Part shown: positions 1-64,000 of the stretch, piece by piece | Layout: every line of letters begins with the position of its first letter | Numbering within the stretch: the first letter of the stretch is position 1 | Source: a virus | Reading direction: 5' to 3' (one strand) | Virus record (IMG/VR): IMGVR_UViG_3300022221_000006 | Location: 1 to 64,000 of that record | Length of the DNA stretch: 64,000 nucleotides | Notes under the pieces: generated by a model | The model's database searches: none | Told to the model about the DNA's origin: nothing | Seen by the model: the letters and a program-made list of their open reading frames with translations, nothing else | Translations under genes and position numbers: made by a program

Positions 1-18
1 TTAGTGAGGAAGCTTTAA

Positions 19-396
19 ATGTTCATACAAAGGTGTCTAAAGGCACAGGAGAAAAGACGTATGGAAAAGTTAGATCATCTTATACGCTGGGTTGCCAGTG
101 GAGGGAAGATGGCTGGACATGATTCTCAAGGACACTGTGTCCCTGATTACTCATGTTGTTTAGAAATGATAGAAACGCCTCCGGAGGAAAGGCGTCTATT
201 TTTGGATGCAGTAATAAATGACAAGGAGGCTCTCGTAGTATCAATGACTCTGAAATATTGCTTACAAGCAATCAACCTAAGTACGTTGATATGTAATGAT
301 AAAAGAGTGTTCGGGGATGATCTCGTTGAGCTTTCCCAGGCTGCACGCAGTGTTGAAGACCAGATAGCTATATCGGTCCCTCCACTGTTTAGTTAA
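19..396 (+). CDS. hypothetical protein
   Basis: 125-aa ORF with GAGGA RBS, followed by a hairpin. Confidence 0.6.
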   Translation: MFIQRCLKAQEKRRMEKLDHLIRWVASGGKMAGHDSQGHCVPDYSCCLEMIETPPEERRLFLDAVINDKEALVVSMTLKYCLQAINLSTLICNDKRVFGDDLVELSQAARSVEDQIAISVPPLFS

Positions 397-425
397 GCAA
401 TCGCACTCATCTATAAATAAAACGA

Positions 426-444
426 AGGGGTTGATATAACCCCT
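426..444 (+). terminator. intergenic hairpin, possible terminator
   Basis: AGGGGTT-GATAT-AACCCCT followed by ATTT. Confidence 0.45.
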
Positions 445-471
445 ATTTAATATAATAGGAGAACACCTGAA

Positions 472-978
472 ATGAAACTGAAGTTAACAATACTCGAAGC
501 TCTTAACATTTGCACAACCGCTTACAATCATTCAACGGTACATGATCTAAGTGTGCCGGATTACGATTCATGTCCGGTATTGACAAAGGATATCTTCGAT
601 ACAAAAGCTGCCCAGGAAACAATGGAGGAGGGTGAACGCTTTAAATTAGAAGTCACCGCAGGACGAACTGTAGGTATTGCTGTTCATCTTGAAAAGAAAA
701 CGGATGACGGTATGGCTATTTTTGAAATCTATCCGCTTAATCCAATCCATCGGCTTAGCTCATGGGATGTTAAATTTCCTACGGGTATGGATCTCGTCCG
801 ACACTGTGTCCCTGATATTGACAATCGGGTCATTGATTGGCAGGAGGAAGATAATGGACCGTTTATGGATATCGATACAGTCCTGGCGAAGCTGAAAGCA
901 CTAAGCACTGAGATGGAGGGTACATCGGATATGTCAGACATCGAGGTAATGGAAGAGGAGCAGAATAATGCAGCTTAG
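472..978 (+). CDS. hypothetical protein, paralogue of 968..1447
   Basis: GGAG RBS; shares blocks LTI.E...IC..A.NH, IYP..P.H..SSWDV.F.TG and RVIDW.E...GP with the next ORF. Confidence 0.8.
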   Translation: MKLKLTILEALNICTTAYNHSTVHDLSVPDYDSCPVLTKDIFDTKAAQETMEEGERFKLEVTAGRTVGIAVHLEKKTDDGMAIFEIYPLNPIHRLSSWDVKFPTGMDLVRHCVPDIDNRVIDWQEEDNGPFMDIDTVLAKLKALSTEMEGTSDMSDIEVMEEEQNNAA

Positions 979-1447
979 GTTGACAATTGAGGAAACTTTT
1001 GCAATCTGCGTTGCAGCCTTCAACCATGCAACCATTGTTGATACCTCGGCTGAGGGATACGATCCAAAGGAACACTCTCTTGATGATCTCTTCAATGTCA
1101 AAAAAGCGCATGCGCATATCAGGGAAGGCGAGAGACTTCATATGGGAGATGCAAATGGCCGTCGTGTAAATGTCTTTTGTCATCTTCAGAAGGAAGAGCC
1201 GAATGGGTACCATGTCTGGAATATCTACCCGTTTACTCCGGATCACTCAATGAGTTCCTGGGATGTCCGCTTTGCCACAGGACGAGAACTCGTTGAGTAT
1301 GCTGTCGAAGGTGTCGAAGATCGTGTCATTGATTGGGATGAAAAGAATGATGGTCCTCTTACACTTGCAGAACGGGTTCTGGAGACAATAGACACACTGA
1401 AGGCGGCGAGGGCGAAAGGGGAGGGAGTTGAAATTGCAACCGTTTAA
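968..1447 (+). CDS. hypothetical protein, paralogue of 472..978
   Basis: GGAG RBS, overlaps the upstream ORF, clear end-to-end similarity to it. Confidence 0.8.
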   Translation: MQLRLTIEETFAICVAAFNHATIVDTSAEGYDPKEHSLDDLFNVKKAHAHIREGERLHMGDANGRRVNVFCHLQKEEPNGYHVWNIYPFTPDHSMSSWDVRFATGRELVEYAVEGVEDRVIDWDEKNDGPLTLAERVLETIDTLKAARAKGEGVEIATV

Positions 1448-1772
1448 TAGTATCCTCATAACGACAGCCTCAAAAGATCCTCCCGAGATCATTATCGAAA
1501 TCGATCAGAAGGCGGCTACACTTATAAGAGATGTGAATAATCTCTTTGAGGTTGCTCCACCTAGTAGCAGGGATGCTATTCTATCACTATCGCGTTGGTT
1601 ATCGAGAACACTGCTAATACAACCTCCAAAGCTCCCTACTTTTGCAGAAGAGCGAGCTGAGGTACACTATAGCGGTGATCTGATGGATCAATATCAGGCA
1701 CTCCAGGAGGACTTTGAACATATGCGTAGTGAAATAGCTAAAATCATATCAGCACGTGTCTGTTCTAGATAA
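1428..1772 (+). CDS. hypothetical protein
   Basis: 114-aa ORF with GGAG upstream of a TTG start, in a tightly packed operon. Confidence 0.55.
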   Translation: MKLQPFNSILITTASKDPPEIIIEIDQKAATLIRDVNNLFEVAPPSSRDAILSLSRWLSRTLLIQPPKLPTFAEERAEVHYSGDLMDQYQALQEDFEHMRSEIAKIISARVCSR

Positions 1773-1986
1773 CGCTCTGTTTATGAGTCTAGGAGGCATC
1801 GTAGGGGGTTACCTCTACGGTGTCATTTCAGAAGTGGTCGTTTGCGATGTTGCATACCGTGAGGTAGTATGCATAAGAGTTGAAATATTCACGACCGATG
1901 TAAAGTTCTCACTAACAGCCCTTGCTATTATTATACTAATCCTTATAGCAGCGGAAGTTAGTGATAAAAGTAAAACTAATAAATAG
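1756..1986 (+). CDS. small membrane protein
   Basis: two hydrophobic segments. Confidence 0.5.
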   Translation: MSVLDNALFMSLGGIVGGYLYGVISEVVVCDVAYREVVCIRVEIFTTDVKFSLTALAIIILILIAAEVSDKSKTNK

Positions 1987-1999
1987 GAGAAACACCTTA

Positions 2000-2458
2000 A
2001 TGTCACAAAATGCACGTATATTAGAAGCCTACCAGACAGGTATGGCCGCCGTAACACCACGTAACCCAAAGGCTGAGTATAGAGCTCTTAAAGGTCTCAT
2101 CGAGACACTCTGGGCCTCACCGATACGTAGAAGTGAATATCTACAAGATGCTATCCATGGATCACCTCGTCGTGAGGAGCTCATGGTGCGTCTAGAGAAG
2201 GATAAAGATAATGCTTGTACAGATGCGAAACCTTCACATCCTATGACAATGGATCTTTGTCAGGACAGAATAATTGGGGCCATTGATATGGCAGTGACGG
2301 CACCTTTCAAATATGGAGCTTTAAAAGCGATTGTCATGAACCTATATAAATCACAAAGAGCCCGTCAAAAGGCGATGCGAAGAATGGTTCATATGTCAAT
2401 TTCATCAAAACTATTGGGGGCGAAATTCAGGTCGGACCCCGATCTTGCATTAAAATAG
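2000..2458 (+). CDS. hypothetical basic protein with internal repeat, paralogue of 2471..2932
   Basis: GGAG RBS before ATG 2000; repeats EYRALKGLIETLWAS / KYGALKAIVMNLYKS. Confidence 0.7.
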   Translation: MSQNARILEAYQTGMAAVTPRNPKAEYRALKGLIETLWASPIRRSEYLQDAIHGSPRREELMVRLEKDKDNACTDAKPSHPMTMDLCQDRIIGAIDMAVTAPFKYGALKAIVMNLYKSQRARQKAMRRMVHMSISSKLLGAKFRSDPDLALK

Positions 2459-2470
2459 GAGGACCTAACG

Positions 2471-2932
2471 ATGGCCTTACGAAAATATTTCCTAGGACTA
2501 CTTGCTGAAGGGATGTCGCAAGTTGAAGGGATTGATAGAAAAGAGGAGTATAGAGAAGTTGCCTTGATGATTAAATCTTTCTGGGTAAAACCTTCAAAGA
2601 GACGACGCGAAATGGATACATACATACGTCGTGCAAACCCTGCTCAGGCTGCTCAATTGATTCGAGCACAAAAGACTGGTGATGATCCTCTGTTTCTACT
2701 TCCCAGTGAGTCTCCCTGTAATAAAGATGACTTCCAAAGCATCTTACAGGTGTTTATAGAGGCGGTTGACAGATGTGTAGAACCCTGTAAGAAATACAAG
2801 GTACTGCGTCATATCATTTGCAAAGCCTATTCAACAAAATCATTGAGAAGAACCCGCCTAGCCTTTATGGCTTGTAGGTCATCGTCGTTTGAACTCCTCC
2901 GGTATTCGATAGAGACGGATACCAATTTGTAA
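2471..2932 (+). CDS. hypothetical basic protein, paralogue of 2000..2458
   Basis: AGGAGG RBS; repeats EYREVALMIKSFWVK / KYKVLRHIICKAYST. Confidence 0.7.
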   Translation: MALRKYFLGLLAEGMSQVEGIDRKEEYREVALMIKSFWVKPSKRRREMDTYIRRANPAQAAQLIRAQKTGDDPLFLLPSESPCNKDDFQSILQVFIEAVDRCVEPCKKYKVLRHIICKAYSTKSLRRTRLAFMACRSSSFELLRYSIETDTNL

Positions 2933-2939
2933 GAACAGG

Positions 2940-2980
2940 CCCTGGCTACTTCGGTAGTCGGGGTTTTTACTTTATTTTTT
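2940..2980 (+). terminator. rho-independent terminator
   Basis: CCCTGGCTAC-TTCG-GTAGTCGGGG followed by a T-rich tract. Confidence 0.8.
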
Positions 2981-2989
2981 GGAGATATT

Positions 2990-3583
2990 ATGCCTGTAGT
3001 AAAAATTGAGTCATATCGCTCAGAGTTTATCGTTATAATTAGATTCGGAGACGGGAACACTTTCTATCTATCACAGAGGAGTTCTTTGGTCAGTACATCG
3101 AACATGCAACATATTACATTTAAGACACGAGAGAGTGCCGAAAGAGAATTGGTCCGTTTTAATACCACACTGAAAAAGCCTCTATCGCTGTCAGCAGAAG
3201 TGAATCCTTACGAGAATGCTGAGGAAAGAGTCCCAAGCCCGGCTACTCTAGAATTGTCCAGACTAGCAACCTCACAAGCTCTTGAGATCAGCTATTTGAA
3301 TAATCGGCTGATAGATGTTAATAAGGAGGCAATTAAAAGAGAGATGAAAGGAGCTCCTGTAGGGCTTATAGCAGTTTTTCCGATGATCTTTCGAGAAGCT
3401 ACCTATCCCAGGGTATGGTATATCTCTTCAGAAAAGTCATATAAAGGGTGCGAGATATTCCTAGGGCGTGACGGTGATGTCCATCTTAAAGTAGCAAATG
3501 ACTCTGAGTTTTTAGGTTGGCATACAAAAGAAAGTGCTCAAAATTTCCTGGAAGGGTGGAGGGATAGTCTATGCCGTCAATGA
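2990..3583 (+). CDS. hypothetical protein; C-terminal domain shared with 3571..3954
   Basis: GGAG RBS; WYISS..YKG..IFLG.DG..H motif. Confidence 0.7.
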   Translation: MPVVKIESYRSEFIVIIRFGDGNTFYLSQRSSLVSTSNMQHITFKTRESAERELVRFNTTLKKPLSLSAEVNPYENAEERVPSPATLELSRLATSQALEISYLNNRLIDVNKEAIKREMKGAPVGLIAVFPMIFREATYPRVWYISSEKSYKGCEIFLGRDGDVHLKVANDSEFLGWHTKESAQNFLEGWRDSLCRQ

Positions 3584-3954
3584 TGGAAGCTCTTGAAGAG
3601 GAAGGTAAGAAGAAGAGTACGTTAGAAGCTGAGTGTCTGAGACTCTCCCGAGAATTATGTGCAAAGACGGAACAATTGATATGGTTATCGAAGAAATTTG
3701 ATGAAGAGAAGCTAAAAGGGTTAGACAGCCACATTCCTGCAGTCCTTATATATAATGATGAGCGTATCTTTAAAGAGATCGACGGTGGTATAACTCGTTG
3801 GTATATATCTTCGCATCAGTTGTATAAAGGAAAGGATATATTTCTAGGACCTGATGGTTGTATTCATTATAAATACTCAAAGAGTTACACCTTCTTGAGT
3901 TGGTCTTCATTTCGCGATGCTTTCGACTTCTTGAAAAGATGGCGAACACCTTAA
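3571..3954 (+). CDS. hypothetical protein, partial paralogue of 2990..3583
   Basis: WYISSHQLYKGKDIFLGPDGCIH...FL.W....A..FL..WR. Confidence 0.7.
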   Translation: MPSMMEALEEEGKKKSTLEAECLRLSRELCAKTEQLIWLSKKFDEEKLKGLDSHIPAVLIYNDERIFKEIDGGITRWYISSHQLYKGKDIFLGPDGCIHYKYSKSYTFLSWSSFRDAFDFLKRWRTP

Positions 3955-3964
3955 TCTAAACATC

Positions 3965-4059
3965 CTCCTGATCACCTTTACGGTGGTTGGGAGGTAACCC
4001 TTTATTTTTTCTTCTCCTGATCACCTTCGTGGTGGTTGGGAGTCTAACCTTTATTTTTT
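3965..4059 (+). terminator. tandemly duplicated terminator (two ~46-bp copies)
   Basis: CTCCTGATCACC-loop-GGTGGTTGGGAG...CTTTATTTTTT at 3965-4010 and 4014-4059. Confidence 0.75.
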
Positions 4060-4067
4060 GATTTTAT

Positions 4068-4082
4068 CCCGTTAAATTAACC
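4068..4082 (+). promoter_or_regulatory. putative phage-RNAP late promoter (class L), upstream of terminase
   Basis: CCCGTTAAATTAACC, repeated at 20626 and 41843, immediately after a double terminator. Confidence 0.65.
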
Positions 4083-4412
4083 TAGAATAGGTTCCTTGAA
4101 GGGTATATATGGAACATTCCCGTGAGGGATCCTAGGGAGGGTCTTTAGGGATCCTCTTAGAGATACCTTTAGATACCCTTTTAATACTCCCCTATATTCT
4201 ATTATTATTAATAGATAACAACAGTGATAGATGATCCCCTAAAGGATAGTATAGGGGGATATTTTTCTCCTTCAAAGGGGAGGGCACAGGGGATAATTCA
4301 ACGGGGTCTTTTTATTCGGAGACTAACACGAACTCTAAGATTTCCAAGCGCGTCTGGGAGTCAACTTCAAACATTATCCCTCAAAATTCAATTTTAAAGG
4401 TATTTACAAGAT

Positions 4413-4871
4413 ATGAACAACGATGGCACAAATATACAGCCAAGAGACGGAGGAACATCCGCCGGTAAGAAGTTAATAGCAAACTCTCGTAGGTCTAGAG
4501 CCAGACTGGAAGAGCTTGACTTTGATCCTTTAGAAAAACAAGTAATGCTCTACAGGAGATTAGTCAAAGAAGACGAATGGTGGGAGAATCTCAAGGCAGG
4601 TACCTCTGTCGTAGATGTCGATGCAGATGGTAAGAAGAAAAAGACTCTGAGATACTCTGGGATAGCTCACGCTGCTATATTAGCACAGATGCAAAAGATA
4701 GGAAATGATCTCATGAGGTATGGCTACGGTCGTGTGCCTGAGAATGTAGGTTCAGGACTTGAAGCTCCACCTCCTCTGCAGATAGGTCTTACAGGAAGTA
4801 AGGCTCAAGGAGCTCTCCAGAGCATCGTTATCGATGTGTCCCCTAAGGTAATCAATGATGACGAAGACTAA
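4413..4871 (+). CDS. putative terminase small subunit
   Basis: size and position upstream of TerL; helical core (L..YGY) with a flexible tail. Confidence 0.55.
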   Translation: MNNDGTNIQPRDGGTSAGKKLIANSRRSRARLEELDFDPLEKQVMLYRRLVKEDEWWENLKAGTSVVDVDADGKKKKTLRYSGIAHAAILAQMQKIGNDLMRYGYGRVPENVGSGLEAPPPLQIGLTGSKAQGALQSIVIDVSPKVINDDED

Positions 4872-5034
4872 AGCTAAGGGTATCATGTATTGTCCTATCT
4901 GTGAATCAAACCTTGTGGCTACTAACTTTCAAGAAGTTGAAGAAGGTGAGCACGATGGCTATATCTATGTACATGATGCAAACACGGTTCACACTGATGA
5001 AGATTTAGAAGCACTTGAGAATGGTGTCCAGTGA
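4855..5034 (+). CDS. small putative metal-binding protein (59 aa, not in ORF track)
   Basis: MMTKTKAKGIMYCPICESNL...HDG..YVHD...H; stop overlaps the TerL start (GTGA). Confidence 0.55.
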   Translation: MMTKTKAKGIMYCPICESNLVATNFQEVEEGEHDGYIYVHDANTVHTDEDLEALENGVQ

Positions 5035-6380
5035 TTGAGCTACACCCAGGTCAATCGGATGTCTACTCAGACCTCTTTATTGAGAAATCAATAAGGAATG
5101 CTGTTGTATGTGCTTCCCGTGGATGGGGTAAATCATACTTCGCGACTGCAACTGCAACAACAGCTGCGTATGAACTCATGGCATTAGACCCATCTGTGCC
5201 GAATAAGAATGTTTATATCGTAGCTCCTACATATGACCAAGTAACTGATATCTACTATCCAATACTAGCCTACGATTTCGGTCTTGAGTCTATAGCAATA
5301 AGTAGCTCAAGAGACAGAGGTAAATTTATATTCGCAAATAACGTCGAATTGCGAATGATCTCGTTCGAAGCTATTGAGAGGCTACGCGGTAAAGGTTCTT
5401 ATTTTGTAGTTAATGACGAGATGTCCTCTTGGGCTAAAGGCATTGGGCCTAAAGAGGCTTGGGAATCAGTAATAGAGCCTTGTATTACAACTCGATGGAG
5501 TCCTAAGCGAGCAGCATTTTTCAATGCCCCTTCTTGTGGAAGATCTCTAACAATTTCTACACCAAAGGGATATAACTTCTTTCATGAGATATATCACTAT
5601 AATGAGAGCGATGATCTTTGGGGTTCCTACCATTTTGACTATAAATCATCTCCCTATCTGGATCCTGATGAAATTGAAAGGGTTAAGTCGACAATAGACC
5701 CTATTAAGTTTGCCCGAGAGTATAAGGCATCATTTGTCGATTCTGGAAATAGTGTCTTTTATTGTTTTGATAGAGATAGACATGTTTCAAAGGAGATTGT
5801 AGACTTCGTCCCAAAAGACTCTGATCTACCAGGTGAAGATGTGCATGTATGTATCGACTTTAACGTGGGGATAATGGCCTCAGGTATCTTTGCTGTAAGA
5901 GGTAAACAAGTCCAGTTTATAGACGAGATTCAGGGACAACCTGATACCGAATCTCTGGCAGTTACCCTGAAGAAGAGATATATAGACAAGGGACACAATG
6001 TCTATGCCTACCCTGACCCTACAGGCAATAGTAGAAAGACTTCAGCGGCTGTAGGACGTACTGACTTTACTATTCTCGCTAGCTACGGCATTAATATACG
6101 AGCTAGACAGAAGTCACCACCGATTATTGATAGTGTAGCAGCTGTAAACAAACAATTATTGACAGCCTCTGGACATGTCTCTATGTATGTACACCCTCGG
6201 TGTCAGAACATAATAAAGTCTCTAGAGCGTACTTCGTGGCTGGATAACAACCCCGATAGCGCATCTATAGATAAGAAAGAAGGTGTCGAGCATCATTCAG
6301 ACGGTATTCGATACGCTGTTGAATATCTCTTCCCTGTACGGAAGGGTGGAAAGACTGTTTCACGTGGATTCAATTTCTAA
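5031..6380 (+). CDS. terL: terminase large subunit
   Basis: Q motif, Walker A SRGWGKS, Walker B VVNDE, STPKG, RNase H-like nuclease (CIDFN, YPDP, H.SDGIRY). Confidence 0.95.
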   Translation: MIELHPGQSDVYSDLFIEKSIRNAVVCASRGWGKSYFATATATTAAYELMALDPSVPNKNVYIVAPTYDQVTDIYYPILAYDFGLESIAISSSRDRGKFIFANNVELRMISFEAIERLRGKGSYFVVNDEMSSWAKGIGPKEAWESVIEPCITTRWSPKRAAFFNAPSCGRSLTISTPKGYNFFHEIYHYNESDDLWGSYHFDYKSSPYLDPDEIERVKSTIDPIKFAREYKASFVDSGNSVFYCFDRDRHVSKEIVDFVPKDSDLPGEDVHVCIDFNVGIMASGIFAVRGKQVQFIDEIQGQPDTESLAVTLKKRYIDKGHNVYAYPDPTGNSRKTSAAVGRTDFTILASYGINIRARQKSPPIIDSVAAVNKQLLTASGHVSMYVHPRCQNIIKSLERTSWLDNNPDSASIDKKEGVEHHSDGIRYAVEYLFPVRKGGKTVSRGFNF

Positions 6381-6393
6381 TAGGATTAATAAA

Positions 6394-6618
6394 ATGACCG
6401 ACAATATAATACCTTTCAAAAAATTCGAAGGTGTAACTGCAAAAGAGGCTTTAGAAAGTTCTCTTAATACTGGCCTTGACGATGTTATCGTTCTGGGCTG
6501 GAAAGACGATATTCTATATTACGCTGCGTCGAAAATGAGTTCTGCTGATGCTAACTGGATGTTAGATAGTACAAAAGCAATGCTCCTCAACCGATGTAGC
6601 TTTCCAAGCGAGGACTAA
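6394..6618 (+). CDS. small hypothetical protein (74 aa)
   Basis: ATG at 6394 after AGGA; MTDNIIPF...VIVLGW. Confidence 0.6.
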   Translation: MTDNIIPFKKFEGVTAKEALESSLNTGLDDVIVLGWKDDILYYAASKMSSADANWMLDSTKAMLLNRCSFPSED

Positions 6619-6619
6619 A

Positions 6620-7210
6620 ATGGCACGTTCAAAAATAACGAATATATCGAATGACCTTACCAGTGATGGTGGCGGCGTTCTTATATCGCTTATCCAAGGG
6701 GAACAAGACGAGTTTCCCATCACACTTAACTTTGTGGATGTAGTATCTAACACGTATACTTTTGAAGCTGTCTTGATTGAAGGTGAGAATGATGGTTCAG
6801 GGCAGAGACCTGCAACAATACGAGCAACAAGCCCTAATAAAGCTGTCCTTACTGTGCGTGTACCCTTAGATAAGGGCGTCTGGAGTGCTGCTGTGACATA
6901 TCTCTTCAATGATTACGTAGAGTTCGGTGGCAGCATCTATATAGCCTCAGGGGCTCCTTCTATCAGTATTGATCCTGTAGCTGACCCTGACAATTGGACG
7001 CCTCATGTGGAGAACCGAGTGTTTATTCAATTCGGTAGTGCTCTCTCAGTAACACCTGCGTATGCAGTACAACCTGCTGTAGGTCTGCCTGTCTATGGTT
7101 TCCTTGAAATGCGTGTCACAGAACCTAACATAGGAGCTTACACTCGCACATGGAAGCCTCTGAGAGGTCTTGTAGAGTTTCTATTTAGTCCGACTGCGCA
7201 GGTGCCATAA
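6620..7210 (+). CDS. putative virion structural protein
   Basis: beta-rich; W...Y...DYVEF.G..Y.A carbohydrate-binding-like segment; upstream of tail fibre. Confidence 0.55.
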   Translation: MARSKITNISNDLTSDGGGVLISLIQGEQDEFPITLNFVDVVSNTYTFEAVLIEGENDGSGQRPATIRATSPNKAVLTVRVPLDKGVWSAAVTYLFNDYVEFGGSIYIASGAPSISIDPVADPDNWTPHVENRVFIQFGSALSVTPAYAVQPAVGLPVYGFLEMRVTEPNIGAYTRTWKPLRGLVEFLFSPTAQVP

Positions 7211-7212
7211 TT

Positions 7213-7749
7213 ATGACGGTTGTTCTGAAGATATCTCAAAGTGATATCGCTACATCTGTTGAGAAACAAGAATTGTCAGCAGGTTACACAGAACAAGCTG
7301 TCACAGTTGAGGCCCTAGGGAAAGACCTATCGGGAGTAGAGGAGAGATTCTCTCCCGATATAGCCATTGAGAAGGTCGAGAGAAAGAATGTAGATACGCC
7401 TTTGCAAGTCTCTCCTGCTCTAGAAGGTAGTAATATTCCTCAAGAGATGACAGCAGATGTAGCTACAAAGGAATCTGTTCAGACGATCCCAAAAGGGAAG
7501 CCTGTTATGGTTATCAGCACACCAACACGCGACAATACATTTGTCGAAAAAAGCCTTGCTGAAATAAGCCTCGATAAATCTATTATTTACGAGCACAATT
7601 TAGATCTTCCTGTTGCAGGAGAAATCACTGCTAACAGTGAGACAACAGATGTTATTATAAATGGTTCTGGTATCAGAAAACAAGGGAAGTATGATTCATA
7701 CGCAGTACAGGGATATGTGAAAGACGAATACTGGAGAATTAATAGATGA
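7213..7749 (+). CDS. hypothetical protein (late module)
   Basis: 178-aa ORF translationally coupled to the tail fibre gene. Confidence 0.6.
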   Translation: MTVVLKISQSDIATSVEKQELSAGYTEQAVTVEALGKDLSGVEERFSPDIAIEKVERKNVDTPLQVSPALEGSNIPQEMTADVATKESVQTIPKGKPVMVISTPTRDNTFVEKSLAEISLDKSIIYEHNLDLPVAGEITANSETTDVIINGSGIRKQGKYDSYAVQGYVKDEYWRINR

Positions 7750-10700
7750 CCGATATCCTTACAAGAGCAGCCAAAGGTGACCTCTTAGAGCATTTTGAAA
7801 TTGATGCTAATTTCACTAATCTGAATAACGACAAAATAGAGACTTCTCTGCTAGGTCTCACTGAAGGTAAGATCCCTCTACTAGGCCCAGGAGGGCTCTT
7901 TCCAGAGTCTGTGTTTTCATCAGTAGGAGGTTTATTCACTGAAGACGCAAGTAACAATATAGTTGGTGGCACAGGTTCTGGTGCATCACTAACTACCGGT
8001 ACTTACAATTTCTTCGCCGGAAGTAATGCGGGAAATCTGTTACAGAGTGGCAGAGATAATATAGCTATAGGATATAGGTCTCTATCAGTCAACCTTGTTA
8101 ATAATAACAATGTAGCCATCGGAAGTGCTGCTTTACGATTTGCTACTGGTGCAGCATTAACCGCTCTAGGCCCTTATGCAGGTAATAAAATATCTTCTGG
8201 TAGCAACAGTATTGCTATTGGTTGGGCTGCTCTAGGACAAATAGATGCAACTTCAGCTTCTATAACAGGGTCAGGAAATGTAGGTATGGGCTTATACGCT
8301 GTCGGTGGATTATCCACAAACCCTACAACTCTACACACTAATTTAGGTGTGGGAAATTATGCGTTATCCGATCTACAAACAGGGGGATTTAACACGGGAT
8401 TAGGCACCCAAACCCTAGAAACTATTACAACTGGTCTTGGAAACACAGCTATAGGGGATAGAGCCGGTAGGAACTTAACTAGTTCAAGTTCTTATAATGT
8501 AATGATAGGGTTTCGAGCCGGGCCAGGTACCGGTGCTAATGTACATAATAAATTATATATTCATAACAATGTGTCAAGCACGCCTCTGATTTACGGTGAT
8601 TTTGCAATTTCAAAGATCACAATCAATGGGGATTTTGATGTTACTGGTGCATTTACCTCTTTAGGTATAGATGATAATGCAACAGGAGAACGGTTGCAGA
8701 TAGCTGATACCTTGTCTAGTTTTGGCGCTTCAGGTGTTTTCTACGGACTAATACATCCAGCGAATGATCAGGGCATTACTATAGCAGGAGGTAATGCACC
8801 CGCGAAAGGAGGTAACATAGAGCTAGGAGGTGGTACTCATGTTTCTATTGCAGGGGATATCCGTATTCGCTCAGGCGCTAATTCTGTCTTCACTTGGGAC
8901 GAATCTTTAGGCTCTCTCACACTTTCTACAGGGGCAGGAGTTAAAACTACAGCTCTTACTATCAACGCTTCTCAGCGTGCTACATTTAGTGGTGATGTGA
9001 GGTTATCAGGTGATACTCCGACCTTGTCTATAAATGACGTGGTATCGGTATCTGATACCGCGATGCAAACATACATCTCACTACAACGGGCTGGGGCAGA
9101 GAAAGGATGGTTAGGCTTTGGTTCTGGAGCTAACACACACCTAAGCATTGTTAATAATCTTGGCGAGATAAGGTTATCTTCTAATGGAGTTACTGCACTA
9201 ACCTTAGATGCTTCTCAGGATGCTACTTTCGCAGGAGCTGTAACTGTACAAGGAGTTTTCACTTCTCTGGGCATAGATGACAATGCCTCTAGCGAGCGTC
9301 TTCAAATAGCTGATGGGGATATAGTTCTCGGAGGTTGGCATGATGCAAACTATACAGTAAAAAGAGGAATAGATAATAGAATTTTAATTTTTGAGGGAGG
9401 CGTTACGTCTGCAGGTAGTGCAAGGTTACTACTATATGGTGCGACAGAAACAACTGGTGCTGGTGATTTTGCTTTAAAGTCAGGCTTTAATACTGTCTGC
9501 TTATGGGATGAGTCAGCAGGAGCACTAACTCTGAGTACGGGAGCAGGAGCTAAAACTGCTGCGCTTACCCTAGACGCATCACAAAATGCTACATTTGCAG
9601 GTACTGTTGACGGCCGCGACGTAGCAGCAGACGGTGCGGTATTAGACTCTTTAGTGGTGACATCTGCACCAAATATTCCTGCTCGCAATGCTGTACTAAA
9701 TAAAGAACCTGTCAGTCAAGGTGAGTCTACCCGTACTGGTATGAGTTCTACAATCTATACAGGTACTTCTAGTGCTAATCCGGTAGCCTCTGGTATTGAT
9801 ATGGCTACTGGTGAATTCGGAGGACTAGTCTGGATAAAGAGTAGAAATACCGTAAGTAATCATGCTCTATTTGATACAGTTAGAGGAACTACCCTTGAAC
9901 TTAAAAGTAACAGTAGTGGAGTAGAAGTTATTAATTCAGATGCTCTAACTGCTTTCACCTCTACAGGATTTAGTCTAGGAGCTGATGCTAATGTAAACTC
10001 TATCGGTAATACCTATATAGCATGGTCATGGCAGACTAATAAGAAAATAACTGGTGTTACTAATAGAAATAAATCTTATACTTGCCACTATAATCCTGAC
10101 ATGGGGTTTTCAATTGTCAGTTATGTGGGTGATGGTGTTGCTGGTCATGAGATACCACATCATCTAGGTGTATCTCCTGAACTATCAATCTTCAAAAATA
10201 TAACAAGTTCGAATAACTGGATTTTGCAGGGGAAAGATATCGGGAATTCTGAAAGCGGGGACTATATTCTTTTAAACGCTACTAATACTCTCACGAACAC
10301 TACATCGGTCAAGTCTATTTTTACGGAAGAAACCGTGAGTCTTGGAATAGCGAGCTATAATACTTCGGGTGTAAGTAATATTGCTTACCATTTCTCTTCA
10401 GTAGAGGGTGTTTCTAAAGTTGGTAAGTATATTGGTACAGGCGCTATTGGCAATTACGTGGAATGTGGTTTTACACCAGCATTTGTGATGATTAAAAATA
10501 TAACAACTGCTGAAGATTGGCAAGTGTTAGATGTCATACGTGGAGGTGGAAACTTATTACAAGCCAATACTACTTCAGCGGAACAATCTGTTGTGCTACT
10601 AACTATTAATGCTCAAGGTTTTATTCTACTTGGTAGTGGAGGGACTAATAAACTCAATGATGAATATATATTTTTAGCCTTCTCCTTAGCCACTTCAGAT

Positions 10701-11987
10701 GCTACAAAATCATGGACAAATTATAGTTATCCAACTACTGCTGATACACTCAGTATTGCACAAGATACGTTAATTTCATTTGCTGAAGGATTTAGCGCAG
10801 TTGGTCAAACAGATACTCAGGAGAATGTCGGTGCAGGTGTAACTCATACGCTTGGTGTCGGGCATGAAAATAAACACTACTATATCTACAAAGATAAAGC
10901 TGGCGCATTCGGTGTTACCGAGAATCGACCACTGGAAGACTCTGATAAGTGGGGTGATAGATCACCATCTGATGCTACCTTACGTACTACCTCAAGGCAT
11001 TTTGATTACGAGAGTGATACAGGAGTTGTGTTAGCAAGTGGCGAAAACTCTACTAACTATGCGTATAATGCATTTAATAAAGATATAAATGACATTATTA
11101 CAGTAGGTAGTTACTGGCAAATTGCGTCCTCTACAATATCTTGGTTACAGTACAAGCAAACCGAGAAACGAATTCTCAAATCATGGAGAATAAAAGCACA
11201 TGGAGACTCTACCGAATTACCTTCACGACTAATCATCCAAGGCTCAAATGATGGTCTTAATTGGATTAATATTGATACTACGTATTCAGCTTCTAATTAC
11301 GTTGGGAGTCTGCTTAATTTGTGGGGAGATCTGCAATCTACTGCAGACAATACTGTAGCCTATTTATACCATAGAATTTATATCACAGCTAATAACGGTG
11401 ATCCTACATATACAGGTTTTAGTGAGTTAGAATTTAACACTATTCTCCCATCAGATCGTTTTGATGTAGCTGAAGGTGTACTTTATAACTCTGCTGGTTC
11501 TCCTATTGCTAGAACTTATCTCGCTGAGTTCCGTACTGATGACAATGGCGGCGTAATTAATAATACAATCCGTAACTTTACTCCAGCTAAGCAAAAATTC
11601 ACTGAAGCTGAGATTCAAGGGAAGTTAAAAGTTCATGATGAAATTGAGAATAGGGGTATCTGTACGGCATGGGTGAACTTCGATGGTACTCAGAATCCTC
11701 CTTTGATACTGGATAGTTACAATGTAAGCGATGTAGTTGATTTAGGTGTTGGAGCTTACAAAATTATATTTGAAACTCCGATGGATTTACCTGCTTATAC
11801 AGTCGCTGGTTACGCACAACATGCGGAGAGTGTTACAGATTCTAGTTTCAATATACGTGGTTACGGGAATTCTATCACTAAACAGTCTGTGACTGTTCAA
11901 TCAACTGTGGTAAACGAGACATCATCTGCGAGAACTGATTTAGGCGCAGTATGTGTATCTATATTTGGAGGTAAGAAAATACTATGA
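7746..11987 (+). CDS. tail fibre / receptor-binding protein (1413 aa)
   Basis: N-terminal EIDANFTNLN; Gly/Asn N.AIG..AL beta-roll repeats; internal duplication; discoidin-like segment; C-terminal AWVNFDG...SYNV fibre domain. Confidence 0.85.
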   Translation: MTDILTRAAKGDLLEHFEIDANFTNLNNDKIETSLLGLTEGKIPLLGPGGLFPESVFSSVGGLFTEDASNNIVGGTGSGASLTTGTYNFFAGSNAGNLLQSGRDNIAIGYRSLSVNLVNNNNVAIGSAALRFATGAALTALGPYAGNKISSGSNSIAIGWAALGQIDATSASITGSGNVGMGLYAVGGLSTNPTTLHTNLGVGNYALSDLQTGGFNTGLGTQTLETITTGLGNTAIGDRAGRNLTSSSSYNVMIGFRAGPGTGANVHNKLYIHNNVSSTPLIYGDFAISKITINGDFDVTGAFTSLGIDDNATGERLQIADTLSSFGASGVFYGLIHPANDQGITIAGGNAPAKGGNIELGGGTHVSIAGDIRIRSGANSVFTWDESLGSLTLSTGAGVKTTALTINASQRATFSGDVRLSGDTPTLSINDVVSVSDTAMQTYISLQRAGAEKGWLGFGSGANTHLSIVNNLGEIRLSSNGVTALTLDASQDATFAGAVTVQGVFTSLGIDDNASSERLQIADGDIVLGGWHDANYTVKRGIDNRILIFEGGVTSAGSARLLLYGATETTGAGDFALKSGFNTVCLWDESAGALTLSTGAGAKTAALTLDASQNATFAGTVDGRDVAADGAVLDSLVVTSAPNIPARNAVLNKEPVSQGESTRTGMSSTIYTGTSSANPVASGIDMATGEFGGLVWIKSRNTVSNHALFDTVRGTTLELKSNSSGVEVINSDALTAFTSTGFSLGADANVNSIGNTYIAWSWQTNKKITGVTNRNKSYTCHYNPDMGFSIVSYVGDGVAGHEIPHHLGVSPELSIFKNITSSNNWILQGKDIGNSESGDYILLNATNTLTNTTSVKSIFTEETVSLGIASYNTSGVSNIAYHFSSVEGVSKVGKYIGTGAIGNYVECGFTPAFVMIKNITTAEDWQVLDVIRGGGNLLQANTTSAEQSVVLLTINAQGFILLGSGGTNKLNDEYIFLAFSLATSDATKSWTNYSYPTTADTLSIAQDTLISFAEGFSAVGQTDTQENVGAGVTHTLGVGHENKHYYIYKDKAGAFGVTENRPLEDSDKWGDRSPSDATLRTTSRHFDYESDTGVVLASGENSTNYAYNAFNKDINDIITVGSYWQIASSTISWLQYKQTEKRILKSWRIKAHGDSTELPSRLIIQGSNDGLNWINIDTTYSASNYVGSLLNLWGDLQSTADNTVAYLYHRIYITANNGDPTYTGFSELEFNTILPSDRFDVAEGVLYNSAGSPIARTYLAEFRTDDNGGVINNTIRNFTPAKQKFTEAEIQGKLKVHDEIENRGICTAWVNFDGTQNPPLILDSYNVSDVVDLGVGAYKIIFETPMDLPAYTVAGYAQHAESVTDSSFNIRGYGNSITKQSVTVQSTVVNETSSARTDLGAVCVSIFGGKKIL

Positions 11988-12370
11988 TAGCTTATAATCA
12001 AGGAAATGGGCAAATTGCTATTTGCTCTCAAGTATCCAGTGTGCCTGAGGGTGCTCAATATATTGAAACTCATGTAGCTCCCATGGATAAACTATTTCGA
12101 TCAGCATGGAGACTAGGTGTTGATTCAATTGAGACTGATCTGTCCGGAGCTAAAATAATTGCTCATAATATGCGTCGAGCAAAACGAGAGATTGACTTTG
12201 CGCCTTATGACGAAATTATTGCTAAGCAGATTCCAGGACATGATGCAATAGCTGCTGAAGCTGCTAGAGCTGATATACGAACAGCAGATGCGTTACTGCA
12301 AAGTAACATAGATGCTTGTTTGGACGAGAACACCCTACGGGGTGTAATAGAACCACTAATAACTGTATAG
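11984..12370 (+). CDS. tail fibre assembly chaperone-like protein
   Basis: directly follows the fibre gene; FRSAW...AK.IAH..RR pattern. Confidence 0.6.
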   Translation: MIAYNQGNGQIAICSQVSSVPEGAQYIETHVAPMDKLFRSAWRLGVDSIETDLSGAKIIAHNMRRAKREIDFAPYDEIIAKQIPGHDAIAAEAARADIRTADALLQSNIDACLDENTLRGVIEPLITV

Positions 12371-12379
12371 GAAAATAAA

Positions 12380-12634
12380 ATGGCTTTAACAGAAACAAGA
12401 ATACCAGATCGAGTAATAACTCTTGAAGATGGGCAAATCGAAATACGTTACGCTAATCGAATCTTTCGGAACGGTAACTACGTCACCACAGACTACGACG
12501 TCGAGCGTATCGATGTTGGCGAAGATGTGTCAGGGAAAGAAGCATTGGTTCGTGATGTAGTGAACGGAAACGTTTTCACCGCCGAGCGTATAGCAGCTAG
12601 ACAGGCAGTCAAAGATGCTGAAGATCGGCAGTAG
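12380..12634 (+). CDS. small fibre-associated protein
   Basis: MALTE...I..LEDGQI.IR.A..I.R.G pattern typical of small proteins next to fibre genes. Confidence 0.55.
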   Translation: MALTETRIPDRVITLEDGQIEIRYANRIFRNGNYVTTDYDVERIDVGEDVSGKEALVRDVVNGNVFTAERIAARQAVKDAEDRQ

Positions 12635-12998
12635 TGTACTACTATGCTCTCTGATGGGGACAGTCCTAGCGGATGACCTAGGGATAGGCTTCATAGATCG
12701 GACGGTCCATCTTCAAAGTTCAGACTCTGTCTTGAATGAAAACCATCATGGTCTCTACCTACGCTACAAGAGACTACGAATAGGAGAATACCGAAATAGC
12801 TATAATATGCAAAGTAACCTGTTAAATTATGAACTCAGTGAGCATTCAAATTATAGTACATTTGCAGGCATTGCTGATGGGTATCCTCAGAATAGACATC
12901 TCGGAGAGTACCGAATGATGTTCGGAGTAAGGGTTCGCCTAGGATTCTTGCGACTATTGATAACACCTGCTTTTATTGCGAGCAGTTACGAATTTTAG
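12615..12998 (+). CDS. secreted, putative outer-membrane beta-barrel protein
   Basis: signal peptide, amphipathic beta strands (NENHHGLYL, YRNSY, AGIADGY), C-terminal Phe. Confidence 0.55.
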   Translation: MLKIGSSVLLCSLMGTVLADDLGIGFIDRTVHLQSSDSVLNENHHGLYLRYKRLRIGEYRNSYNMQSNLLNYELSEHSNYSTFAGIADGYPQNRHLGEYRMMFGVRVRLGFLRLLITPAFIASSYEF

Positions 12999-13006
12999 GA
13001 GAACCT

Positions 13007-13384
13007 ATGGTTATTGTATGTGACGATGACATTTCATGGTTAACCTTCTTCAGCACTTGTGCAGAGAATACATTTGAAGATCTTATAATGACACAGTCAG
13101 GGAACTCACTCCTTGAGGTGTTAGAAGCACGGGAAGAGCAACCTTGTCTTGTTTTTCTAGATTTGAATATGATTCGAAAGACAGGAATTGAAACGGCTAT
13201 TGAAATTAAGAAAATAAATCCCACTATTCCTATAATAGTGATGAGTGCAGACATAACAAGAGATAGACTCAATGACGTCTACAAAACAGGTCTACAGATG
13301 TTCCTTCGAAAGGAGTATAATGTAGAGTATTTCTCACGGAGGTTGGCTAGTATCAAGGAGACCTACCTCCACCACTGTCAATAA
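13007..13384 (+). CDS. stand-alone response regulator receiver (CheY-like) protein
   Basis: CDDD acidic pocket, LVFLDLNM phospho-Asp, G after it, PIIVMSA (Ser/Thr), FLRK conserved Lys. Confidence 0.85.
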   Translation: MVIVCDDDISWLTFFSTCAENTFEDLIMTQSGNSLLEVLEAREEQPCLVFLDLNMIRKTGIETAIEIKKINPTIPIIVMSADITRDRLNDVYKTGLQMFLRKEYNVEYFSRRLASIKETYLHHCQ

Positions 13385-13397
13385 GCAGGACGGCGAT

Positions 13398-13826
13398 ATG
13401 TTTGAGACCCTATTTTCTGAGGTTAATAATGAAATCATAAAAACTATCGGAGTTGTACTGGTGGGTGTTGTTATTGTGTTCACCAAGAGCCTATATCGTC
13501 AAATTTTGAGGTTACAACTATATGTTTCTAGAAAATGTGAAGAACGTCGACACGCTCGACTCAAGAAACTTGCAAAACTTCTATGGGATTTGTCTATGGA
13601 GGATCAAGTGATGAATGCTCTTGAAGCAGTACAGCATAACAACGATAGAGAACATGAAAGAGTACGTAAGGACGGTGCTCGGACACTTATGATTTTAGAA
13701 GGATTCTTGACGGATAACAAAGCGGAGAACGTCGAAATACGACAAGCTCTCCTTGAAATAAACCAAACGCAACGTGAAATAATGCGCCAACTTATGGCGG
13801 GTGTTGCAAACAAAGAGGCATATTAA
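13398..13826 (+). CDS. single-TM coiled-coil membrane protein
   Basis: IGVVLVGVVIVF TM segment followed by a helical charged region. Confidence 0.6.
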   Translation: MFETLFSEVNNEIIKTIGVVLVGVVIVFTKSLYRQILRLQLYVSRKCEERRHARLKKLAKLLWDLSMEDQVMNALEAVQHNNDREHERVRKDGARTLMILEGFLTDNKAENVEIRQALLEINQTQREIMRQLMAGVANKEAY

Positions 13827-13830
13827 AAAG

Positions 13831-14004
13831 ATGAGTGCAGAACCATTAACTGTAAATGACTGTGAATTAATTGTACAGTTATTAGATCGAGTATCTATTA
13901 CAGGACATCAAGAACGAGCGGCTATGAATCAAACAGTCGACAAGATCTTACGTCTTCGAGAGAGTCTAGCAAATCCTCCCGAAATCCCTGATCCCGACGC
14001 CTAA
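13831..14004 (+). CDS. small hypothetical protein
   Basis: ATG 13831, 57 aa. Confidence 0.45.
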   Translation: MSAEPLTVNDCELIVQLLDRVSITGHQERAAMNQTVDKILRLRESLANPPEIPDPDA

Positions 14005-14070
14005 AAGGGGGTGATCAAAATCTACTGTGGAGAGGCCTCTCCATCTCTTTAACAAACCAGGATTATTTAA

Positions 14071-14394
14071 ATGTCTGAACAAAAAGTAGCAATGCCGCAA
14101 GGTAAAATAAATCTAGAGGTGTCTACCTCTGATGAAAGTGACGTATCGCAGAAAGAGTCTAGCGATGCAATGAAGGCAATGGAAGCGCTGGAAGAAGCGA
14201 AAGCAGCAGAAGCAAAGGCAATTGAAGAAGCAGCTGCCAATGCGGAACCCTTCACAAGCTCTTTAGATCGAATCCCTTCGAATTGGCATATTGTCGCAGG
14301 TAAGTACAAGAAGACTGTCGATGCCACCAACGAAGTCACAGGTAATACCTTCAGTGGTCCTATCCGTGAATTTAATGCCAAGCTAAGAGGTTAA
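14071..14394 (+). CDS. hypothetical protein upstream of portal
   Basis: AGGA RBS, 107 aa, Ala/Glu-rich. Confidence 0.65.
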   Translation: MSEQKVAMPQGKINLEVSTSDESDVSQKESSDAMKAMEALEEAKAAEAKAIEEAAANAEPFTSSLDRIPSNWHIVAGKYKKTVDATNEVTGNTFSGPIREFNAKLRG

Positions 14395-14398
14395 TCAA

Positions 14399-16009
14399 AT
14401 GACTGTAGCAAACGCCGCTGATGTCACCAGAACAGTAGCAGATCCTAACGCTGAATACCTATCAATGCGTGATATATGGGATCGAAACAGGGCTGTATGC
14501 GGCGGCGAGCGCTACGTAAAGGCCTTAGATCAACGCTTAAGTCCTAGCATGCAAAACATGCTTATTCCTTTTTCCCCATCTATGACGCAGCCTCAATATG
14601 ACTTCTATCGTTTAGAGGCTGAGTTACCTGGGATTGTGTCTCAATTTTCAAAGATGTTGGTAGGAGGTCTTCTGCGCAAGACCCCTGTACTAACTCTACC
14701 TGACGACATGCCTGAAGGTGTCCGTGAGGAGGCTCACGACTGGATCATGAATAGCTTCACCCAGGACAATTCATCAATCACATCCTTTCTAGACACCGCC
14801 TTGTGGGAAGAGATTCAAACAGGACGTGCCTGGGTATATGTAGATTATCCTTTTGTTGAAGATGCAGATTCACTTACAAATGCAGACTTCAGAGAACTTG
14901 CTCCATTTCCTATCCTATGGAAGCCTGAAGAGATTGTGAACTGGAAACTTGGAAAGGATGAGAAAGGAAATGCAGTCCTAAAACAGATCATTGTACGGAC
15001 ACTAGTCGAACAGTATGGTGATACTGAAGACACTGAATTTCATCCTACATTTAAAGATACAGTTTATGTTCATGAACTCGACAGCGTCGGATATTATCAG
15101 ATTCGCGTATTCGAAAGAGCTGATGATGTACAAGACGCACCGGTCGTTAATGGAAATCCCTACAAGAAACAATCCGATAGTAAGGTGGCTTTTCCTCTTG
15201 TAGACACGATCACTGGGATCAAAGCAAATGGCGAACGTTTGACACGAATCCCTGCATGGCCTCTTAATGGTAGCATGAAGATTACTGATCCAATCATTTC
15301 CGCTATCGTAGACAAAGAAATCAGTCTATATAATAAAATCAGTCGCCGTAATCACTTACTATATGGTGCTGCTACATACACTCCTGTGATATTCTCCGAC
15401 ATGGGTGAAAAAGAGTTCGACGAAATTGTAGCGAGTGGACTGGGAAGTTGGCTGCGGTTACCTATGGAGGCTAAAGTAGAGGTTCTAAAGACTCCTACAG
15501 ATGCTCTGAAAGATATGGAGAAAGCGATTGCAAGTGCTATTGAAGAGATGGCACGCTTAGGGATTCGTATGTTAAGTCCTGAGACTGCTCAATCAGGGAT
15601 TGCTCTTGAGATTCGGAATGCTGCCCAGACTGCTCAGCTAGGCTCCTTAAATAACAAGGTGTCTGCGATCATGTCTAAGATTATTGCTTTTATGCTGAAT
15701 TGGCGGTATGATTTAGAATTGACAGATTCTGATGTTGAATTTGACCTTTCATCTGACTTTAATCCCATCCCACTAGGTGCTGACTGGATTAGACTAGCAA
15801 CAGAATGGTATGAGAACGGTCTACTTCCACGTAGCGTTTGGCTTCAGATTCTGAAACAGAATGACATTGTCTCTCCTGACTATGATGATGAAGACGGTCA
15901 GACAGAGATTATTGAAGACGACCTGATACAAGGTCAGGCGAAGGCCGAAAATGAAGATATCCAAGATCAACTTGACAAAGAACTGGAAGATGAAGATTTA
16001 GATGCCTAA
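14399..16009 (+). CDS. portal protein (DUF4055-like)
   Basis: 536 aa; GRAWVYVDYP, PEEIVNW, acidic C-terminus; position before MuF/scaffold/capsid. Confidence 0.85.
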   Translation: MTVANAADVTRTVADPNAEYLSMRDIWDRNRAVCGGERYVKALDQRLSPSMQNMLIPFSPSMTQPQYDFYRLEAELPGIVSQFSKMLVGGLLRKTPVLTLPDDMPEGVREEAHDWIMNSFTQDNSSITSFLDTALWEEIQTGRAWVYVDYPFVEDADSLTNADFRELAPFPILWKPEEIVNWKLGKDEKGNAVLKQIIVRTLVEQYGDTEDTEFHPTFKDTVYVHELDSVGYYQIRVFERADDVQDAPVVNGNPYKKQSDSKVAFPLVDTITGIKANGERLTRIPAWPLNGSMKITDPIISAIVDKEISLYNKISRRNHLLYGAATYTPVIFSDMGEKEFDEIVASGLGSWLRLPMEAKVEVLKTPTDALKDMEKAIASAIEEMARLGIRMLSPETAQSGIALEIRNAAQTAQLGSLNNKVSAIMSKIIAFMLNWRYDLELTDSDVEFDLSSDFNPIPLGADWIRLATEWYENGLLPRSVWLQILKQNDIVSPDYDDEDGQTEIIEDDLIQGQAKAENEDIQDQLDKELEDEDLDA

Positions 16010-19000
16010 TGTAAATACAGCGATCTATGATGGTAAAGTAGATCGCGCTGCTATGCTACGCCTGTACGAACAGAATACCCATGGAAAGATAGAAGCTGTC
16101 TTTGATGGTCATGTAGTTCGTCTAGATAAGCTAGTGAAGAAGTCTAAAATTAATTCAAAGACTTTCAAAGACTTTCAAAAGAATCTTGATATCGAATTGA
16201 AGAAGACCTACAAGGAAGCCTTTAGTGTTTCTAAAAGGTCACTGCTTGACATGGCAGCAGATCAAATGTCGTTTACATACCAGAATTTAGATGCTGCATT
16301 AAGTAAGGTGTGGCGCACAAAGAGACCCCAAAGACGTATCTCTGAAGATATTGTCTTAAAACAACCACTCTACGAGAATAGAACTCTTGAGATGGGTTGG
16401 AAAGGGGTCTCTAAAAACGAACGAAAAAGACTTGCGCAAGTGATTCGTAAAGGTATTGCAGACGGTGATACCGAAGAGATCATCGCCAGGAATATCAGAA
16501 GAGGCAATGTTCATAAAATAACCCGTAATCAATCGCGATCGTTAGTGACCACTGCAATGACGAGTGTTAATGCTCAGGTCGATCATAGTGTCTATGTCGA
16601 GAATGAAAAAGCACTTCAGGGTTGGCAGTATGTAGCTGTTCTTGACTCAAGTACTACACAGATATGTGCCTCCCGTGATGGTAAGATATATGGCGTCGAT
16701 GACACAGCGTACCTCCCTCCTGCTCATTGGCAGTGTCGTTCGACAATAATCCCTGTGGTTAAGAAGTGGGAAGATCTTGCAAGTCTAGAGAGCGTTGCTC
16801 AGCTGCGTAGAAGAAATATGGCAAAACTAAGCCCTGCTCAGATAGCTAGATACGATGGCCAGACGCCTCTGAAAGAAACATATAATGCCTGGCTCCTGAG
16901 ACAGCCTTCAAAGATCCAATATACGCATCTAGGTGATTGGCAGAAAGTAGACCTTTTTAACAAAGGGAAGATACATCTTTCTAAATTTACTTCTCCGGAC
17001 GGTAAAACATTAGGGATTCGTCAATTGCGTCGGATGACAGATTCTGAGTATGCACCTCCAACAGGTTCTCAACGTTTTGCATTAGCAAAGGAAAAACTAG
17101 ATGCGATGAATCTTGGTGCTATCTCTCCTGATGATTTTATAAACGACCGTAAGATGACAAACACCCTAAAGAATTTCTACATTCTTCAATCAAAAGAATT
17201 GGACGGTACTTTATCACTTACTAACTATAGAGGAAATCTCATAGGAACAAAGAGAGCACAGAAACGAAGAGTGCTTACAAGACCTCCCAGAGAAGAACAG
17301 GTGATTTTCAATCCGGTCACAGGTCGTTATGAAGATTCAAGAATGTTTCAGCCAACACCTTCTGTTCTCGTGAACAATATGAGGCTTGTGAATGAGAGTA
17401 GTATTCTTAAGGTCGCAGATAAAGAATACATCGATCGTTTTATTGGAAGTCTCTCTGAGTATATGAGTGTAAATGAAAGAGCTGTCGTGGCTGATAATCT
17501 GAGAATTCTCTTCACAAGATATCGAAAGAACCCCGAGAATTGGGTTAACTTTAAAGCCATTTCACAAGCACAGATTAAGTTTGACGTAATGAATGTCTCT
17601 GACACAATCGAGACACAGCTCAGAAGCGATGCGAATCTACTGAAGAAGCTTAAGCAGGATAATTACATTGACCCTGTCCTAGGTCCTGTTACCTTTGAAG
17701 ATCTTGACAAACACTTCATAAGTAATATATTAGAACGTAATAAATGGGAAGATCGTATTGCTCCTAAAATCTCAGAGGAACTCCGTGACGTTTTCGATCA
17801 CAACATACCATTTAAAATACGAAGACGTTTGAGTGATTCAAATTTACAGCAGTTCTATCTAAAATTTGCACATAGACTTTCTCTGGCAGACAGTCCTGAT
17901 GTAGACCAGCTAGCGGCTGCTTTAGGTCGTGATCTGTACAATCTTGCGAACTATAATGGCAATCGTCGACAATGGTATGACCTAGGTAAGAAACTTTTAG
18001 AGTCGAATAATAAATTCTTCGAACTAGAAACCTTTGGAGTTCAGAAAAGACGTATGAAAAGTAGAATGAGTGGTCAGCTATTTGGACCTTATTACGACAC
18101 GTTCTCTTACAACATTCGCATCACAGACCCTCGTATCCAGAGGTATTCTCAGCTAAATAGAAAGATTGAGGTAGGTCTCAGGATCGGTGTCACAGATGTC
18201 GGTAATCGACTGGTCTTTCGAGAAGGTTATAAAACGTACTTCATCAAAAACCGTCTTGGCCTCTACACAGACACTCGGATACCAATTACGTCAACAAGCA
18301 GTTTTATGGACTTTCCAGAAGGTCTTATAGACAAAGAAATGGCCGCATCTTTGAACTGGGCAGCTAAGACTGAGTATCGAATCGATGAGGACTTCTACGA
18401 CTCGATCATGCATATAATGAACTTCACAGACGATAAAGGTAAGGCAAAATACTTCGATGATATAAACGAGTACCGTAAATATATAGCAGCTAGAGGTGAT
18501 GCGTATGAAAGATTTAAAGCGATGGAGTGGTTTCGTAAGAGAGGAGTTGCTTTTAGTAATCATCCTTTTGTTGACCACCGTGTGCGTATCTATGACCGTG
18601 GCTTTATCGGTCCTCAGTCTGGTGAAACTTTTAGACCTTTCCTGAATACTGCCAAGGAGAAAGTCTTAGGCATCGATAACTTTAGAAATCTGCAAGATCA
18701 AATTGGAGCTTTCTTAGGAGGTCTCGATGACTATTTTGAAGGTCGTTATAACTCTCTAAGTGTGACAGGGCGACAGAAGATTGCAATAAAATGGCGTAAA
18801 GAGCTGGTTACTATTGGAAATCATATGATACGAAATAAGCCAAATGATGTCCGTAAGATTCTTCAGTCAGACATGGTGGCTAGAATCGAAGGTGAAGAAT
18901 TAGGTAAGTTTCTCAGATTCGCAATTGAAGTTGCTAAGATAGATAATTATCTAGACGGTGTCTATAACAAAACCTCTCTTCAAAAGCTTTCTAAATACAA

Positions 19001-20621
19001 GACAGCTCTCGCTCTTGAACAAGACGCATCGTCTTCAGGTGCCCAGATCATTGCGCTAACCACACGAAATAAGCAATTAGCAGAGCTTAGTAATGTTGTC
19101 CCTACAAACCAGAAACGACGACTCTACGACGAAATAGCAGCTGCCACGTTCAACGATCCAGCGTTTAGAAAACTAAATGAGAAGTTTGGACTTACTGAGA
19201 AAGATTTACGCAAGGCTGCGAAGGCTCAGAACATGGTAACCTTTTATGGAGCAGGAGAGAAGACAGGGATTCTGAACGTTGAAGGTAAATTGGCAAAAGT
19301 TCTTGAGAGACAACCTGGTACTCTCGTTGTGAAGGCCTCTGATCGCGACGTTGTCCTCAGTGAGATATCAGCACGCATTGCTCGTTATGAACGCTTTGAT
19401 CCTGCTATTGCTGAAGAATTGAAAGTCCTTAGAAGCAATGTACGTGACATATTCAACAAAGGTCTTCATGTAGGGGATGACATCATGGAAGACTTATATT
19501 TCTTGGACCCCGCGACCAAAGATCTGGTGTTACAAATGACGCAAAACTACACAAAGGTCGTAACCCCTGATGATTTTCGGCAGATTGCTAAGATTATGAG
19601 TATGCATCTTGGCGAACAGGTTCCTATCTTGAAAGACTTTACAAAATATTTAGGGCGACTGGGTGAAGACTTTCTCATCAACGCTAAACCTTCTAAGAGT
19701 AGTTTTTCCTGGAAAGGTATTTTAAAGGAGCGGTTATTTGGTTCATCCCGTGATGGTTATAAGCTGTCGAAAGAAACCAGTAAGCTTCTGGGACTCCCTG
19801 CAAACACAGCTATCTCAAAGCAGATTCTGAGTAAGTTTGGCTTCTGGCGTCCTAATGGAACTCTCAGCCAGCTACTCTATGGAGTAAAGGATCCAGGAGA
19901 TCGCAGAATAGGAGCTAAGTATTTCAAGATTCAAATAACAAAATTTAAGAAAATCTTTTCAATCGAAGTTTTCAAAGCCAACAGATTGCCTAAAAGGTGG
20001 ACAAACATCCCCTGGAAGAACTTCGATGGGAAGACAATTGAGCAGAACTTTACGCAGACCTTCGAAGAGCGTCTGTTGTATAGAGATAAGGACGGTAACT
20101 GGGTTACGAATATTCTTCAAGTACCTCAAAAGACGCAGGCGACTTGGTGGGAACAAATTCTCAATGATGCAGGAAATATTGACGATATTGCTGATGCTAC
20201 AAAGGCTAGAACTGCCTATGCTGTAAATGGGAATCACTCCAATGATGCTGTGATTGTCAAGCGATTCCATTTGTGGGGTAAGTCTGAAGATGTTCCTACT
20301 TCTACAATTCATGACGCTTTCTTTACTAATATCGCGGATATGTTAAAAGCACGGTCGGCTCTGCGTAAAATATATGCTGATGCTATGAAAACAAATGTTA
20401 TAAAAGCAACTCTAGATGAGATGTTAGCGAGAGGTCTCCCTCGTGCACTTTATGACAAGTATTTGAATGAAGCCATTGAAATAGGCCTTATCCCTGTACC
20501 AGGAAGGTCTCGAGTAGGCGGCAAGCTACTAAAAGATACCGACATATTAAACTCTGAAGACATCTTAAAGAAGGTTAATGAAGTCTTTCAGGAAGATGCT
20601 TATTGGTACGGCGTGGGGTAA
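16002..20621 (+). CDS. MuF (SPP1 gp7-like) minor head protein fused to a T7/N4-superfamily single-subunit RNA polymerase
   Basis: N-terminal GWQYVAVLDSSTTQICASRDG...PPAHWQCRS (MuF); C-terminal DHRVRIY, motif A EQDASSSGAQ, motif B RKAAKAQNMVTFYG, NGNHSNDA, motif C TIHDAF. Confidence 0.9.
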   Translation: MPNVNTAIYDGKVDRAAMLRLYEQNTHGKIEAVFDGHVVRLDKLVKKSKINSKTFKDFQKNLDIELKKTYKEAFSVSKRSLLDMAADQMSFTYQNLDAALSKVWRTKRPQRRISEDIVLKQPLYENRTLEMGWKGVSKNERKRLAQVIRKGIADGDTEEIIARNIRRGNVHKITRNQSRSLVTTAMTSVNAQVDHSVYVENEKALQGWQYVAVLDSSTTQICASRDGKIYGVDDTAYLPPAHWQCRSTIIPVVKKWEDLASLESVAQLRRRNMAKLSPAQIARYDGQTPLKETYNAWLLRQPSKIQYTHLGDWQKVDLFNKGKIHLSKFTSPDGKTLGIRQLRRMTDSEYAPPTGSQRFALAKEKLDAMNLGAISPDDFINDRKMTNTLKNFYILQSKELDGTLSLTNYRGNLIGTKRAQKRRVLTRPPREEQVIFNPVTGRYEDSRMFQPTPSVLVNNMRLVNESSILKVADKEYIDRFIGSLSEYMSVNERAVVADNLRILFTRYRKNPENWVNFKAISQAQIKFDVMNVSDTIETQLRSDANLLKKLKQDNYIDPVLGPVTFEDLDKHFISNILERNKWEDRIAPKISEELRDVFDHNIPFKIRRRLSDSNLQQFYLKFAHRLSLADSPDVDQLAAALGRDLYNLANYNGNRRQWYDLGKKLLESNNKFFELETFGVQKRRMKSRMSGQLFGPYYDTFSYNIRITDPRIQRYSQLNRKIEVGLRIGVTDVGNRLVFREGYKTYFIKNRLGLYTDTRIPITSTSSFMDFPEGLIDKEMAASLNWAAKTEYRIDEDFYDSIMHIMNFTDDKGKAKYFDDINEYRKYIAARGDAYERFKAMEWFRKRGVAFSNHPFVDHRVRIYDRGFIGPQSGETFRPFLNTAKEKVLGIDNFRNLQDQIGAFLGGLDDYFEGRYNSLSVTGRQKIAIKWRKELVTIGNHMIRNKPNDVRKILQSDMVARIEGEELGKFLRFAIEVAKIDNYLDGVYNKTSLQKLSKYKTALALEQDASSSGAQIIALTTRNKQLAELSNVVPTNQKRRLYDEIAAATFNDPAFRKLNEKFGLTEKDLRKAAKAQNMVTFYGAGEKTGILNVEGKLAKVLERQPGTLVVKASDRDVVLSEISARIARYERFDPAIAEELKVLRSNVRDIFNKGLHVGDDIMEDLYFLDPATKDLVLQMTQNYTKVVTPDDFRQIAKIMSMHLGEQVPILKDFTKYLGRLGEDFLINAKPSKSSFSWKGILKERLFGSSRDGYKLSKETSKLLGLPANTAISKQILSKFGFWRPNGTLSQLLYGVKDPGDRRIGAKYFKIQITKFKKIFSIEVFKANRLPKRWTNIPWKNFDGKTIEQNFTQTFEERLLYRDKDGNWVTNILQVPQKTQATWWEQILNDAGNIDDIADATKARTAYAVNGNHSNDAVIVKRFHLWGKSEDVPTSTIHDAFFTNIADMLKARSALRKIYADAMKTNVIKATLDEMLARGLPRALYDKYLNEAIEIGLIPVPGRSRVGGKLLKDTDILNSEDILKKVNEVFQEDAYWYGVG

Positions 20622-20625
20622 TAGA

Positions 20626-20646
20626 ACCCCGTTAAATTAACCCTGT
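20626..20646 (+). promoter_or_regulatory. putative late promoter (class L), upstream of scaffold/capsid
   Basis: ACCCCGTTAAATTAACCCTGT. Confidence 0.7.
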
Positions 20647-20725
20647 TATTTAGTGTAACAAGAGTCTTAACAATTAAACGTGTTGCTGTGCGACACATAA
20701 ATGAGCTGTGCTCAGGAAAAGAAAG

Positions 20726-21412
20726 ATGCCAGATGAAGATGACGATACCAAAATCAAGGATCCCAAGAAAATTGTGGTCGGTGATACTGATGAAGCGACA
20801 AAGCTTCTCATCGCCCAACAGATTCAAGATGGGATTGCTGAGTCTTTAAAACCTATCAAGGAAAATCTTGATAAGGCGTATAAGGCTAAAGAAGAAGCTG
20901 AGGCCCGTGCTCTAGAGCTGGAAAATAAGCAGAAAGAACGCGAGCTTAAAGATTTGGAAGAAGCAGGAAAGCACAAAGAAGTTTACGAACAACGTCTTGC
21001 TGATAAGGAAAAAGAACTGGAAGACACCGCCCAGACTATGAAGTCTTTGGCTCAAAAGAACATCGAACTGACGAGAGATATTGAAGTTCGAAATGCTCTG
21101 CGAGAGTTTGACTTTAGAAACGCCAATGCTAGTGATATGGCATTTCGAGAAGTCATAGGAAGTCTTACACAGAACTCCTCTGGAACATGGGTAGACGGTC
21201 AAGGTAGATCTGTCCTGGAAGTTGTTAAAGGTTTCGTTGATAACGAGACAAATGCTTTTCTTCTTAAACCGAAATCATCATCAGGCTCCGGCACACAACA
21301 CGGGGACGAAACTCCACCTGCCATTACGAAGACAGATTCTCTCTTCGGGATGAAGCAGGCGGATGTACTAAAACTAGCCTCTGAGGGTAAACTACCCAGA
21401 ACGAGGCGCTAA
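20726..21412 (+). CDS. capsid scaffolding protein
   Basis: charged coiled coil, SSGSG linker, located directly before the major capsid gene. Confidence 0.8.
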   Translation: MPDEDDDTKIKDPKKIVVGDTDEATKLLIAQQIQDGIAESLKPIKENLDKAYKAKEEAEARALELENKQKERELKDLEEAGKHKEVYEQRLADKEKELEDTAQTMKSLAQKNIELTRDIEVRNALREFDFRNANASDMAFREVIGSLTQNSSGTWVDGQGRSVLEVVKGFVDNETNAFLLKPKSSSGSGTQHGDETPPAITKTDSLFGMKQADVLKLASEGKLPRTRR

Positions 21413-21427
21413 TAGAGGCAATTTTAA

Positions 21428-22645
21428 ATGCGTACTGACATACGAGTTAATGATACTGGTGGTTACACACCTTACGTTCTACAAGAAACTATCGGAGCCT
21501 ACTCTGACGAGGCATACACCAATGCCCGTAAGTTATCAGGAACCGATATCGTCCAGGGCGATCCTGATATCGATACTGATGGTGAGACCTATATTGGTCA
21601 AATGCGATGGTTCACCCCATTAAATCCTGTTGTTAATGTTGCATCTCTGACTGATGCGACCAATGGTACTCCTACCACTTACGGTTCACAGTTCTTGCAA
21701 TATGTGAAATCGGCTCGTACACACGGTGCTGAGAAAGTTAACCTTTCAAAGATTGTCACTCAAGACGACGGTCTGGCAAAAGTAGGTCGTGATCTGGGTG
21801 AAACTCGTGCACAAGATGAGCATGATGCAATCCTGGCTATTCTGAAAGGCGTAGCCATCTCTGAGCTTATGTACGGTGCTGCTCAGGCTACCGGCGCTTC
21901 AGGTCTTGGTGGTCAGTCATTCTCAAATGACCCTTCCGATAATGCTTATGGCTTCTATGTCGATTTAGGTGCAAGCAAGGTTGTTACTGATGCAGCTGCT
22001 GCTAATATTGGTGCACAACGAGCTGCTGGCTTTCTGAATGCCTTTGGTCAAGCATATAAGGACCATGAGCCTGAGTACGCATACCTCGTTGCCAGTCCTG
22101 CTGTTATGGCTTCACTGCGCTCTGCTAATCTGGTAGATTCTGATCGTGTCACTGACGGTAATGTTGAGTTCAACACTATCTTCCAGGGCAAGTTCCGATT
22201 GATCCAGACTCGTGCTACCCAGTCATTGACTGCAGCTGAACGAGCAATGTTTGCAGCCACTTCTGTAGCGTCTGAAGGTGTCGATATTGTCGGCACGTTA
22301 ACTTCGTATATCGTACTGCCTGGTGCTCTTGCAATGGAGCCTTTGACTATCGATGAAGACGTTGAGATCGAACGAGCAGCTGCTGCCTACCAAGGTGGTG
22401 GTACTACTCAAATATGGTATCGTTGGGGTTACATCCTACATCCTGCTGGTTACAACTGGGCAGGTTCTCAGGATGCATTTCCTACCAATGCAAATTACCA
22501 GCAAATCACTGACGGAACTACTCCTGTAGCTGTTGACTCTATCGGTGCTGCTACCGTGAATGGCCTTGACGGCTTCACTGGTGTATGGCAGCGTAAGACA
22601 AGCTCAGCTCTGTCTCTGGGTATCCTCCCAGTCTTCCACTCTTAA
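21428..22645 (+). CDS. major capsid protein
   Basis: 405 aa, follows scaffold; VEIER...GGG...WYRWGY..HP.GY.W coat-protein pattern. Confidence 0.85.
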   Translation: MRTDIRVNDTGGYTPYVLQETIGAYSDEAYTNARKLSGTDIVQGDPDIDTDGETYIGQMRWFTPLNPVVNVASLTDATNGTPTTYGSQFLQYVKSARTHGAEKVNLSKIVTQDDGLAKVGRDLGETRAQDEHDAILAILKGVAISELMYGAAQATGASGLGGQSFSNDPSDNAYGFYVDLGASKVVTDAAAANIGAQRAAGFLNAFGQAYKDHEPEYAYLVASPAVMASLRSANLVDSDRVTDGNVEFNTIFQGKFRLIQTRATQSLTAAERAMFAATSVASEGVDIVGTLTSYIVLPGALAMEPLTIDEDVEIERAAAAYQGGGTTQIWYRWGYILHPAGYNWAGSQDAFPTNANYQQITDGTTPVAVDSIGAATVNGLDGFTGVWQRKTSSALSLGILPVFHS

Positions 22646-22666
22646 TCAACCTGGAGAGCATTACTA

Positions 22667-23149
22667 ATGGCTTTAATTAAGAATACAAATGCTTATGTAG
22701 ACTTAGCTGAAGCCACAGCCTACTTTGCTGATCGTTTAGACGCCGCTGCATGGGACGACACTGTCGATGCTGAGAGAGAAAAGGCTCTGGTGACTGCCAC
22801 GATGATGCTTGATAACCTGCGTTGGACAGGACAGGCTGCTAGTGATGCTCAACTACTTGCTTTCCCTAGGATAGGTGAGTACTTCGATCCTCGTAAAGGG
22901 ACTTCTGTGACTTTAACGGAAGCGGAGGTCCCCTTACGAATTATTAAAGGAACCTATGAATTGGCATACCACTTGCTTAATAACGATGGATTGTTAGATG
23001 ATACAGGAAGTGTCGCCGAGATAGAAGTGGATGGTGCTGTTAAACTAAAAGGTGTACGAAGTGCTCCTGATATTCCTTCTGTTGTCTACACCACTATAAA
23101 ACCTTTGTTGGAGAATAGAGGGATTTCTACATGGTGGAGGGCTAACTAA
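22667..23149 (+). CDS. head-tail adaptor (DnaT-like family)
   Basis: NAYV..AEA..YF..R...W...EKAL..AT...D...W.G...Q.L.FPR. Confidence 0.8.
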   Translation: MALIKNTNAYVDLAEATAYFADRLDAAAWDDTVDAEREKALVTATMMLDNLRWTGQAASDAQLLAFPRIGEYFDPRKGTSVTLTEAEVPLRIIKGTYELAYHLLNNDGLLDDTGSVAEIEVDGAVKLKGVRSAPDIPSVVYTTIKPLLENRGISTWWRAN

Positions 23150-23505
23150 TGAGCTACGCTGGATTAATCCGTAAGAGTGTAGACATGGCCTTTCAGTTAT
23201 CAAGTGATATTCCTTCTACTGTCACCTTCACAAAAACTGCTGTGAGTGGTTTTGACTTTAATACAAAGGAAAAAATAGAGGGAGTTCCTGTAGTCAGCCC
23301 AATTGAGGCGTTTATTGTAGCCTCGAAAAAGAAGTCAAAGAAACGAAATACTATGCAGAAGCGGCTGATTATGAAAGCTGCTGATCTTGAGAGTGGAGTT
23401 TCCTTTTATGACTATGTAATGATTGATGGTCTCAAATGGTCCATCGGTCCTCCGATTGCAATCAATGAGGCTGTGATCTCAATAGAAGTATTTAGAGAGG
23501 TGTAA
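23149..23505 (+). CDS. putative head closure protein
   Basis: size and synteny. Confidence 0.6.
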   Translation: MSYAGLIRKSVDMAFQLSSDIPSTVTFTKTAVSGFDFNTKEKIEGVPVVSPIEAFIVASKKKSKKRNTMQKRLIMKAADLESGVSFYDYVMIDGLKWSIGPPIAINEAVISIEVFREV

Positions 23506-23506
23506 G

Positions 23507-23902
23507 ATGTATACGGACATCGAAAGTGATATTTTCTCAGTATTTGGAGATGCTGCTTGGAGTGCTGAATCAGTCTCGACTTATCCCTCAAATTTTATCC
23601 CTGAAAACCCTGGAAGCGAGTTTCTCCGAGTTACGATTCTATCGGCTGCTAGAGATATGCGTTCAGCATCCGGTCAATTGATTATCGACATATTTACCCC
23701 CGCAGGTGAAGGCCAATCACGAGCTATCGCTATTGCGGATATTCTGGATCGATTTTTTAGAAACAAGTCTTTAAAGACTGGCTTGGGTACTACTCAGTTC
23801 TTTCTCAGTAGTATTGTCCCCGCTGGTCCTGATATGGACAACCCTTCTTTATATCGCTCCAACTATTCAATTTCGTTTAATTACTTTGGAGTTCAACAAT
23901 GA
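23507..23902 (+). CDS. putative tail terminator
   Basis: G.LIIDIFTPAGEG...A..IAD.L pattern; synteny. Confidence 0.7.
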   Translation: MYTDIESDIFSVFGDAAWSAESVSTYPSNFIPENPGSEFLRVTILSAARDMRSASGQLIIDIFTPAGEGQSRAIAIADILDRFFRNKSLKTGLGTTQFFLSSIVPAGPDMDNPSLYRSNYSISFNYFGVQQ

Positions 23903-24480
23903 GTCACATTTCCTCAATTGGCGCAGGTATGTTTTCAGACCTCGCTATTTGCCGCGACACTACTGAAGTCGCTGCTGCCATCGCCAACCCTTCAGAAGCA
24001 AACTTTAAAGCCTGTTTTGCAACTGAGCTAGCTAACGGTTCTCCTGTCACGGTAGCTGCTGGTGAATTTACGCGTATCAAAAATATTCGTGAATTTCCTG
24101 CAATGGGTACTCCTCCGAATGTTGTCAATGTACCGGTTTACGGTCAGAAGACTTCTTCGCAGATTCAGGGTCAGTCTGATGCTCCTTCAATGGAAATTCA
24201 GATGAACTATGTAGGTACTGAATGGCAGGATGCTGCTGATTACCTAGGTAGCCTGGTCGGTGACGGTCTGCAATATGTATTCCGATTTGCCTTGTTAAAT
24301 GCCGAGCCTGAGTCTGGCTTTGCATCTGCTGTTGGTGAATTGGGTGCTGTTGAGAACAGCCAGTATTTCTGGATTGGTAAAATGGAAGCTATCCAAGTCA
24401 ATCCTCAGCTGACTGATTCAAATACCGCCACTGTCACAATTACAGTTCAATCTGATTTCTATGGTGCTTTCACCAGCTAA
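23899..24480 (+). CDS. major tail tube protein
   Basis: IREFP.MG.P.NVVNVP.YG...S.QIQGQSDAP; followed by a terminator. Confidence 0.8.
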   Translation: MSHISSIGAGMFSDLAICRDTTEVAAAIANPSEANFKACFATELANGSPVTVAAGEFTRIKNIREFPAMGTPPNVVNVPVYGQKTSSQIQGQSDAPSMEIQMNYVGTEWQDAADYLGSLVGDGLQYVFRFALLNAEPESGFASAVGELGAVENSQYFWIGKMEAIQVNPQLTDSNTATVTITVQSDFYGAFTS

Positions 24481-24488
24481 TCAGCCAT

Positions 24489-24519
24489 AGGGGATATCTT
24501 CGGGTATCCCCTTTTATTA
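24489..24519 (+). terminator. rho-independent terminator
   Basis: AGGGGATATC-TTCG-GGTATCCCCT-TTTATT. Confidence 0.8.
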
Positions 24520-24533
24520 ACCATACCAGAGCC

Positions 24534-24764
24534 ATGACCGACGATTATAAAAAGCCATTCGACAAATCATATGTGTTGAGAGTAACAGCAATGCATATGC
24601 TGGAAAGTATTGACATCAGTATCGGAAAGACCTTCGAAAGGGTCAAAGATTTTGATGGAGATATCGAAAAATCACGGGAAGTGTTTGAAACATTATCTGA
24701 CTTACATGAAGTCCGTAGACAAGTTTTAACCTTCCAAAATTCAAATCTAAAAGCAGGAAATTAA
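24534..24764 (+). CDS. hypothetical protein
   Basis: 76-aa ORF between tail tube and chaperone genes. Confidence 0.6.
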   Translation: MTDDYKKPFDKSYVLRVTAMHMLESIDISIGKTFERVKDFDGDIEKSREVFETLSDLHEVRRQVLTFQNSNLKAGN

Positions 24765-24765
24765 T

Positions 24766-25164
24766 ATGTCAGACACACCAGTAGCCGCTGTGCCGGTACA
24801 ATCAAATGTTTTCAAGAAATTGCTTGGAAAACGAATTACATCATCTCATAAATTCATGGGCGAGAATGTCACCATTCAGAAACTTTCTGTTGCAGAAGTG
24901 ATGTCTATCCAGGAATCAGCTACAAAAGCTCAAGCGCTTGCGGATGATGCAAAGAACAAACAAACGATGGGCCAGGAAGTTACAGTAGATGATAAAGAGG
25001 GTTTTAACTCACTCAAGAATGTCATCCGTATGGGTGCCCCTGAATCAACAGGTCTCGATGATGAGGATTTCAACCAGTTTCCTTTGGAAGAGTTGATTTC
25101 ATTATCACAGGCAATCATGAAGTTCTCCGGTATCGATCCTTCTAAAGAGGGAAACGAGAGCTAA
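24766..25164 (+). CDS. tail assembly chaperone (lambda gpG-like)
   Basis: position before TMP; slippery site at the 3' end. Confidence 0.75.
   Translation: MSDTPVAAVPVQSNVFKKLLGKRITSSHKFMGENVTIQKLSVAEVMSIQESATKAQALADDAKNKQTMGQEVTVDDKEGFNSLKNVIRMGAPESTGLDDEDFNQFPLEELISLSQAIMKFSGIDPSKEGNES
25149..25155 (+). other. -1 programmed ribosomal frameshift site G GGA AAC
   Basis: in-frame X XXY YYZ heptamer; the -1 frame is open to 25505. Confidence 0.8.
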
Positions 25165-25505
25165 CACCTGAAGAGTTCGTTCTTTATGAACTTGCTTACA
25201 ATCTCGGGATGACAGCACACCAGGTGGTGTATGAAATGTCAAACGAGGAATTTACAAAATGGATGGCTTACTTTGAGAAGCGTCCTATTGGTTGGCGTGA
25301 AGATCAGCGAACCTACCAAATAATGGCGTCTTTCGGTACAAAAGAAAAGCCTGAAAATTTATTCGAATCTCTCAGGAAAATGAGAACAGCTGCCACCCCT
25401 GCTGTTGAAGATGGGAAACTTAATGTGGCATCTTTTAAAGGAAGCTTGATGTTTTCTAAGATGATGTCAGCAAAAGGTGGAGACAAAATAGCTTATGATA
25501 ATTAA
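25149..25505 (+). CDS. tail assembly chaperone, gpT-like frameshift extension
   Basis: -1 frame reads ELTPEEFVLYELAYNLGMT...MS.EEF..W..YF...P.G..EDQR. Confidence 0.75.
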   Translation, partial: GKRELTPEEFVLYELAYNLGMTAHQVVYEMSNEEFTKWMAYFEKRPIGWREDQRTYQIMASFGTKEKPENLFESLRKMRTAATPAVEDGKLNVASFKGSLMFSKMMSAKGGDKIAYDN

Positions 25506-25806
25506 AGTGTCAGGCGTATCGGAAACAATCCGAGATATACGTCAACAAATGAAAAGAGAAGCGGAAAGAGAGAAGAGGAAAGTCCTCAAAGCTCTTCTCC
25601 AAGACATTAAAGAAGAGAACCCTGTAGATACTGGTAAGTCACGAAACGGCTGGTATATACTAGGGAACTCTATACGAAACGATGTTGACTATGTCGAAGT
25701 CTTAAATAATGGTACAAGTACTCGCGAAGGTAGTCGTTTTGTGGAAAAAGCAGTTTTGAAAAACAGAAAAGTACGCCCTAGCGGTATTATTGTTAGAACT
25801 AAATAA
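25495..25806 (+). CDS. HK97 gp10-like tail completion/neck protein
   Basis: PVDTG.SR.GW...N.V.Y...LN.GTS motif. Confidence 0.8.
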   Translation: MIIKVSGVSETIRDIRQQMKREAEREKRKVLKALLQDIKEENPVDTGKSRNGWYILGNSIRNDVDYVEVLNNGTSTREGSRFVEKAVLKNRKVRPSGIIVRTK

Positions 25807-25812
25807 AGACAC

Positions 25813-25840
25813 AGCCCCACACAGCGTGGGGCTTTATTTT
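25813..25840 (+). terminator. rho-independent terminator
   Basis: AGCCCCAC-ACAGC-GTGGGGCT-TTATTTT. Confidence 0.7.
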
Positions 25841-25857
25841 AAACAGGAGACTTAGGT

Positions 25858-28800
25858 ATGTCAGGTGTTATAGTTGATGTAGATGCCAGAACAGAGAAGG
25901 CTGAACGCGACTTACAACAGATAAATAAATCTCTTAGAGGTATAGAGACTTCAGCAAGTAATGCTGGTAAGACCATTTCACGTGCGTTCGTTGGAATAGG
26001 TGCAGCCCTTACAGCTCATTTCTCAGTTTCACAAGTCAGTGGTATCTCAACCGAATTTACAAATCTGTCCAATCAAATAGCAGTTGTGACAGGTAGAACG
26101 CGAGAACTAAACAAGGTCCAGTCCGAGTTGTTCAACATTGCTGAGAACACTCGTGCCTCGATCTCTAACACAGTATCTACCTTTGGTAGCCTAGGACGCT
26201 CACTGCGAGGTGTTGAATCGTCTAATACTAAAATACTGACGGTTACAAAGGCTATTCAACAAGCAACTGCCCTATCAGGTGCCTCTTCTGAATCCGCGAA
26301 AGCTGCCATTGTCCAGTTAGGACAGGGTCTCGCTGCAGGTGCTCTGAGAGGTCAAGAACTCATGTCTGTCATGGAACAGTTGCCACGTGCTGCTATAGCG
26401 ATAGCCGACGGATTGGAGGTGCCTCTGGGTGCTCTGCGCAAGCTGGGCGAGTCCGGTAAATTGACGAGTGAACAAGTTTTTAATGCACTACTTCAACAGT
26501 CTGAGAAGATAGGCCAGGAATTCAAAAGCTTAGCACCTACTGTTCAGCAGTCAAAGAACCTTCTCACAGACAGCTTAAAAATCTATATAAGTGAGCTTGA
26601 CAGGGGTATGGGTCTTTCCGATCGAATGGGCAGTTCCTTGCAAGGGTGGAGTAAAAAGATCAGAGAGGCATCTAAGGGCGCGTATGATCTCGGGAATAGA
26701 ATTGCGTATAACTTGACTATCTTCAAGCGAGAAATCAAACAGTTTGTAGGCCCTTTCGCTAATATAGGTATTGCTATCGCAAAGCAATTTAAGAAGGCCC
26801 TCCCGAAGGCGTTTCTGACACTTACATTTGAAGCGATGTATAGAGATGTCATTCGAGACCTCGATAAGTTTACAGGGGGCTATATAAGTGCTTGGAAACG
26901 TTTCAAATTCATCGATATAATAAAGATTGAGAGTGATGTTGAAATAGCGATAAGAACCCTGAAAAGACTCCATCCTAAATATTGGGCTGCAGGAGGTTTT
27001 GATGTACTGTCTCTGAAACATTTCTTTAGCGCCGAGAATTTAAATCTGTATCTACGTGCCTTACAATCACTTGCTGACGCTATTGAGAGTAACATACGTT
27101 CAGCTGCATCAGTTTTTAAGTCTCTTGCCATCAACATCAGGTTCGGAACAGAAGCAATGTTGAGGTTTGTAGGCATCATACCCGAATCTCTTGTCATGTT
27201 TCGAGTAGGACATTTAAAGCCTTTTCTGAAGACTGTTATTGAAATTGCACGTGCCATCACAGGTACATCTCTCGAATTCTATAGAGTAGGGCGCTTAATA
27301 TCGGAAGGTCTGTTTCCAGACATCATCAGTGTCTTTAGAGCTATGGGCGATATTATGCAGCAACTGTTTGGACGTATTACAAGCAGTTCTCGTCTAGCGA
27401 AGGCGATAGGTTACATCAAGACTTTCGCTGACTCTGTGATGAGGCTCTTTGAGAAAGTCTATATGAGCGTTGTCGGGGGCTCCACATGGACAGATACGAT
27501 GAAAGGAATTTATGAGAAAGCTCGCTCATTTCTAGGTAAGACGCGAAAGGCCCTAGCATCTTTCGGAGAGTTTGTAATGACGCAGTTTAAGAAACTTGCT
27601 GATAAAAACCTCTGGTCAAAAGTAGGCATAGCAATTCATACAGCTATCTTTTCAATAATCCCAGTAGCTGCATGGATTATTAGGAGTGTTATTGATATTG
27701 TGACAACATCGATTGTTGCCTCATTAGGAATGATAGGATATCTATGGGCTAAAACTTTTAACAGCCTTGCAGAAGTTGCTCCTAAGTCTATCGCTAAAAT
27801 GATACGTCGTGTAAGAGATTTTGGTCTTGAGCTAACTGTGTTATTCGCAGGTGTTGTTATTGCAGTAGGACGTCTTCTTAAGGCTCTTCTCTGGGTTGTA
27901 GCTGCTCTAGGTAAACTCTTCGTAATGGGTGCTGTTTTCTCATTTCATGCTCTTATCTATGAAATCTCACGACTGACAGAGTACCTCCGAGGGGATGCTG
28001 TACATGATATCATTGATTTTGGTAAAAAGGTTATTGACGTCTTCGCTGAAATCTATGACAAAGTTATAGGTAACTCGTATTGGACTGATCTGATTGAGAA
28101 TATTGTCAATACTTCAAACAGTCTCTGGGACTCTGTAAAAGGAGGCTTTTTCAAGTTCTACAATAACATTGTCAGTCTTTTTAAGTCCCTCAATAAAAGA
28201 GCTTCACTTCCAACATTCGAATTTAAAAGTTCCGTCAGTATTCCATTCATCGAGGATAAAAGTCTTCTTACACGAATGAAAGATAGAATACTTGAAATGT
28301 ACGCTGATGTTGCAGAAAGGTTTCCTACGATGATAACAGGTGCCGTTCTCGCCGTCGCCGGTATCGCTGTCTCACTTTTATTTCCAGCAGGTGAGATAAA
28401 GAAAGCATTACTGAGCGGTATCTTTCTTGCCCTTATAAAGGCCGGTACCTTGATCGCTAGCGCGTTAGGCAAGGGTGTACTAGATGTTAACTTTGTAACG
28501 TCGCTGGCCAGGTCTGCAGGTAACGCTGTGGGTAACTTCATTGGAGGCATTCTTAGAGACCTCCCTGCTACATTTGACCTCTTGTTAGGCGCTGCCATTA
28601 ACTTCATCCGTGGTGTCTTTGAAGCAGTCCTTACACAAATTCCAATTTTAGGAACCGCTATTAAGGGTATCTTTGGTATCTTAGATGCAACAGGGACTTC
28701 AGGAGTAGCTGGTGTCATAGGGACATTGTTTCTAGGAAAATATATTGCAAACGTTCTTGGATTCTTTGGCCTCTTTACAACACCTATGGCAAAGATGAAA

Positions 28801-31800
28801 GGGATCATGGGTAAACTATATACCGTTGTCTCGGGTAAAGGGGGAGTTCTTTCCCAGTTGGTCTTCGGTAGACTAGGACCAACAGCTGGTATCGCAATGG
28901 TCTTAGGTGTCTTGGATATATTAGGAGCCTTTGATACATTATTTGAAGACTCCCCTTTGTTCCACTTAGCAGCACAGGGCGGTATCGTGGCTCTCATGTT
29001 AGGAGGTAATGGAGCAATCCAGTATGCGAAAAACTTTGCGATTGATAAAATCTTATCACCTATAGGTGACGCACTTCGTAGAGGGGCGATCAATATGGGG
29101 TTTGGTCAAATCCTTGCGAATGCGATGGTTACAGGCCAGGAAGGGTTTGTTGCCTCTACTCTTGCCTTTGTGACATCAGCGATTCAATCAGTAGGTTCCC
29201 GAATTGTAAGTTTTGTAGCACCTCTCGCTAGTAAAACATACGACTATTTACAGATACTGCTGTTAGGTCCTGATCCTGCTGCGACTATCGCAAAAATGAA
29301 ATTATACCTTATCGCAGCAATGGATTCAGGGAAAGCACTCTTGAGTGGGATTGGTGCCTTCTTATCGCCTCTATTAGCTAGTATGGGTTCTTTCTTTAAA
29401 GGATTAGGAGCACAAGTCTCTGGTTTGTTTTCCCAAGTGCAGACCGCCAGTGTGAGAGCAGCTTCCACAGCAACAAGTGTCGGTGGTCGTAACGGAATCT
29501 TTGGGAGAGTGATCTTCGGAGCTGCCGGTAGAACAGGTCTTGTCCTGGCCATCATTGCACTCTTGACACTTTTCAGCTCTTCAGCAAGTGCTGCTGATAA
29601 AGAAATTACAAACTTAGCAGGCAATAACCGTATTGGTCAGGCAGCTTCCTCCTTGAAGCAAGATTGGGAAGATATCCGCGACAACAATCCTCTGGCAGCT
29701 GCAGGTATTACAGCTCTAGGTGTGTTTACCACACTAGGTGTCTTCCTCGCGTATAAATTTAGACGTGATGTACTGACCTCTATGTTGAGTGCTTTTAACC
29801 CTAAAATTGCTTACAACTTCGGCTTTTCAAGTCTTAAAACAATCGCTAAAATCAAGTCGGCGATGCTGTCCTTGGGCCGTGTTATTGCAACATCTTTTGT
29901 TGCTTTTGAAGCAGGTTCTGCTATAGGTGAAGCTTTTGGAGGAGAAGAAGGAAGTATGATTGGGGGTACCATAGGTGTCCTCATCGCTGAAGGCCTGATA
30001 CGAGCCTTTGGAGGCACTTTCAAGAAGATCTTTTCATGGCGGTTAATATGGCCGATTATCACAGGAGCTTTTGCATTTATAGGTAAAGCACTGATAGGTC
30101 TTATCTTCTCTAAAATCGCAGCTGTTGTTTCTATTGTAGGTATTTTGGGTCTGCTCCTATTCGGAAAGAAAGGAGAGTTCTGGAATGATATTGGAAAGGC
30201 AATTCAATGGGTCAAAGAATTAATAGGGCTCAGTACAGAGGCTTCTAGAATAGATTCAAAGTCAGGGATTTCAAATGAAGCTCTTGGATTTGCAAACCTC
30301 AATCAGATAGATGTCGCTCATTCTTTAGAAGGTATCGACTTTGATAAGATAAGTGACCGTCAGACTGAACGACTGGAAGCAAAGCTTAATGAGGTGAATG
30401 ATGCAATTCTAGAAGCACAAGAGGAAGCTTCATTTACAAAGGATGGTAAGATTGTTGAAGATACAAAGAAATCTCTTGAGATACTCCTAAAGGGTACAAA
30501 GAACTATGTCGACAAACTAACAAGCCAGAGCCTTCCTAGCTATGATGAAATAGGTGCTGCCTTAGACTCTTTTAAGTTTACAAAGGAAGCAACCCTCTTC
30601 GATTCCATCCTCTTAAATTATCGCCAGGGAGCCTTAGATGTTCTCTATGGCTTAAAAGATGTCGCTATTTCTCTGAAGGGATTACCTGATGATATAGAGA
30701 AGCGTGAACGAGCAATTCTTGCAGACTCAAAGCTCACCAAGTTCAACGCTCGATTCGTTGATGATGATCCAATTCTGAATAGCATTATCAAGGCTCAGAA
30801 AGATTTCGGTGAACCAGGTAAAGATGCAAACATCACATCTGAAGAAGAACAGAAGTTAGTCGATCTCACAGCAGCATATATACGTAATTTGAAGATTGCT
30901 TCAGAAGAACGCATAGGACTGTTTGGGAACCGACAGGCATTCAATGTCGAGGCAGATAGTTATAAACAGATGGCCGAAAGCGCTGCTGTTTTAAACTCAG
31001 AATTCGCGAAGTTAAAGCGTCTCTCAGATCGCCGCAATGAAGTAGAAGCCTTCAATAAAGATATCAAGCAGATCAGCAATAATCTCTCACTTATTGGGAT
31101 TAATATAAAGACCTCTGAACTATTTGCCGAGGACTCTGATGCTCTAGACCGTGTACGTATATTAGGGCAGACCGCTCGAGATGTGACAGAGAATCTAAAG
31201 AATCTTGCAAGTGTTGAAGAGATGAGAGAATACCTTATCACACTTTCTAGTGTAAAGAAAGAGCTAGGGGAAATCAAAGAGCGAGCTGAGAATGCAGGTA
31301 AGTCAATGCAGACCATTGCTTTACAAAGTCTTGAGGGTCTAGGCGATAGTCTTTTCTCAGAGGAAACTGTTAGACGTCTTCCTGAAACACTTTCAAAGGC
31401 TATTACCGAGCTATCGCGTGAGTATAAGGATAACAGTGGATTTCTAGATCTTGAGTTCAGACCGGATGCCGTGAGTACTGCTAAGTTCAGACGAGACACT
31501 GAGCTGAAGATGCTCAATCTGAAGAAGTCTATACATGAAATAATGTTAGACCCTTCAAATATAGGTGGTGCCAAAGAGCTTGCCGAAGGTTTGGGTCTTG
31601 ACTTTGATTCGTTACTCAAGCACAAAGGTATTCCAGGCATTGTAGACGCTTTGTCAGACGTCCTTGCTCTGCAACACGATATCGATCTTTCAAAACTATT
31701 AGGTGATGGTGAAAAATATCGAGACGCCTCTCTAGCTCTGAAGAAATATATGGAGCTACTGACTAAGGCTCCTCAGACATTAGATACACTCTTGAGCGAT

Positions 31801-33579
31801 TTTAGCACATTGGGTGGTGATCTTAGTGTGGGTGACTTTGTGACTCTAGACTCTAGTACATTGTCTAGGATGCGTGAACTCTCTACAGGTCTCCATGAAC
31901 TCAATTATGAACTGGCTGAAATGGGTGAGAATTTTACTTCTGAAGAACTCAAACAGAAAATGGAAGATCGTCTAAACTTAATGGCAGAAGCTTCGAAGTT
32001 AAATCTTGAAAACCTGTATACAACACCTCAGCGTATTTTAGATGGTCTAGGTCGCGCAGGTATCTCAGATGAGAAGCTTGTAGCGCTTCTTCCAGAAGGT
32101 ACATTCCGGGAGTTTCTTGCATTAGATACAACTATTGAGGACCTACGAGCTAAACTCCAAGACCCTCGCAATGCTGACAGTTTTGAAACTATTGCAAAGC
32201 AACTACGAGATGCACTTCTGACTGTTGACTCTCTTGAAAATAGACTTAAGCATGCGAATTTAAGTATCGCTGATGAGAGAGATACTGTCAATAGTCTCAC
32301 AAGGTCTGAAACAATTGGAAAGATTACAGAAGTCTTTCCTCAAATGCAAGGCTTTACAGACTCTCTAAATCAATTACCTCTTACAGATCTTCGAAATCTA
32401 TTAACATCCTCGCTAGACTTTAAACAAAAGTTCAGTGATGCTGACTTCGGTGTTGATGAGTTGTCAGCAGAGCAAGAGAAACAAATACGAGATGCCTTTG
32501 TCAAGGCGTTTGCGGTGTCACAAGAGGCTTCGAATTTTGGTCTTACTGCAAAGAGCCTACTGCTAGATTCAGGAGTGGATTTCAAGGAATCAGCTTACAA
32601 TCTTGTCACCGAGACTGCTGATAAGCAAATTCAACAATTAGCCACCGAACTACGTGATGCAAAAGCTCAACTGAGTGCAGGTGGTAACGCAGCTACTAGA
32701 ATTGCTGCGCAACAGTTGGTAAATCAAAAGAGTCGTGAACTTAGTGACGCTCTTGAAGCAGCTACCTACGATGTCAAAGAAGAAGCTTATAAGGCAGGTG
32801 GAACGTATTTCGGAAATATAAAGAGTGGATTTCAGTCAGCCTTTACAGATGGACTTAAAGGAACAAAATCGGAAGAAGCCTCAACGTGGGTAACATTCCG
32901 TGACTCTATTCTTGACATGTTTACCTCTAATGTAATAGAGACATTCTCTGGCGGCTTTTCTGACTCCATGTTCGCCCCTATAAAAGATTCAATCATGTCA
33001 GCAGGTGCTGAACTGTTCTCAGCTGGAAGTGCAGAAGGTGAAGGTCTTACAGATACATTTGCTGATGGAATGGGTGCTGTATTTTCAAGTATGAAGACAA
33101 CATTGGCGGATGGGGCATCCAGTATCTATGACTATCTGTCTGAGATCGATTGGAGTCAAGTATGGTCAACAGTGACAAGCTTCTTTGGCTTCTCAGGTGG
33201 TGGTAGTATTCTCACCGCTGCTACAGGTGGTCGATTGGTAGGCCCTGGTACTGGCACTTCTGATTCAATGCTGGCAAGAGTGTCAAATGGTGAATATATC
33301 ATTAACGCTGCAGCAACACGTCGCAATCTTGACTTGTTAGAGGCAATTAACAGTGGATCTGTTAGCAGTTATGCTACAGGAGGTCTTGTAGGACCAAATC
33401 CAACGATGACTGATAATGCTAGAAAGTCGTCAGTCAATATTAATAGTAAATCGAAGACATCACAAGTCTTTAATCTTAATGTAACAGGGGATATCTCAAG
33501 ACAGACCCGTAGTGAGATTGTACAAATGATTCCCCAAATCGCGCAGGGTGTTGGCGCATATAACAATGAATTCGGATAA
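25858..33579 (+). CDS. tail tape measure protein (2573 aa)
   Basis: tape-measure domain QLGQGLAAGALRGQEL.SV.EQ, hydrophobic centre, C-terminal GPGTGTSDS..ARVSNGEY. Confidence 0.95.
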   Translation: MSGVIVDVDARTEKAERDLQQINKSLRGIETSASNAGKTISRAFVGIGAALTAHFSVSQVSGISTEFTNLSNQIAVVTGRTRELNKVQSELFNIAENTRASISNTVSTFGSLGRSLRGVESSNTKILTVTKAIQQATALSGASSESAKAAIVQLGQGLAAGALRGQELMSVMEQLPRAAIAIADGLEVPLGALRKLGESGKLTSEQVFNALLQQSEKIGQEFKSLAPTVQQSKNLLTDSLKIYISELDRGMGLSDRMGSSLQGWSKKIREASKGAYDLGNRIAYNLTIFKREIKQFVGPFANIGIAIAKQFKKALPKAFLTLTFEAMYRDVIRDLDKFTGGYISAWKRFKFIDIIKIESDVEIAIRTLKRLHPKYWAAGGFDVLSLKHFFSAENLNLYLRALQSLADAIESNIRSAASVFKSLAINIRFGTEAMLRFVGIIPESLVMFRVGHLKPFLKTVIEIARAITGTSLEFYRVGRLISEGLFPDIISVFRAMGDIMQQLFGRITSSSRLAKAIGYIKTFADSVMRLFEKVYMSVVGGSTWTDTMKGIYEKARSFLGKTRKALASFGEFVMTQFKKLADKNLWSKVGIAIHTAIFSIIPVAAWIIRSVIDIVTTSIVASLGMIGYLWAKTFNSLAEVAPKSIAKMIRRVRDFGLELTVLFAGVVIAVGRLLKALLWVVAALGKLFVMGAVFSFHALIYEISRLTEYLRGDAVHDIIDFGKKVIDVFAEIYDKVIGNSYWTDLIENIVNTSNSLWDSVKGGFFKFYNNIVSLFKSLNKRASLPTFEFKSSVSIPFIEDKSLLTRMKDRILEMYADVAERFPTMITGAVLAVAGIAVSLLFPAGEIKKALLSGIFLALIKAGTLIASALGKGVLDVNFVTSLARSAGNAVGNFIGGILRDLPATFDLLLGAAINFIRGVFEAVLTQIPILGTAIKGIFGILDATGTSGVAGVIGTLFLGKYIANVLGFFGLFTTPMAKMKGIMGKLYTVVSGKGGVLSQLVFGRLGPTAGIAMVLGVLDILGAFDTLFEDSPLFHLAAQGGIVALMLGGNGAIQYAKNFAIDKILSPIGDALRRGAINMGFGQILANAMVTGQEGFVASTLAFVTSAIQSVGSRIVSFVAPLASKTYDYLQILLLGPDPAATIAKMKLYLIAAMDSGKALLSGIGAFLSPLLASMGSFFKGLGAQVSGLFSQVQTASVRAASTATSVGGRNGIFGRVIFGAAGRTGLVLAIIALLTLFSSSASAADKEITNLAGNNRIGQAASSLKQDWEDIRDNNPLAAAGITALGVFTTLGVFLAYKFRRDVLTSMLSAFNPKIAYNFGFSSLKTIAKIKSAMLSLGRVIATSFVAFEAGSAIGEAFGGEEGSMIGGTIGVLIAEGLIRAFGGTFKKIFSWRLIWPIITGAFAFIGKALIGLIFSKIAAVVSIVGILGLLLFGKKGEFWNDIGKAIQWVKELIGLSTEASRIDSKSGISNEALGFANLNQIDVAHSLEGIDFDKISDRQTERLEAKLNEVNDAILEAQEEASFTKDGKIVEDTKKSLEILLKGTKNYVDKLTSQSLPSYDEIGAALDSFKFTKEATLFDSILLNYRQGALDVLYGLKDVAISLKGLPDDIEKRERAILADSKLTKFNARFVDDDPILNSIIKAQKDFGEPGKDANITSEEEQKLVDLTAAYIRNLKIASEERIGLFGNRQAFNVEADSYKQMAESAAVLNSEFAKLKRLSDRRNEVEAFNKDIKQISNNLSLIGINIKTSELFAEDSDALDRVRILGQTARDVTENLKNLASVEEMREYLITLSSVKKELGEIKERAENAGKSMQTIALQSLEGLGDSLFSEETVRRLPETLSKAITELSREYKDNSGFLDLEFRPDAVSTAKFRRDTELKMLNLKKSIHEIMLDPSNIGGAKELAEGLGLDFDSLLKHKGIPGIVDALSDVLALQHDIDLSKLLGDGEKYRDASLALKKYMELLTKAPQTLDTLLSDFSTLGGDLSVGDFVTLDSSTLSRMRELSTGLHELNYELAEMGENFTSEELKQKMEDRLNLMAEASKLNLENLYTTPQRILDGLGRAGISDEKLVALLPEGTFREFLALDTTIEDLRAKLQDPRNADSFETIAKQLRDALLTVDSLENRLKHANLSIADERDTVNSLTRSETIGKITEVFPQMQGFTDSLNQLPLTDLRNLLTSSLDFKQKFSDADFGVDELSAEQEKQIRDAFVKAFAVSQEASNFGLTAKSLLLDSGVDFKESAYNLVTETADKQIQQLATELRDAKAQLSAGGNAATRIAAQQLVNQKSRELSDALEAATYDVKEEAYKAGGTYFGNIKSGFQSAFTDGLKGTKSEEASTWVTFRDSILDMFTSNVIETFSGGFSDSMFAPIKDSIMSAGAELFSAGSAEGEGLTDTFADGMGAVFSSMKTTLADGASSIYDYLSEIDWSQVWSTVTSFFGFSGGGSILTAATGGRLVGPGTGTSDSMLARVSNGEYIINAAATRRNLDLLEAINSGSVSSYATGGLVGPNPTMTDNARKSSVNINSKSKTSQVFNLNVTGDISRQTRSEIVQMIPQIAQGVGAYNNEFG

Positions 33580-33591
33580 TAGAGGATTATT

Positions 33592-34308
33592 ATGTTTGGT
33601 ATTTTAAATGTAACTGATAACACGAGTGACACAGGAGACGACAGTCTTTTGAATGCTGTTTTTACAGCGCCTGTGTCAATTAGATCACATCGTATAAGGT
33701 CTTCATCTGACACGCTAAGCCTAAAGGTACGGCGCGCAGAGGGAACAGCTCAGAGATGGGAGTTCCAGACAGGTGCTCACATTATAAATAGCACAGGTCA
33801 CCATCTCTTCACACAGCGACTCATCCAGGGGATTTCTAATTCTGTTTACATCAGACCTCCTTTGCCCTTGAAAAAAGAGAGTCACACAGTAGGCCTCCTT
33901 CGAAAAAGCTCAGAAGTAGTTCCTTCAGAAGTCTCTCCTACAGATTCATCAGAGTATGCCTTTTCTGAGGGAACTGCGAAGACAAACGCTGCCTACTCTG
34001 CTGCGGCTTCTACTTTTGCGGTGACCTTGGATATTTCCTCAAAGATCTTTGAATCTGATTTTATTCGGTTCGCAGGGCATGATAAGCTGTATCTGATCCA
34101 TAATTTAGCTGTTAATAAAGACACGCATGTGGTTACCTTTGCAACAATCCCAGGGCTTGTAGCTCCAGTGGCAAATGCGGAGACAGTCTATCTAGGTAAG
34201 AATGCTACAGCAAAGTGTATACTAGATATGGATGCAGCTTCAGGAATGACTTATGGAGATGGTATTCTTGAAGACCTTGGTAACATAATCCTGGTGGAAG
34301 ATCTATGA
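33592..34308 (+). CDS. putative distal tail protein
   Basis: follows TMP; QRWEF, D.IRF.GH.K.Y. Confidence 0.6.
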   Translation: MFGILNVTDNTSDTGDDSLLNAVFTAPVSIRSHRIRSSSDTLSLKVRRAEGTAQRWEFQTGAHIINSTGHHLFTQRLIQGISNSVYIRPPLPLKKESHTVGLLRKSSEVVPSEVSPTDSSEYAFSEGTAKTNAAYSAAASTFAVTLDISSKIFESDFIRFAGHDKLYLIHNLAVNKDTHVVTFATIPGLVAPVANAETVYLGKNATAKCILDMDAASGMTYGDGILEDLGNIILVEDL

Positions 34309-35153
34309 AAACTATATCAGATGCAATGCGTGATCTCTTACAACGAGAAGCTACTGAGTCATTTCTTCTTGTTGAGATTGGTCCAAATCTAGCCTCTCAG
34401 TATTTCAGGTACGTAACACTTCCCTACGACTTTACTCATGAAACTAATGTATATTCAGCAAACCATAATATTGTTTCAATGGATGCACCTCGGCTTTCTA
34501 ACTCTGTCGATAAATCTACCTTCAAAATAACGCTAAGCGACTCCAACTTTGCAATGCGTCCTTATTTTGACGCCGGTGCTCAGGGTCAACTTTCTGGAAT
34601 CCCTATCACAGTAAAGGGAGGTTTTGTCAATAATACAGGTCAAATCGAGTATGGAACACCTCCAGGCTTTCCCTATGATGAGTTTTTCATAATATATAGC
34701 GGTGATCTTAATGGTGCGAACTACGCAATTACTCTTGAAGAAGAAGTTATGCTTGTCATTGAAGGTGCATCTCCGATGGCTGCTCTCGATATGTCACGCT
34801 CAATGATGATCTCGAAAAGCTATATGTCAAAGAAATTCAACGGTGACACCTCTTATGATGAGATATATGAAGGTTCTGACTCTATTAGTCTTGCTTGGGG
34901 GATGACTCCAAACAATTCTGTAAAGAAGGCAAGACAAGCATCCATGAACGGTGGCACTCTTAAGAAGCTTGTCAAGGTACGTGATGGCCGTGATGGCCGT
35001 GGAGATGGTCGTAGTAGTTATTATAGTCCTAACACAGGTGGCCATAGTAGTGGTAGTCCAGGCCACGGAAGTGGAGGAGGCGGCAGCGACCGAGGCGGTT
35101 CCACTGCAGGTGGTGGTGGTGGTGAAACAGGTGATATGGGGAGTTCTTTCTAA
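34305..35153 (+). CDS. minor tail protein with Gly/Ser-rich C-terminal tail
   Basis: synteny; D.S...I....LAWG end motif followed by a low-complexity extension. Confidence 0.6.
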   Translation: MKTISDAMRDLLQREATESFLLVEIGPNLASQYFRYVTLPYDFTHETNVYSANHNIVSMDAPRLSNSVDKSTFKITLSDSNFAMRPYFDAGAQGQLSGIPITVKGGFVNNTGQIEYGTPPGFPYDEFFIIYSGDLNGANYAITLEEEVMLVIEGASPMAALDMSRSMMISKSYMSKKFNGDTSYDEIYEGSDSISLAWGMTPNNSVKKARQASMNGGTLKKLVKVRDGRDGRGDGRSSYYSPNTGGHSSGSPGHGSGGGGSDRGGSTAGGGGGETGDMGSSF

Positions 35154-38100
35154 TGAGTGTAATAGCAGCAGTAGTTGGGTTAAGCGCTTATATCGGAGGT
35201 GCCACAATTCTCACCGCCGTAATGTTAGGCGCTTCTATAAAGTACCAACAGTACAAACAACAAAAAGCCTTGGACGCTATGGAGGCAGCAGCTGATGAAG
35301 CAAAAGGTTTTGAGGTTGTAACTGAGGGGGAAATTGATAGCGTCAAACTTGTATACGGTCGTGCAAAGATAGGTGGAACGAGAGTCTTGCATAGATTAAA
35401 GAGTAATTATGTCTATGCCGCCCCTGCTTTAGGTGGCGAAGTATTTGTCACGGAAGGTGATACTAGACTGGCAAGCTCTGTAGATAGTGTCCCTGTTCTA
35501 GGTACCATTAAGGTTATTTCAAACACAACTAGCTTCAACGGTGCTGTCGATGGTACTTGGGATAGCGACAACGAGACAATCACACAGCTAACTGTCTCAA
35601 GTGAAATCAGCAGATCATCTCCAACCGGTCCTTTTACAGTGACCACTGAGGTTGGTAAAGCAGCTATCTTCGGTAGTGCATACGTCGCGGTCAAGATAGG
35701 GCATACACCTTTCGATACCTACGGTGATTGGTCTGTTGAAGAAGGCAATGCTGAAGAGCCTATTGCGACTGTATTTAATTACAGAGTGGACTCGTATAAT
35801 AACACGACAGGTCTCTTAACACTAAAATTTCATTCCGCTACAAATCCTGAGTATCTATCAGGTACTAGAACCGCATCTCTTTCTGCAAACAAGAATGGTA
35901 GTAAGAATGAATTTCTCTTTATAAATCAGGTAATCTGTCATAAAGGTATCTCAGCCGTCCATTCTATTGATATAGACGGTCGTGACTTTAGACATCCTGA
36001 TTTCGGAGCTTCAGGGCGTATCCATGTGTATCGTGATGGTGGTATAGGTGATCCTATGCTGAATGCAAACATTACGGGACAAGCTGCCTCGTTGTTTCCT
36101 GAGACAGCGTATGCTTCGATGGTATTTAAACTAAATCGAGACGAACCACAGTACAGAGGAATCCCCGAGGTTGTCTTCTACGTTGATGGTTTCGAGTTAA
36201 GTCGCATTGATGAATCATTAGGAGTTTACACAAAGAGCTCTACAAAATATAGTTCAAATAACCCTGTATATGTGCTACTTGACTATCTAACAGCTGAGTA
36301 CGGTCGCAACTTAGATATTTCAAAAATTGACCTGGCTTCTTTTCATGCAGCAGCTCAGTTGTGTGAGAAGCAAGTCGATGCAGGATCTCTCGAAGATATC
36401 GATATCAATGGTGCATTATGGAATGAGAAAGTAAAGACTACAGGCACTCGTAATATTAAGCTATATGAATGTAATTTAGTACTTGATACAGCTGACGACT
36501 TTCGAAGCAATGTCAACAAGATTCTAGGAAGCATTCCTGAAGCTCACTTCATGTGGTCTGATGGTACCTATAAAATCAGCTTGAAATATCCAGAGGTTTG
36601 GAGCGCTGGGACTTGGCCTGCCGGTTCCATAGTTCAGTATGAGACTGGTGGTGTTATTGACTTATACCGCTCTACTGTATCAACAATCGAAGTTCCCGGA
36701 GCTGGAGTAGAGTGGGAGACAGGGCCTGACCCTCAACTTGTATCAGCCTATCTCACAGATGATGATATAATTCTTGAGAATGAGATAACAATGTCTTGGC
36801 CTGATCTTTCAAGTCGTCTCAACTACTGTACAATTACCTTTGTGAATGAATCTAAGGACTTTGAAAAGGATACCGTAAGTTGGCCTAATCGCTATGGACC
36901 TGGTCTTACTACAGTCTACGACACGTATCTCGCAGAAGACAACGGTATTGAATTAGAGACTTCTAAGAGTCCACATGGGATAACTACTGAGTACCACGCG
37001 ACAGCTTATGCTGAGATGATTGTCCGTAAATCCAGACATGCGCATGTTCTAGGGATGACTGTTACGAATGAATTCATGTACTTAGAACCAGGAGATGTAA
37101 TCCATCTCAACAGTACAGAGCTTAAGGTTCCTTCAGAGATATACCTTATCGATTCTCTAAAAGTCTCTGCACAAGGAAATATCGATATTCAATTGACAAA
37201 GTTCGATGCTCGCATTCTTGCCTGGAATGCTAAAGATATGGAAGTTGTCTCTAAGCGTTCTATCTATTCAGGTGATCTACCACAGGTGACGGGTCTTGCA
37301 TACACTCCTCCTGCTCCTGGAAAGGCTACGTTGACAGGCGGAAACCTTACATGGGATCCTTCTACATATAAAACAGCTCTTAAATATAATGCGTATATTG
37401 CAGGTGGTCCGGCTGATATCCAAGACTTTAATACGGTTTGGGAATTTCTAGGTTCTTCTACTTCGAACAGTCTCACAATGCCTCCCTTTACGCCAGGTCG
37501 TTATACATTGACTGTTGTCGCTGAGGCTCTTAGCGGTAAGGTTCCTCCGGTGTACAATCTCACAACCGGTTCTCGATGGCCTTTACTTACCGTGGATATT
37601 GCTGATAGCTTACTAGGCGGTAATCAGTTTGCACTGACACTTTATAAATACTCCACAACAGATCTTACAGGAACTTCTGTAGAAGGTGGATCCTTTGATT
37701 TCACAAATCATGTGACAACACCACCAGTAGGGTATTATGTATCCGAGGGTGTTGCACGTGAAAACGCAACTGATCCTTTACAGCCGGGCGATCTATATGT
37801 ATCTACGGCTGTAGCTTCTGTAAACCACCCTGCTACAATCGATATAAGTCTAGCCTGGACAGCCTTGGAACTCTTCGATCCAAAGACCACTCAGAAGACC
37901 ATTAAGTTCTATGCACGAGTTCCTGCTGCTGAACCAAATCCTTCAGCTCCTTCAGGCGGCTCCTATTTATTTCCAGAAGGCCCTGTCACACCTCCCTCCT
38001 CTGCACTTGCATCAGGTAGTTACACAGGTAAGAGTTTTTCAGTGGCGACTCAGATCAATGGTTCACCTACCGATCTTGCATCAGCAATAATAAGTGTAGA

Positions 38101-40816
38101 TGGATTACACATGTATGTGTCAAATAATGATGGTAGCATTTTTGAGTATGATCTGTCGGAACCTTTTGATGTTTCGTCTGCAACTTATACATCGAGAACT
38201 ATTAGATTCGCAACGACACTAGGAACGTCTCAATACACATCATTAGCCTTATCTCCTGATGGTAGTAAAATATTTGGAAACAATGCCAGTACTAAGAAAA
38301 TACACTCCTTTAGTTTTGGTACTAACTTTGATATCTCAACTCTTACAGAAGATGCAGGCTCTCTTAGTGTGCTTACCCAATTCGGAGCGAATGGCTTTAT
38401 TAACTATGTAATAAATAGTACAGGAACACGTGTATTTGCCCTCCATACATTGTCACCTTTCCGAATACATCAATACAATCTGAGTACTCCTTGGGATCTT
38501 TCAACAGGCGTTTACGCAGCTACTTATATAAGTGCTGTTACAAATACTACACAAGGTCTTGCGATTTCTAGTGACGACACTAAGTTATATGTCGGTGACA
38601 ATACGACCAAGACTATTTTAGAGCTTTCAATATCAGCTTCGGGAGATGTCACTACATGTTCTCTCACAGGTGCCGCTACTGATTTCTCGGATACAAATGT
38701 ATATGTTGTTGATTTTACATTTGCAAATGAAACACTGATTGTATGTGGTGCTGCTATCCCCTATTTTATATATCAGTATGCAAGTAGCATTGAGTGGGCG
38801 ACAGAAGACCCTGGTACTGAAGGTTCTTCGTGGATCACTGAAGCATCTTTCTCAAGGATGGGTAGCTATGGAATAAATACTAATACGCCTGCTTATTTAG
38901 CGCCTGTCTTAGCGCATAGTCCTGGTACGCAGGTAACGAAGCAGAGAGTCTATCAGTGGTCAACAGTAGCGCCTACTTTCCTTCCAAATGCCCAGACTAC
39001 TTATAACTGGCTGAATGGTACACAGGGAAATGCGACGAACATGGGCTCATGGACGTTGGGTGTCACAGCCAGTCCAGGAGGCGTCGGTATTAGATTATGG
39101 GTTGCTGAGATTTCTACATCAGCCCCGAATGGCACAGTCTCTACCACTCTCGCGTGGGATACAGGAAATCCAAATATATACGCAGGTGACATTACAAACT
39201 TACCCGATGGTAAGACACAGGTAGTATCTATTTACCGATGGGATACAGCTATTCCTACTATTGTAGGTTCCAGTACCTATACCTGGGAAACGGATATCCT
39301 TTCTGTAATTCCAACAGGCTGGTCAGATACGATACCTGCCACTGTTTCAGGCTATACACTATATGAAGCTCGTATTACACTTGTTGACATAAAAGAGGCT
39401 GTCACAACGTCTGTTGATTGGTCTGCTGCTAAACGTCTTGCAATCAACTATGCTGGTGGTGAAGGTATTAATGCTCGCCGCGCCTACGTGTCCACCGTTC
39501 AAATAAATTCAGATGAGTCATTAGTTCTGAGTTCCGGTACAGGCTCCCTACCAGATTCTGAGGCCTGGGATTTCACCGGTGTTACTTGGAGCGATACGTT
39601 ACCTACAGCAGGCGCTGGTGAAGTTGTTTACCAATCCGATGGAATGTACGATGAGAATACCACTAATGTGACATGGTCTCCCCCTTATGTTGCTGCTTTT
39701 AAAGTAGGTGATCTTAGTGCAATATCTGCTTCGATGGGTACCCTGAATGTAACTTCATCACTCACGATGCAAAATTCGGGTGTCATTAAGTCGGAAGATG
39801 CTACTTCTCTAGTTGCAGGCGCAGGTCTTTGGATGAGCGGTGGAACAAGTGCACAGTCTGAGTTTAGAGTAGGGGACCCAGCTGCTAGCAACTACTTAGC
39901 TTGGTCTCCTGCTCTAGGTGTGCAGGCAAGAGGTGCTGGACTCTCCATAAATGGAGCAGCCGGAGCGATATCTCTCAATGATGAAACCTTTGGAAATAAG
40001 GGGGTACAGCTTGAGTATAATGTAGGATCTCCTCGGATATATATCGGAAATGGCGAGGGTAGTTCTATCAGTTATGAAAATAATGCATTGACACTCGGCG
40101 CTGGCGTGCATATAGATGGCGCAGATTCCATATCAGCTGTTTCCAACTTCTATCGCTCACACGATTGCACTGACACTGTTGGTTGGGGTACTTTCTTAGG
40201 TGGACCGACTCTGACCCAGTTTGACTATGGTTGGAGAGTCACTATACCAAATACTGACACCGCAGAGTTCTGGGTCTACAACACGAGGCTTTTTCTAAAT
40301 AATACTGCACAATGGGGTAGTGACAGAAAAGTCTACTTTGATATAAGCCTCGCGCCTACTCCTACAGAACCTAATCTTCGAATGGAGATTGGCATGGGAT
40401 ATATGCGGACGAATGTCGTATATAGAAACGGAGTGTGGTTTTCCATAATCTATGATGATACCTCACCGATAGCGGTGCGAGGTGTGTGCTATAGATGGGG
40501 TGTTCCTACTTACACAGCAGCTATGCCTTTTGATATCATGGATCCATCGCGCAGTGATCGCATTCAATTTTTCATAGACTACAAGCCCTCGATCAACGTC
40601 TGCGACTTCTACATAAATGGTATCTATCAAGATTCTCTCCCAATGGGTAGCGGAGATAGACCTACTACTGAAAATAGCAGCGAGACATACATGGCCGGTC
40701 TTCGGACTTACAATGCAGGAACACTTACAGGACTTCTGAATCGAAATTTCTTCATTACCCAAATTAAATGGTGGGTTGCACTTACTGGAGGAGCTTTTGC
40801 TGGGTACCCTCGTTAA
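35153..40816 (+). CDS. tail tip / central fibre (gpJ-like host specificity protein)
   Basis: VYGR.K.GG, SNNPV..LLDYL...YG, LEPGDVI, FnIII-like and beta-propeller-like repeats, LSAISA.MG. Confidence 0.85.
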   Translation: MSVIAAVVGLSAYIGGATILTAVMLGASIKYQQYKQQKALDAMEAAADEAKGFEVVTEGEIDSVKLVYGRAKIGGTRVLHRLKSNYVYAAPALGGEVFVTEGDTRLASSVDSVPVLGTIKVISNTTSFNGAVDGTWDSDNETITQLTVSSEISRSSPTGPFTVTTEVGKAAIFGSAYVAVKIGHTPFDTYGDWSVEEGNAEEPIATVFNYRVDSYNNTTGLLTLKFHSATNPEYLSGTRTASLSANKNGSKNEFLFINQVICHKGISAVHSIDIDGRDFRHPDFGASGRIHVYRDGGIGDPMLNANITGQAASLFPETAYASMVFKLNRDEPQYRGIPEVVFYVDGFELSRIDESLGVYTKSSTKYSSNNPVYVLLDYLTAEYGRNLDISKIDLASFHAAAQLCEKQVDAGSLEDIDINGALWNEKVKTTGTRNIKLYECNLVLDTADDFRSNVNKILGSIPEAHFMWSDGTYKISLKYPEVWSAGTWPAGSIVQYETGGVIDLYRSTVSTIEVPGAGVEWETGPDPQLVSAYLTDDDIILENEITMSWPDLSSRLNYCTITFVNESKDFEKDTVSWPNRYGPGLTTVYDTYLAEDNGIELETSKSPHGITTEYHATAYAEMIVRKSRHAHVLGMTVTNEFMYLEPGDVIHLNSTELKVPSEIYLIDSLKVSAQGNIDIQLTKFDARILAWNAKDMEVVSKRSIYSGDLPQVTGLAYTPPAPGKATLTGGNLTWDPSTYKTALKYNAYIAGGPADIQDFNTVWEFLGSSTSNSLTMPPFTPGRYTLTVVAEALSGKVPPVYNLTTGSRWPLLTVDIADSLLGGNQFALTLYKYSTTDLTGTSVEGGSFDFTNHVTTPPVGYYVSEGVARENATDPLQPGDLYVSTAVASVNHPATIDISLAWTALELFDPKTTQKTIKFYARVPAAEPNPSAPSGGSYLFPEGPVTPPSSALASGSYTGKSFSVATQINGSPTDLASAIISVDGLHMYVSNNDGSIFEYDLSEPFDVSSATYTSRTIRFATTLGTSQYTSLALSPDGSKIFGNNASTKKIHSFSFGTNFDISTLTEDAGSLSVLTQFGANGFINYVINSTGTRVFALHTLSPFRIHQYNLSTPWDLSTGVYAATYISAVTNTTQGLAISSDDTKLYVGDNTTKTILELSISASGDVTTCSLTGAATDFSDTNVYVVDFTFANETLIVCGAAIPYFIYQYASSIEWATEDPGTEGSSWITEASFSRMGSYGINTNTPAYLAPVLAHSPGTQVTKQRVYQWSTVAPTFLPNAQTTYNWLNGTQGNATNMGSWTLGVTASPGGVGIRLWVAEISTSAPNGTVSTTLAWDTGNPNIYAGDITNLPDGKTQVVSIYRWDTAIPTIVGSSTYTWETDILSVIPTGWSDTIPATVSGYTLYEARITLVDIKEAVTTSVDWSAAKRLAINYAGGEGINARRAYVSTVQINSDESLVLSSGTGSLPDSEAWDFTGVTWSDTLPTAGAGEVVYQSDGMYDENTTNVTWSPPYVAAFKVGDLSAISASMGTLNVTSSLTMQNSGVIKSEDATSLVAGAGLWMSGGTSAQSEFRVGDPAASNYLAWSPALGVQARGAGLSINGAAGAISLNDETFGNKGVQLEYNVGSPRIYIGNGEGSSISYENNALTLGAGVHIDGADSISAVSNFYRSHDCTDTVGWGTFLGGPTLTQFDYGWRVTIPNTDTAEFWVYNTRLFLNNTAQWGSDRKVYFDISLAPTPTEPNLRMEIGMGYMRTNVVYRNGVWFSIIYDDTSPIAVRGVCYRWGVPTYTAAMPFDIMDPSRSDRIQFFIDYKPSINVCDFYINGIYQDSLPMGSGDRPTTENSSETYMAGLRTYNAGTLTGLLNRNFFITQIKWWVALTGGAFAGYPR

Positions 40817-40820
40817 CAAT

Positions 40821-40862
40821 TGCGCCATATGTGGTATCTTATATGAATAGGAATAATCCTAT
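40821..40862 (+). promoter_or_regulatory. putative phage-RNAP early promoter (class E), copy 1
   Basis: TGCGC-N7-GGTATCTTATATGAATAGGAATAATCCTAT; the 30-mer is identical at 42949 and 43365. Confidence 0.75.
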
Positions 40863-40884
40863 TATAATAATCAGGAGATACTCG

Positions 40885-41169
40885 ATGAAATATTTAATTA
40901 TAATAATAGCTCTACTAACAACCCCCGCGTTTGCCTGTAATTCTCATGATACTAATGGGTATATATGGATTGGGGCTGGACTTCATGACAGTCCACACGA
41001 TGTAGCATTTGGAAAAGAGATAGCAGAGTGGGGTGTGAGCTTCAATTTACACCAGATCAGTCCTATCAACAGCCTCCGTTTCATCCTTAAGCACGATTCA
41101 GGGATATGGACGAGGGAGAGAGACTATGGCTACAACACTGCAACCTTCAGGCTACAAGCTAACTTCTAA
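40885..41169 (+). CDS. small secreted beta-strand protein, putative outer-membrane protein
   Basis: GGAG RBS, signal peptide MKYLIIIIALLTTPAFA, H-x-S...G-x-N segment, C-terminal Phe. Confidence 0.65.
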   Translation: MKYLIIIIALLTTPAFACNSHDTNGYIWIGAGLHDSPHDVAFGKEIAEWGVSFNLHQISPINSLRFILKHDSGIWTRERDYGYNTATFRLQANF

Positions 41170-41717
41170 TGAAACTTTCAGAAATATCACGTAAAAAGTC
41201 ACTGGCACGGATCGTCAGTGGCTTCATGAACATGGATGTTCCCGTAAAGGAGCGTATAGAGTCTCTTGAGAGATACCTATGCACTCTCCCTCAACAAGAA
41301 GCACCAGTTGAAGAACTCTGGGGCAAAGATGTATATGTTCGGGAACTTATAATCCCTGCAGGTTCTTTTGTAATAGGGCGTATTCACAAATATGATCATG
41401 TAAGTATTATGATCGAAGGCGAACTTTTAATGTGGACAGAATTCGACGAGACAATACACTTAAGTGGCTACAATAAAGTCATTGCAAAAGCAGGTATTAA
41501 ACGAGTCGGTTATGTTCTACAAGAAACGAAATGGATTACCGCTCACGGTGTCACCGAGACAGACAACTTTAAAAACCCCGTCGAGGCTTTAACCGTTGCA
41601 ACATATGGAGAGTATAGCACATTCAAGGATGCTGAGATGGTATGCATCGAGGGCAACTCCATAGAACAAAACCTGAGTCTGCCGGTGTCAAAATCGGTCT
41701 CCAGAACGCCAGACTAG
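41169..41717 (+). CDS. cupin-fold protein
   Basis: YVREL.IPAG...GRIHKYDH.....G; AG.KR.GY....W.T.H. Confidence 0.7.
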   Translation: MKLSEISRKKSLARIVSGFMNMDVPVKERIESLERYLCTLPQQEAPVEELWGKDVYVRELIIPAGSFVIGRIHKYDHVSIMIEGELLMWTEFDETIHLSGYNKVIAKAGIKRVGYVLQETKWITAHGVTETDNFKNPVEALTVATYGEYSTFKDAEMVCIEGNSIEQNLSLPVSKSVSRTPD

Positions 41718-41842
41718 CACCACGATCTCAGGGTCACCCTTATGGGAGTGTGCCTGAAAAAACGACAGCAGAGACGGCCAGTCTGGAAGCCGTCCTCAAA
41801 AAATCCTTTAGAATCAAGGGGTTAGGGCGGTCGTCACCTCAG

Positions 41843-41863
41843 ACCCCGTTAAATTATCCCTGT
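41843..41863 (+). promoter_or_regulatory. putative late promoter (class L), upstream of lysis genes
   Basis: ACCCCGTTAAATTATCCCTGT, 20/21 identical to the 20626 copy. Confidence 0.7.
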
Positions 41864-42028
41864 AGGCTCCCCCGTAATGTAGTATTTATAACTCCCTATC
41901 ACCACTGTTGTAAATCTATAACAATAAAGGATTAAAGAATAGAATAAGGATATCCCCTCAAGACCTTCTCTAAAGAGGTCACTCAATAGTCCCTAGGGCT
42001 AACTAAAATATAAATAAAGAGGTATATC

Positions 42029-42565
42029 ATGGTTCCAATTGTAGCAGGTCTTCTAAAAGGAGGACTCTCGCTTGTCGCAAATGCATTTCTTGCAAAAGGT
42101 AAGGAATGGGTCGAAGAGAAAGCGGGTATCACTCTCGATCCTAAAGAACCACTCTCAGAAGAGCAGTTGGTTGCTCTACGAAAGTTTGAGATGGATAATG
42201 AAGTGGAATTGCGTAAGCTACAAATTGAAGATAATCGTCTCGCAAAAGAAATCGACGAGATGTATCTAAAAGACACTCAGAGCGCACGTCAAATGCAGAT
42301 GACGGCGTTAGAACAAGACGACGTATTCGCTAAGCGTTTCGTTTATTACTTTGCATCTTTTTGGTCACTAGGCGCTGCTATATACATTGCAGCTATAACT
42401 TTTATGGCAATCCCAGAGGCAAATACTCGCTTTGCTGACACAATATTGGGCTTTCTCTTGGGTACAATTGTCGCCCAGATCATCTCATACTTCTATGGTT
42501 CTAGCAAATCATCACAGAATAAGGATAAACTGAAAGATGAGATGCTGAAGAAGGTATTGAAATGA
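42029..42565 (+). CDS. holin (GTA 3-TM holin-like)
   Basis: D..SAR.MQ, two C-terminal TM segments, YFYGSS; adjacent to endolysin. Confidence 0.75.
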   Translation: MVPIVAGLLKGGLSLVANAFLAKGKEWVEEKAGITLDPKEPLSEEQLVALRKFEMDNEVELRKLQIEDNRLAKEIDEMYLKDTQSARQMQMTALEQDDVFAKRFVYYFASFWSLGAAIYIAAITFMAIPEANTRFADTILGFLLGTIVAQIISYFYGSSKSSQNKDKLKDEMLKKVLK

Positions 42566-42891
42566 GGCTTGGTCAACACCAGGAAGCATTTTTCAGAGAC
42601 CTCCTCAAACTGGGTATCCACGCATTATCCCTGGGATATGAGATACGTGGCGGCGAATTACAACGCCCAATAGAGATGCAAGAGCTCTATATTAAGATGG
42701 GACGCTCTAAGACGATGCGGAGTGAGCATCTCAACAAGTGTGCGATAGATCTTTATTTCACGAAGAAAGGTAAGCTTGTGTATCCCGAGGAACTCGGACG
42801 ATACTGGGAGAGCCTTGACACTCGAAATTCAGCAGGGATGTTCTGGAAGTCTTTCAAAGACGGACCTCATTATCAACGTTCAACCCGATAG
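42562..42891 (+). CDS. endolysin, M15-family peptidase (L-Ala-D-Glu peptidase-like)
   Basis: R...Q..., SEH....AIDL, DGPHYQ zinc-peptidase motifs. Confidence 0.85.
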   Translation: MRLGQHQEAFFRDLLKLGIHALSLGYEIRGGELQRPIEMQELYIKMGRSKTMRSEHLNKCAIDLYFTKKGKLVYPEELGRYWESLDTRNSAGMFWKSFKDGPHYQRSTR

Positions 42892-42899
42892 TACCGATG

Positions 42900-42931
42900 A
42901 CCCCTTATGTTCTTAGGAATATAGGGGGTTT
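42900..42931 (+). terminator. terminator at the end of the late/lysis unit
   Basis: ACCCCTTATGTTC-TTAG-GAATATAGGGGGT-TT. Confidence 0.65.
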
Positions 42932-42936
42932 AAAAC

Positions 42937-42978
42937 TGCGCAAAAATGGGTATCTTATATGAATAGGAATAATCCTAT
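42937..42978 (+). promoter_or_regulatory. putative early promoter (class E), copy 2
   Basis: TGCGC-N7-GGTATCTTATATGAATAGGAATAATCCTAT, then CACAACAA..GAGGT RBS. Confidence 0.75.
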
Positions 42979-42999
42979 CACAACAACTGAGGTAATATT

Positions 43000-43311
43000 A
43001 TGAACAAGCAATTTGCAGAAATGATCGAAAAAAGTCTTTCAGGTTTTAGTAAGTACGGTTTGGAGGCGTTGGCAAAACGTAAGCTGACGGCTTCGGATAT
43101 CCTTGCGAGAGCTACAAAACGGGTTGTCTCACGGGAAGATGAAGAGTATTACGTTCTTGTACGTAGTCCTACGAACGACCAGATAAAAGCCCGTATTACT
43201 GACCGCACACGGGTAGGTGATTTGGAAGGTATAATCGATGGTCTGCTGGACCGACTTAATGACAGTATGGAAACTGACATCCACGGCAAGAAGCCAAAAG
43301 CTAAAGCCTAG
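43000..43311 (+). CDS. putative early protein, hypothetical
   Basis: GAGGT RBS directly after a class E motif. Confidence 0.7.
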   Translation: MNKQFAEMIEKSLSGFSKYGLEALAKRKLTASDILARATKRVVSREDEEYYVLVRSPTNDQIKARITDRTRVGDLEGIIDGLLDRLNDSMETDIHGKKPKAKA

Positions 43312-43352
43312 TAATTGCTCTACTGTACGGGGTGTAAAAACCCCGTATGAAC

Positions 43353-43394
43353 TGCGCAAAAACAGGTATCTTATATGAATAGGAATAATCCTAT
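43353..43394 (+). promoter_or_regulatory. putative early promoter (class E), copy 3
   Basis: same motif, preceded by hairpin TACGGGG...CCCCGTA. Confidence 0.75.
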
Positions 43395-43415
43395 CACAAC
43401 AAACGAGGTAACACT

Positions 43416-43706
43416 ATGAAAAATCAAGAAGTATTAAAGAAAATCCCAGAAGCCATCCTTTGGTATTTAAAGACAATGCTCGTAAATATGCTGATGCTTT
43501 TATGCGGAATCTTTCTTGTGTATGAAATTCAGCTTTTGATCCTCTATCCGATCTTAATTGCACAAGCTTTTATGTATGCTGCTTTCTTCGCAGCTATAAT
43601 GACTGCTGGTCAATATATAGCTGCTAGTGTATATGAGTGGGTCAGCCGCTGTAAATATGATCGTGAGCATGGTATCATCAACGGCAAATGCCAGGCGGCT
43701 GTCTAA
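43416..43706 (+). CDS. putative early membrane protein
   Basis: GAGGT RBS, two TM segments. Confidence 0.65.
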   Translation: MKNQEVLKKIPEAILWYLKTMLVNMLMLLCGIFLVYEIQLLILYPILIAQAFMYAAFFAAIMTAGQYIAASVYEWVSRCKYDREHGIINGKCQAAV

Positions 43707-43873
43707 TGTTTAGTCTAGCAACGATCGCATTGATAGTGAGCGGTATAAGTCTTATCACATCAGTCTTTGTAGTCCCTTATGTGATTGTTTCTTTCTTTAT
43801 TAAGCTTGTACTTATTGCCATGGTCTTCGGGCTGGTGATGTATGCTATTAAGAGAGCTTTCGCAAACAGGTAA
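43706..43873 (+). CDS. small membrane protein
   Basis: TAATG overlap, highly hydrophobic 55 aa. Confidence 0.55.
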   Translation: MFSLATIALIVSGISLITSVFVVPYVIVSFFIKLVLIAMVFGLVMYAIKRAFANR

Positions 43874-43904
43874 TCAACAAATCTTTTTTCGAAGGAGGAA
43901 AGGT

Positions 43905-44309
43905 ATGTCATCAACAATTGTAGCAATCCCAGGGTACTTCTGTATAAGTGATAAATATCCAACATCTCTGGGAAATATCAACTTGAGCTTCGAACACTAT
44001 GCAGAAGGTGTTCAGCGGCTCGATTTAGCAGGGCTTGAACCTGTAGAAGTGACGTCGATTTGGAATCATGAAAAGAAACCAATGAGACGCCGGTGGGGTG
44101 GATTTGTATTCAACCTTCAAGTCTTTGGTGTGATTGATACAAAGGCGAAATCAAAAGAGAAACCTGCGTCAAAACAGGGGAATCAAAAGACGGAACAAAC
44201 GAAAACAACAAAAGGGTCTCTTATCCCATTCTTTGTGGAAAAAAGAATATATGATTATATCGTACAACAAACCAACTATGCGAGACCTGCGGATGTAATA
44301 AGATTATAG
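43905..44309 (+). CDS. hypothetical protein
   Basis: AGGAGG RBS before ATG 43905. Confidence 0.65.
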   Translation: MSSTIVAIPGYFCISDKYPTSLGNINLSFEHYAEGVQRLDLAGLEPVEVTSIWNHEKKPMRRRWGGFVFNLQVFGVIDTKAKSKEKPASKQGNQKTEQTKTTKGSLIPFFVEKRIYDYIVQQTNYARPADVIRL

Positions 44310-44366
44310 CTGCTACCCCATATGACACCTTCGGGTGTTGTATGGGGGCGTGTAGCTTTATTTTTT
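44308..44366 (+). terminator. rho-independent terminator
   Basis: CCCCATATGACACC-TTCG-GGTGTTGTATGGGG...TTTATTTTTT. Confidence 0.75.
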
Positions 44367-44380
44367 CTTCCGGAGGAACA

Positions 44381-44515
44381 ATGGCTTCAACAAAGCTCAA
44401 AATCGTTCACTATGTTTTAATATTTAGTGTATTAGCCTTATTTTCAAAGCTGCGCCCTGAGACAATGCTTGTCGGTGCAATCGCGATCTACCTCTATCAG
44501 AAGGTAACTTCATGA
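44381..44515 (+). CDS. small membrane protein (44 aa, not in ORF track)
   Basis: GGAGG RBS; MASTKLKIVHYVLIFSVLALF... Confidence 0.5.
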   Translation: MASTKLKIVHYVLIFSVLALFSKLRPETMLVGAIAIYLYQKVTS

Positions 44516-44581
44516 TAAAATTTATAGTGGGTCTATATTTGATATCGTTAATCCCAAAGGTTATTGAGAAAATTGAAAGCT

Positions 44582-46837
44582 ATGATAAAACAAAAGATAA
44601 TTCTGACAACAACAAAAAGGATAGCAAAGGAAATTGCACCACAAAACCCCCTAATATATCTAAAAGAACATGATGTCGAAAAGTATATTAATGAATTAAT
44701 CTCGACAGTCTATCTGTTCACACGCCCTAAGAAGGGTTCATCGGACCCTCTCTATATGGTTGAAATTATATCGGCTATCGGACATCGGGTCAGAGGAAAG
44801 TTAGGACTTAGAAAAGACTCAGCGTTAGCAGCTAAAACAGGAGCGTTTCTTTTATATACATTCGAAGTACTTAATATCATCCATGTTATCCTTGGAGCTG
44901 GTAGACGTGGACATAATGCGTACATTGTAGATGTTTTGGACGATGCTACGATAAATGAACTATGGAAGGAGCTAGGTGACCGCGAGATCGAGAAGTTACC
45001 TGCGCTACAGCCGCATCAGGATTGGAAGCATTCAAGGCATCCTACAGGAATGCTTATGGTAAAAACAGGATGTAAAGAGACACTTGAATCACTAACACCT
45101 CAAACACATCCTATCGTCTTCAACGTCCTGAACAGAGCTCAACAAGTAGGTTGGCGAATAAATACGGAGATTCATCACTTACAACAATGGGCACTAAAGT
45201 ACAAAACAGTCGCCTTTGCAGATATATGGGAACAACAAAACCCTGAAGCGCGTGCTACAAAATTAAGAGAGGCTCGATCTATTGACTCGATTGCGAGTAA
45301 ATACCTAGGGACAACCTTCTATCATCTCTATTACTATGACTTCAGAGGTCGTAAGTATGCAGCCACTGCTTATCTACACGAACAAGGAAGTGATGTAGCG
45401 AAAGGTCTCTTGCTCAGAGATGATAAGAAGCGAATAGGAAAAGAAGGATTTTTCTGGCTACTTGTGAGTATCGCCTCTAACTGGGGCGGTGAGAGTGGTC
45501 GTGAAGATGGATTGAAAACAGATAAAATACCTCTTGAAGAAAGGTATCAATGGGCGCTCGCAAATGAGGATATTTTATTGTCCTACGCGAAATCACCTAA
45601 AGTGAATCAGGGATGGATGAAAGCTGATAAGCCCTGGCAATTTATAGCAGCGTGTTTTGAGCTAAGGTCTTGTTACCGATGGGCTAAGTATGACCATACT
45701 AAGCATGATCACCTAAAGGAGGAAATCTATGAATATGAGTCTCATCTTGAGTGCTTTATTGATGGTAGTAACAATGGCTCTCAGCATCTATGTGCGCTTA
45801 CACGCGACGAAGTTACGGCTCCTCACGTTAATCTTGTGCCACTTGATTATCCTGGGGACCTCTATAAATATGTTGCAGATCATGTTTGGGACAGCTTAGA
45901 GGCTCAAGTTAATCTCCTGACAGAAGCTGAAGTTGAAATTTGTGAAAAGTTCATAGATGATCTGGTCGTGCACAAAAAGCGAATAAACAGTGCGCCCCGT
46001 GGTAGCGAAATCAAAAGGCTCCTTGTGGATAAGATACGAAAGTTTAAGGAGGAACATGGACTTTTAATGGTGCTTGTAGCTCCTGTATTTTGGTTTAGAA
46101 TCCAGGATGCTAAGGAGAAACGTAAGATTGTGAAGAGAAACACAATGACGCTTCCCTATGGCGGAACACCCTATGGACTTGGACAACAGATCATTGATGA
46201 TGCTAAGAAACATGGGATTGAACAACTCCTATATATGGAACATAGCTGGGGCGCTTTCTTAGGAAGAGAAGTATTTAAAAACTGCCAGGAAGCTCTTAAA
46301 CGACCTATGCAACTCCTTGATATCTTTGAGAAGGCAGGGAAGCTAGCAGAAGCCGAAGAGAGATTCTTAAAATGGACTGTACCAATAACAAACTTCCCGG
46401 TAGTGCAGCACTACACGGAAGGTCGTGTGAAGAAGATATGGGTTCAGTACGGACCGCCTAAAGGAACCAGAAATTCAACAGGTTACTTTACAAACACCTT
46501 ACAATTGCATATTTGCTTTGTAGAAGATCCACAACCATCGAAGCGCAAACAAGCACAGGGAGCTTCTCCTAATGCCATTCACAGCCTAGATGCAGCACAC
46601 TTAATGCTTACAGTAGATGAGGCACCTTTTCCAATAACAACTGTTCATGATTCTTTTGGATGTTTGTTAGCTGATATGCCTGAACTGTACAAACTAATAC
46701 GTGAAACATTCGTAGAACTCCATGAGGTCAATCCACTCTATTCATTGTTTGAACAGATAGGAGGCGACATCTCAGACGTTGATCTGGGGAATCTTGATAT
46801 CAATTTGATACTTGATTCAGAATATTGTTTTTCATAG
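44582..46837 (+). CDS. T7-like single-subunit DNA-directed RNA polymerase (stand-alone)
   Basis: DFRGRKY, KPWQF.A, motif A DGSNNGSQH, motif B RKIVKRNTMTLPYG, PNAIHSLDAAHL, motif C VHDSFG. Confidence 0.95.
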   Translation: MIKQKIILTTTKRIAKEIAPQNPLIYLKEHDVEKYINELISTVYLFTRPKKGSSDPLYMVEIISAIGHRVRGKLGLRKDSALAAKTGAFLLYTFEVLNIIHVILGAGRRGHNAYIVDVLDDATINELWKELGDREIEKLPALQPHQDWKHSRHPTGMLMVKTGCKETLESLTPQTHPIVFNVLNRAQQVGWRINTEIHHLQQWALKYKTVAFADIWEQQNPEARATKLREARSIDSIASKYLGTTFYHLYYYDFRGRKYAATAYLHEQGSDVAKGLLLRDDKKRIGKEGFFWLLVSIASNWGGESGREDGLKTDKIPLEERYQWALANEDILLSYAKSPKVNQGWMKADKPWQFIAACFELRSCYRWAKYDHTKHDHLKEEIYEYESHLECFIDGSNNGSQHLCALTRDEVTAPHVNLVPLDYPGDLYKYVADHVWDSLEAQVNLLTEAEVEICEKFIDDLVVHKKRINSAPRGSEIKRLLVDKIRKFKEEHGLLMVLVAPVFWFRIQDAKEKRKIVKRNTMTLPYGGTPYGLGQQIIDDAKKHGIEQLLYMEHSWGAFLGREVFKNCQEALKRPMQLLDIFEKAGKLAEAEERFLKWTVPITNFPVVQHYTEGRVKKIWVQYGPPKGTRNSTGYFTNTLQLHICFVEDPQPSKRKQAQGASPNAIHSLDAAHLMLTVDEAPFPITTVHDSFGCLLADMPELYKLIRETFVELHEVNPLYSLFEQIGGDISDVDLGNLDINLILDSEYCFS

Positions 46838-46849
46838 GAAACGTAACGA

Positions 46850-47494
46850 ATGAAGCAAATCAAACACACGCGTGAATTAAACAAAGAGGAGCTAGGACCT
46901 CTATATGACTATATCCTAGGGCTGAATGAACAGCTGCCTCTGGATATTGAGCTTGGACTTTATATCGAAATGGATCAATACCTGGGAGGCGACCTGTTTA
47001 TTGTCGACAACGTTCGAGACTTTCGTCTGATAGGTGCCGCAGGTCTGGTAGATAGTCTGGATTTCTTAACCGAACCAAATCTTGCAACTGTGCCCCAGGC
47101 GTATGATCACGCAGAATATATCCTGGAAGGAGCCTACGCGGTCTTATGGGTTTTGTGCAATAATGCAGGAGGACCGAACTTTATTATCCCTCGTTACTTT
47201 GCGCAGATGGAACCTAATGTACATCGTTCAATACGTCTCACTGAGAATTCATTGGCAGCTGACGTAGTCCCTGATAAAGAGACTGAAAGAGAAGTGATAG
47301 TTGAAAGTCACGAGGAGCCTTCTGACGAAGTTATAGACTCTCGAAAAGAAAGAGCGATGGATGATGGACCTGATTATGAAGATGGACCTGAGTTTGAAGG
47401 ATATGAAGAGCGTTGTGACAATGACGCATCTGACCCTTTCGAAGGAATGAGCGATAGAAACGAAGAGGATCAAAAGACTGATCCCGAACTATAA
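46850..47494 (+). CDS. hypothetical acidic protein
   Basis: AGGA RBS; NNAGGP motif; acidic tail. Confidence 0.65.
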   Translation: MKQIKHTRELNKEELGPLYDYILGLNEQLPLDIELGLYIEMDQYLGGDLFIVDNVRDFRLIGAAGLVDSLDFLTEPNLATVPQAYDHAEYILEGAYAVLWVLCNNAGGPNFIIPRYFAQMEPNVHRSIRLTENSLAADVVPDKETEREVIVESHEEPSDEVIDSRKERAMDDGPDYEDGPEFEGYEERCDNDASDPFEGMSDRNEEDQKTDPEL

Positions 47495-47497
47495 GCA

Positions 47498-47707
47498 ATG
47501 ATGCTGATAACACGAAAAGATCCATTCACCGGCGTAGTGAATGAGATGACACTTGATATTACTCGCAAACAATTGGACAGATGGGAGAAAGGAGGAGAAC
47601 TGATACAGAATGTATTTCCAACTTTGTCCCCTGATGAACGCGAATTTCTCATGACTGGAATAACACCAGATTCGTGGGATGAACACTTAGGTAATGATCA
47701 AGAATGA
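47498..47707 (+). CDS. small phage protein
   Basis: LIQNVFP.L..DEREFLMTGIT...WD. Confidence 0.65.
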   Translation: MMLITRKDPFTGVVNEMTLDITRKQLDRWEKGGELIQNVFPTLSPDEREFLMTGITPDSWDEHLGNDQE

Positions 47708-48318
47708 GTAGAACAATAATAGTAGAGAACTGTGAACTTTGGTACTGTAAACTGGACCCAAAGTTCCCCAATAAAAAGTTCAGCAAAAAGAATCCGGCTT
47801 GGGAAATACAAATCCGGACAAAAGTAAAAGAGGTCGCTGATTTATGGCGGGAATCAGACCTCCGCGTCAAAAGGATTATTCCTGAAGATGCTGATGAGAA
47901 TCCAATCATTGAGGATGCTTATTGGCGTGTGAATCTCAGGAAACGATCCATCAAGGCCGATGGAGACCCAGCAAATCCAGTGGATGTTGTCGATGGTAAT
48001 CTAGACGAGATCGATGCAAGATCGTTAGGAAACGGTTCAGTCGGAAACCTTCGTATCTTTCAATATGAATACGAGAATGACGACGATGATAAAGGTATTG
48101 CAAACATGCTCATGGGTATCCAGGTAACAAAGCATGTTGTGTACAAACCTAAAGAACAGGCGGCTTTTGGTCAAACTACGACTGAAGTCATAACGCCAGT
48201 TGAAGACCCAGATGAGAAAGAAAATCCCTGGGATAGTTCTGACGATGAGTCAGAAGATGCTAAAGAAAAGAAACCTATTAAAGTGGGATCGAAAGACGAT
48301 GAGACTAAAGACTTCTAA
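47704..48318 (+). CDS. single-stranded DNA-binding protein (T7 gp2.5-like)
   Basis: P..VD.......LGNGS...; acidic C-tail ending in Phe; lies before DNA polymerase. Confidence 0.75.
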   Translation: MSRTIIVENCELWYCKLDPKFPNKKFSKKNPAWEIQIRTKVKEVADLWRESDLRVKRIIPEDADENPIIEDAYWRVNLRKRSIKADGDPANPVDVVDGNLDEIDARSLGNGSVGNLRIFQYEYENDDDDKGIANMLMGIQVTKHVVYKPKEQAAFGQTTTEVITPVEDPDEKENPWDSSDDESEDAKEKKPIKVGSKDDETKDF

Positions 48319-48337
48319 AGTCTAGCTCGTTATCTCG

Positions 48338-48397
48338 ATGCCTGCTAAAATACATACTGTAAAATGCACCTAAAAGGCATGCCGGAATCGTAACCGG
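48338..48397 (+). repeat. intergenic two-hairpin motif, copy 1
   Basis: ATGCC...GGCAT-G-CCGG AATCGTAA CCGG. Confidence 0.6.
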
Positions 48398-48434
48398 TAA
48401 ATTTAATTAAATCAATTAAAGCAGGAAAATACGA

Positions 48435-48935
48435 ATGAGTGAATATAAAATATGCTTTATCAAGGGTGATGAAGTATTAAGAACTGTAAAGGCAACCTGT
48501 CTCGAAGGTATCAAAGCTTCAGATGTCCAGGGAAAGAAACGTGTCGAAGTCTACGAGACGGTATCAAGAAAAGAATATCATGTCGCAACCATCGTAGGAT
48601 CGATTTCGTTGAATTTCTGGAAGTCAAAGTTGGCTACGCCAGACCTGCCGAGCGACGAAAAAGACAATCTAGCAATAAATCCTGGACATTACCAGGGATA
48701 CATTGCCGATATGCAATGGTGGGAGACGGAGCAGTATCTTGCAAAGGATTTTCAAAGTGTCTCTCTCAATCAGGTACGTAAGTACATTGCGCGAGTCGGT
48801 AAGAAGGATGATGAGCTGCAGGAGCTTTTAAAGGCAAAATGGTATCTTGACTTCCAAATTGCGAAGATGATCAATAACAATGAACCTATTCGAGTTGCAG
48901 ATGTCCAATCGCTGATTGCCAGCTATAAGGTATAA
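48435..48935 (+). CDS. DUF3310 / T7 gp1.7-like nucleotide kinase domain protein
   Basis: INPGHY...KY..R.GKK....QEL.KA.WYL. Confidence 0.75.
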   Translation: MSEYKICFIKGDEVLRTVKATCLEGIKASDVQGKKRVEVYETVSRKEYHVATIVGSISLNFWKSKLATPDLPSDEKDNLAINPGHYQGYIADMQWWETEQYLAKDFQSVSLNQVRKYIARVGKKDDELQELLKAKWYLDFQIAKMINNNEPIRVADVQSLIASYKV

Positions 48936-48948
48936 CACCTAGGAGGCT

Positions 48949-49131
48949 GTGATGATCAGTGACGACAGAAAAGCTTTTGAAGAATGGATACAGAAACCGC
49001 CTTATGAGGAAAATACTCCGAGATACACAGAAAAGGATAGCTGGCCTGGTCAATACCAGAGTATCAATGTGCAACTCGCATGGGAGGCTTGGCAAGCGGG
49101 TCAAAACTTAGGACATGCAGGAGAAAACTAA
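48949..49131 (+). CDS. small hypothetical protein
   Basis: AGGAGG RBS; R.AFE.W...Y....VQ.AWEAWQA. Confidence 0.6.
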   Translation: MMISDDRKAFEEWIQKPPYEENTPRYTEKDSWPGQYQSINVQLAWEAWQAGQNLGHAGEN

Positions 49132-51137
49132 TGTTCAGACTGGTTTTTGATATTGAAGGCGATGGGTTCCTAAGAGATGTAACACGGATGTGGACGATCA
49201 TTATCCATAACTTAACCACAGGCGAGCGCGTGGAATTCCTTGAGAATGACCTAGGCTGGCAGGATTATTTTAATAATAATGTGGGGATTGTAGTTGGGCA
49301 TAACATTTTAGGATATGATGTTCCTGTCCTAGAAAAACTCTTTGGGTATAAATTCCCAAAAGAAACTCAATTTCATGACACGCTTTTGATGTCACAGATT
49401 CTTGACTACCGGCGATTCGGCTACCAAGGGCACTCACTAGCGGTGTGGGGTAAATCACTAAATTATCCAAAAATTGACTTCCACGACTTCTCAAAATGGA
49501 CTCCTGAGATGTCTAAGTATTGTCACCAAGACGTAAATCTTAACGTTGAGGTGTATAAAATTCTAATACAAGAATATTATGATTTGTTTGACAAACTTGA
49601 GAAAGATGAGGGAACAGGTCATAGAATAAAAACATTTCTTCAGGCTGAACATGCTGCCACTACTTGGCAAGCTCAGGCTGAATTGCACGGCTGGCCCTTC
49701 GACAAAGAAGGAGCTATTGAACTCTTCGGTAAGTTAGAGGAGGAACTGACTGAAATTCGGGATAAATTAGAAGGAGTCTTAGGCTCAAAGTCAATTGCAA
49801 TCGACAAGGTAAAAGGAATTGTGCCTCACAAAGAACCTAAGTGGGTTGCTACAGGGTACTATCATGCACATACTGCGCAGTGGTTTGGTATCGATCCTCG
49901 CTGCGGTTCTGATCTTTCTACAAAAGAGGCTCGTATGATCATAGCCTCCGGCGAATATGAGGAGGAAGATGAAATAATGAAGATGGCTCAGGCTATCCTG
50001 ACGCATGGTGAGCGACCGATTACAGGCCCGTATTGTAGAGTAGACTTCCAGAAACTAAAGTTAAGCTCTGTCGCAGATGTTAAAATTTATCTATATCGAC
50101 ATGGATGGGAACCCTCCGAATGGAACACTAAATGGAATCCTGCTACTAAAAAGAATGAAAACACTTCACCTAAAATCATTGATGACGATCTCGATCTTTT
50201 AGGCGAAAACGGAAGGTTGTATCGAGCCTTTACAACAGCAGAATCTCGATACAGTATAGTAAAAACATGGATTGAAAACGTTGATGACAATGGAATGCTT
50301 CATGGAAACTCAAGGATGATAGGAACGCCGAGTATGCGCGCTACACACCAGATCATTGTAAATGTACCCTCTGGAGAGCTTAAGGATGATGGAACTCCTG
50401 TTAGTAAATGGGGTCCTGAGATGAGAGCCTTGTTTAGGTCAAAGCCAGGCTGGAAATGCATAGGATGTGATTCAAAAGGCAACCAGGCGCGAGGTCTCGC
50501 ACACTATCTAGGAGATCAGGAGTTTATAGACGTAATCCTGCACGGTGATATTCATGCATACAACGCCGTTAAATTAACCGAAGCATTGTCGAAGATGGGT
50601 GTACAGCACACGGTACCAAGAAGTGCCGCAAAGAGAATCCTGTATGCCTTCCTATTTGGAGCTTCAGGTAAGAAGCTGTGGAGCTATATATTTGGCACCT
50701 TCAATGCAACTAAAGGAAATAAGTTAAAAAAGGAGTTTATTAAAGCAGTACCTGGGTTTGAAGACCTTAACAAAAAGCTGGAGAATATCTATGGAAGCAC
50801 CTCAAAGTTTGGATACGGCTACATTCCTTCAATGGTTGGTAATAGAATTTATGTTGATTCTTTTCATAAACTTCTTGTATATTTACTACAATCCCTTGAA
50901 AAGATTACATGTAGCACTGCGGTTATGCTCACTATGCAGCGTCTGGAGGAAGAAAGTATTCCATACATCCCTCTCATCTACTATCATGATGAGGAGGATT
51001 TCATGGTACCAGAAGAATTTGCAGAACGTGCAGCTGAAATAGGTTCAGGCGCCTTCAAGGATGCGGCGCTCCTATATGATATCAAAATAATGGATGGTGA
51101 TGCAAAGATCGGCGACAGCTGGCTAGATATTCATTAA
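49131..51137 (+). CDS. family A DNA polymerase (T7 gp5-like)
   Basis: ExoI FDIE, ExoII GHNILGYD, ExoIII YCHQDV; motif A GCDSKGNQAR, motif B RSAAKRILYAFLFG, motif C YHDE. Confidence 0.95.
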   Translation: MFRLVFDIEGDGFLRDVTRMWTIIIHNLTTGERVEFLENDLGWQDYFNNNVGIVVGHNILGYDVPVLEKLFGYKFPKETQFHDTLLMSQILDYRRFGYQGHSLAVWGKSLNYPKIDFHDFSKWTPEMSKYCHQDVNLNVEVYKILIQEYYDLFDKLEKDEGTGHRIKTFLQAEHAATTWQAQAELHGWPFDKEGAIELFGKLEEELTEIRDKLEGVLGSKSIAIDKVKGIVPHKEPKWVATGYYHAHTAQWFGIDPRCGSDLSTKEARMIIASGEYEEEDEIMKMAQAILTHGERPITGPYCRVDFQKLKLSSVADVKIYLYRHGWEPSEWNTKWNPATKKNENTSPKIIDDDLDLLGENGRLYRAFTTAESRYSIVKTWIENVDDNGMLHGNSRMIGTPSMRATHQIIVNVPSGELKDDGTPVSKWGPEMRALFRSKPGWKCIGCDSKGNQARGLAHYLGDQEFIDVILHGDIHAYNAVKLTEALSKMGVQHTVPRSAAKRILYAFLFGASGKKLWSYIFGTFNATKGNKLKKEFIKAVPGFEDLNKKLENIYGSTSKFGYGYIPSMVGNRIYVDSFHKLLVYLLQSLEKITCSTAVMLTMQRLEEESIPYIPLIYYHDEEDFMVPEEFAERAAEIGSGAFKDAALLYDIKIMDGDAKIGDSWLDIH

Positions 51138-51178
51138 TCTAGGGAAACTAAATTTGAACCTTTTTAACAGGACATTTT

Positions 51179-51427
51179 GTGGCTAAATTTAAAAAAGTAC
51201 GCAAGGCTCGACTTTTCAGGGCACTTGCAATAAAACTTACGATGATGCGATCGTACAAGCACATGTACCCAGCACCTATGCGTCTCAAGCTCATTGAAGC
51301 GATAAATGAGTTAGGGAACTCGGGACATCGTATTCGTATGGACCTCTATCGAAAGCTCACTGAGCCAGTTCTCAAAGATGAGTTTTACAGGCCTCTCCGC
51401 GTGGCGTACCACAAGCGCGGGCGTTAA
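51179..51427 (+). CDS. small basic protein
   Basis: AGGA RBS, GTG start, Arg/Lys-rich. Confidence 0.5.
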   Translation: MAKFKKVRKARLFRALAIKLTMMRSYKHMYPAPMRLKLIEAINELGNSGHRIRMDLYRKLTEPVLKDEFYRPLRVAYHKRGR

Positions 51428-51488
51428 ATCCAACAGTTCGTATAAAAGTTGGTCACACTCCAGGTATGCTCTGGAATTGTGTAAGAAG

Positions 51489-51522
51489 CTATCGCTAGCA
51501 ACGATGCCGGAAAAGTAACCGT
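51489..51522 (+). repeat. intergenic two-hairpin motif, copy 2
   Basis: CTATCGCTAGCAACGATGCCGGAAAAGTAACCGT. Confidence 0.6.
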
Positions 51523-51676
51523 GCTTTTAACCAGGAAACTATTTGGAGGAAATAATATGCCTGAATAATAAGTAACTGCAACGAAGTGCAGCTCTCTAAA
51601 ACAAATACTACTAGCTAGCATAGGGCGCAATCCACAGGGGATATCTATGCAGAAACACCTACCAAAAATCTCATGC

Positions 51677-51721
51677 GATGTCTAGAAAATCCCGCGCTGA
51701 CATCCCGGATAACGTAACCGG
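51677..51721 (+). repeat. intergenic two-hairpin motif, copy 3
   Basis: GATGTC...GACATC-CCGG ATAACGTAA CCGG. Confidence 0.6.
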
Positions 51722-51756
51722 GGCTAATCAATTATACAATCCGTATGGAGAGCATT

Positions 51757-52512
51757 ATGGCTGAAAATGTAGATGATGGCGGCTTTTCGTCAATTCTATC
51801 AAATAACAGAGAGAGGATGGATGAAATATCAACTCTCAAAAATAGCAAGGTAACAGGAAAGGCTCGCAATGTTGGGTTCGGCATTATTCTTATTGGGATT
51901 CTCCTAATGTTTATTGTCTTTGCAGCCCAAATTATCACAGGAATGTTTGCTCTGGTTCTTACACTAGTTGTAAGTGTCGGCGGGTTTCTGGGACTCCGGT
52001 GGTTGAAAACAATGGATCCTCTCATTCGACAGAAGACATTGAATATGCGCCTGGAGAAGATGATAGGAGAAGCCAGGGAGAGGGCGATGGAGCAGTTGCA
52101 GAATCAGGTGATGAAGAATGCTGATCGTCTGGCAAATGCGAAGGAAGCGATTATTAAAGTAGGAGCACTTATTAATAAGATGGAAAGTAAAATAAATCCT
52201 GCCGACGCTGGCTCTGCAAAGCACACTAAAAAGCTTAAAATGAAAGCAAAGATAGAAGAAGCTCACGATGCTATGAAACAAAACTATGTAGCAGCGCAGG
52301 ACGCCGATCTTGCCTTTAAAGCAAAAGTACATGAGTACCGTGAAATGGATGAATTTGCAGATATCGTTTCAGACGCACAGTCTATAATGAATTCAGCAGC
52401 AGACGGTGAGCTGGAAGAACTTCTATCACTGGAAGCTTTCGGACAGATCGAAACTAACTTTCATACTGCGGTAAGCTCTTTAGAAGCTTCTGCACTAGAA
52501 TTTAAAGGGTAA
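51757..52512 (+). CDS. membrane-anchored coiled-coil protein
   Basis: two N-terminal TM segments, then a long helical coiled coil. Confidence 0.75.
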   Translation: MAENVDDGGFSSILSNNRERMDEISTLKNSKVTGKARNVGFGIILIGILLMFIVFAAQIITGMFALVLTLVVSVGGFLGLRWLKTMDPLIRQKTLNMRLEKMIGEARERAMEQLQNQVMKNADRLANAKEAIIKVGALINKMESKINPADAGSAKHTKKLKMKAKIEEAHDAMKQNYVAAQDADLAFKAKVHEYREMDEFADIVSDAQSIMNSAADGELEELLSLEAFGQIETNFHTAVSSLEASALEFKG

Positions 52513-52515
52513 CAC

Positions 52516-52668
52516 ATGGGTAAGTCAACAGATATTCAATCATCTACACGTTGGATGTTGATCATCATTGGAATAGGTCTGGCGGCAATTGTGCTGGTAG
52601 GGCTCTCTAATGCATTTATCGGCGGATCATCTTCGCCATCCTCTTCAACTGAAGAACCATTGTTCTAA
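52516..52668 (+). CDS. small single-TM protein (50 aa, not in ORF track)
   Basis: MGKSTDIQSSTRWMLIIIGIGLAAIVLVGLSNAFIGG... Confidence 0.6.
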   Translation: MGKSTDIQSSTRWMLIIIGIGLAAIVLVGLSNAFIGGSSSPSSSTEEPLF

Positions 52669-52677
52669 GGTATTACT

Positions 52678-53625
52678 ATGAAAAAATCAAGAAAAATGTT
52701 AACAGCATTCTGTGTAGCAGCGATGCTTATTGCGAATGTTCATGCAGGACAAACACTCCGTATCGGTACAGGTTCTGAAGCCGGTACATATTTCCCTCTA
52801 GGAAACGATATCAAGGATTTCTGTGGAGGTGCTACAAGCAAGGAACTCGATGTACAGGTCAGTGGCGGCGCCATTGATAACTTGTTGGGACTCATCGAAA
52901 AGAGATACGATGCAGGTATTGTTCAGATCGATGTGTTGAAGTTTTATGAAACAAAAATAATGCCAACAAAAGTGAATGAAAACAGACTCAAGGTTGTAAT
53001 GGGACTGCACGCTGAGTCGGGACACCTTCTGATTCCAAAAGGCTATAAACCATCAGGAGGCGGCTTTGGGAGTCTTCTTTCTAGCATAGGCGAAAATATT
53101 GGCGTCAATGATAAGAAAGGTATTAGTATCGATCTTATCAAAGGTCAAGAAGTAGCCGCCTGGGGAGGGAGCACGCTTAGTTTAAAGGCTTTAAGTTCTT
53201 TCCTGAAACTAGGAGTCAAGCCTGTTGATATAAAGAAAGGTCAGGCTGTGAATATGCCGATTCTTGTTATTGAAGGACAGCCTAGTTCTGTTGTACAGGG
53301 ATACCTTGACAGTGGTAAATATACGTTGGTCCCGATAGATCCTACAAGCGTGTCATCTGTTGCGCCTTTTTACTCTGCAACAACATTGACGTATATGTCA
53401 AAGGGCAAACAGTTCTCTGTGAAATCTTTTGCAGTGCGGGCTGTCTTAATAGGGAAGGCTTCAAGGAAAGCCGAAAGGAATGTAGCGTTCTCTGAACTAG
53501 CGACATGCCTCTCTAGTAGTTTAGAGGACCTTGCAGACGATTCAGCTACAAACCCGAATTGGGAAACGATCTTCGAACTTGTAGATGAAGGTCAAATCAA
53601 TTGGGGCTATTTCCCACTCCTTTAG
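52678..53625 (+). CDS. TAXI-family (TRAP transporter) periplasmic solute-binding protein
   Basis: signal peptide; LRIGTGSEAGTYFPLG, SGG.IDNL..., GIVQ.DV, LH.E..HL. Confidence 0.8.
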   Translation: MKKSRKMLTAFCVAAMLIANVHAGQTLRIGTGSEAGTYFPLGNDIKDFCGGATSKELDVQVSGGAIDNLLGLIEKRYDAGIVQIDVLKFYETKIMPTKVNENRLKVVMGLHAESGHLLIPKGYKPSGGGFGSLLSSIGENIGVNDKKGISIDLIKGQEVAAWGGSTLSLKALSSFLKLGVKPVDIKKGQAVNMPILVIEGQPSSVVQGYLDSGKYTLVPIDPTSVSSVAPFYSATTLTYMSKGKQFSVKSFAVRAVLIGKASRKAERNVAFSELATCLSSSLEDLADDSATNPNWETIFELVDEGQINWGYFPLL

Positions 53626-53640
53626 AAAACATAACTACGG

Positions 53641-53670
53641 AGAGCCGCTGATAAGGGCGGCTCTTTCTTT
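53641..53670 (+). terminator. rho-independent terminator
   Basis: AGAGCCGC-loop-GCGGCTCT-TTCTTT. Confidence 0.7.
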
Positions 53671-53691
53671 AATAAATCATTGAGAAATAAA

Positions 53692-54012
53692 ATGGCTGAA
53701 TATTTAGATGAACACGTGGATTTACTAATGATAACTTTCGGAACACAAGAAGGTATCTTTAAGGATGGTATCCCGAAATTGATCAAGGCAATTGTAGCAA
53801 ACAATCCTGCGTGGTTTGTTGGTCCTGCTCTTCTTATACACTACTCATGGGTGCCGGTAATCAAGGATAGAATTAGTACAGAAGGAGGGCGTATCTTCTT
53901 CGACGGTATGCAAATGATACCTACTGAGCAGGTTGAGGAATTTACAATAGCGCTTGTTGATGCAGGGACGGTATCGGAAGAGCCATCAGAAAACCCTAAG
54001 GAGCACCATTGA
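53692..54012 (+). CDS. hypothetical protein
   Basis: ORF within a + strand operon. Confidence 0.5.
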   Translation: MAEYLDEHVDLLMITFGTQEGIFKDGIPKLIKAIVANNPAWFVGPALLIHYSWVPVIKDRISTEGGRIFFDGMQMIPTEQVEEFTIALVDAGTVSEEPSENPKEHH

Positions 54013-54013
54013 G

Positions 54014-54616
54014 ATGGATACTACTGATACTAGTTGGCGCTTCGAAGGTGCCGGTGAAGATTTCAAAAATCTCTGTTTAGCTTATCTAGGAGCAGCTTCT
54101 GAAGCAGAGCTAGCCGAGAAGGAAATGTATTGGATCCTTCCACACGGTAAACATTGTGAAGAGCTCTGGGAAATCCCTCCTGCTATCAATATTGAACTTG
54201 AATTCAAAGATGTTGGAAGACCGGCTGCGTATGATGAGAATGGTCTGCTAGAAGACGCAGGCTTTAGTATCGGATACGTAGCGTTTTGCACCTACAAAGG
54301 ACGTAAGGTTATTCTTGAATGCAACGCGAGTCCTTATTGTATTCACTGGAAGAAGTCCGACTTTCCCGAAGTCTTTGAAAGCGATACTTCGACTGATCCA
54401 CTAAAGGAAGCAGACCAATTATCCTATGAGGAGCGTTGTAAGCAATACCATATATATGAAGAAAGGGCGCATACACTACAGCATCTCGTAAATATCGTAG
54501 GGAAAGCCGTCAATAATCTGCCAATCTCCAAAGTGACCTCTGATGGAATACTGTGCATGAGTGTTAGCTCGTATAATGCCTTGCTTGATACCTTGGACGA
54601 ATTTGTTACGGAGTGA
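54014..54616 (+). CDS. hypothetical protein
   Basis: AAGGAG RBS before ATG 54014. Confidence 0.6.
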   Translation: MDTTDTSWRFEGAGEDFKNLCLAYLGAASEAELAEKEMYWILPHGKHCEELWEIPPAINIELEFKDVGRPAAYDENGLLEDAGFSIGYVAFCTYKGRKVILECNASPYCIHWKKSDFPEVFESDTSTDPLKEADQLSYEERCKQYHIYEERAHTLQHLVNIVGKAVNNLPISKVTSDGILCMSVSSYNALLDTLDEFVTE

Positions 54617-54810
54617 TTACTATGGAGGACCCGGAAGAGATATATCTGCAACCAGAATGTTGCATTGAATCTAACACAGGGAGGTTGTGGTGTGAAGACG
54701 ATATTGATGATTGTCGCGAAGGAAATCCGTGGGTTCGATATATCCGTGCCGATCTCGTTGAGAGACGCGCTACAGAGATATCGGAGCTGCAAGAAGTCGT
54801 AAAAGAATGA
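54613..54810 (+). CDS. small hypothetical protein
   Basis: P..IYLQ...WCED...YIRADL pattern; GTGA overlap. Confidence 0.6.
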   Translation: MITMEDPEEIYLQPECCIESNTGRLWCEDDIDDCREGNPWVRYIRADLVERRATEISELQEVVKE

Positions 54811-55070
54811 GTGAAAGAGTAAAAAGATATGACCATCTGCTCACTAGGGTAGAGTATCCGAGAGAAAGAGGTTACCGCATGGAGGCTATCCGCCTGCCGA
54901 AATGGATTCATATACGTATCACTGACACGGAACACCATAAATACTTAACAGTACATTCTCGTATACATGTCAACAAAGAAGTCAGAGTTGGACCTAGCTA
55001 TAGCTTAGCCTTTACTGACCATGAAATTATCAAGGAGCTGAGCAGCGACATAAGCTATCGGTTCCTTTAA
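54807..55070 (+). CDS. hypothetical protein
   Basis: ATGA overlap. Confidence 0.5.
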   Translation: MSERVKRYDHLLTRVEYPRERGYRMEAIRLPKWIHIRITDTEHHKYLTVHSRIHVNKEVRVGPSYSLAFTDHEIIKELSSDISYRFL

Positions 55071-55087
55071 CTATTAGGAGACACTGA

Positions 55088-55558
55088 ATGCCAAGTGTAA
55101 AAGAAGAATGTCCTCTTTGCGAGGCTCGCAAAACTATGAAACGACTCCACGCTGAAAATAAGGATCTGATTAGCCGCAATGCGTTTCTAAGACAGCGTCC
55201 AGATCTACCTGTCGACAGGATTCCTGCGTATGAAGAAATGAACAAGAAGATATCAGAGCTGGAGTGGAGGCTTATGATTGATACTCTGAATCCAAATAGA
55301 CGACTACATCTTGAGGCGTTAGTGGCAAAGAATAAAAAGCTTGAAGAGGAACTGGAAAAGCTGAAAACACTGGTGGATAATTCAGCAGATGCCTTTGAGT
55401 ACTTTGAAACCATTGAAGCGATGGGTGACGATGGAACTATCGTCGGAGGTGAACATATAGAACTTCTCGTTAAGGCAGCTAGAATTTCCAAGGAGTATGT
55501 TTTAGAGGAGCAAGATAACGTTTTGTATGTAGTAGATTCAACACAGGAGAAACAGTAG
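55088..55558 (+). CDS. hypothetical coiled-coil protein
   Basis: AGGAG RBS; CPLC; RNAFLRQRPDLPVDR. Confidence 0.6.
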   Translation: MPSVKEECPLCEARKTMKRLHAENKDLISRNAFLRQRPDLPVDRIPAYEEMNKKISELEWRLMIDTLNPNRRLHLEALVAKNKKLEEELEKLKTLVDNSADAFEYFETIEAMGDDGTIVGGEHIELLVKAARISKEYVLEEQDNVLYVVDSTQEKQ

Positions 55559-55560
55559 TA

Positions 55561-55899
55561 ATGGATATCACGACGTTAAAGATAATTCCTCTCCTGGATG
55601 TCCTTTATGATCTGCAAGAGCTAGAATGTAAGACGTTTGGAATGGAAACTCCTCCAAAAGGACACTCCTTTAAATTACCAAACGGAGAGACTGGTATTAA
55701 GCAGAGACTATGGGAGATACTTCGAGAGCGTCACTGGGGAAATCAAGACTTTGGAAACGACAGACTCTATATAATTCCTGTAGAAGAGCTGGCGGAACTT
55801 CCCGGAGACATGTTAGTACTCATTACACGTTGCGTCGATGCTATCAATGAGCCTACGGACTCTCTACCCGCATGTCTCGTCTTTTATATTAGCTGGTAG
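55561..55899 (+). CDS. hypothetical protein
   Basis: AGGAG RBS. Confidence 0.6.
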   Translation: MDITTLKIIPLLDVLYDLQELECKTFGMETPPKGHSFKLPNGETGIKQRLWEILRERHWGNQDFGNDRLYIIPVEELAELPGDMLVLITRCVDAINEPTDSLPACLVFYISW

Positions 55900-55905
55900 G
55901 TATTT

Positions 55906-56322
55906 ATGAATACTATACACATCGCAACGTTGGTTGACTTCGCAGAAGCGATAGAGTCTGGAAAGAAACTTTTCTATACAAACGGACTTCCTGTAGGTGA
56001 GAAAACACCATTAGGTGATATTAGAAACGCCATTGAGATGAAAAGGATCATACAATCGCCGTGGACCATTAACTTCGAGGACTATCGAGGATTTCTACCC
56101 ACACCTATCCTTAAGGAACCTATTAAAGGAAGCCTCTACTATACTATTGTTGACGGTCGAGCCTCTGTAAAAGAATGGACAGACTCAAATGCTGATTGGA
56201 GACTTCTCACTACAGGTTTTGTCTGGTATACAGATGAAGATGCAAACGGATTTCTGAAAGGAATGAAATTGCTTGTAGCTCATGTAGCAGGGGTTCCCTT
56301 ACGAAAATCCAACGCGCAGTAA
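55906..56322 (+). CDS. hypothetical protein
   Basis: 138-aa ORF in operon. Confidence 0.6.
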   Translation: MNTIHIATLVDFAEAIESGKKLFYTNGLPVGEKTPLGDIRNAIEMKRIIQSPWTINFEDYRGFLPTPILKEPIKGSLYYTIVDGRASVKEWTDSNADWRLLTTGFVWYTDEDANGFLKGMKLLVAHVAGVPLRKSNAQ

Positions 56323-56369
56323 GTCGGGGTTGGTTGCACTTGTGTCTGCGGACAAGTAATATTATAAAA

Positions 56370-56403
56370 CTATCGCTCGCATCGATCCCGGAAAAGTAAC
56401 CGG
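56370..56403 (+). repeat. intergenic two-hairpin motif, copy 4
   Basis: CTATCGCTCGCATCGATCCCGGAAAAGTAACCGG, 30/34 identical to copy 2. Confidence 0.65.
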
Positions 56404-56688
56404 AGTCTCTGACTTAGAGACAGACCACGTCCTAATAAAATGGGAGAATAAAATGTGAATCAGGGGAGGACTGCGGCCTAGATGTCCGTAGATAGCCGTT
56501 TTTAAGATAGTAGGCGAACAATAAAAACAAGAGACCTGTTGAGGTTTCGATAATATGACTTCGAGTCTGCAGCAACTAGGCAGATCAAGTACGTATTTTC
56601 AACTGTGAAAGAAGCCTCCTTCTGGTCGATGTCTGCTAGCGGCATTCAGAAGGAGGTTGTATTAACTTAAAATAAATAGGAGCGTACG

Positions 56689-56853
56689 ATGATACGTGCA
56701 GTACTTGTAGGTGGTAGATGGTTAGCATTACAGATAAGAGACGTTGAAGATGACATTCAGAACATCAATACTTTTCTTGAATCTAGTGAATGCGTTTTAT
56801 TAGTAGAAGATCTAGAGGATATACCTCCTGGCTTTGAAGTGGAGATGGTGTAG
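56689..56853 (+). CDS. small acidic protein (54 aa, not in ORF track)
   Basis: AGGAG RBS; MIRAVLVGGRWLALQIRDVEDD... Confidence 0.55.
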   Translation: MIRAVLVGGRWLALQIRDVEDDIQNINTFLESSECVLLVEDLEDIPPGFEVEMV

Positions 56854-57488
56854 TGATAGATTCATTTTCATTACCCACGAGGGCAGCAGAAGTAAATAGA
56901 TGGGCAGGAAAGCATCTCATAGGGCGTCGAATGAATATTAGCGAACATAGTTTCGAGGTCGCCTTTTACTCACTTCTTCTCTATCAATTAGTGGAACAGC
57001 ATCTGGAGGACGCTGTTTCCTGTAAGAGAGAAGCTGATAAGGCTCACTATATAGGAAATAGAGCTATGTTGAAAATTGTCCAGGCGATGCAGGGAGAGGT
57101 ACTAGAATATGCGCTGGTGCATGACATCGCTGAGATCGTCACAGGAGATATTCCTCATGATGTGAAAAAGTCATATCCTGAGTTTAAATCTCTCCTGAAA
57201 CAAATTGAGGCAGATTTTATGCGCAAGCACTTGCCTGCGTTTATGAAAACGTATGATCCTCTGGTAGTATTCATTGTTAAGGCCGCTGATACATATGCGG
57301 CCTTTCGGGAGTACTTGCAAGAAGAAAAGTATGGAAATACACTACCGGATGTCTATGAAAATATTATAGAGGCCTTTGAGACTCTATTCGACACGGAACC
57401 GGATGTACCTCAGATATGCAAAAAATCTATCTGGGGAATTCTTCTTGAACTGGGTGCTCCTGTACCCTCTCAATTACAACTCGGATGA
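56853..57488 (+). CDS. HD-domain phosphohydrolase (YfbR/DatZ-like deoxynucleotidase)
   Basis: RW...N.SEHS..VA, ALVHDIAE..TGDIP, VKAAD. Confidence 0.85.
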   Translation: MIDSFSLPTRAAEVNRWAGKHLIGRRMNISEHSFEVAFYSLLLYQLVEQHLEDAVSCKREADKAHYIGNRAMLKIVQAMQGEVLEYALVHDIAEIVTGDIPHDVKKSYPEFKSLLKQIEADFMRKHLPAFMKTYDPLVVFIVKAADTYAAFREYLQEEKYGNTLPDVYENIIEAFETLFDTEPDVPQICKKSIWGILLELGAPVPSQLQLG

Positions 57489-57495
57489 GAAAACT

Positions 57496-58350
57496 ATGGC
57501 AGTTCGGTTAATAATAGATGGCGATGTTCAATGTCATTCTGCATGTCGATACTCAGACTGGATAAGTCTTGTAAAAAAGATTGAAGGCGAATTCAAAGAA
57601 GTTCGACAGTATGACAGTGAGGGTGCATTCATTCCTCCTAAGCACACACGCCCTGAAGAAAGAAAGTATATGGAGGATTCTTGGAAAAATTTCAAGAAGG
57701 ATCTTGATGGTATCTTGAAGAAGTTTTTCACAAACGACTTTAAAATGGCCGTAAAGGGTGAGGGTAATTTCAGAGATGATATGTATCCTGACTACAAACA
57801 AAACCGAAAGAATCAAGAAGCGGTATTAAAGGCTAAGGGTGAAACACGACGTAAGTATGTAAACGGTGTTCGCGACTTAGCAATAATGGAAGGACTTGCA
57901 GTACCTGCTGATGGGATGGAGGCAGATGACTACGTCAGAATATGGGCTGAAGAGGCTCGACAAGAAGGACAAGACTTCATTATCGTCACAATCGATAAGG
58001 ATCTTAAATGCATCCCAGGACGACATTACAATCCTTCAAAGAAAGAACTCATTACAATGTCAGAAGCAGATTCACTCCGGTTCTTCTATCAACAATTACT
58101 CAGTGGAGACCCTACTGATAATATCCCAGGAATCCCAGGAATAGCTGAGAAGACTGCAACTAAGGAATTAATGCATTGTATGTCTGAAGAGGAGTTTCAG
58201 GAAAATGTTGTAGGAAATTATATCGCGGCGTATCAGGAAGAGTGGTATGCAGCATTGACGTTTAATGGTGCTCTTCTGTATATTTTAAAATCAGCCGATG
58301 ACAAATTTACCATCGATCATTGGCCTATCGTCAAGGAGTTAACGAGTTAA
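57496..58350 (+). CDS. 5'-3' exonuclease (T7 gp6-like)
   Basis: IDGD, NFR...YPDYK.NR, EADD, IDKDL..IPG, GD.TDNIPG.PG. Confidence 0.9.
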   Translation: MAVRLIIDGDVQCHSACRYSDWISLVKKIEGEFKEVRQYDSEGAFIPPKHTRPEERKYMEDSWKNFKKDLDGILKKFFTNDFKMAVKGEGNFRDDMYPDYKQNRKNQEAVLKAKGETRRKYVNGVRDLAIMEGLAVPADGMEADDYVRIWAEEARQEGQDFIIVTIDKDLKCIPGRHYNPSKKELITMSEADSLRFFYQQLLSGDPTDNIPGIPGIAEKTATKELMHCMSEEEFQENVVGNYIAAYQEEWYAALTFNGALLYILKSADDKFTIDHWPIVKELTS

Positions 58351-58815
58351 ATGTCTGATATATCTGTTCCCGGTGTAAAGAAGAAAAGAGCTCTATACCA
58401 TAACGGTCATTGGAAGTTTCCTAAGAAGATGGGAAACGGTGTTGGTTTTATCTATGTCATCCGAGACAACGCTTTGAAGCGATTCTATCTCGGTAAGAAA
58501 CTATATATCTCAAATTCAGGCAAGAAACTGAATTGGAAGTACTACAAGTCGTCTTCAACGCTGCTTCACGATATGTTCGAGGCACGAGGCGAGAATGAGT
58601 TCGATTTCATCGTGCTCGACGAGTACAAAACAAGAAGCGGTCTTTCGTATGCAGAAACATGGTCTCTTTGTTTCGTAGATTCACCCCTCTCGAATACCTG
58701 GTTTAATACCCGCATCGAGAGAATTACATGGAATGTCACGGAACCTGTGACGGATACACATAAGCGTAGACTACATAGGTCTATCGCACTTGAAAATAGT
58801 TTAGAGGAATACTGA
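58351..58815 (+). CDS. GIY-YIG-like endonuclease
   Basis: GFIYVI......FYLGKK...WK.Y.SSS; conserved Glu and N-x motifs. Confidence 0.65.
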   Translation: MSDISVPGVKKKRALYHNGHWKFPKKMGNGVGFIYVIRDNALKRFYLGKKLYISNSGKKLNWKYYKSSSTLLHDMFEARGENEFDFIVLDEYKTRSGLSYAETWSLCFVDSPLSNTWFNTRIERITWNVTEPVTDTHKRRLHRSIALENSLEEY

Positions 58816-59057
58816 TGTTTCAATTTATTGTACACAAGCTGCTAGCTCTCACAGCAGTTGTAATAATGTTCAGCCAAGGGTTTTCGGCTTTTCAGGCCGG
58901 TCTTGAAATAGGGTTCAGCGAAATAGATCGACTGGATTGGTTGTTTCTGGCTATCTCAGCGGTAATGATATCCGCTATGTCTGAGCCACCTAAAAAGGGA
59001 GGTGTTGAGGGTGAGCCACCTAAAAAGGGAGGTGTTGAGGGTAAGCCAAATGAGTAA
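58815..59057 (+). CDS. small membrane protein with duplicated C-terminus
   Basis: two hydrophobic segments; EPPKKGGVEG twice. Confidence 0.55.
   Translation: MFQFIVHKLLALTAVVIMFSQGFSAFQAGLEIGFSEIDRLDWLFLAISAVMISAMSEPPKKGGVEGEPPKKGGVEGKPNE
58982..59041 (+). repeat. perfect 30-bp tandem duplication
   Basis: TGAGCCACCTAAAAAGGGAGGTGTTGAGGG twice. Confidence 0.95.
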
Positions 59058-60741
59058 TATCGTCCTGAAGAACCAGCCGTGTGTAGATACCGAGGGCTGT
59101 GGATCGAGTGACGCCTTGCAAATCTATGAAGCAGGGGACGGCTTTTGTTTCTCCTGTAGTAAGAAGTTTAAGAAAGAAGAAATAGCGGGAGCCTCTACAG
59201 GGGTGGTGTTCAAAAAGAAACCTTCAAATCAAATGATTAAATGGGACCCTGACGAGGAACTCGAAAAAGTAAAGGATTATCCCATCAGAGGTTTCGTGGA
59301 GCGAAATATCAATAAACCTATTACAACCTTCTATGGAGTAAAGGTGTCGTATAACGGTGACGGTGATATAAATAAACATTACTATCCGTATGACGGAGGT
59401 CTTGCATACCACGTCAGAAAGGTATTACCTGACAAAGACTTCTTCTGGATAAAAGAGTCGAAAAGTCTCTTCGGTAAGGAGTTATTCAATCCCGGAGGAA
59501 AACGACTCGTAATCTGTGAAGGTGAAATTGACACAATGGCTGTGGCAAAAGCATCTTATGAGAAATATGGAAAATTCTACCCTGTCATTGGTATTGCAGG
59601 ATCTTCTATGACAGAAGCTCTTCTAGAAGCGCGCGATTGGATACGCTCGTTTCAGGAAGTTATTATATGTTTTGACGAGGATGAGCCTGGTCAAAAAGCT
59701 GTCTCAAAAGCCCTTAAAATCATAGGGCTTGATAAGGCAAAAATTACACGCCTTCCTGAGAATGATGCAGGCGCTGTATTGTTAGAACACGGTCACAAGG
59801 CCTTAATGCAATGTATTTTTGATGCAGCCTCTTTTGTACCGTCAGGATTTATTACCAAAGAAGCTCTTTGGGACTCTTTGGTTGAGTATAACTCAAAAGT
59901 TTCCACACCTTATCCCTTCTGTATTAATTCACTTAATGAGAAACTTAAAGGGCGTAGAGGAGGTGATATTGCATTATTTATTTCTGGAACAGGTTCAGGA
60001 AAGAGTACCCTGATCCGAGAGATAGGATTAGATATAATTCAAAACTCAGATGAGAAGATAGGAATTGTAAATCTTGAAGAGTCTCCTCATGAGACTGCCC
60101 GAAAATTTGCAGGAATGGCTCTTATGAGAAATCCTGCTGATGAAGAGATTCCTATCGATGAGTTGAAGCCAGGCTTTGATGAAGTGTTTGGAGATGATAG
60201 ATGCCTTGTATTAGATCATCAAGGCTCCATGAATGATAGTTCAATCATTGATAAACTTGAATATATGGCACTGTCAGGGTACACCAGTATCTTTATTGAC
60301 CATATCACAATTCTAGTCTCAGAAGGAGTTGAGAATCTAACAGGCAACGAGGCTCAGGACAAAGTAATGAATGACCTATTGAGGCTTGTCAAGCGATATC
60401 CAGATGTTTGGATAGGTCTTGTAAGTCATCTAAGGAAAGTACCTGGTGGTACTGTGTCATTTGAAGAAGGCAAGATGCCTACAATGGATGATATTCGAGG
60501 CTCTGGCTCAATAAAGCAGGTATCAATGGATATTATTGCTTTCGCCAGAAATATGGTAGCTGAGACCGTTGAGGAAAGAAATAGAATTGATATGAGAGTG
60601 CTCAAATGTCGCTTTACAGGGCTTACTGGTGATGTAGACCCTGCATTCTATGACTTCCCAACTGGAAGGCTTACAGCTGATGTTCCAGATATCCCCGAGA
60701 AAGAGGAAACATCAGAACAAACTGAGTTTACAAAGGTTTAA
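59050..60741 (+). CDS. primase-helicase (T7 gp4-like)
   Basis: zinc ribbon C..CGSSD...CFSC, TOPRIM CEGEID / FDED, Walker A GTGSGKS, IDHI, LVSHLRK, RGSGSI.Q. Confidence 0.95.
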   Translation: MSNIVLKNQPCVDTEGCGSSDALQIYEAGDGFCFSCSKKFKKEEIAGASTGVVFKKKPSNQMIKWDPDEELEKVKDYPIRGFVERNINKPITTFYGVKVSYNGDGDINKHYYPYDGGLAYHVRKVLPDKDFFWIKESKSLFGKELFNPGGKRLVICEGEIDTMAVAKASYEKYGKFYPVIGIAGSSMTEALLEARDWIRSFQEVIICFDEDEPGQKAVSKALKIIGLDKAKITRLPENDAGAVLLEHGHKALMQCIFDAASFVPSGFITKEALWDSLVEYNSKVSTPYPFCINSLNEKLKGRRGGDIALFISGTGSGKSTLIREIGLDIIQNSDEKIGIVNLEESPHETARKFAGMALMRNPADEEIPIDELKPGFDEVFGDDRCLVLDHQGSMNDSSIIDKLEYMALSGYTSIFIDHITILVSEGVENLTGNEAQDKVMNDLLRLVKRYPDVWIGLVSHLRKVPGGTVSFEEGKMPTMDDIRGSGSIKQVSMDIIAFARNMVAETVEERNRIDMRVLKCRFTGLTGDVDPAFYDFPTGRLTADVPDIPEKEETSEQTEFTKV

Positions 60742-60746
60742 AATAA

Positions 60747-62720
60747 ATGATAACAGTTGAAGATCTACCCGAAATTGATACCCCTTGGAGCACTGTGGGG
60801 TACCTAACATTTAAGAGAACTTACGCTCGTAAGTTTGAAGACATATCAGAAGAAGAGGCCGATGAGTCCCTTCTTGACATGAACGCCCCTACAGAAGAAT
60901 TCGAAGACACGGTCGTTCGCGTAATTAACGGATGCGATAAGCAATTCGGTTGCGGATTTACGCAAGAAGAAGAGATACGTCTTGCTACATATTTCTTGGA
61001 GTTAAAGGCAAGTGTAGCGGGTAGAATGTGGTGGCAGGCTGGTACAAAGACAGTCGATAAATATGGATTAGCATCGATGCAGAATTGTGCATTCACAGTA
61101 GTGGATCACCCTATAAGACCCTTTACATGGTGTATGGATATGCTGGCAGTAGGGGCAGGTGTTGGGTATAATATTCAACAGAAACATGTAGATAAAATAC
61201 CTGCAGTAAAGGAGTGGTTTGAAGCTCCTACACGATTTGATGATGGCGGCGCTGACTTCATTGTCCCCGACTCACGTGAAGGCTGGGTAAGACTATTAGG
61301 GAAAACCCTGAAGGCGGCATTTCTGTCACACTCAGAAGAAAAAGGAACATTCACTTATTCAACGCAAGTAATACGTGGGAAGGGGACACCTATTAAAGGG
61401 TTCGGTGGTACAGCCAGTGGTCCTGAAGACCTTGTATGGGGAATTGGAGAAATTAGCAAAATCCTCAGTAAAAGAAAAGGAGCGCGTATACGGCCTATAG
61501 ACGCTCTTGATATCATGAACATCATCGGCTACATCATTGTGGCTGGGAATGTACGGAGATCAGCTCAAATTGCGATAGGTGACCCTGATGATGTTGAATT
61601 CCTCCTTGCAAAGAGGTGGGACCTAGATGACGTAATGATTCCGAAATGGAGAAGTATGTCAAATAATAGTGTAGCTTGTAGCGATATTGACGATCTACAC
61701 CCTTTCTTTTGGGAAGGCTATTCTGGCAATGGAGAGCCATATGGTCTGATCAATCTCCCATTGTCACGAGGTTGCGGTCGATTGGGTGAGACTCAGTATC
61801 CTGACCCCAAGGTTGAGGGCTACAACCCGTGTGCGGAGCAGTCGCTTGAGCCTTACGAGACATGTTGTCTTGCAGAGGTATTTCTTCCGAATGTAGAATC
61901 AAAGGAAGAATTGATGGATATTACAAAGTTGTTATATCGTATCAATAAGCATTCACTGATGTTACCTTCGCACCATCCAGAAACCACGGAAGTTGTACAT
62001 AGAAATCTACGGATGGGAATAGGGTTGACAGGTATTATGCAAGCCCTACCTGAGCAGCTCGAATGGCTTGATGACGTCTATAGTGAGCTTCGACGATTCG
62101 ATGAGTATTATTCAAAGAAAAACAATCTGTCAAAGTCTATAAAGTTGACAACAATAAAACCTAGCGGCACACTCTCGCTACTACCTGGAGTTACTCCCGG
62201 AGCACATCCAGGGTATGCTCGTTTTATGTACAGACGTATCAGCATTGGTGCTGATAATTCACTCGTAAAGGTCTGTAAGGATCACGGATATCCTATTGAG
62301 TTTAAAAGGAACATGGATGGCACAGAAGACTACGGAACTGTCATCGTTACATTTCCTTTTAAGTTTCCTTCGCATGCAATACTTGCGGACGATGTTGACG
62401 TAATTCAGCAGTTAAAGACAGTTAAGCTGTTACAGACTGTATGGTCTGATAACAGTGTCTCCTGCTCAATATATTACAACAAGGATGACGTACCACGAAT
62501 AAAGGAATATTTAAAAGAAAACTATAGAAACTGCCACAAAAGTCTCTCCTTTCTATTACAGAGAGGGCATGGTTTTGACCAGGCTCCTTACGAGGAAATC
62601 TCTGAGGAGACCTATAATAAACTTGCAGCAGAGACCCAACCGATCTCTAATATTAGCTCCGTCGGGAGTTTGGATATCGGTGACGAAGAATGCGAAGGGG
62701 GTGCTTGTCCCATTCGTTGA
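60747..62720 (+). CDS. nrdJ: class II (B12-dependent) ribonucleotide reductase
   Basis: QNC, PDSREGW, GNVRRSA, NPCAEQ, C.LAE, TIKPSGT, C-terminal CEGGACPIR; no NrdB partner nearby. Confidence 0.9.
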   Translation: MITVEDLPEIDTPWSTVGYLTFKRTYARKFEDISEEEADESLLDMNAPTEEFEDTVVRVINGCDKQFGCGFTQEEEIRLATYFLELKASVAGRMWWQAGTKTVDKYGLASMQNCAFTVVDHPIRPFTWCMDMLAVGAGVGYNIQQKHVDKIPAVKEWFEAPTRFDDGGADFIVPDSREGWVRLLGKTLKAAFLSHSEEKGTFTYSTQVIRGKGTPIKGFGGTASGPEDLVWGIGEISKILSKRKGARIRPIDALDIMNIIGYIIVAGNVRRSAQIAIGDPDDVEFLLAKRWDLDDVMIPKWRSMSNNSVACSDIDDLHPFFWEGYSGNGEPYGLINLPLSRGCGRLGETQYPDPKVEGYNPCAEQSLEPYETCCLAEVFLPNVESKEELMDITKLLYRINKHSLMLPSHHPETTEVVHRNLRMGIGLTGIMQALPEQLEWLDDVYSELRRFDEYYSKKNNLSKSIKLTTIKPSGTLSLLPGVTPGAHPGYARFMYRRISIGADNSLVKVCKDHGYPIEFKRNMDGTEDYGTVIVTFPFKFPSHAILADDVDVIQQLKTVKLLQTVWSDNSVSCSIYYNKDDVPRIKEYLKENYRNCHKSLSFLLQRGHGFDQAPYEEISEETYNKLAAETQPISNISSVGSLDIGDEECEGGACPIR

Positions 62721-62731
62721 TCCATAACAAG

Positions 62732-62762
62732 AGCCCCTCTCCATGGAGGGGCTTAAAATTTT
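62732..62762 (+). terminator. terminator-like hairpin
   Basis: AGCCCCTC-TCCATG-GAGGGGCT followed by an AT-rich run. Confidence 0.55.
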
Positions 62763-62777
62763 AAAGGGTAAGAATAG

Positions 62778-63020
62778 ATGGAAGACATCTTTATAGAAGA
62801 AGCATGGGAACTGTATTGTTACGAAATGGAAGGTATTGAAGAGACTGTGAGTAAGTTTAGTGACCTAGCACCGAGAGTTCAAGGTTACTATTTATGGCGA
62901 TCTATTATGGGAGGTGATATGAGCTATAATCAATATTCGCACACAGGCACTTTACCAAAATCACATCGTGACTTACCGAGTCCCAAAGTTGTTCTTCGAA
63001 AGAAAAAATCAAAAATCTAA
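62778..63020 (+). CDS. hypothetical protein
   Basis: 80-aa ORF with acidic N-terminus and basic C-terminus. Confidence 0.55.
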   Translation: MEDIFIEEAWELYCYEMEGIEETVSKFSDLAPRVQGYYLWRSIMGGDMSYNQYSHTGTLPKSHRDLPSPKVVLRKKKSKI

Positions 63021-63033
63021 GGGTATAAATTAA

Positions 63034-63843
63034 ATGACAAACAATGTATTAATTGAAGGGCTAACCTGCTATAGATGTGAAAGTAAGAGCGTAAGTCTCT
63101 ACTCAGACCGTTCTGGGTTCTGCTTCTCTTGCACAAGCAAATTATATGGAGTACGTACGTCCATAACGACGGTTGTATGTTTACACTTCATAGAAACTGT
63201 GGCCGCCTTATCAACGAAAAAACTGCTCTCCGCTCGTTCTGTGAGGCATATGCCAGGAGGACGTCGCCTGTGGACTGTTTGCAATCGACTTGGTTTTATA
63301 AACTTCGGGAGGTGGACACAGGGAGAACCTACGATGGAAATGGCTAAACATCTGCACTCTGAGTATCATGAGTATAAATCTACTGCCCCTATTATATCAA
63401 AGGTAGGCTCTCCTGAGCACGTACAGAAATGGACAGAGAATGCTCTGAAATGGTTGGAGGAAGTATATATTCGTGCGCTTATGGATAAGGACGGGCAATA
63501 CAAATGTAGTGACGTCTCAGGACTGTCAGGAGGTCCTTCCTTCAATGTCTGCGCAGCTCGTATAGGTCTTATCAATAAGGTGGGTGGAGAATTTTTCTGG
63601 CCAGACCTCCAGACTGAACCTACCGAAGAGGACGCTGAGCGGCTGGCAAGAGCGTATATCGCCTATCAACATAAACGTCCCGTTGCCGCTGAGAGGGTCA
63701 CAGAAGAAGTGGCTCCCGTTGAGGTAGCAGAGCTTGAACGTTCTGTGTTTGAACCTAAGGATTATTCAGGTATAGGTGCTCTTGAAAAAGTTGACTTAAT
63801 GCTCGAAAAATTAGACCGTATACTGTTTCACATATACGAGTAA
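63034..63843 (+). CDS. zinc-ribbon protein with internal repeat
   Basis: CYRC...LYSD.SGFCFSC; RLGFIN...W...EPT.E.A twice. Confidence 0.65.
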   Translation: MTNNVLIEGLTCYRCESKSVSLYSDRSGFCFSCTSKLYGVRTSITTVVCLHFIETVAALSTKKLLSARSVRHMPGGRRLWTVCNRLGFINFGRWTQGEPTMEMAKHLHSEYHEYKSTAPIISKVGSPEHVQKWTENALKWLEEVYIRALMDKDGQYKCSDVSGLSGGPSFNVCAARIGLINKVGGEFFWPDLQTEPTEEDAERLARAYIAYQHKRPVAAERVTEEVAPVEVAELERSVFEPKDYSGIGALEKVDLMLEKLDRILFHIYE

Positions 63844-64000
63844 TTCTCGGTCAATAATTAATAAAAACAGTTAGGATTAAGGGTATGGGGCACCCCTTTT
63901 AAGTGCCCCTAACATTAGGAGAAAAACTATGGAGATTGAAATATCCCCAAAGCAAGCCACCCTGTTCATGAAACTTGGGTATTCTATAAAATGTTTCGTT

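Follow-up and report, generated by a model that had tools for sequence, protein, structure and literature searches.

The same short sequence recurs almost letter for letter before the packaging, capsid and lysis genes of a phage that encodes two T7-like RNA polymerases, which raises the question of what this sequence does and which protein reads it. An earlier note on the 64,000-nucleotide stretch analysed here (the window; positions 1 to 64,000 of IMG/VR record IMGVR_UViG_3300022221_000006) had proposed that the repeats, termed motif L, are late promoters for the stand-alone polymerase. The phage contig is a complete circular genome of 74,046 bp with a 133-bp end overlap and a GC content of 42.4%, against 48.9% in the remainder of the bin. 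L has a consensus of about 20 nt, R-A-[C/A]-CCCGTT-NNN-TTAACCC-[T/A], in which two fixed blocks flank a free central triplet. Exact matches to CCCGTTAAATTAWCC lie on the plus strand at 4068-4082, 20628-20642 and 41845-41859, in the three regions already reported, and the match described inside the family-A DNA polymerase gene is present at 50565-50579 with one mismatch (GCCG...). The 21-nt stretches 20626-20646 and 41843-41863 are identical at 20 of 21 positions. Two copies had been overlooked: one on the minus strand at 4291-4305 (CCCGTTGAATTATCC, with consensus flanks) and a sixth, beyond the window, at contig positions 68036-68050. With up to two mismatches allowed, the L 15-mer has five matches in the window compared with 0.13 expected from shuffles, none of which reached five. 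L is also the most repeated 12-mer of the phage genome, and its 14-mer occurs six times on the phage contig and nowhere in the other 2.96 Mb of the approximately 3-Mb assembly. One further intergenic site with two block mismatches (CCCCTTTTATTAACCA) is within chance expectation. The double terminator noted before copy 1 is real and consists of two 46-nt copies of a hairpin followed by a T run, while Rfam and tRNA searches of the window returned no match and no tRNA, respectively. Coordinates are collected in Table 1.

Table 1. Positions of motif L copies and associated features in the window
Feature	Position	Strand	Remarks
Two tandem 46-nt terminator-like repeats (each a hairpin, then a T run)	3965..4059	+	End of the unit preceding copy 1
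L copy 1, plain type, T at -1 and +16	4065..4084	+	9 nt past double terminator, 345 nt before terS
C-rich box CCCTCCCC	4277..4284	-	6-13 nt past 15-mer of inverted copy
Inverted L copy, CCCGTTGAATTATCC with consensus flanks gAC...C, C-box type	4289..4308	-	Faces copy 1, away from terS
terS start	4413		
MuF-RNAP fusion (virion polymerase)	16002-20621		T7-superfamily
L copy 2, perfect consensus	20625..20644	+	7 nt past MuF-RNAP stop (ORF end 20621)
Weak intergenic L-like site	24508..24523	+	1.7 such sites expected
L copy 3, T at position 13, C-box type	41842..41861	+	184 nt before holin-like gene
Untranslated leader after copy 3	41860..42028	+	
C-rich box CCCCC	41869..41873	+	10 nt past 15-mer of copy 3
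Holin-like gene	42029-42565		
M15-peptidase-like gene	42562-42891		
Stand-alone T7-like RNA polymerase, 757 aa	44564..46837	+	Proposed L reader
Specificity-loop segment of free polymerase, residues 627-648	46442..46507	+	
G640 and Y641 codons, loop tip	46481-46486	+	Covary with L left block
Family-A DNA polymerase ORF	49080-51137		
L-like copy within DNA polymerase gene, G at positions 1 and 16	50562..50581	+	

The expectation that the motif would be conserved in related phages was borne out. Among 97 related IMG/VR loci, all 131 exact copies lie on the gene strand and none is inside a gene. With the polymerase gene as anchor, an unbiased set of 80 loci (1.27 Mb) yielded 105 gene-strand sites, distributed over 68 loci, and none on the opposite strand, against an expectation of less than one per strand. 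Complete genomes of this clade of 60-80-kb long-tailed phages carry four to six copies, and these occupy syntenic slots: one follows the MuF-RNAP stop codon, and the others precede terS, the holin-like gene, SSB and a conserved unknown gene homologous to that at 68123. Across 87 non-redundant copies, information content is high between -3 and +17 and falls to about zero on either side. L is letter-perfect in well over a hundred related uncultured phages whose proteins share 40-70% identity and in which the flanks are unconserved, a pattern that speaks against chance matches or the functionless relics of a mobile repeat; only the coding-sequence copy at 50565 speaks for such an origin, which the comparative data already refute and to which we attach practically no probability. 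That copy is possibly a weak internal promoter.

What is conserved in this way is probably a promoter, and we take its reader to be the free (non-virion) T7-like RNA polymerase of the phage. Several features sit uneasily with a promoter. L has no G-rich start of the kind seen in T7, T3, SP6, Syn5 or the DSS3_VP1 motif, its right block ending in CCC; its core, GTTAA-N-TTAAC, forms a perfect palindrome of 11 bp, such as a dimeric DNA-binding protein would recognise; and this genome has one copy that points against the genes and no canonical copy in its replication block. An operator for a dimeric phage regulator would fit the palindrome, the fact that the commonest variation falls at or beside its centre, and the degenerate second copies that follow some sites by 24-27 nt. 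We nevertheless consider an operator very improbable. The flanks are conserved yet asymmetric (RAM-CCC on the left, CC-C-W on the right), and the variants TTATCCC, TTAGCCC and TTTACCC break the palindrome on one side without compensation. Orientation is absolute (236 gene-strand sites and none opposite), which a symmetric operator would not require; the 87 non-redundant copies show no conserved host-type promoter element at a constant distance from L; and a switch in the left block tracks the loop of the polymerase, as described below. An inverted copy, as in this genome, was not found in any relative examined.

Other types of element were also considered and rejected. An activator box of the T4 MotA type, serving the host polymerase, would stand at a fixed distance from a host -10 element, and L has no conserved positions beyond +17. 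An N4-type hairpin promoter has a stem of 5-7 bp and a 3-nt loop; once the triplet varies only GTT/AAC pairs in L, and variants at positions 11-13 show no compensatory change. The reverse complement (...TTTAAC then GGG) is more T7-like, but an antisense reading was discarded because every copy would fire into the upstream gene, leaving no sense promoters. The central triplet varies within single genomes and was dismissed as a specificity determinant.

Identification of the reader depended on the lineages in which the motif has changed. The 757-aa enzyme is, judged by its sequence, a bona fide T7-type polymerase (Pfam RNA_pol, E 1.5e-67; T7 RNAP, E 4e-46), and its loop segment aligns with T7 residues 739-770. 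In three loci from at least two separate lineages, GCTG(T/G)T replaces CCCGTT as the left block of all copies; genome G005 has GCTGTT or CCTGTT in all four copies with the slots unchanged. Genome G002 also shows a concerted change, with AAC/GAC in all five copies. Residues G640 and Y641 are invariant in the polymerases of canonical-motif loci (48/48), and one or both are replaced in each of the three polymerases from GCTG(T/G)T loci. Only five of 209 alignment columns discriminate variant from canonical loci, and a loop-masked tree requires at least two origins of the variant left block. Locus L264, with an altered loop tip and a canonical left block, is a partial exception. This covariation covers three loci and at least two events and concerns the free polymerase only, as only one of the three variant contigs includes MuF-RNAP. 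Because the left block and the loop of the free polymerase change together, we assigned L to this enzyme, to which the covariation points.

The virion polymerase, MuF-RNAP, is an improbable reader of L, with class E then belonging to the free polymerase. The two enzymes both belong to the T7 superfamily, and copy 2 lies next to the MuF-RNAP gene. L and class E are conserved together in the same genomes, and the readers are therefore not told apart by co-occurrence alone. The more distant short-loop relatives G004 and DSS3_VP1 are without L, but a hoped-for double dissociation of L and class E failed because G004 has neither; in that genome, de novo motif discovery turned up intron-like repeats and a tandem A/T repeat but nothing else. 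Against MuF-RNAP as the reader, L covaries with the specificity loop of the other enzyme, and in each of the four genomes checked the free polymerase gene is preceded by the class E core, as expected of a class that is read before that enzyme exists. Reading of L by the injected enzyme would also mean that packaging, head, tail and lysis genes are expressed first. Precedent points the same way, as the virion polymerases of N4 and phiKZ read a few early promoters. The virion polymerase of P23-45 likewise reads a few early promoters (PMC10770324).

With the free polymerase as reader of L, a two-step cascade can be proposed. Injected MuF-RNAP would read the three class E elements that precede the free polymerase gene, and the free enzyme would then read L and transcribe all other genes. 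It would recognise double-stranded L through its specificity loop, placed in the major groove of the left block, melt the A/T-rich middle and start RNA within or just past the right block; our best guess is a start at 15-mer positions 10-13, around the AA of TTAACCC. The copy at 68036 would drive the nucleotide-metabolism unit round to the double terminator at 3965-4059, that at 4068 the packaging, portal and MuF-RNAP unit, that at 20628 the head and tail unit, and that at 41845 the lysis cassette. The replication block would also be headed by L in relatives, where the Gp2.5-like SSB gene of this block is directly preceded by a copy in 22 loci; in this genome the site within the DNA polymerase gene is the sole L-like site of the 25-kb replication block, which has no canonical copy.

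The earlier proposal of late promoters for the stand-alone polymerase is thus upheld in part. Orientation, slots, boundaries and loop covariation argue for promoter behaviour and for the free polymerase as reader, but not for purely late use, given the SSB slot and the copy at 68036, which heads a unit with MazG-like, peptide deformylase and PurA/PurZ-like genes. A further suggestion was of higher capsid expression from the copy that follows the MuF-RNAP gene. This is plausible. Copy 2 is about 100 nt before the scaffold gene, and many relatives have L 9-13 nt past the MuF-RNAP stop codon. The copy is, however, an option rather than a fixed feature because 22 of 44 capsid-anchored relatives, mostly with a short spacer at this slot, show none there.

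Nor do the copies form the single class that had been described. A C-rich box occurs at +9 to +13 of 24 of the 92 non-redundant copies compared with one of 92 upstream flanks (a 25th C-rich run is at +23), and is confined to the terS, scaffold and lysis slots, with none in 17 copies at the SSB slot. Two copies in the window, copy 3 and the inverted copy, are of this type. About 100 nt of the leader after copy 3 is homologous to 4083-4290 (minus strand), downstream of the inverted copy, with a local score of 34 compared with 16.9 +/- 2.2 in shuffles. In relatives, the C-box copy is the upstream member of tandem L pairs that are 80-160 nt apart and enclose an A/T-rich imperfect palindrome; in the window, the L pair beside terS encloses an A/T-rich stretch. 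No credible small ORFs were found downstream of the inverted copy or copy 3. The fold of the plus-strand leader 4083-4412 is marginal (z -2.05), and YGT-loop hairpins, sought as a genome-wide element, were found only in the scaffold leader.

C-box copies would be a late subclass serving packaging, head and lysis genes. A bolder and rather doubtful extension is a two-grade code with one polymerase, in which plain L would serve middle genes and C-box L packaging, head and lysis genes, with orthogonal pairs in the clade. If true, plain L would head nucleotide metabolism and replication, and the C-box would follow L at a set spacing, in many cases together with an A/T-rich palindrome and another L copy, and would be either a promoter-proximal timing element or part of a polymerase-primed origin or packaging signal. 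Such a code would explain why one module sits inverted beside terS, and G640/Y641 with CCCGTT, as opposed to N or H there with GCTGTT, would be natural orthogonal pairs. Alternatively, the C-box copies (41845 on the plus strand, 4305 on the minus strand) and their A/T-rich leaders may have an extra or different role, for example as an origin, packaging site or late timing element. This is suggested by the restriction of the C-box to downstream flanks and three slots, by the tandem pairs around the A/T-rich palindrome in relatives, and by the inversion of the terS-side module, which a pure gene promoter should not tolerate. We regard such a role as unlikely: the leaders 41860-42028 and 4083-4290 (minus strand) fold no better than shuffled sequences (z -0.4 and -0.7), no Rfam match was found, and C5-TATA, as an independent motif, is not enriched elsewhere in the genomes.

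As the probable promoter of the free polymerase, L would be the cis element that had been missing from a self-contained transcription scheme with two polymerases. The long-tailed phages that have this scheme are a large group, sampled worldwide and almost uncultured. Relatives of the polymerase number 211 in IMG/VR, with EBPR siphovirus 1 in GenBank and DSS3_VP1 as a more distant relative. Transcription units in these genomes would become annotatable through L. The left-block variants may represent a natural promoter-specificity switch mapping to two loop residues, which would be of use in studies of DNA recognition by single-subunit polymerases and could yield new orthogonal pairs for synthetic circuits and transcription in vitro. 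One purified protein, the 757-aa polymerase, and a template of 20 bp would suffice to test the scheme.

One functional parallel is with T7, T3 and SP6, whose promoters, like L, are single asymmetric duplex elements of about 20 bp present in several copies that are co-oriented with gene blocks. Their readers recognise them with a specificity loop that covaries with the promoter (T7 N748 versus T3); the layout, with terminators and a stronger unit for the head genes, is also similar. The T7-group consensus has TATA at -4 to -1 and a G-rich +1 to +3. At the sequence level L is not a member of this family, having no similarity to the T7 consensus, no G run and a right block of TTAACCC; it consists of two fixed blocks with a free triplet between them. 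Nor is the 74-kb long-tailed phage a podovirus of the Autographiviridae, as T7 is, and its 757-aa polymerase is 126 aa shorter than that of T7 at the N-terminal end. The primary origin of T7 comprises the tandem promoters phi1.1A/B and an A/T-rich region; the tandem L pairs of relatives likewise have an A/T-rich stretch alongside promoters, which is an analogy only.

The L motif string was not found in the literature searched, but similar sequences occur in two other phages. The biochemically defined promoter of cyanophage Syn5 is ATTGGGCACCCGTAA, with +1 directly after it, and the Syn5 polymerase accepts A or C at +1 (PMC3950665). The left block and flank of L (A-C-CCCGT-T-AA) almost repeat the 3' half of this promoter (CACCCGTAA), but L has the conserved TTAACCC block where Syn5 has +1, and the Syn5 specificity loop is nine residues shorter; the resemblance may be convergent. 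Roseophage DSS3_VP1 (Naomviridae) has its own 20-nt motif, ATAGGKTRCGTTAAAGRGGG (also ATAGGKTRCGTTAAAG), in 12 plus-strand, mostly intergenic copies. This motif has CGTTAAA in common with L and resembles the whole Syn5 promoter, and it is followed by G. The genome layout is as here with both polymerases present, whereas the side blocks differ, the start is G-rich, the specificity loop is short and no motif copy lies between the MuF-RNAP and scaffold genes. No discussion of polymerases or promoters was found in the DSS3_VP1 paper.

The proposed scheme as a whole resembles that of N4, in which two phage polymerases also act in sequence, an injected enzyme reading a few early hairpin sites and a free T7-like enzyme the next class. 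In N4, the virion RNAP transcribes early genes and the T7-like RNAP II middle genes; RNAP II has two subunits and requires a cofactor and single-stranded DNA, and late genes use the host polymerase. In contrast, the virion enzyme here is fused to MuF, and one free enzyme appears to serve both middle and late genes from a duplex-type promoter.

Exact copies of the repeated motif L, CCCGTTAAATTAWCC, were found in this phage genome where the earlier note had placed them, together with copies that differ by one mismatch (Table), giving five matches in the window against 0.13 expected. The most repeated 12-mer of the phage genome is L, followed by the class E element of 30 nt, and the remaining 2.96 Mb of the assembly held no L copy. 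The contig is 74,179 bp long, the window being its first 64 kb, and is a complete circular phage genome of 74,046 bp, as its ends share 133 bp (window 1 and contig end 74046-74179). All genes of this genome are on one strand. The contig had been binned with a bacterial genome that differs from it in G+C content.

Table. Positions of L, class E and related features (window numbering unless a contig or another phage is named)
Feature	Position	Strand	Context
L copy 1	4068	+	exact; 3' of two tandem terminator-like repeats (3965-4059), 5' of terS, terL
L copy 2	20628	+	exact; begins 7 nt past stop of 1539-aa MuF-RNAP (MuF-RNA polymerase fusion); 5' of scaffold and capsid genes
L copy 3	41845	+	exact; 5' of genes encoding a product with two membrane segments at its C terminus and an M15-peptidase-like product
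Sixth L copy	contig 68036, beyond window		5' of an unknown but conserved gene, followed by those for MazG-like, peptide deformylase and PurA/PurZ-like proteins
Unit of sixth L copy	contig C53 69218-74064 (L202:5218-10064), beyond window		MazG-like pyrophosphohydrolase, peptide deformylase, adenylosuccinate-synthetase homologue
L-like copy	50565	+	one mismatch; within family-A DNA polymerase ORF
Inverted L copy	4291-4305	-	one mismatch; near terS, faces copy 1
Class E regions	40821-40865, 42937-42981, 43353-43397 (30-nt element at 40833, 42949, 43365)		three copies per genome, 5' of free polymerase gene
ATAGGKTRCGTTAAAGRGGG, 20 nt, promoter-like	DSS3_VP1 (L203/L204) 2340, 6587, 7415, 19209, 19244, 19333, 29403, 45933, 46400, 46558, 55105, 59203	+	three tandem copies 5' of portal gene

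An exact-match scan of IMG/VR for L, a set chosen by the motif itself, yielded at least 118 loci. Among the matches listed, 97 of the 118 encode homologues of this phage's proteins (40-70% identity), and all 131 L copies in those 97 are on the gene strand. At least 64 copies lie between MuF-RNAP and scaffold, often 9-13 nt past the stop, at least 22 are 5' of a Gp2.5-like SSB gene, at least 15 5' of terS, at least 11 5' of a homologue of the 68123 gene and at least 4 5' of a holin-like gene. Information content is high only at -3 to +17, with flanks that are not conserved, and gives the consensus R-A-[C/A]-CCCGTTAAATTAACC-C-[T/A]. Complete relatives carry 4-5 copies each in the same slots, and EBPR siphovirus 1 (GenBank JF412302) carries three. 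As this first set had been selected by L, the test was repeated on protein-anchored loci. Exact L was detected in 14 of 44 capsid-anchored loci, about 800 nt 5' of the capsid gene, and variants in 8; the other 22 had no L at that slot, and most of these have a short MuF-RNAP-scaffold spacer. With the free polymerase as anchor (1.27 Mb in 80 loci), there were 105 L sites on the gene strand versus none on the opposite strand, in 68 loci. Of the 77 non-redundant sites in this set, 64 have both CCCGTT and TTAACCC without mismatch, and the central triplet is free (AAA 39, AGA 9, AAC 7, GAA 6, others). Conservation in related phages, proposed earlier as a check, is evident. The literature searched held no description of L or of promoters for this phage group.

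The term 'late' promoters proved too narrow: the packaging, capsid and lysis slots stand, but in relatives L also occupies the SSB and 68123-homologue slots. That the copy after MuF-RNAP raises capsid expression is plausible, but could hold for only some half of the relatives. The scaffold leader (window 20680-20714) contains two YGT-triloop hairpins, GTGTTGC-TGT-GCGACAC and GAGC-TGT-GCTC, just 5' of the ribosome-binding site; stems in relatives vary yet still pair (GAGT-TGT-ACTC, GGGC-TGT-GCCC, AGAT-TGT-ATCT), and the element occurs even without an L copy. A role as translational operator or stability element is possible. Interruptions and inserts were noticed in relatives (EBPR siphovirus 1, L205, 3983-4663; the polymerase gene of G004; L143; L157): either MuF-RNAP or the free polymerase gene is interrupted, one insert being an HNH endonuclease gene and another about 250 nt, and some MuF-RNAP-scaffold spacers hold intron-like inserts of 600-1300 nt. 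In the unit of the sixth copy, the adenylosuccinate-synthetase homologue matches PurZ-type PHROG phrog_1211 (E 3e-51), but among proteins of solved structure its best relatives are PurA enzymes of cellular origin.

The free polymerase (757 aa) is clearly T7-type, and its specificity-loop segment, VQYGPPxGxRxSTGY(Y/F)xNTLQL, aligns to T7 residues 739-770 and is conserved far beyond the protein average. Twelve of the 80 polymerase-anchored loci lack a canonical L site, and syntenic sites in three of these carry the left block GCTGTT or GCTGGT. The complete 81.5-kb genome behind one variant locus (G005) carries three GCTGTT sites and one CCTGTT site: past the MuF-RNAP stop, 5' of SSB, 5' of the 68123 homologue, and a fourth with a C-rich run (C-box) and no neighbour gene identified. 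An unbiased scan of a 209-column polymerase fragment, comparing the three variant-locus proteins with 48 canonical ones, singled out just five columns where two or more of the three hold a residue rare among the 48. Two of these, adjacent and otherwise invariant, lie at the tip of the specificity loop: G640 (G, N, N in variants) and Y641 (H, Y, H). On a maximum-likelihood tree with the loop masked, the left-block variant needs at least two origins. This covariation is of the kind known for the promoters and polymerases of T7 versus T3 and links L with the free enzyme; it is based on three loci, has one exception (L264: tip changed, left block canonical) and was tested for the free polymerase only. 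G004 and DSS3_VP1, more distant relatives whose loop is short, yielded no L.

The class E core, TGCGS-N7-GGTATCTTATATGA (S = G/C), was located 5' of the free polymerase gene in 4/4 genomes examined, usually followed by a hairpin whose sequence varies among genomes. Because class E precedes that enzyme's gene, E would be read before the free polymerase exists and L afterwards, an independent logic that agrees with this enzyme as the reader of L. Taken at the level of comparative sequence, for which support is good, the proposal that L is a promoter for the stand-alone polymerase is confirmed. Class E copies two and three each have a G+C-rich hairpin directly 5' of them (42900-42930, 43327-43346), and these hairpins could end a lysis cassette transcript begun at 41845.

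The copy inside the DNA polymerase gene departs from the consensus at positions 1 and 16; C at position 16 is near-invariant in relatives (85/87, G in 0/87), and, among the matches listed, all 131 exact copies of relatives lie outside genes. A 14-of-15 match is nevertheless unlikely by chance (expectation about 0.006 by our own estimate), GCCGTT is present at intergenic sites of two relatives, and this is the sole L-like site in the replication block. It is possibly a weak internal promoter.

A run of 4-7 C starts 9-13 nt past the 15-mer in 24 of 92 non-redundant L copies (at +23 in one more), versus 1/92 upstream flanks. This C-box, which often looks like a degenerate L copy, was seen at terS, scaffold and lysis slots and at none of 17 SSB copies. 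In relatives, the C-box copy is the upstream partner of tandem L pairs that are 80-160 nt apart and flank an A/T-rich imperfect palindrome. The C-box copies of the window are at 41845 (+) and 4305 (-), and the module near terS is inverted here, as the ~100 nt 3' of both are homologous (score 34 versus 16.9 +/- 2.2 for shuffles); inverted copies were seen in none of the relatives examined. Candidate roles for the C-box are a timing element or, by analogy with the T7 primary origin, a polymerase-primed origin.

Two comparisons suggest where transcription would begin. The T7 specificity loop contacts promoter positions -7 to -11. With the left block of L placed there, +1 would fall around 15-mer positions 10-13. 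A cultured relative, the roseophage DSS3_VP1, whose DNA has dU in place of dT, carries a motif of its own, ATAGGKTRCGTTAAAGRGGG, at 12 sites on the plus strand, without annotation in the record or mention in the 2021 paper. CGTTAAA is common to this motif and L, and the motif is similar to the Syn5 promoter ATTGGGCACCCGTAA, directly after which +1 comes (PMC3950665). Alignment of L with both would place +1 at about position 10. Both the T7 register and this alignment would make TTAACCC the initially transcribed sequence; alternatively, the start may lie past the CCC.

What the first reader, a model, noticed from the sequence alone, without database searches (positions are those of the whole stretch)
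16002..20621. MuF minor head protein fused to a complete single-subunit RNA polymerase: candidate virion-packaged RNAP in a siphovirus
Seen: the gene between portal and scaffold has an N-terminal MuF/SPP1-gp7 domain (GWQYVAVLD...C..RDG, PPAHWQCRS, ~16620-16745). About 1290 aa follow, ending in T7-superfamily RNAP motifs with the catalytic Asp residues intact (EQDASSSGAQ ~19020; RKAAKAQNMVTFYG ~19210; TIHDAF ~20305). Known: SPP1 gp7 binds portal and DNA and is incorporated into heads in few copies; MuF proteins often carry C-terminal toxin/effector domains; N4-like podophages inject a virion RNAP, but theirs is not a MuF fusion. Inference: MuF serves as a packaging and ejection tag that delivers an RNAP with the DNA, allowing host-independent early transcription. 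I cannot confirm that this fusion is undescribed.
Basis: partly seen in the sequence, partly recalled or inferred. Interest (0 to 1): 0.95.

Follow-up and report, generated by a model that had tools for sequence, protein, structure and literature searches.

The report
Head protein fused to RNA polymerase
A long-tailed sediment phage joins its only portal-associated minor head protein (MuF) to a complete, apparently active T7-type RNA polymerase, so it probably carries its own transcription enzyme in the capsid to start infection; hundreds of uncultured phages and the cultured Naomviridae share this design, and I found no paper describing it.

Summary
ORF 16002-20621 (1539 aa) has a MuF/SPP1-gp7 module at aa 1-347 (Pfam E 4.9e-13) and a short disordered linker. 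A helical connector follows, then a full T7/mitochondrial-type single-subunit RNAP at aa ~565-1539. The AF2 model has pLDDT 84 and matches T7 RNAP residues 36-883 at Z 29. Motifs A, B and C are intact and conserved in relatives of 20-66% identity.

The fusion is not an artefact. At least 449 protein clusters carry PF04233+PF00940, including cultured roseophages DSS3_VP1/PM1 and EBPR siphovirus 1, where a group I intron splits motif B. All are annotated only as head morphogenesis or minor capsid proteins.

The context fits an N4-like polymerase relay:
- The gene overlaps the portal stop codon in the late operon.
- It is the only MuF on the phage contig.
- A second, stand-alone T7-like RNAP (44564-46837) is present in 8/8 near-complete relatives.
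- A rare promoter-like element (1-3 copies per genome) sits upstream of that second RNAP in 7/7 genomes examined.

Packaging, ejection, activity and promoter assignment are inferred, not shown. I found no paper on a MuF-RNAP fusion. This scan noted the same architecture in other genomes. Verdict: a new variant of a known kind (virion RNAP), of high interest.

The parts
16002..20621 (+). MuF-RNAP fusion gene, 1539 aa. Its ATG overlaps the portal stop codon by 8 nt.
16002..17042 (+). MuF / SPP1 gp7-like head module, aa 1-347. The Pfam Phage_Mu_F core is aa 144-250 (nt 16431-16751).
   Evidence: Pfam E 4.9e-13. phrog_241 E 1.9e-55. Invariant LD..T..C / PP.H.CRS signature in 24/24 relatives. AF2 model pLDDT 86.
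17043..17066 (+). Flexible linker, aa 348-355. It is the only stretch with pLDDT below 50 in the N-terminal model.
17067..17693 (+). Helical connector, aa 356-564, with no family assignment. It is conserved in the fusion family.
   Evidence: VIA alignment to N4 mini-vRNAP starts at model residue ~32.
17694..20618 (+). Complete T7/mitochondrial-type single-subunit RNA polymerase module, aa ~565-1539.
   Evidence: Foldseek E ~1e-17 to mtRNAP and T7 RNAP. VIA Z 29.4 to T7 RNAP residues 36-883. Pfam RNA_pol.
18570..18593 (+). T/DxxGR-like motif VDHRVRIY, aligned to T7 MDWRGRVY. Gly is replaced by Val here.
19017..19046 (+). Motif A EQDASSSGAQ. Catalytic Asp1008 is invariant in 24/24 relatives.
19209..19250 (+). 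Motif B RKAAKAQNMVTFYG. It follows the T7 pattern R-x3-K-x3-M-x3-YG, and K1074 is invariant.
20304..20321 (+). Motif C TIHDAF with catalytic Asp1438, aligned to T7 IHDSF.
14399..16009 (+). Portal protein gene, the presumed docking partner. It lies directly upstream of the fusion in 40/40 related loci.
44564..46837 (+). Second, stand-alone T7-like RNAP (757 aa), the candidate non-virion polymerase.
   Evidence: Pfam RNA_pol E 1.5e-67. 27% identity to T7 RNAP, E 2e-55. Homologue present in 8/8 near-complete relatives.
40821..40862 (+). Class E promoter-like element, copy 1: TGCGC-N7-GGTATCTTATATGAATAGGAATAATCCTAT.
42937..42978 (+). Class E element, copy 2.
43353..43394 (+). Class E element, copy 3, the last one before the second RNAP gene.
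20626..20646 (+). Class L element CCCGTTAAATTAACC, 5 nt after the fusion's stop codon and ahead of the scaffold and capsid genes. Other copies are at 4066, 41843 and contig position 68040.

Best explanation
The gene encodes a capsid-internal virion RNA polymerase. The N-terminal MuF/gp7 module (aa 1-347) docks on the portal during procapsid assembly, so a few copies of the whole protein are enclosed in the head. This step is inferred from SPP1 gp7. A short flexible linker and a helical connector tether a complete T7-type single-subunit RNAP (aa ~565-1539). The gene is made late, from the head operon, so the enzyme can only serve the next infection. It would leave the capsid with the DNA (inferred). 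It would then transcribe the few early units headed by the class E element (three copies at 40.8-43.4 kb). Those units run into the gene for a second, free T7-like RNAP (44564-46837), which would take over middle and late transcription, for example from the class L elements. Shown here: the architecture, the fold, the intact and conserved catalytic motifs, the gene order, the co-occurrence with the second RNAP, and the rare conserved promoter-like element. Inferred: packaging, ejection, activity, and which polymerase reads which element.
For: (1) Domains and fold are established.
(2) The active site is under purifying selection. Motif A Asp, motif B Lys..Tyr-Gly and motif C Asp are kept across relatives only 20-66% identical.
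(3) The fusion is a conserved family. All 24 full-length representatives have Phage_Mu_F and 19 of 24 have RNA_pol. At least 449 clusters at 90% identity carry PF04233+PF00940, and at least 80 IMG/VR loci encode it. The cultured siphoviruses DSS3_VP1/PM1 have it in the same slot: portal, fusion, scaffold, capsid.
(4) In EBPR siphovirus 1 the gene is split exactly inside motif B. The insertion scores as a group I intron (Rfam 40.5 bits, under the family's 50-bit gathering score; E 1.2e-8) and carries an HNH endonuclease gene. The frame resumes at TFYGAG. This is typical of homing into essential catalytic sites.
(5) The gene is placed among late genes. Its ATG overlaps the portal stop, portal is directly upstream in 40/40 loci, and it is the only MuF on the contig.
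(6) A second RNAP is present in 8/8 near-complete relatives. It is not a recent duplicate, since BLASTP between the two gives only E ~1e-3.
(7) The class E element occurs exactly 3 times in 74 kb against 0.05 expected by chance. Its core is conserved in 7/7 genomes examined, at 1-3 copies each, on the forward strand only, and always upstream of the second RNAP. Sigma-70-like sites are not enriched in the early region: 20 found against 16.3 +/- 3.8 in shuffles.
(8) There are precedents. SPP1 gp7 is targeted to the procapsid interior by the portal in a few copies and supports initiation of infection, and C-terminal toxins are thought to ride on gp7-like proteins (PMC6316719; PMC5576092). A MuF homologue was found in siphovirus ZC01 virions by mass spectrometry (PMC11619397). 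In siphovirus P23-45 a virion RNAP fused to the tape measure protein transcribes pre-early genes, including the gene for the non-virion RNAP (PMC10770324).
Against: No member of the family has virion proteomics, rifampicin or in vitro data in the papers I could read. Exit of MuF proteins from the capsid with the DNA is proposed, not demonstrated, in what I read. A folded RNAP of about 110 kDa would have to pass the portal and tail channel unfolded. The window's T/DxxGR motif has Val in place of the canonical Gly. The class E element contains TATAAT-like or TATGAA-like hexamers that a host sigma-70 polymerase might use. A hairpin followed by a T-run (44310-44365) lies between the E-headed small genes and the second RNAP gene.
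Confidence: 0.62

Rival explanations
1. The protein is packaged as above, but the RNAP's main task is to drive or complete genome entry. Transcription would pull the DNA into the cell, as T7 RNAP and N4 vRNAP do for part of their genomes. Making early mRNA would be secondary.
For: The same structural and context evidence applies. The authors of the P23-45 study hypothesise coupling of vRNAP transcription to DNA translocation (PMC10770324). SPP1 virions lacking gp7 are defective at the start of infection (PMC6316719).
Against: This rival does not exclude early mRNA synthesis; the two roles would normally coincide. The class E elements sit before coding units that lead to the second RNAP, which argues for productive transcription.
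Confidence: 0.12
2. The RNAP is not delivered to the next cell. The polyprotein is cleaved, or the RNAP acts only in the producing cell, for example as a late polymerase recruited near assembling heads. Only the MuF part, or nothing, ends up in virions. Early genes are read by the host polymerase from the class E elements.
For: Class E elements contain -10-like hexamers: TATAAT in DSS3_VP1, G004 and G005, and TATGAA/TATGAT in the window and G001. A disordered linker follows the MuF module at aa 348-355 and could be a cleavage site. There is no direct virion evidence.
Against: The upstream conserved block lies 13-14 nt from TATAAT/TATATG, too close for a -35 element. The conserved G[CT]ATCT block lies where sigma-70 reads nothing. 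The element is conserved between phages with presumably different hosts. A free T7-like RNAP already exists for intracellular transcription in 8/8 relatives. Stable fusion across at least 449 clusters is hard to explain if the two halves work apart.
Confidence: 0.13
3. The polymerase module is delivered but primes DNA replication or makes a non-coding RNA, as in transcription-primed origin firing, rather than transcribing early genes.
For: The T7 family of enzymes can prime replication (my own knowledge of T7 and mitochondrial systems). The enzyme would arrive together with the DNA.
Against: The phage has its own primase/helicase (59002-60741, phrog_239 E 1.9e-128). The rare conserved elements precede coding units, not the replication genes.
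Confidence: 0.05
4. The RNAP module is a catalytically dead structural passenger, or the fusion is an assembly artefact.
For: The T/DxxGR motif carries a Gly-to-Val change.
Against: Catalytic residues are invariant across a deeply diverged family. A homing intron sits in motif B of a relative. The same fusion is in complete genomes of cultured phages and in hundreds of independent contigs. An independent assembly of the run covers 14000-22000 without any difference.
Confidence: 0.03

Closest known systems
Coliphage N4 virion RNA polymerase gp50 and the N4 polymerase relay (Schitoviridae)
   Same: It is a right-handed single-subunit RNAP carried in the capsid as part of a larger polypeptide. 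It is made late and is used for a handful of early promoters. It is followed by a second phage RNAP of the T7 family.
   Different: N4 gp50 is about 3,500 aa and sits in a podovirus. Its own N- and C-terminal regions serve injection and encapsidation, and it has no MuF domain (PMC5512222). The present module is structurally nearer to T7 and mitochondrial RNAP (Z 29.4) than to N4 mini-vRNAP (Z 19.3), and phrog_2166 'N4-like RNAP' scores only E 0.0012. A hairpin like those in N4 promoters is present in the window's class E copies but not in those of relatives.
Thermus phage P23-45 tape-measure-fused virion RNAP plus non-virion RNAP gp64
   Same: It is a siphovirus. Its virion RNAP is fused to a structural protein. 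That RNAP transcribes pre-early genes, including the gene for a second, non-virion RNAP (PMC10770324).
   Different: The P23-45 enzymes are two-barrel polymerases related to cellular RNAP, and the carrier is the tape measure protein in the tail. Here the enzymes are T7-type and the carrier is a portal-associated head protein.
MuF (SPP1 gp7 / Mu gpF) proteins with C-terminal effector domains (MuF polymorphic toxins, polyvalent proteins)
   Same: An N-terminal MuF module is encoded next to portal, with a C-terminal enzymatic cargo thought to be packaged and delivered at infection (PMC5576092; PMC5512222; PMC6316719).
   Different: The described cargoes are toxins or small effectors such as ADP-ribosyltransferases, RNases and RelA/SpoT, mostly in temperate phages. 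Neither survey mentions an RNA polymerase cargo. Iyer et al. state that N4-like virion RNAP modules occur only in N4-like phages.
T7 RNA polymerase (Autographiviridae gene 1) and mitochondrial RNAPs
   Same: The fold matches over the whole length of T7 RNAP. The T/DxxGR-like motif and motifs A, B and C are present.
   Different: T7 RNAP is a free early protein made by the host polymerase and is not a virion component. The present module has about 180 extra residues between motifs B and C, partly of low confidence (aa 1238-1328). It is fused behind about 565 aa of head protein and connector.

Membership tests
MuF / SPP1 gp7 minor head protein (Pfam PF04233) | Phage_Mu_F domain scoring above Pfam's gathering score | tested here: met
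   50.3 bits against a cut-off of 29.6, E 4.9e-13, aa 144-250. phrog_241 E 1.9e-55 over aa 2-408.
MuF / SPP1 gp7 minor head protein (Pfam PF04233) | Gene directly downstream of the portal gene in the head module | tested here: met
   The ATG overlaps the portal stop. The order is the same in DSS3_VP1 and in 40/40 related loci.
MuF / SPP1 gp7 minor head protein (Pfam PF04233) | Binds the portal and is present in the capsid in a few copies | not testable with these tools
   This needs virion mass spectrometry, pull-down or cryo-EM.
T7-like single-subunit RNA polymerase (Pfam PF00940) | RNA_pol domain scoring above Pfam's gathering score | tested here: met
   34.5 bits against a cut-off of 22, E 1.4e-8. 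19 of 24 relatives match, best E 1e-25.
T7-like single-subunit RNA polymerase (Pfam PF00940) | Catalytic Asp of motif A and motif C; Lys, Tyr and Gly of motif B | tested here: met
   D1008, K1074, Y1082-G1083 and H1437-D1438 align to T7 D537, K631, Y639-G640 and H811-D812. They are invariant or nearly so in the family.
T7-like single-subunit RNA polymerase (Pfam PF00940) | T/DxxGR motif | tested here: inconclusive
   The window has DHRVR and its closest relatives DHRAR. Most of the family has the canonical DxRGR. Asp and both Arg are kept; Gly is replaced.
T7-like single-subunit RNA polymerase (Pfam PF00940) | Full-length fold, including the N-terminal domain, palm, fingers and thumb | tested here: met
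   VIA Z 29.4, rmsd 3.3 A over 526 residues, model 170-1140 against T7 36-883. Foldseek E ~1e-17, probability 1.00.
T7-like single-subunit RNA polymerase (Pfam PF00940) | DNA-dependent RNA synthesis from a specific promoter | not testable with these tools
   This needs purified protein and templates carrying the class E and class L elements.
N4-like virion RNA polymerase (Schitoviridae gp50) | Giant polypeptide of about 3,500 aa with a central mini-vRNAP and N4-type flanking regions | tested here: not met
   The protein is 1539 aa with a MuF N-terminus. phrog_2166 scores E 0.0012 only. The fold is nearer to T7 than to N4.
Virion RNA polymerase (functional class) | Made late, with a separate non-virion RNAP encoded in the early region | tested here: met
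   By gene position only: the gene lies in the head operon, and a second RNAP is present at 44564-46837 and in 8/8 relatives. Timing of expression was not measured.
Virion RNA polymerase (functional class) | Protein present in purified virions and early transcription independent of the host RNAP | not testable with these tools
   No proteomic or inhibitor data exist for DSS3_VP1/PM1 in PMC8323127 or PMC12697855.

The most novel reading that the evidence does not exclude
Naomviridae and a large uncultured group of related siphoviruses (about 60-80 kb) run a transcription programme that starts without the host polymerase. A T7-type RNAP rides into the cell as cargo of the portal-bound MuF protein. 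It fires 1-3 conserved promoters of about 26 nt and thereby switches on a second, free T7-type RNAP. This would be the first T7-type virion RNAP and the first polymerase cargo of a MuF protein. It would also give a compact enzyme and promoter pair orthogonal to T7.
Probability: 0.55. Interest if true: 0.85.

Novelty: new variant of a known kind. Interest (0 to 1): 0.8.

Why it matters
Virion RNA polymerases are known from N4-like podoviruses, crAss-like phages, jumbo phages and, fused to the tape measure, Thermus phage P23-45. A T7-type enzyme carried by a siphovirus as cargo of the portal-associated MuF protein would be a further, independent solution to the same problem.

It would give MuF a demonstrable delivery role, which so far is only proposed for toxin fusions. 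It would explain how this abundant aquatic, sediment and wastewater phage group, including the dU-DNA Naomviridae, starts infection.

It is directly testable because DSS3_VP1/PM1 and their host Ruegeria pomeroyi DSS-3 are in culture. In public databases these proteins are named only 'head morphogenesis' or 'minor capsid' protein, so the polymerase is invisible to annotation-based surveys. A polymerase module of about 975 aa with a short conserved promoter could also become a useful orthogonal transcription tool.

Tried and rejected
- Megablast of the gene against 50,697 phage records found no match. Only protein-level relatives exist there.
- phmmer of the whole protein against PDB sequences found nothing meaningful. 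The RNAP kinship needed profiles and the fold.
- Complex prediction of portal (536 aa, 31-row alignment) with MuF aa 1-410 gave no verdict: score 0.00 against a mark of 0.32, controls not run. I count this neither for nor against binding.
- Foldseek of the N-terminal model (aa 1-575) against the PDB gave no match at E <= 0.001. The MuF assignment therefore rests on sequence profiles.
- The window's 30-nt class E sequence, with up to 3 mismatches, was not found in five relatives. The conserved core emerged only from per-genome repeat finding and alignment.
- Sequencing runs: one DNA holder, a sediment metagenome that is probably the source. No RNA holder is listed, so nothing can be said about expression.
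- I considered inteins as the cause of longer relatives (1610-1775 aa) and rejected that. The extra residues are domain-like insertions after aa ~984-995 and aa 1106, without intein ends.
- I considered a dU-DNA link as the reason for a virion RNAP. The contig has no dCMP/dCTP deaminase, so the Naomviridae dU pathway is not evident here.
- Six literature searches plus targeted reading of eight papers found no description of a MuF-RNAP fusion (searches; reading). The library lacks most subscription journals, so absence is not proof.

Full report
**What is there.** The window is the first 64 kb of a 74,179-bp contig, C53. It is the longest contig of a 3.0-Mb, 391-contig bin. Its GC content is 42.4%, against 48.8 +/- 3.4% for the bin. 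All substantial ORFs are on the + strand, and the gene content is that of a tailed phage:
- large terminase, 5031-6380
- tail fibre, 7746-11987
- portal, 14399-16009
- scaffold, 20708-21412
- major head protein, 21428-22645
- tape measure protein, 25858-33579
- DNA polymerase, 49080-51137
- primase/helicase, 59002-60741

The one run that holds the sequence is a sediment metagenome, probably the source. An independent assembly of that run covers 14000-22000 in one piece with no differences.

ORF 16002-20621 is uninterrupted and encodes 1539 aa.
- Pfam finds Phage_Mu_F at aa 144-250 (E 4.9e-13) and RNA_pol PF00940 (E 1.4e-8). Both are above their curated cut-offs.
- PHROGs finds 'head morphogenesis' over aa 2-408 (E 1.9e-55) and 'RNA polymerase' (E 3.3e-21).

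**Anatomy.** An AF2 model of aa 1-575 has pLDDT 86.3. Its only disordered stretch is aa 348-355, right after the MuF module. The MuF part has no solved structural relative.

An AF2 model of aa 400-1539 has pLDDT 83.9 and pTM 0.80. Its top matches are yeast and human mitochondrial RNAP and T7 RNAP (Foldseek E ~1e-17). By VIA-align, T7 RNAP residues 36-883 align to model residues 170-1140 at Z 29.4 (rmsd 3.3 A over 526 residues). N4 mini-vRNAP scores Z 19.3.

The protein is therefore built as follows:
- MuF module, aa 1-347
- linker, aa 348-355
- helical connector, aa 356-564
- full T7-type RNAP, aa ~565-1539

There is a long, partly low-confidence insertion between motifs B and C (aa 1238-1328). 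BLASTP against T7 RNAP aligns three motif regions:
- VDHRVRIY with MDWRGRVY
- LALEQDASSSGAQ with LPLAFDGSCSGIQ
- STIHDAFFT with ALIHDSFGT

Motif B, RKAAKAQNMVTFYG, reproduces the T7 pattern R-x3-K-x3-M-x3-YG. The one departure is Val for Gly in T/DxxGR.

**The fusion is a conserved family, not an accident.**
- An exhaustive HMMER search with aa 400-1539 found 164 representative clusters. The full-length members are 1264-2073 aa, and their RNAP part always begins after about 400 residues or more.
- Of 24 full-length representatives (20-66% identical), 24 carry Phage_Mu_F and 19 carry RNA_pol.
- The MuF signature and the catalytic residues D1008 and K1074 are invariant. Y1082, G1083 and D1438 are nearly so.
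- A word-based search found 449 clusters at 90% identity. Nearly all are labelled PF00940+PF04233, on contigs up to 60-90 kb. Their sources name them 'SPP1 gp7 family putative phage head morphogenesis protein' or 'minor capsid protein'.
- IMG/VR holds at least 80 loci.
- In GenBank phages, the full-length relatives are the roseophages DSS3_VP1 and DSS3_PM1 (Naomviridae, siphovirus morphotype, dU-DNA; 29% identity) and EBPR siphovirus 1 (58%).
- In DSS3_VP1 the order is portal, fusion (gp108, 'head morphogenesis'), scaffold-like gene, major head protein.
- In 40 of 40 related loci with upstream DNA, portal sits immediately before the fusion.

**A homing intron in motif B.** In EBPR siphovirus 1 the gene appears as gp47, gp48 (HNH endonuclease) and gp49.
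- The first frame loses homology at ...KAAKAQNMV.
- The frame upstream of gp49 opens right after the gp48 stop and reads TFYGAGERTG....
- Rfam's group I intron model matches at the break over its full length (40.5 bits, below the 50-bit gathering score; E 1.2e-8).

The spliced product is therefore a full-length fusion. Homing elements typically sit in the most conserved sites of essential genes, so this is indirect support for a working active site. Other relatives carry domain-like insertions after aa ~984-995 and aa 1106.

**Context that bears on function.**
1. The fusion's ATG overlaps the portal stop codon by 8 nt. The gene lies inside the head operon, downstream of the class L element at 4066. 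It is therefore almost certainly a late gene, and a polymerase made late can only act early if it travels to the next cell.
2. It is the only MuF on the contig.
3. The phage has a second RNAP of 757 aa at 44564-46837 (Pfam E 1.5e-67; 27% identical to T7 RNAP, E 2e-55). The two polymerases are barely alignable with each other (E ~1e-3). A homologue of the free RNAP is present in 8 of 8 relatives that are at least 83% complete or complete, including DSS3_VP1 gp080. It is missing only from two partial records.
4. Three copies of a 42-nt element lie at 40821, 42937 and 43353: TGCGC-N7-GGTATCTTATATGAATAGGAATAATCCTAT. Each sits in an intergenic gap ahead of small ORFs, and the last is 1.2 kb before the free RNAP gene. 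There are exactly three in 74 kb, against 0.05 expected by chance.

**The element is conserved across the clade.** Per-genome repeat finding and alignment gave the core TG[CA]G[CGA]-AAAA-N5-G[TC]ATCT(T)ATAWT.
- It is present in G001 (2 copies), G002 (2), G004 (2), G005 (2), G008 (1) and DSS3_VP1 (2).
- In the four distant genomes the whole-genome count is 1-2, on the forward strand only.
- These copies always lie 1.8-6.6 kb upstream of the free RNAP.

Read as a sigma-70 promoter, the element is inconsistent. The upstream block lies 13-14 nt from TATAAT/TATATG, and the conserved G[TC]ATCT has no sigma-70 counterpart. Sigma-70-like sites are not enriched in the early region. Its shape, a long conserved block ending in (T)ATAWT followed by a purine, resembles T7-family promoters; this is my own comparison.

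The free RNAP gene lies downstream of these elements with no other repeated motif in between. Whoever reads them first cannot be the free RNAP, which leaves the host enzyme or the virion enzyme. I favour the virion enzyme, at about 55%.

**A second element.** CCCGTTAAATTAWCC stands before the packaging, capsid and lysis units and one further unit. It is exact in the two closest relatives (5 and 4 forward copies) and absent from the distant ones. It is a candidate promoter for the free RNAP. I did not test that assignment.

**Mechanism.** The best reading is a capsid-carried RNAP.
- SPP1 gp7 is targeted into the procapsid by a strong interaction with the portal, in a few copies. It supports initiation of infection, and C-terminal toxins are thought to ride on gp7-like proteins (PMC6316719; PMC5576092).
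- A MuF homologue that matches this protein was detected in virions of siphovirus ZC01 (PMC11619397).
- N4 and P23-45 show that very large polymerase fusions can be delivered and that a virion RNAP can switch on a second phage RNAP (PMC5512222; PMC10770324).

Packaging, exit, activity and promoter choice are all inferred here.

**Known or new.** The surveys of MuF cargoes and of polyvalent proteins do not list a polymerase cargo. One of them states that N4-like virion RNAP modules occur only in N4-like phages. The two Naomviridae papers I read never mention an RNA polymerase. Six full-text searches found nothing on such a fusion.

The sequences themselves are public but mislabelled. I therefore class this as a new variant of a known kind: virion RNAP combined with MuF-cargo logic. 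Earlier agents of this scan reached the same reading on related phages in other genomes. That is not independent evidence.

Noticed in passing
window 44564-46837: A stand-alone T7-like RNAP of 757 aa, shorter than T7 RNAP at the N-terminus and ending ...EYCFS where T7 ends ...DFAFA. In relatives G002, G003 and G006 its gene is split into two or three pieces with stop codons between them, suggesting further mobile insertions.
   Followed up: partly
window 4066-4086, 20626-20646, 41843-41863, 50563-50583; contig C53 ~68040: Class L element CCCGTTAAATTAWCC stands ahead of the packaging, capsid and lysis units and one more unit. It often follows terminator-like hairpins, for example the tandem pair at 3965-4059. 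It is exact in relatives G001 (5 copies) and G002 (4 copies), all on the forward strand, and absent from distant relatives. It is a candidate promoter of the free RNAP.
   Followed up: partly
window 48361-48396, 51486-51521, ~51690-51725, 56367-56402: Four intergenic copies of a variable hairpin followed by CCGG-AAAAGTAA-CCG(G) lie in the replication block. They could be a third regulatory class: a middle promoter, a terminator or a processing site.
   Followed up: no
window 56853-57488: An HD-domain protein of the YfbR-like family (PF12917, E 6e-20). Its best PDB sequence match is DatZ, the dATP triphosphohydrolase of 2-aminoadenine phage S-2L (E 3.8e-5). The dTMP phosphatase of DSS3_VP1 belongs to the same Pfam family.
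   Followed up: partly
contig C53 72901-74064 (L104:8901-10061), outside the window: A short adenylosuccinate-synthetase-like protein of 387 aa (Pfam E 3e-46). It is absent from five relatives, and the contig has no dCMP deaminase. Together with the HD protein this hints at a PurZ/DatZ-type 2-aminoadenine genome rather than dU-DNA. This is untested.
   Followed up: partly
L004 (EBPR siphovirus 1, JF412302) 9176-10036: A group I intron (Rfam 40.5 bits, E 1.2e-8) carrying the HNH endonuclease gp48 is inserted exactly inside RNAP motif B of the MuF-RNAP gene. The deposited annotation shows three separate genes: gp47 'head protein', gp48 and gp49 'hypothetical'.
   Followed up: yes
G000 contig C164 (3216 bp): A second, 66-69% identical MuF-RNAP fragment (aa 712-1539) in the same bin. 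A related phage was therefore present in the same sample.
   Followed up: partly
window 40886-41169: The first gene after class E copy 1 encodes a small protein with a lipoprotein-like signal, MKYLIIIIALLTTPAFAC. It may be an early superinfection-exclusion or envelope protein.
   Followed up: no
window 58982-59041: A perfect 30-nt tandem duplication, TGAGCCACCTAAAAAGGGAGGTGTTGAGGG x2, at the start of the primase/helicase gene.
   Followed up: no

Follow-up and report, generated by a model that had tools for sequence, protein, structure and literature searches.

This locus raises the question of what reads three identical DNA elements that stand in front of genes in a long-tailed phage. The window, meaning the whole 64-kb stretch of DNA analyzed here, belongs to a complete siphophage genome of 74 kb. 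The 30-mer GGTATCTTATATGAATAGGAATAATCCTAT occurs in it exactly three times (40833-40862, 42949-42978, and 43365-43394), always on the plus strand and with 0 mismatches, and it appeared 0 times in 100 dinucleotide shuffles of the sequence, none being expected by chance. TGCGC lies exactly 7 nt 5' of every 30-mer, and the seven intervening bases (CATATGT, AAAAATG, and AAAAACA) are copy specific. We refer to the whole arrangement as E and to its copies as E1, E2, and E3 (Table 1).

All three copies are intergenic. E1 begins 5 nt past the stop codon of a 1887-aa tail gene, E2 comes after an M15 endolysin gene, and E3 comes after a 103-aa ORF. Downstream of every copy come a Shine-Dalgarno (SD) sequence and then an ATG located 39-40 nt past the G of ATGA. 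The original prediction had described the identical copies, the fixed TGCGC spacing with a variable spacer, the position just before a ribosome-binding site, the hairpins ahead of two copies, and the inverted repeat ATAGGA-ATAA-TCCTAT, and all of these held when they were checked. The repeat folds at -5.2 to -7.1 kcal/mol across the three copies. Unlike E2 and E3, E1 has no strong hairpin on its 5' side.

Table 1. Features of the E locus and related elements in window coordinates
Feature	Position	Strand	Remarks
Class-2 motif, further copies	4068-4082, 20626-20642, 68034		Last one outside the window
MuF minor head protein fused to complete single-subunit RNA polymerase	16002-20621	+	Proposed reader of E
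E1 promoter proper (putative)	40821-40846	+	TGCGC 40821-40825, variable spacer, core GTATCTTATATGA 40834-40846, probable +1 G 40845; PWM of 66 related sites
E1 dyad	40847-40862	+	Read as transcript 5' stem-loop; one extra pair in E1; -7.1 kcal/mol; relatives' hairpins anchored at the same G
E1-headed genes	40885-41717	+	94-aa lipoprotein (lipobox AFAC) and 182-aa protein matching PHROG short tail fibre/adhesin families
Class-2 motif	41843-41857	+	5' of holin-like and endolysin genes; contrasting, probable middle/late promoter class
Strong hairpin after endolysin gene, then TTT	42899-42930	+	Directly 5' of E2; -20.7 kcal/mol, z -5.2; candidate terminator insulating early unit from late lysis unit
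E2 promoter proper (putative)	42937-42962	+	TGCGC 42937-42941, core 42950-42962, probable +1 G 42961; dyad 42963-42978
E2/E3-headed small genes (103, 96, 61, 155, and 57 aa)	43000-44515	+	No database matches; resemble typical early genes
Hairpin without T-run	43325-43348	+	Directly 5' of E3; -15.8 kcal/mol, z -4.6
E3 promoter proper (putative)	43353-43378	+	TGCGC 43353-43357, core 43366-43378, probable +1 G 43377; dyad 43379-43394
T7-like RNA polymerase gene, 757 aa	44564-46837	+	PF00940, E 1.5e-67; 3' of the E copies, no class-2 motif between

No further copy of the 30-mer was found in the 3.0-Mb assembly, and the exact 30-mer had no match in IMG/VR, where the 5' half alone is conserved among relatives. 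Megablast of positions 40000-44500 against cultured phages gave no match, and neither Rfam families nor tRNAs were found in the window.

A scan of the genome and its relatives, proposed beforehand as a check, recovered the core together with GCG in about 36 related loci. These IMG/VR phage loci were retrieved by way of the T7-like polymerase (41-68% identity), and 66 sites from 36 of them were compiled into a PWM. The 5' half of E is nearly invariant in them, consisting of GCG, an N9 spacer, and then GTATCTTATATGA, and 73 of the 76 matches to the 13-mer core have GCG at the fixed distance. The PWM holds 42.7 bits and is invariant at -23 to -21 and -9 to +1 relative to the G of ATGA. The conserved part reads T-GCG-(G/C), an A-tract, two to three free positions, GTATC, the AT-only stretch TTATAT, and finally G(+1)A(+2). 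The sequence of the dyad half is not kept in the relatives, while the core is unchanged among phages of 31-63% GC. The remaining 390 contigs of the assembly (2.96 Mb) lack it, and the single matches among 185,579 species genomes were at about chance level.

Each genome carries 2-4 copies of E, two to three of them in the interval that runs from the lysis genes to the T7-like polymerase gene. None was found on the minus strand in 13 complete or near-complete genomes, E being intergenic and co-oriented with the genes. An SD sequence, start codon, and ORF follow within 150 nt at 60 of 65 sites, and only 1 of 65 sites lies inside a frame that is open through the preceding 100 codons. The genes 3' of E are small and are not common to different phages. 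In many relatives, a strong hairpin with a T-run precedes the first copy and divides the lysis genes from E.

That E is intergenic, strand specific, adjacent to hairpins, and just 5' of ribosome-binding sites would also suit a site of RNA processing or an operator for a DNA-binding protein between genes. However, a terminator-like hairpin lies directly 5' of many copies, so that upstream transcripts would often exclude the E site, and the absence of an Rfam match argues in the same direction. The only operator-like part is the dyad, and since its sequence is not conserved among the relatives, the repressor operator considered in the original prediction fits poorly. Without E, moreover, no conserved start signal would be left for the early genes or the polymerase gene. 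We regard a non-promoter role as very unlikely.

Among the 10-mers common to five complete genomes, there are only two multi-copy families, E and a second conserved motif, CCCGTTAAATTAACC, termed class 2, which heads replication, structural, and lysis genes. Class-2 sites follow the MuF-polymerase gene (5' of the capsid genes) and also precede the terminase gene and the holin and endolysin genes. Relatives have an extra copy about 1 kb 3' of the T7-like polymerase gene, which is missing in this phage. In a clade with 41-45% polymerase identity, E is unchanged and class 2 has drifted. We also considered covariation of the class-2 variants with the free polymerase, which was uninformative as several variants coexist within one phage. 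A two-hairpin element in the replication block was dropped as a third, family-wide site of the packaged enzyme, being present only in this phage and one relative.

Stable folds pair the conserved G itself at 18 of 66 E sites, compared with 2.4 ± 1.4 (maximum 7) in shuffles, and the count of anchored hairpins along the offsets peaks at this G. Hairpins anchored at the same G so far above the shuffles indicate that the G is probably the 5' end of the transcript. TTATAT followed by GA places an AT-rich segment directly before a purine, the putative start being located from the hairpins anchored at the G. Transcription most likely starts at the G of ATGA. Depending on the test used, a hairpin is present in the +3 to +18 region at 18/66 to 28/66 E sites (approximately 27-40%). 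The same kind of anchored hairpin is found at 25 of 54 class-2 sites, which suggests that such hairpins belong to the transcripts in general. The dyad of E is therefore probably a 5' RNA stem-loop outside promoter recognition, and the functional promoter would be linear duplex DNA from about -24 to +2, judging from its conservation. By analogy with T7-type promoters, the polymerase may bind at GCG, the A-tract, and GTATC (-11 to -7), and TTATAT may be where the duplex melts.

This arrangement bears on the two promoter types put forward in the original prediction. In phage N4, the promoters contain, within their conserved -17 to +1 region, an inverted repeat centred at -11 with a 5-7-bp stem and a 3-nt loop, and they require supercoiling and SSB (PMC4496689). 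Extrusion of the ATAGGA/TCCTAT dyad as a DNA hairpin recognized by the packaged polymerase would agree with the location of the three copies where the early region begins and ahead of a second polymerase gene, an arrangement also seen in N4 P1-P3, and with the presence of the dyad in all three. The conserved block of E, from -24 to +2, contains no conserved dyad, however; the repeat lies downstream of it at +3 to +18 with a 4-nt loop, is not conserved in sequence, is absent from about half of the sites, and has counterparts at class-2 sites. A promoter of the N4 type is thus extremely unlikely. The comparison instead favours the other type, an SP6/T7-like promoter starting at the G of GAATAGG and giving a 5' RNA hairpin, as the conserved sequence is linear and variable hairpins begin at the same G.

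The phage encodes two polymerases, one fused to MuF and one free (757 aa), which are both of the T7 type and very different from each other. Polymerase motifs A, B, and C are invariant in the MuF fusion, whose polymerase part covers about residues 660-1539. Its predicted structure (pLDDT 80.7) has T7 and mitochondrial RNA polymerases as the best structural matches (E approximately 1e-15), which points to an intact T7-type fold for the polymerase part, while a sequence search against PDB returned nothing useful. The fusion is present in 9 of 9 complete relatives. Pelagibacter phage Kolga, which has a related polymerase, a MuF protein without polymerase domain, and no E-like site, carries little weight as a single distant genome. 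Both polymerases are present in the cultured roseophage DSS3_VP1, its MuF-polymerase having the locus tag DSS3VP1_00028. Searches for related loci starting from the DSS3_VP1 polymerase and from a distant MuF-polymerase (P0014) returned only their own record or a fragment. Uracil-containing DNA (dU-DNA) was dropped as a reason for a packaged polymerase after a homologue of the DSS3_VP1 dCTP deaminase was not found in this phage.

DSS3_VP1 has a diverged version of E, GCATCTATAATGA, with two copies preceded by GTGAGAAAA; the G of the motif falls at about 35820 and 36267 of the phage record. This unannotated motif, found in the roseophages DSS3_VP1 and DSS3_PM1 of the Naomviridae, matches E at 9 of 13 core bases and has an upstream G-N-G-A-AAAA element, but differs at four core positions and in the upstream element. 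In DSS3_VP1, it lies upstream of genes that run toward the polymerase gene, and in one copy a hairpin is anchored at this G as well. Taken together, these features make GCATCTATAATGA a homologue of E. The published papers on DSS3_VP1 and DSS3_PM1 do not discuss promoters or polymerases.

The number of motif families matches the number of phage polymerases. No class-2 site with up to two mismatches lies between E and the T7-like polymerase gene, and with a hairpin and T-run upstream, this implies that the free polymerase gene depends on E, in which case the reader of E must be present at time zero. The most economical inference assigns E to the virion RNA polymerase.

Host sigma-70 RNA polymerase might instead read E as an early promoter, as it does T7 A1-A3, leaving the packaged polymerase with another role or other sites. 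E has the early position and the two to three tandem copies of such promoters, E1 contains TTAACA-16-TATCTT with TG before the second hexamer (a match at chance level), the DSS3_VP1 version holds a perfect TATAAT, and one relative (L042) has TTGACA-17-TATATG. That E is more strongly conserved than class 2 would also suit a reader whose evolution is not tied to that of the phage. Against this, the PWM of the E family has no -35 signal in any register. Only one register is spaced 16-17 nt from TTGCGG, and in it the last base of the -10 element, a critical T, falls where just 37% of sites have T; no single register keeps A2 and T6 of the -10 element in both the E family and DSS3_VP1. As no sigma-70 register fits the conservation, the host -10 element (TATCTT) considered in the original prediction also fits poorly. 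An uninterrupted run of thirteen invariant bases and a total of about 43 bits are more than sigma-70 recognition needs, E is unchanged over phages of 31-63% GC and absent from the rest of the assembly, and sigma-70-like sites are not enriched in 40500-44700 (13 versus 10.4 ± 3.5 expected). A universally conserved packaged polymerase would furthermore be left without a conserved promoter. Reading by the host enzyme is accordingly unlikely, although it keeps a small share of our expectation.

The free T7-like polymerase might also read E, autoregulating its gene or serving a middle class, with the packaged enzyme reading class 2 or other sites. E does resemble a T7-type promoter in its AT-rich stretch followed by G and in its identical copies, and some relatives have extra E copies in the replication block, one of them directly 3' of a class-2 site. 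This reading meets a bootstrapping problem, as E is the only conserved signal ahead of the polymerase's own gene, which a terminator-like hairpin separates from the late unit upstream. Class 2 heads capsid, terminase, and lysis genes, and an injected enzyme would have no reason to target these. Class 2 has CCCGT(T)AA in common with ATTGGGCACCCGTAA, the promoter defined biochemically for the T7-like polymerase of Syn5, a short resemblance only (PMC3950665). We consider this assignment quite unlikely, at roughly one chance in ten.

It is fairly probable, in our view, that E serves as an early duplex promoter of the T7 type, with the injected MuF-polymerase as its reader and mRNAs bearing a 5' stem-loop as its products. 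A large family of siphophages of about 70-80 kb with two T7-type polymerases would have E as its early promoter class. The MuF-fused polymerase is the most likely reader of E and would be packaged and leave the capsid together with the DNA. It would transcribe a handful of small early genes along with the gene of the free T7-like polymerase, and this second enzyme would then read CCCGTTAAATTAACC ahead of the replication, structural, and lysis genes. The leaders would be short (median 39 nt) and often open with a stem-loop, and the ATAGGA/TCCTAT stem-loop of this phage probably protects the mRNA 5' end.

More broadly, and with an assurance only a little better than even, E may be the cis element of a virion-polymerase system that is the second of its kind and evolved independently. 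In this system, an injected MuF-fused T7-type polymerase with an unusually long duplex (non-hairpin) promoter would open a transcription programme without host polymerase in hundreds of uncultured siphophages and in Naomviridae, on hosts with a GC content of 31-63%. If confirmed, E would be the cis half of a polymerase-promoter pair that has no description in the literature searched, in which we found no paper on the two-polymerase system; an Endozoicomonas phage preprint is silent on E and class-2 promoters. It would also represent the second kind of capsid-delivered single-subunit polymerase after that of N4, with an ordinary duplex promoter. The motif, 13 invariant bases and GCG at a fixed distance, is sharp enough to locate early regions and likely transcript starts across hundreds of uncultured phage genomes, and the polymerase-promoter pair could be an orthogonal transcription tool. 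The first reading of the dyad is corrected as well, the dyad probably being a transcript feature common to both promoter classes and not a recognition element. DSS3_VP1 on Ruegeria pomeroyi offers a cultured system in which the question becomes testable, as does in vitro transcription from a short template.

Long, near-invariant contiguous sequences with identical copies in a genome are typical of the duplex promoters of T7, T3, SP6, and Syn5. E also shares with them the co-orientation with genes. Its AT-only stretch stands just before a G that is the probable start, and many of its transcripts would open with a 5' stem-loop, as the T7 phi10 leader does. The sequence of E is nevertheless unrelated to theirs, and it has a separate GCG element and a free gap of 2-3 nt. 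A point against E as a T7-type promoter is that its conserved block reaches -24 and ends at about +2 to +5, extending further upstream than known T7-type promoters, which span -17 to +6 (PMC4496689). Those promoters serve middle or late classes, whereas E is proposed to serve the early class.

T7 A1, A2, and A3 resemble E in number, position, and tandem arrangement in front of small takeover genes and the gene of the phage polymerase, but they are ordinary sigma-70 promoters, whereas E is off the -35/-10 pattern and carries far more information. A parallel in organization is N4 P1-P3 with gp50, where few copies at the start of the early region, a T7-type reader delivered from the capsid (proposed here for E), and a second polymerase driven from these promoters form a polymerase relay. 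In N4, the carrier is the 3,500-aa gp50 of a podophage and the late genes fall to the host enzyme, whereas here the carrier would be a MuF head-protein fusion of a siphophage and the late genes apparently fall to the second phage polymerase.

Two RNA polymerases are encoded by this phage. Its contig of 74,179 bp, of which the window forms the first 64 kb, has ends overlapping by 134 bp, so the genome is complete, at about 74,045 bp. It has a GC content of 42.4% versus 48.7% in the assembly it was binned with, and was probably binned with an unrelated or unproven host. Every gene lies on one strand, and the phage is a siphophage (tape measure protein of 2573 aa) with a family A DNA polymerase, a ribonucleotide reductase, a separate 757-aa T7-like polymerase (the free polymerase), and a 1539-aa protein in which MuF head-morphogenesis and RNA polymerase domains are fused (the MuF fusion). 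In the MuF fusion the catalytic motifs of T7-type enzymes are retained within the final 880 residues; across an alignment of 25 homologues, D349 of motif A, K415, Y423, and G424 of motif B, and D779 of motif C never vary. The predicted polymerase structure (pLDDT 80.7) matches, along its entire length, those of T7 and mitochondrial RNA polymerases (E about 1e-15).

The nearest cultured relatives are the Naomviridae roseophages DSS3_VP1 and DSS3_PM1, with 34.5% identity for the free polymerase and 29% for the MuF fusion, and the partial genome of EBPR siphovirus 1 encodes a MuF fusion that is 58% identical. Whole-genome comparison gave about 24 proteins in common with DSS3_VP1, which has dU-DNA; a search of this phage for the dCTP deaminase of DSS3_VP1 gave no hit at E 1e-5, and replacement of thymine is accordingly not indicated. 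The MuF-polymerase gene is broken at about residue 1080 in some relatives, G004 and G007 (loci L080, L084, and L085), and in EBPR siphovirus 1 an HNH endonuclease gene separates its two halves.

Three identical 30-mers had been reported for the early motif E, and exactly three were found in the window (E1 to E3), on the + strand and without mismatch, with no occurrence in 100 dinucleotide-preserving shuffles. The anatomy originally described was borne out as well: TGCGC lies 7 nt upstream of all three copies with a spacer that differs among them, all are intergenic with a Shine-Dalgarno sequence and ATG 39-40 nt past the G of ATGA, and E2 and E3 follow strong hairpins (-20.7 kcal/mol, z -5.2, and -15.8 kcal/mol, z -4.6). 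The inverted repeat (dyad) in the 3' half of E folds weakly (-5.2 to -7.1 kcal/mol). E1 is displaced compared with relatives: the insert that it heads, with genes for a lipoprotein and a 182-aa protein, separates the tail genes from a lysis unit driven by class 2, the second conserved motif of this phage family. An early lipoprotein beside tail genes is reminiscent of Llp, the superinfection-exclusion protein of T5.

Positions of features in this phage and its relatives
Feature	Record	Positions	Remark
E 30-mer (E1, E2, E3)	window	40833, 42949, 43365	
E1 insert	window	40885-41717	94-aa lipoprotein (lipobox AFAC); 182-aa protein with matches to PHROG short tail fibre / adhesin families
Class-2 match	window	50566-50579	14 nt, within DNA polymerase gene
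Two-hairpin element, four copies	window	48382-48397, 51507-51522, 51705-51722, 56388-56404	second hairpin CCGG-A..GTAA-CCGG
Intrinsic-terminator-like element	window	24489-24515	AGGGGATATC-TTCG-GGTATCCCCT then TTTT, after structural gene
Word CAGGGGATATC(T/C), again	window	8851, 33485, 51635	
Variant E core, (C/T)CATCTTATATGA	L042	6117-6157, 8463-8503	TTGAC ahead
HNH endonuclease gene and flanking MuF-polymerase halves	L075 (EBPR siphovirus 1)	25771-31144	

Beyond the window the motif stood only in part, as the 30-mer has no further copy in the whole 3.0-Mb assembly but its 5' half recurs in relatives. Among 70 IMG/VR loci coding for relatives of the free polymerase, only this half, GTATCTTATATGA, recurs in those of 41-68% identity, with GCG at a fixed upstream distance in 73 of 76 core matches and always on the coding strand. 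A position weight matrix from 66 distinct sites in 36 loci, with the G of ATGA counted as +1, holds 42.7 bits: no variation occurs in GCG (-23 to -21) or across -9 to +1, and almost none at the G of -11; an A-tract spans -19 to -15, -14 and -13 are free, and +2 is A in 94% of sites. Complete relatives carry 2-4 copies and none on the opposite strand. An RBS and ORF follow within 150 nt at 60 of 65 sites (median leader 39 nt), and only one of the 65 lies within a frame open across the preceding 100 codons. The downstream ORFs are small and unrelated from phage to phage, as is usual for early genes.

Reading of E by the host polymerase, to which the original prediction allowed a -10 element (TATCTT), finds no -35 signal 16-18 nt upstream of TATCTT in the matrix, and no sigma-70 register fits. 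If TTGCGG is taken as the -35, the -10 becomes TATGA(A/T), whose critical last T just 37% of sites possess, and GTATCT, which is invariant, ends up in the spacer. Sigma-70-like sites are not enriched in 40500-44700 (13 found, 10.4 expected), the E core does not occur in the remaining 2.96 Mb of the assembly, and its 54 single matches in 596 Gb of prokaryotic genomes are about chance level by estimate. The core is also identical across phages whose GC content runs from 31% to 63% and whose hosts must be very different. DSS3_VP1 carries a diverged E, GCATCTATAATGA, with GTGAGAAAA ahead of two copies upstream of genes leading to the polymerase gene, and at least 10 copies of an altered class 2, GGGTGCGTTAAAGAGG; therefore both classes changed between the two phage groups, which is what signals read by phage enzymes should show. 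In no -10 register are both critical bases retained by the E family as well as by DSS3_VP1. A passable host-type arrangement does exist in E1, the DSS3_VP1 version, and the relative L042, and in the most distant clade class 2 is less conserved than E, but on balance a host reader appears unlikely. The variant E of L042 gives TTGACA-17-TATATG, possibly a dual host/phage promoter.

Five complete genomes have only 24 10-mers in common, and the only multi-copy families among them are E and class 2, CCCGTTAAATTAACC. The gene map of both classes is the same in every genome compared, with class 2 immediately downstream of the MuF-polymerase gene, ahead of the capsid genes, and again ahead of the terminase gene and of the holin-like and endolysin genes, and E between the endolysin and free polymerase genes. 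No class-2 site (≤2 mismatches) occurs between E and the free polymerase gene, and at roughly one site per phage a GC-rich hairpin with a T-run lies between the lysis genes and the first E; the free polymerase therefore needs E for its expression, and the reader of E must be present when the DNA enters. This makes it quite improbable that the free polymerase itself reads E. Moreover, CCCGT(T)AA is common to class 2 and the promoter defined for the T7-like polymerase of Syn5 (PMC3950665), a weak hint that class 2 may be the target of the free polymerase.

By elimination, E is left to the MuF fusion, which was found in all nine complete relatives checked, and we favor with reasonable confidence an early duplex promoter that starts at the G and is read by the injected MuF fusion. 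That E is something other than a promoter we consider very unlikely. The fusion would enter with the DNA and transcribe from E, yielding the free polymerase, which may in turn read class 2.

Relatives have a further class-2 copy about 1 kb past the free polymerase gene, ahead of the replication genes, which this phage lacks. It may be replaced by a two-hairpin element, in which the second hairpin agrees with class 2 at about 12 of 15 positions. Similar copies occur in the early region of locus L043 (genome G008); with none in a further three complete relatives, the element is not a signal of the whole family. The class-2 match in the DNA polymerase gene may be due to chance or may act as an internal promoter.

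The dyad sequence is not conserved in relatives, where many sites have a different hairpin at the same place. The stem starts exactly at the conserved G in 22 of the 39 E sites folding at -3 kcal/mol or better in a 36-nt window, and the hairpin count is maximal at the offset of this G. In a stricter 30-nt test the G is paired in 18 of 66 sites, compared with 2.4 +/- 1.4 (maximum 7) in shuffles keeping the first four bases, which favors the predicted option of a start at G with a 5' RNA hairpin. One DSS3_VP1 copy of GCATCTATAATGA has a hairpin anchored at the same G, and class-2 sites have a stem anchored at their terminal CC in 25 of 54 cases; the hairpin is thus a frequent transcript feature of both classes. 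Judged from these folds, the anchored hairpin probably marks the 5' end of the transcript, and a protective 5' stem-loop is its best reading.

The Naomviridae papers make no mention of promoters or polymerases; new here are the limits, probable start site, and reinterpreted dyad of the early motif, and its testing against host-type and N4-type promoters. According to a survey of packaged multidomain proteins, N4-kind virion polymerases occur only in N4-like phages, and the MuF-polymerase fusion is absent from its list (PMC5512222). An N4-type hairpin promoter had been the other option offered for E, and is barely tenable given the unconserved dyad and the anchored stems of both classes. The dyad was rejected as a promoter hairpin of this kind, since the N4 hairpin sits upstream of +1, centred at -11 within the conserved block (PMC4496689), whereas the dyad of E lies at +3 to +18.
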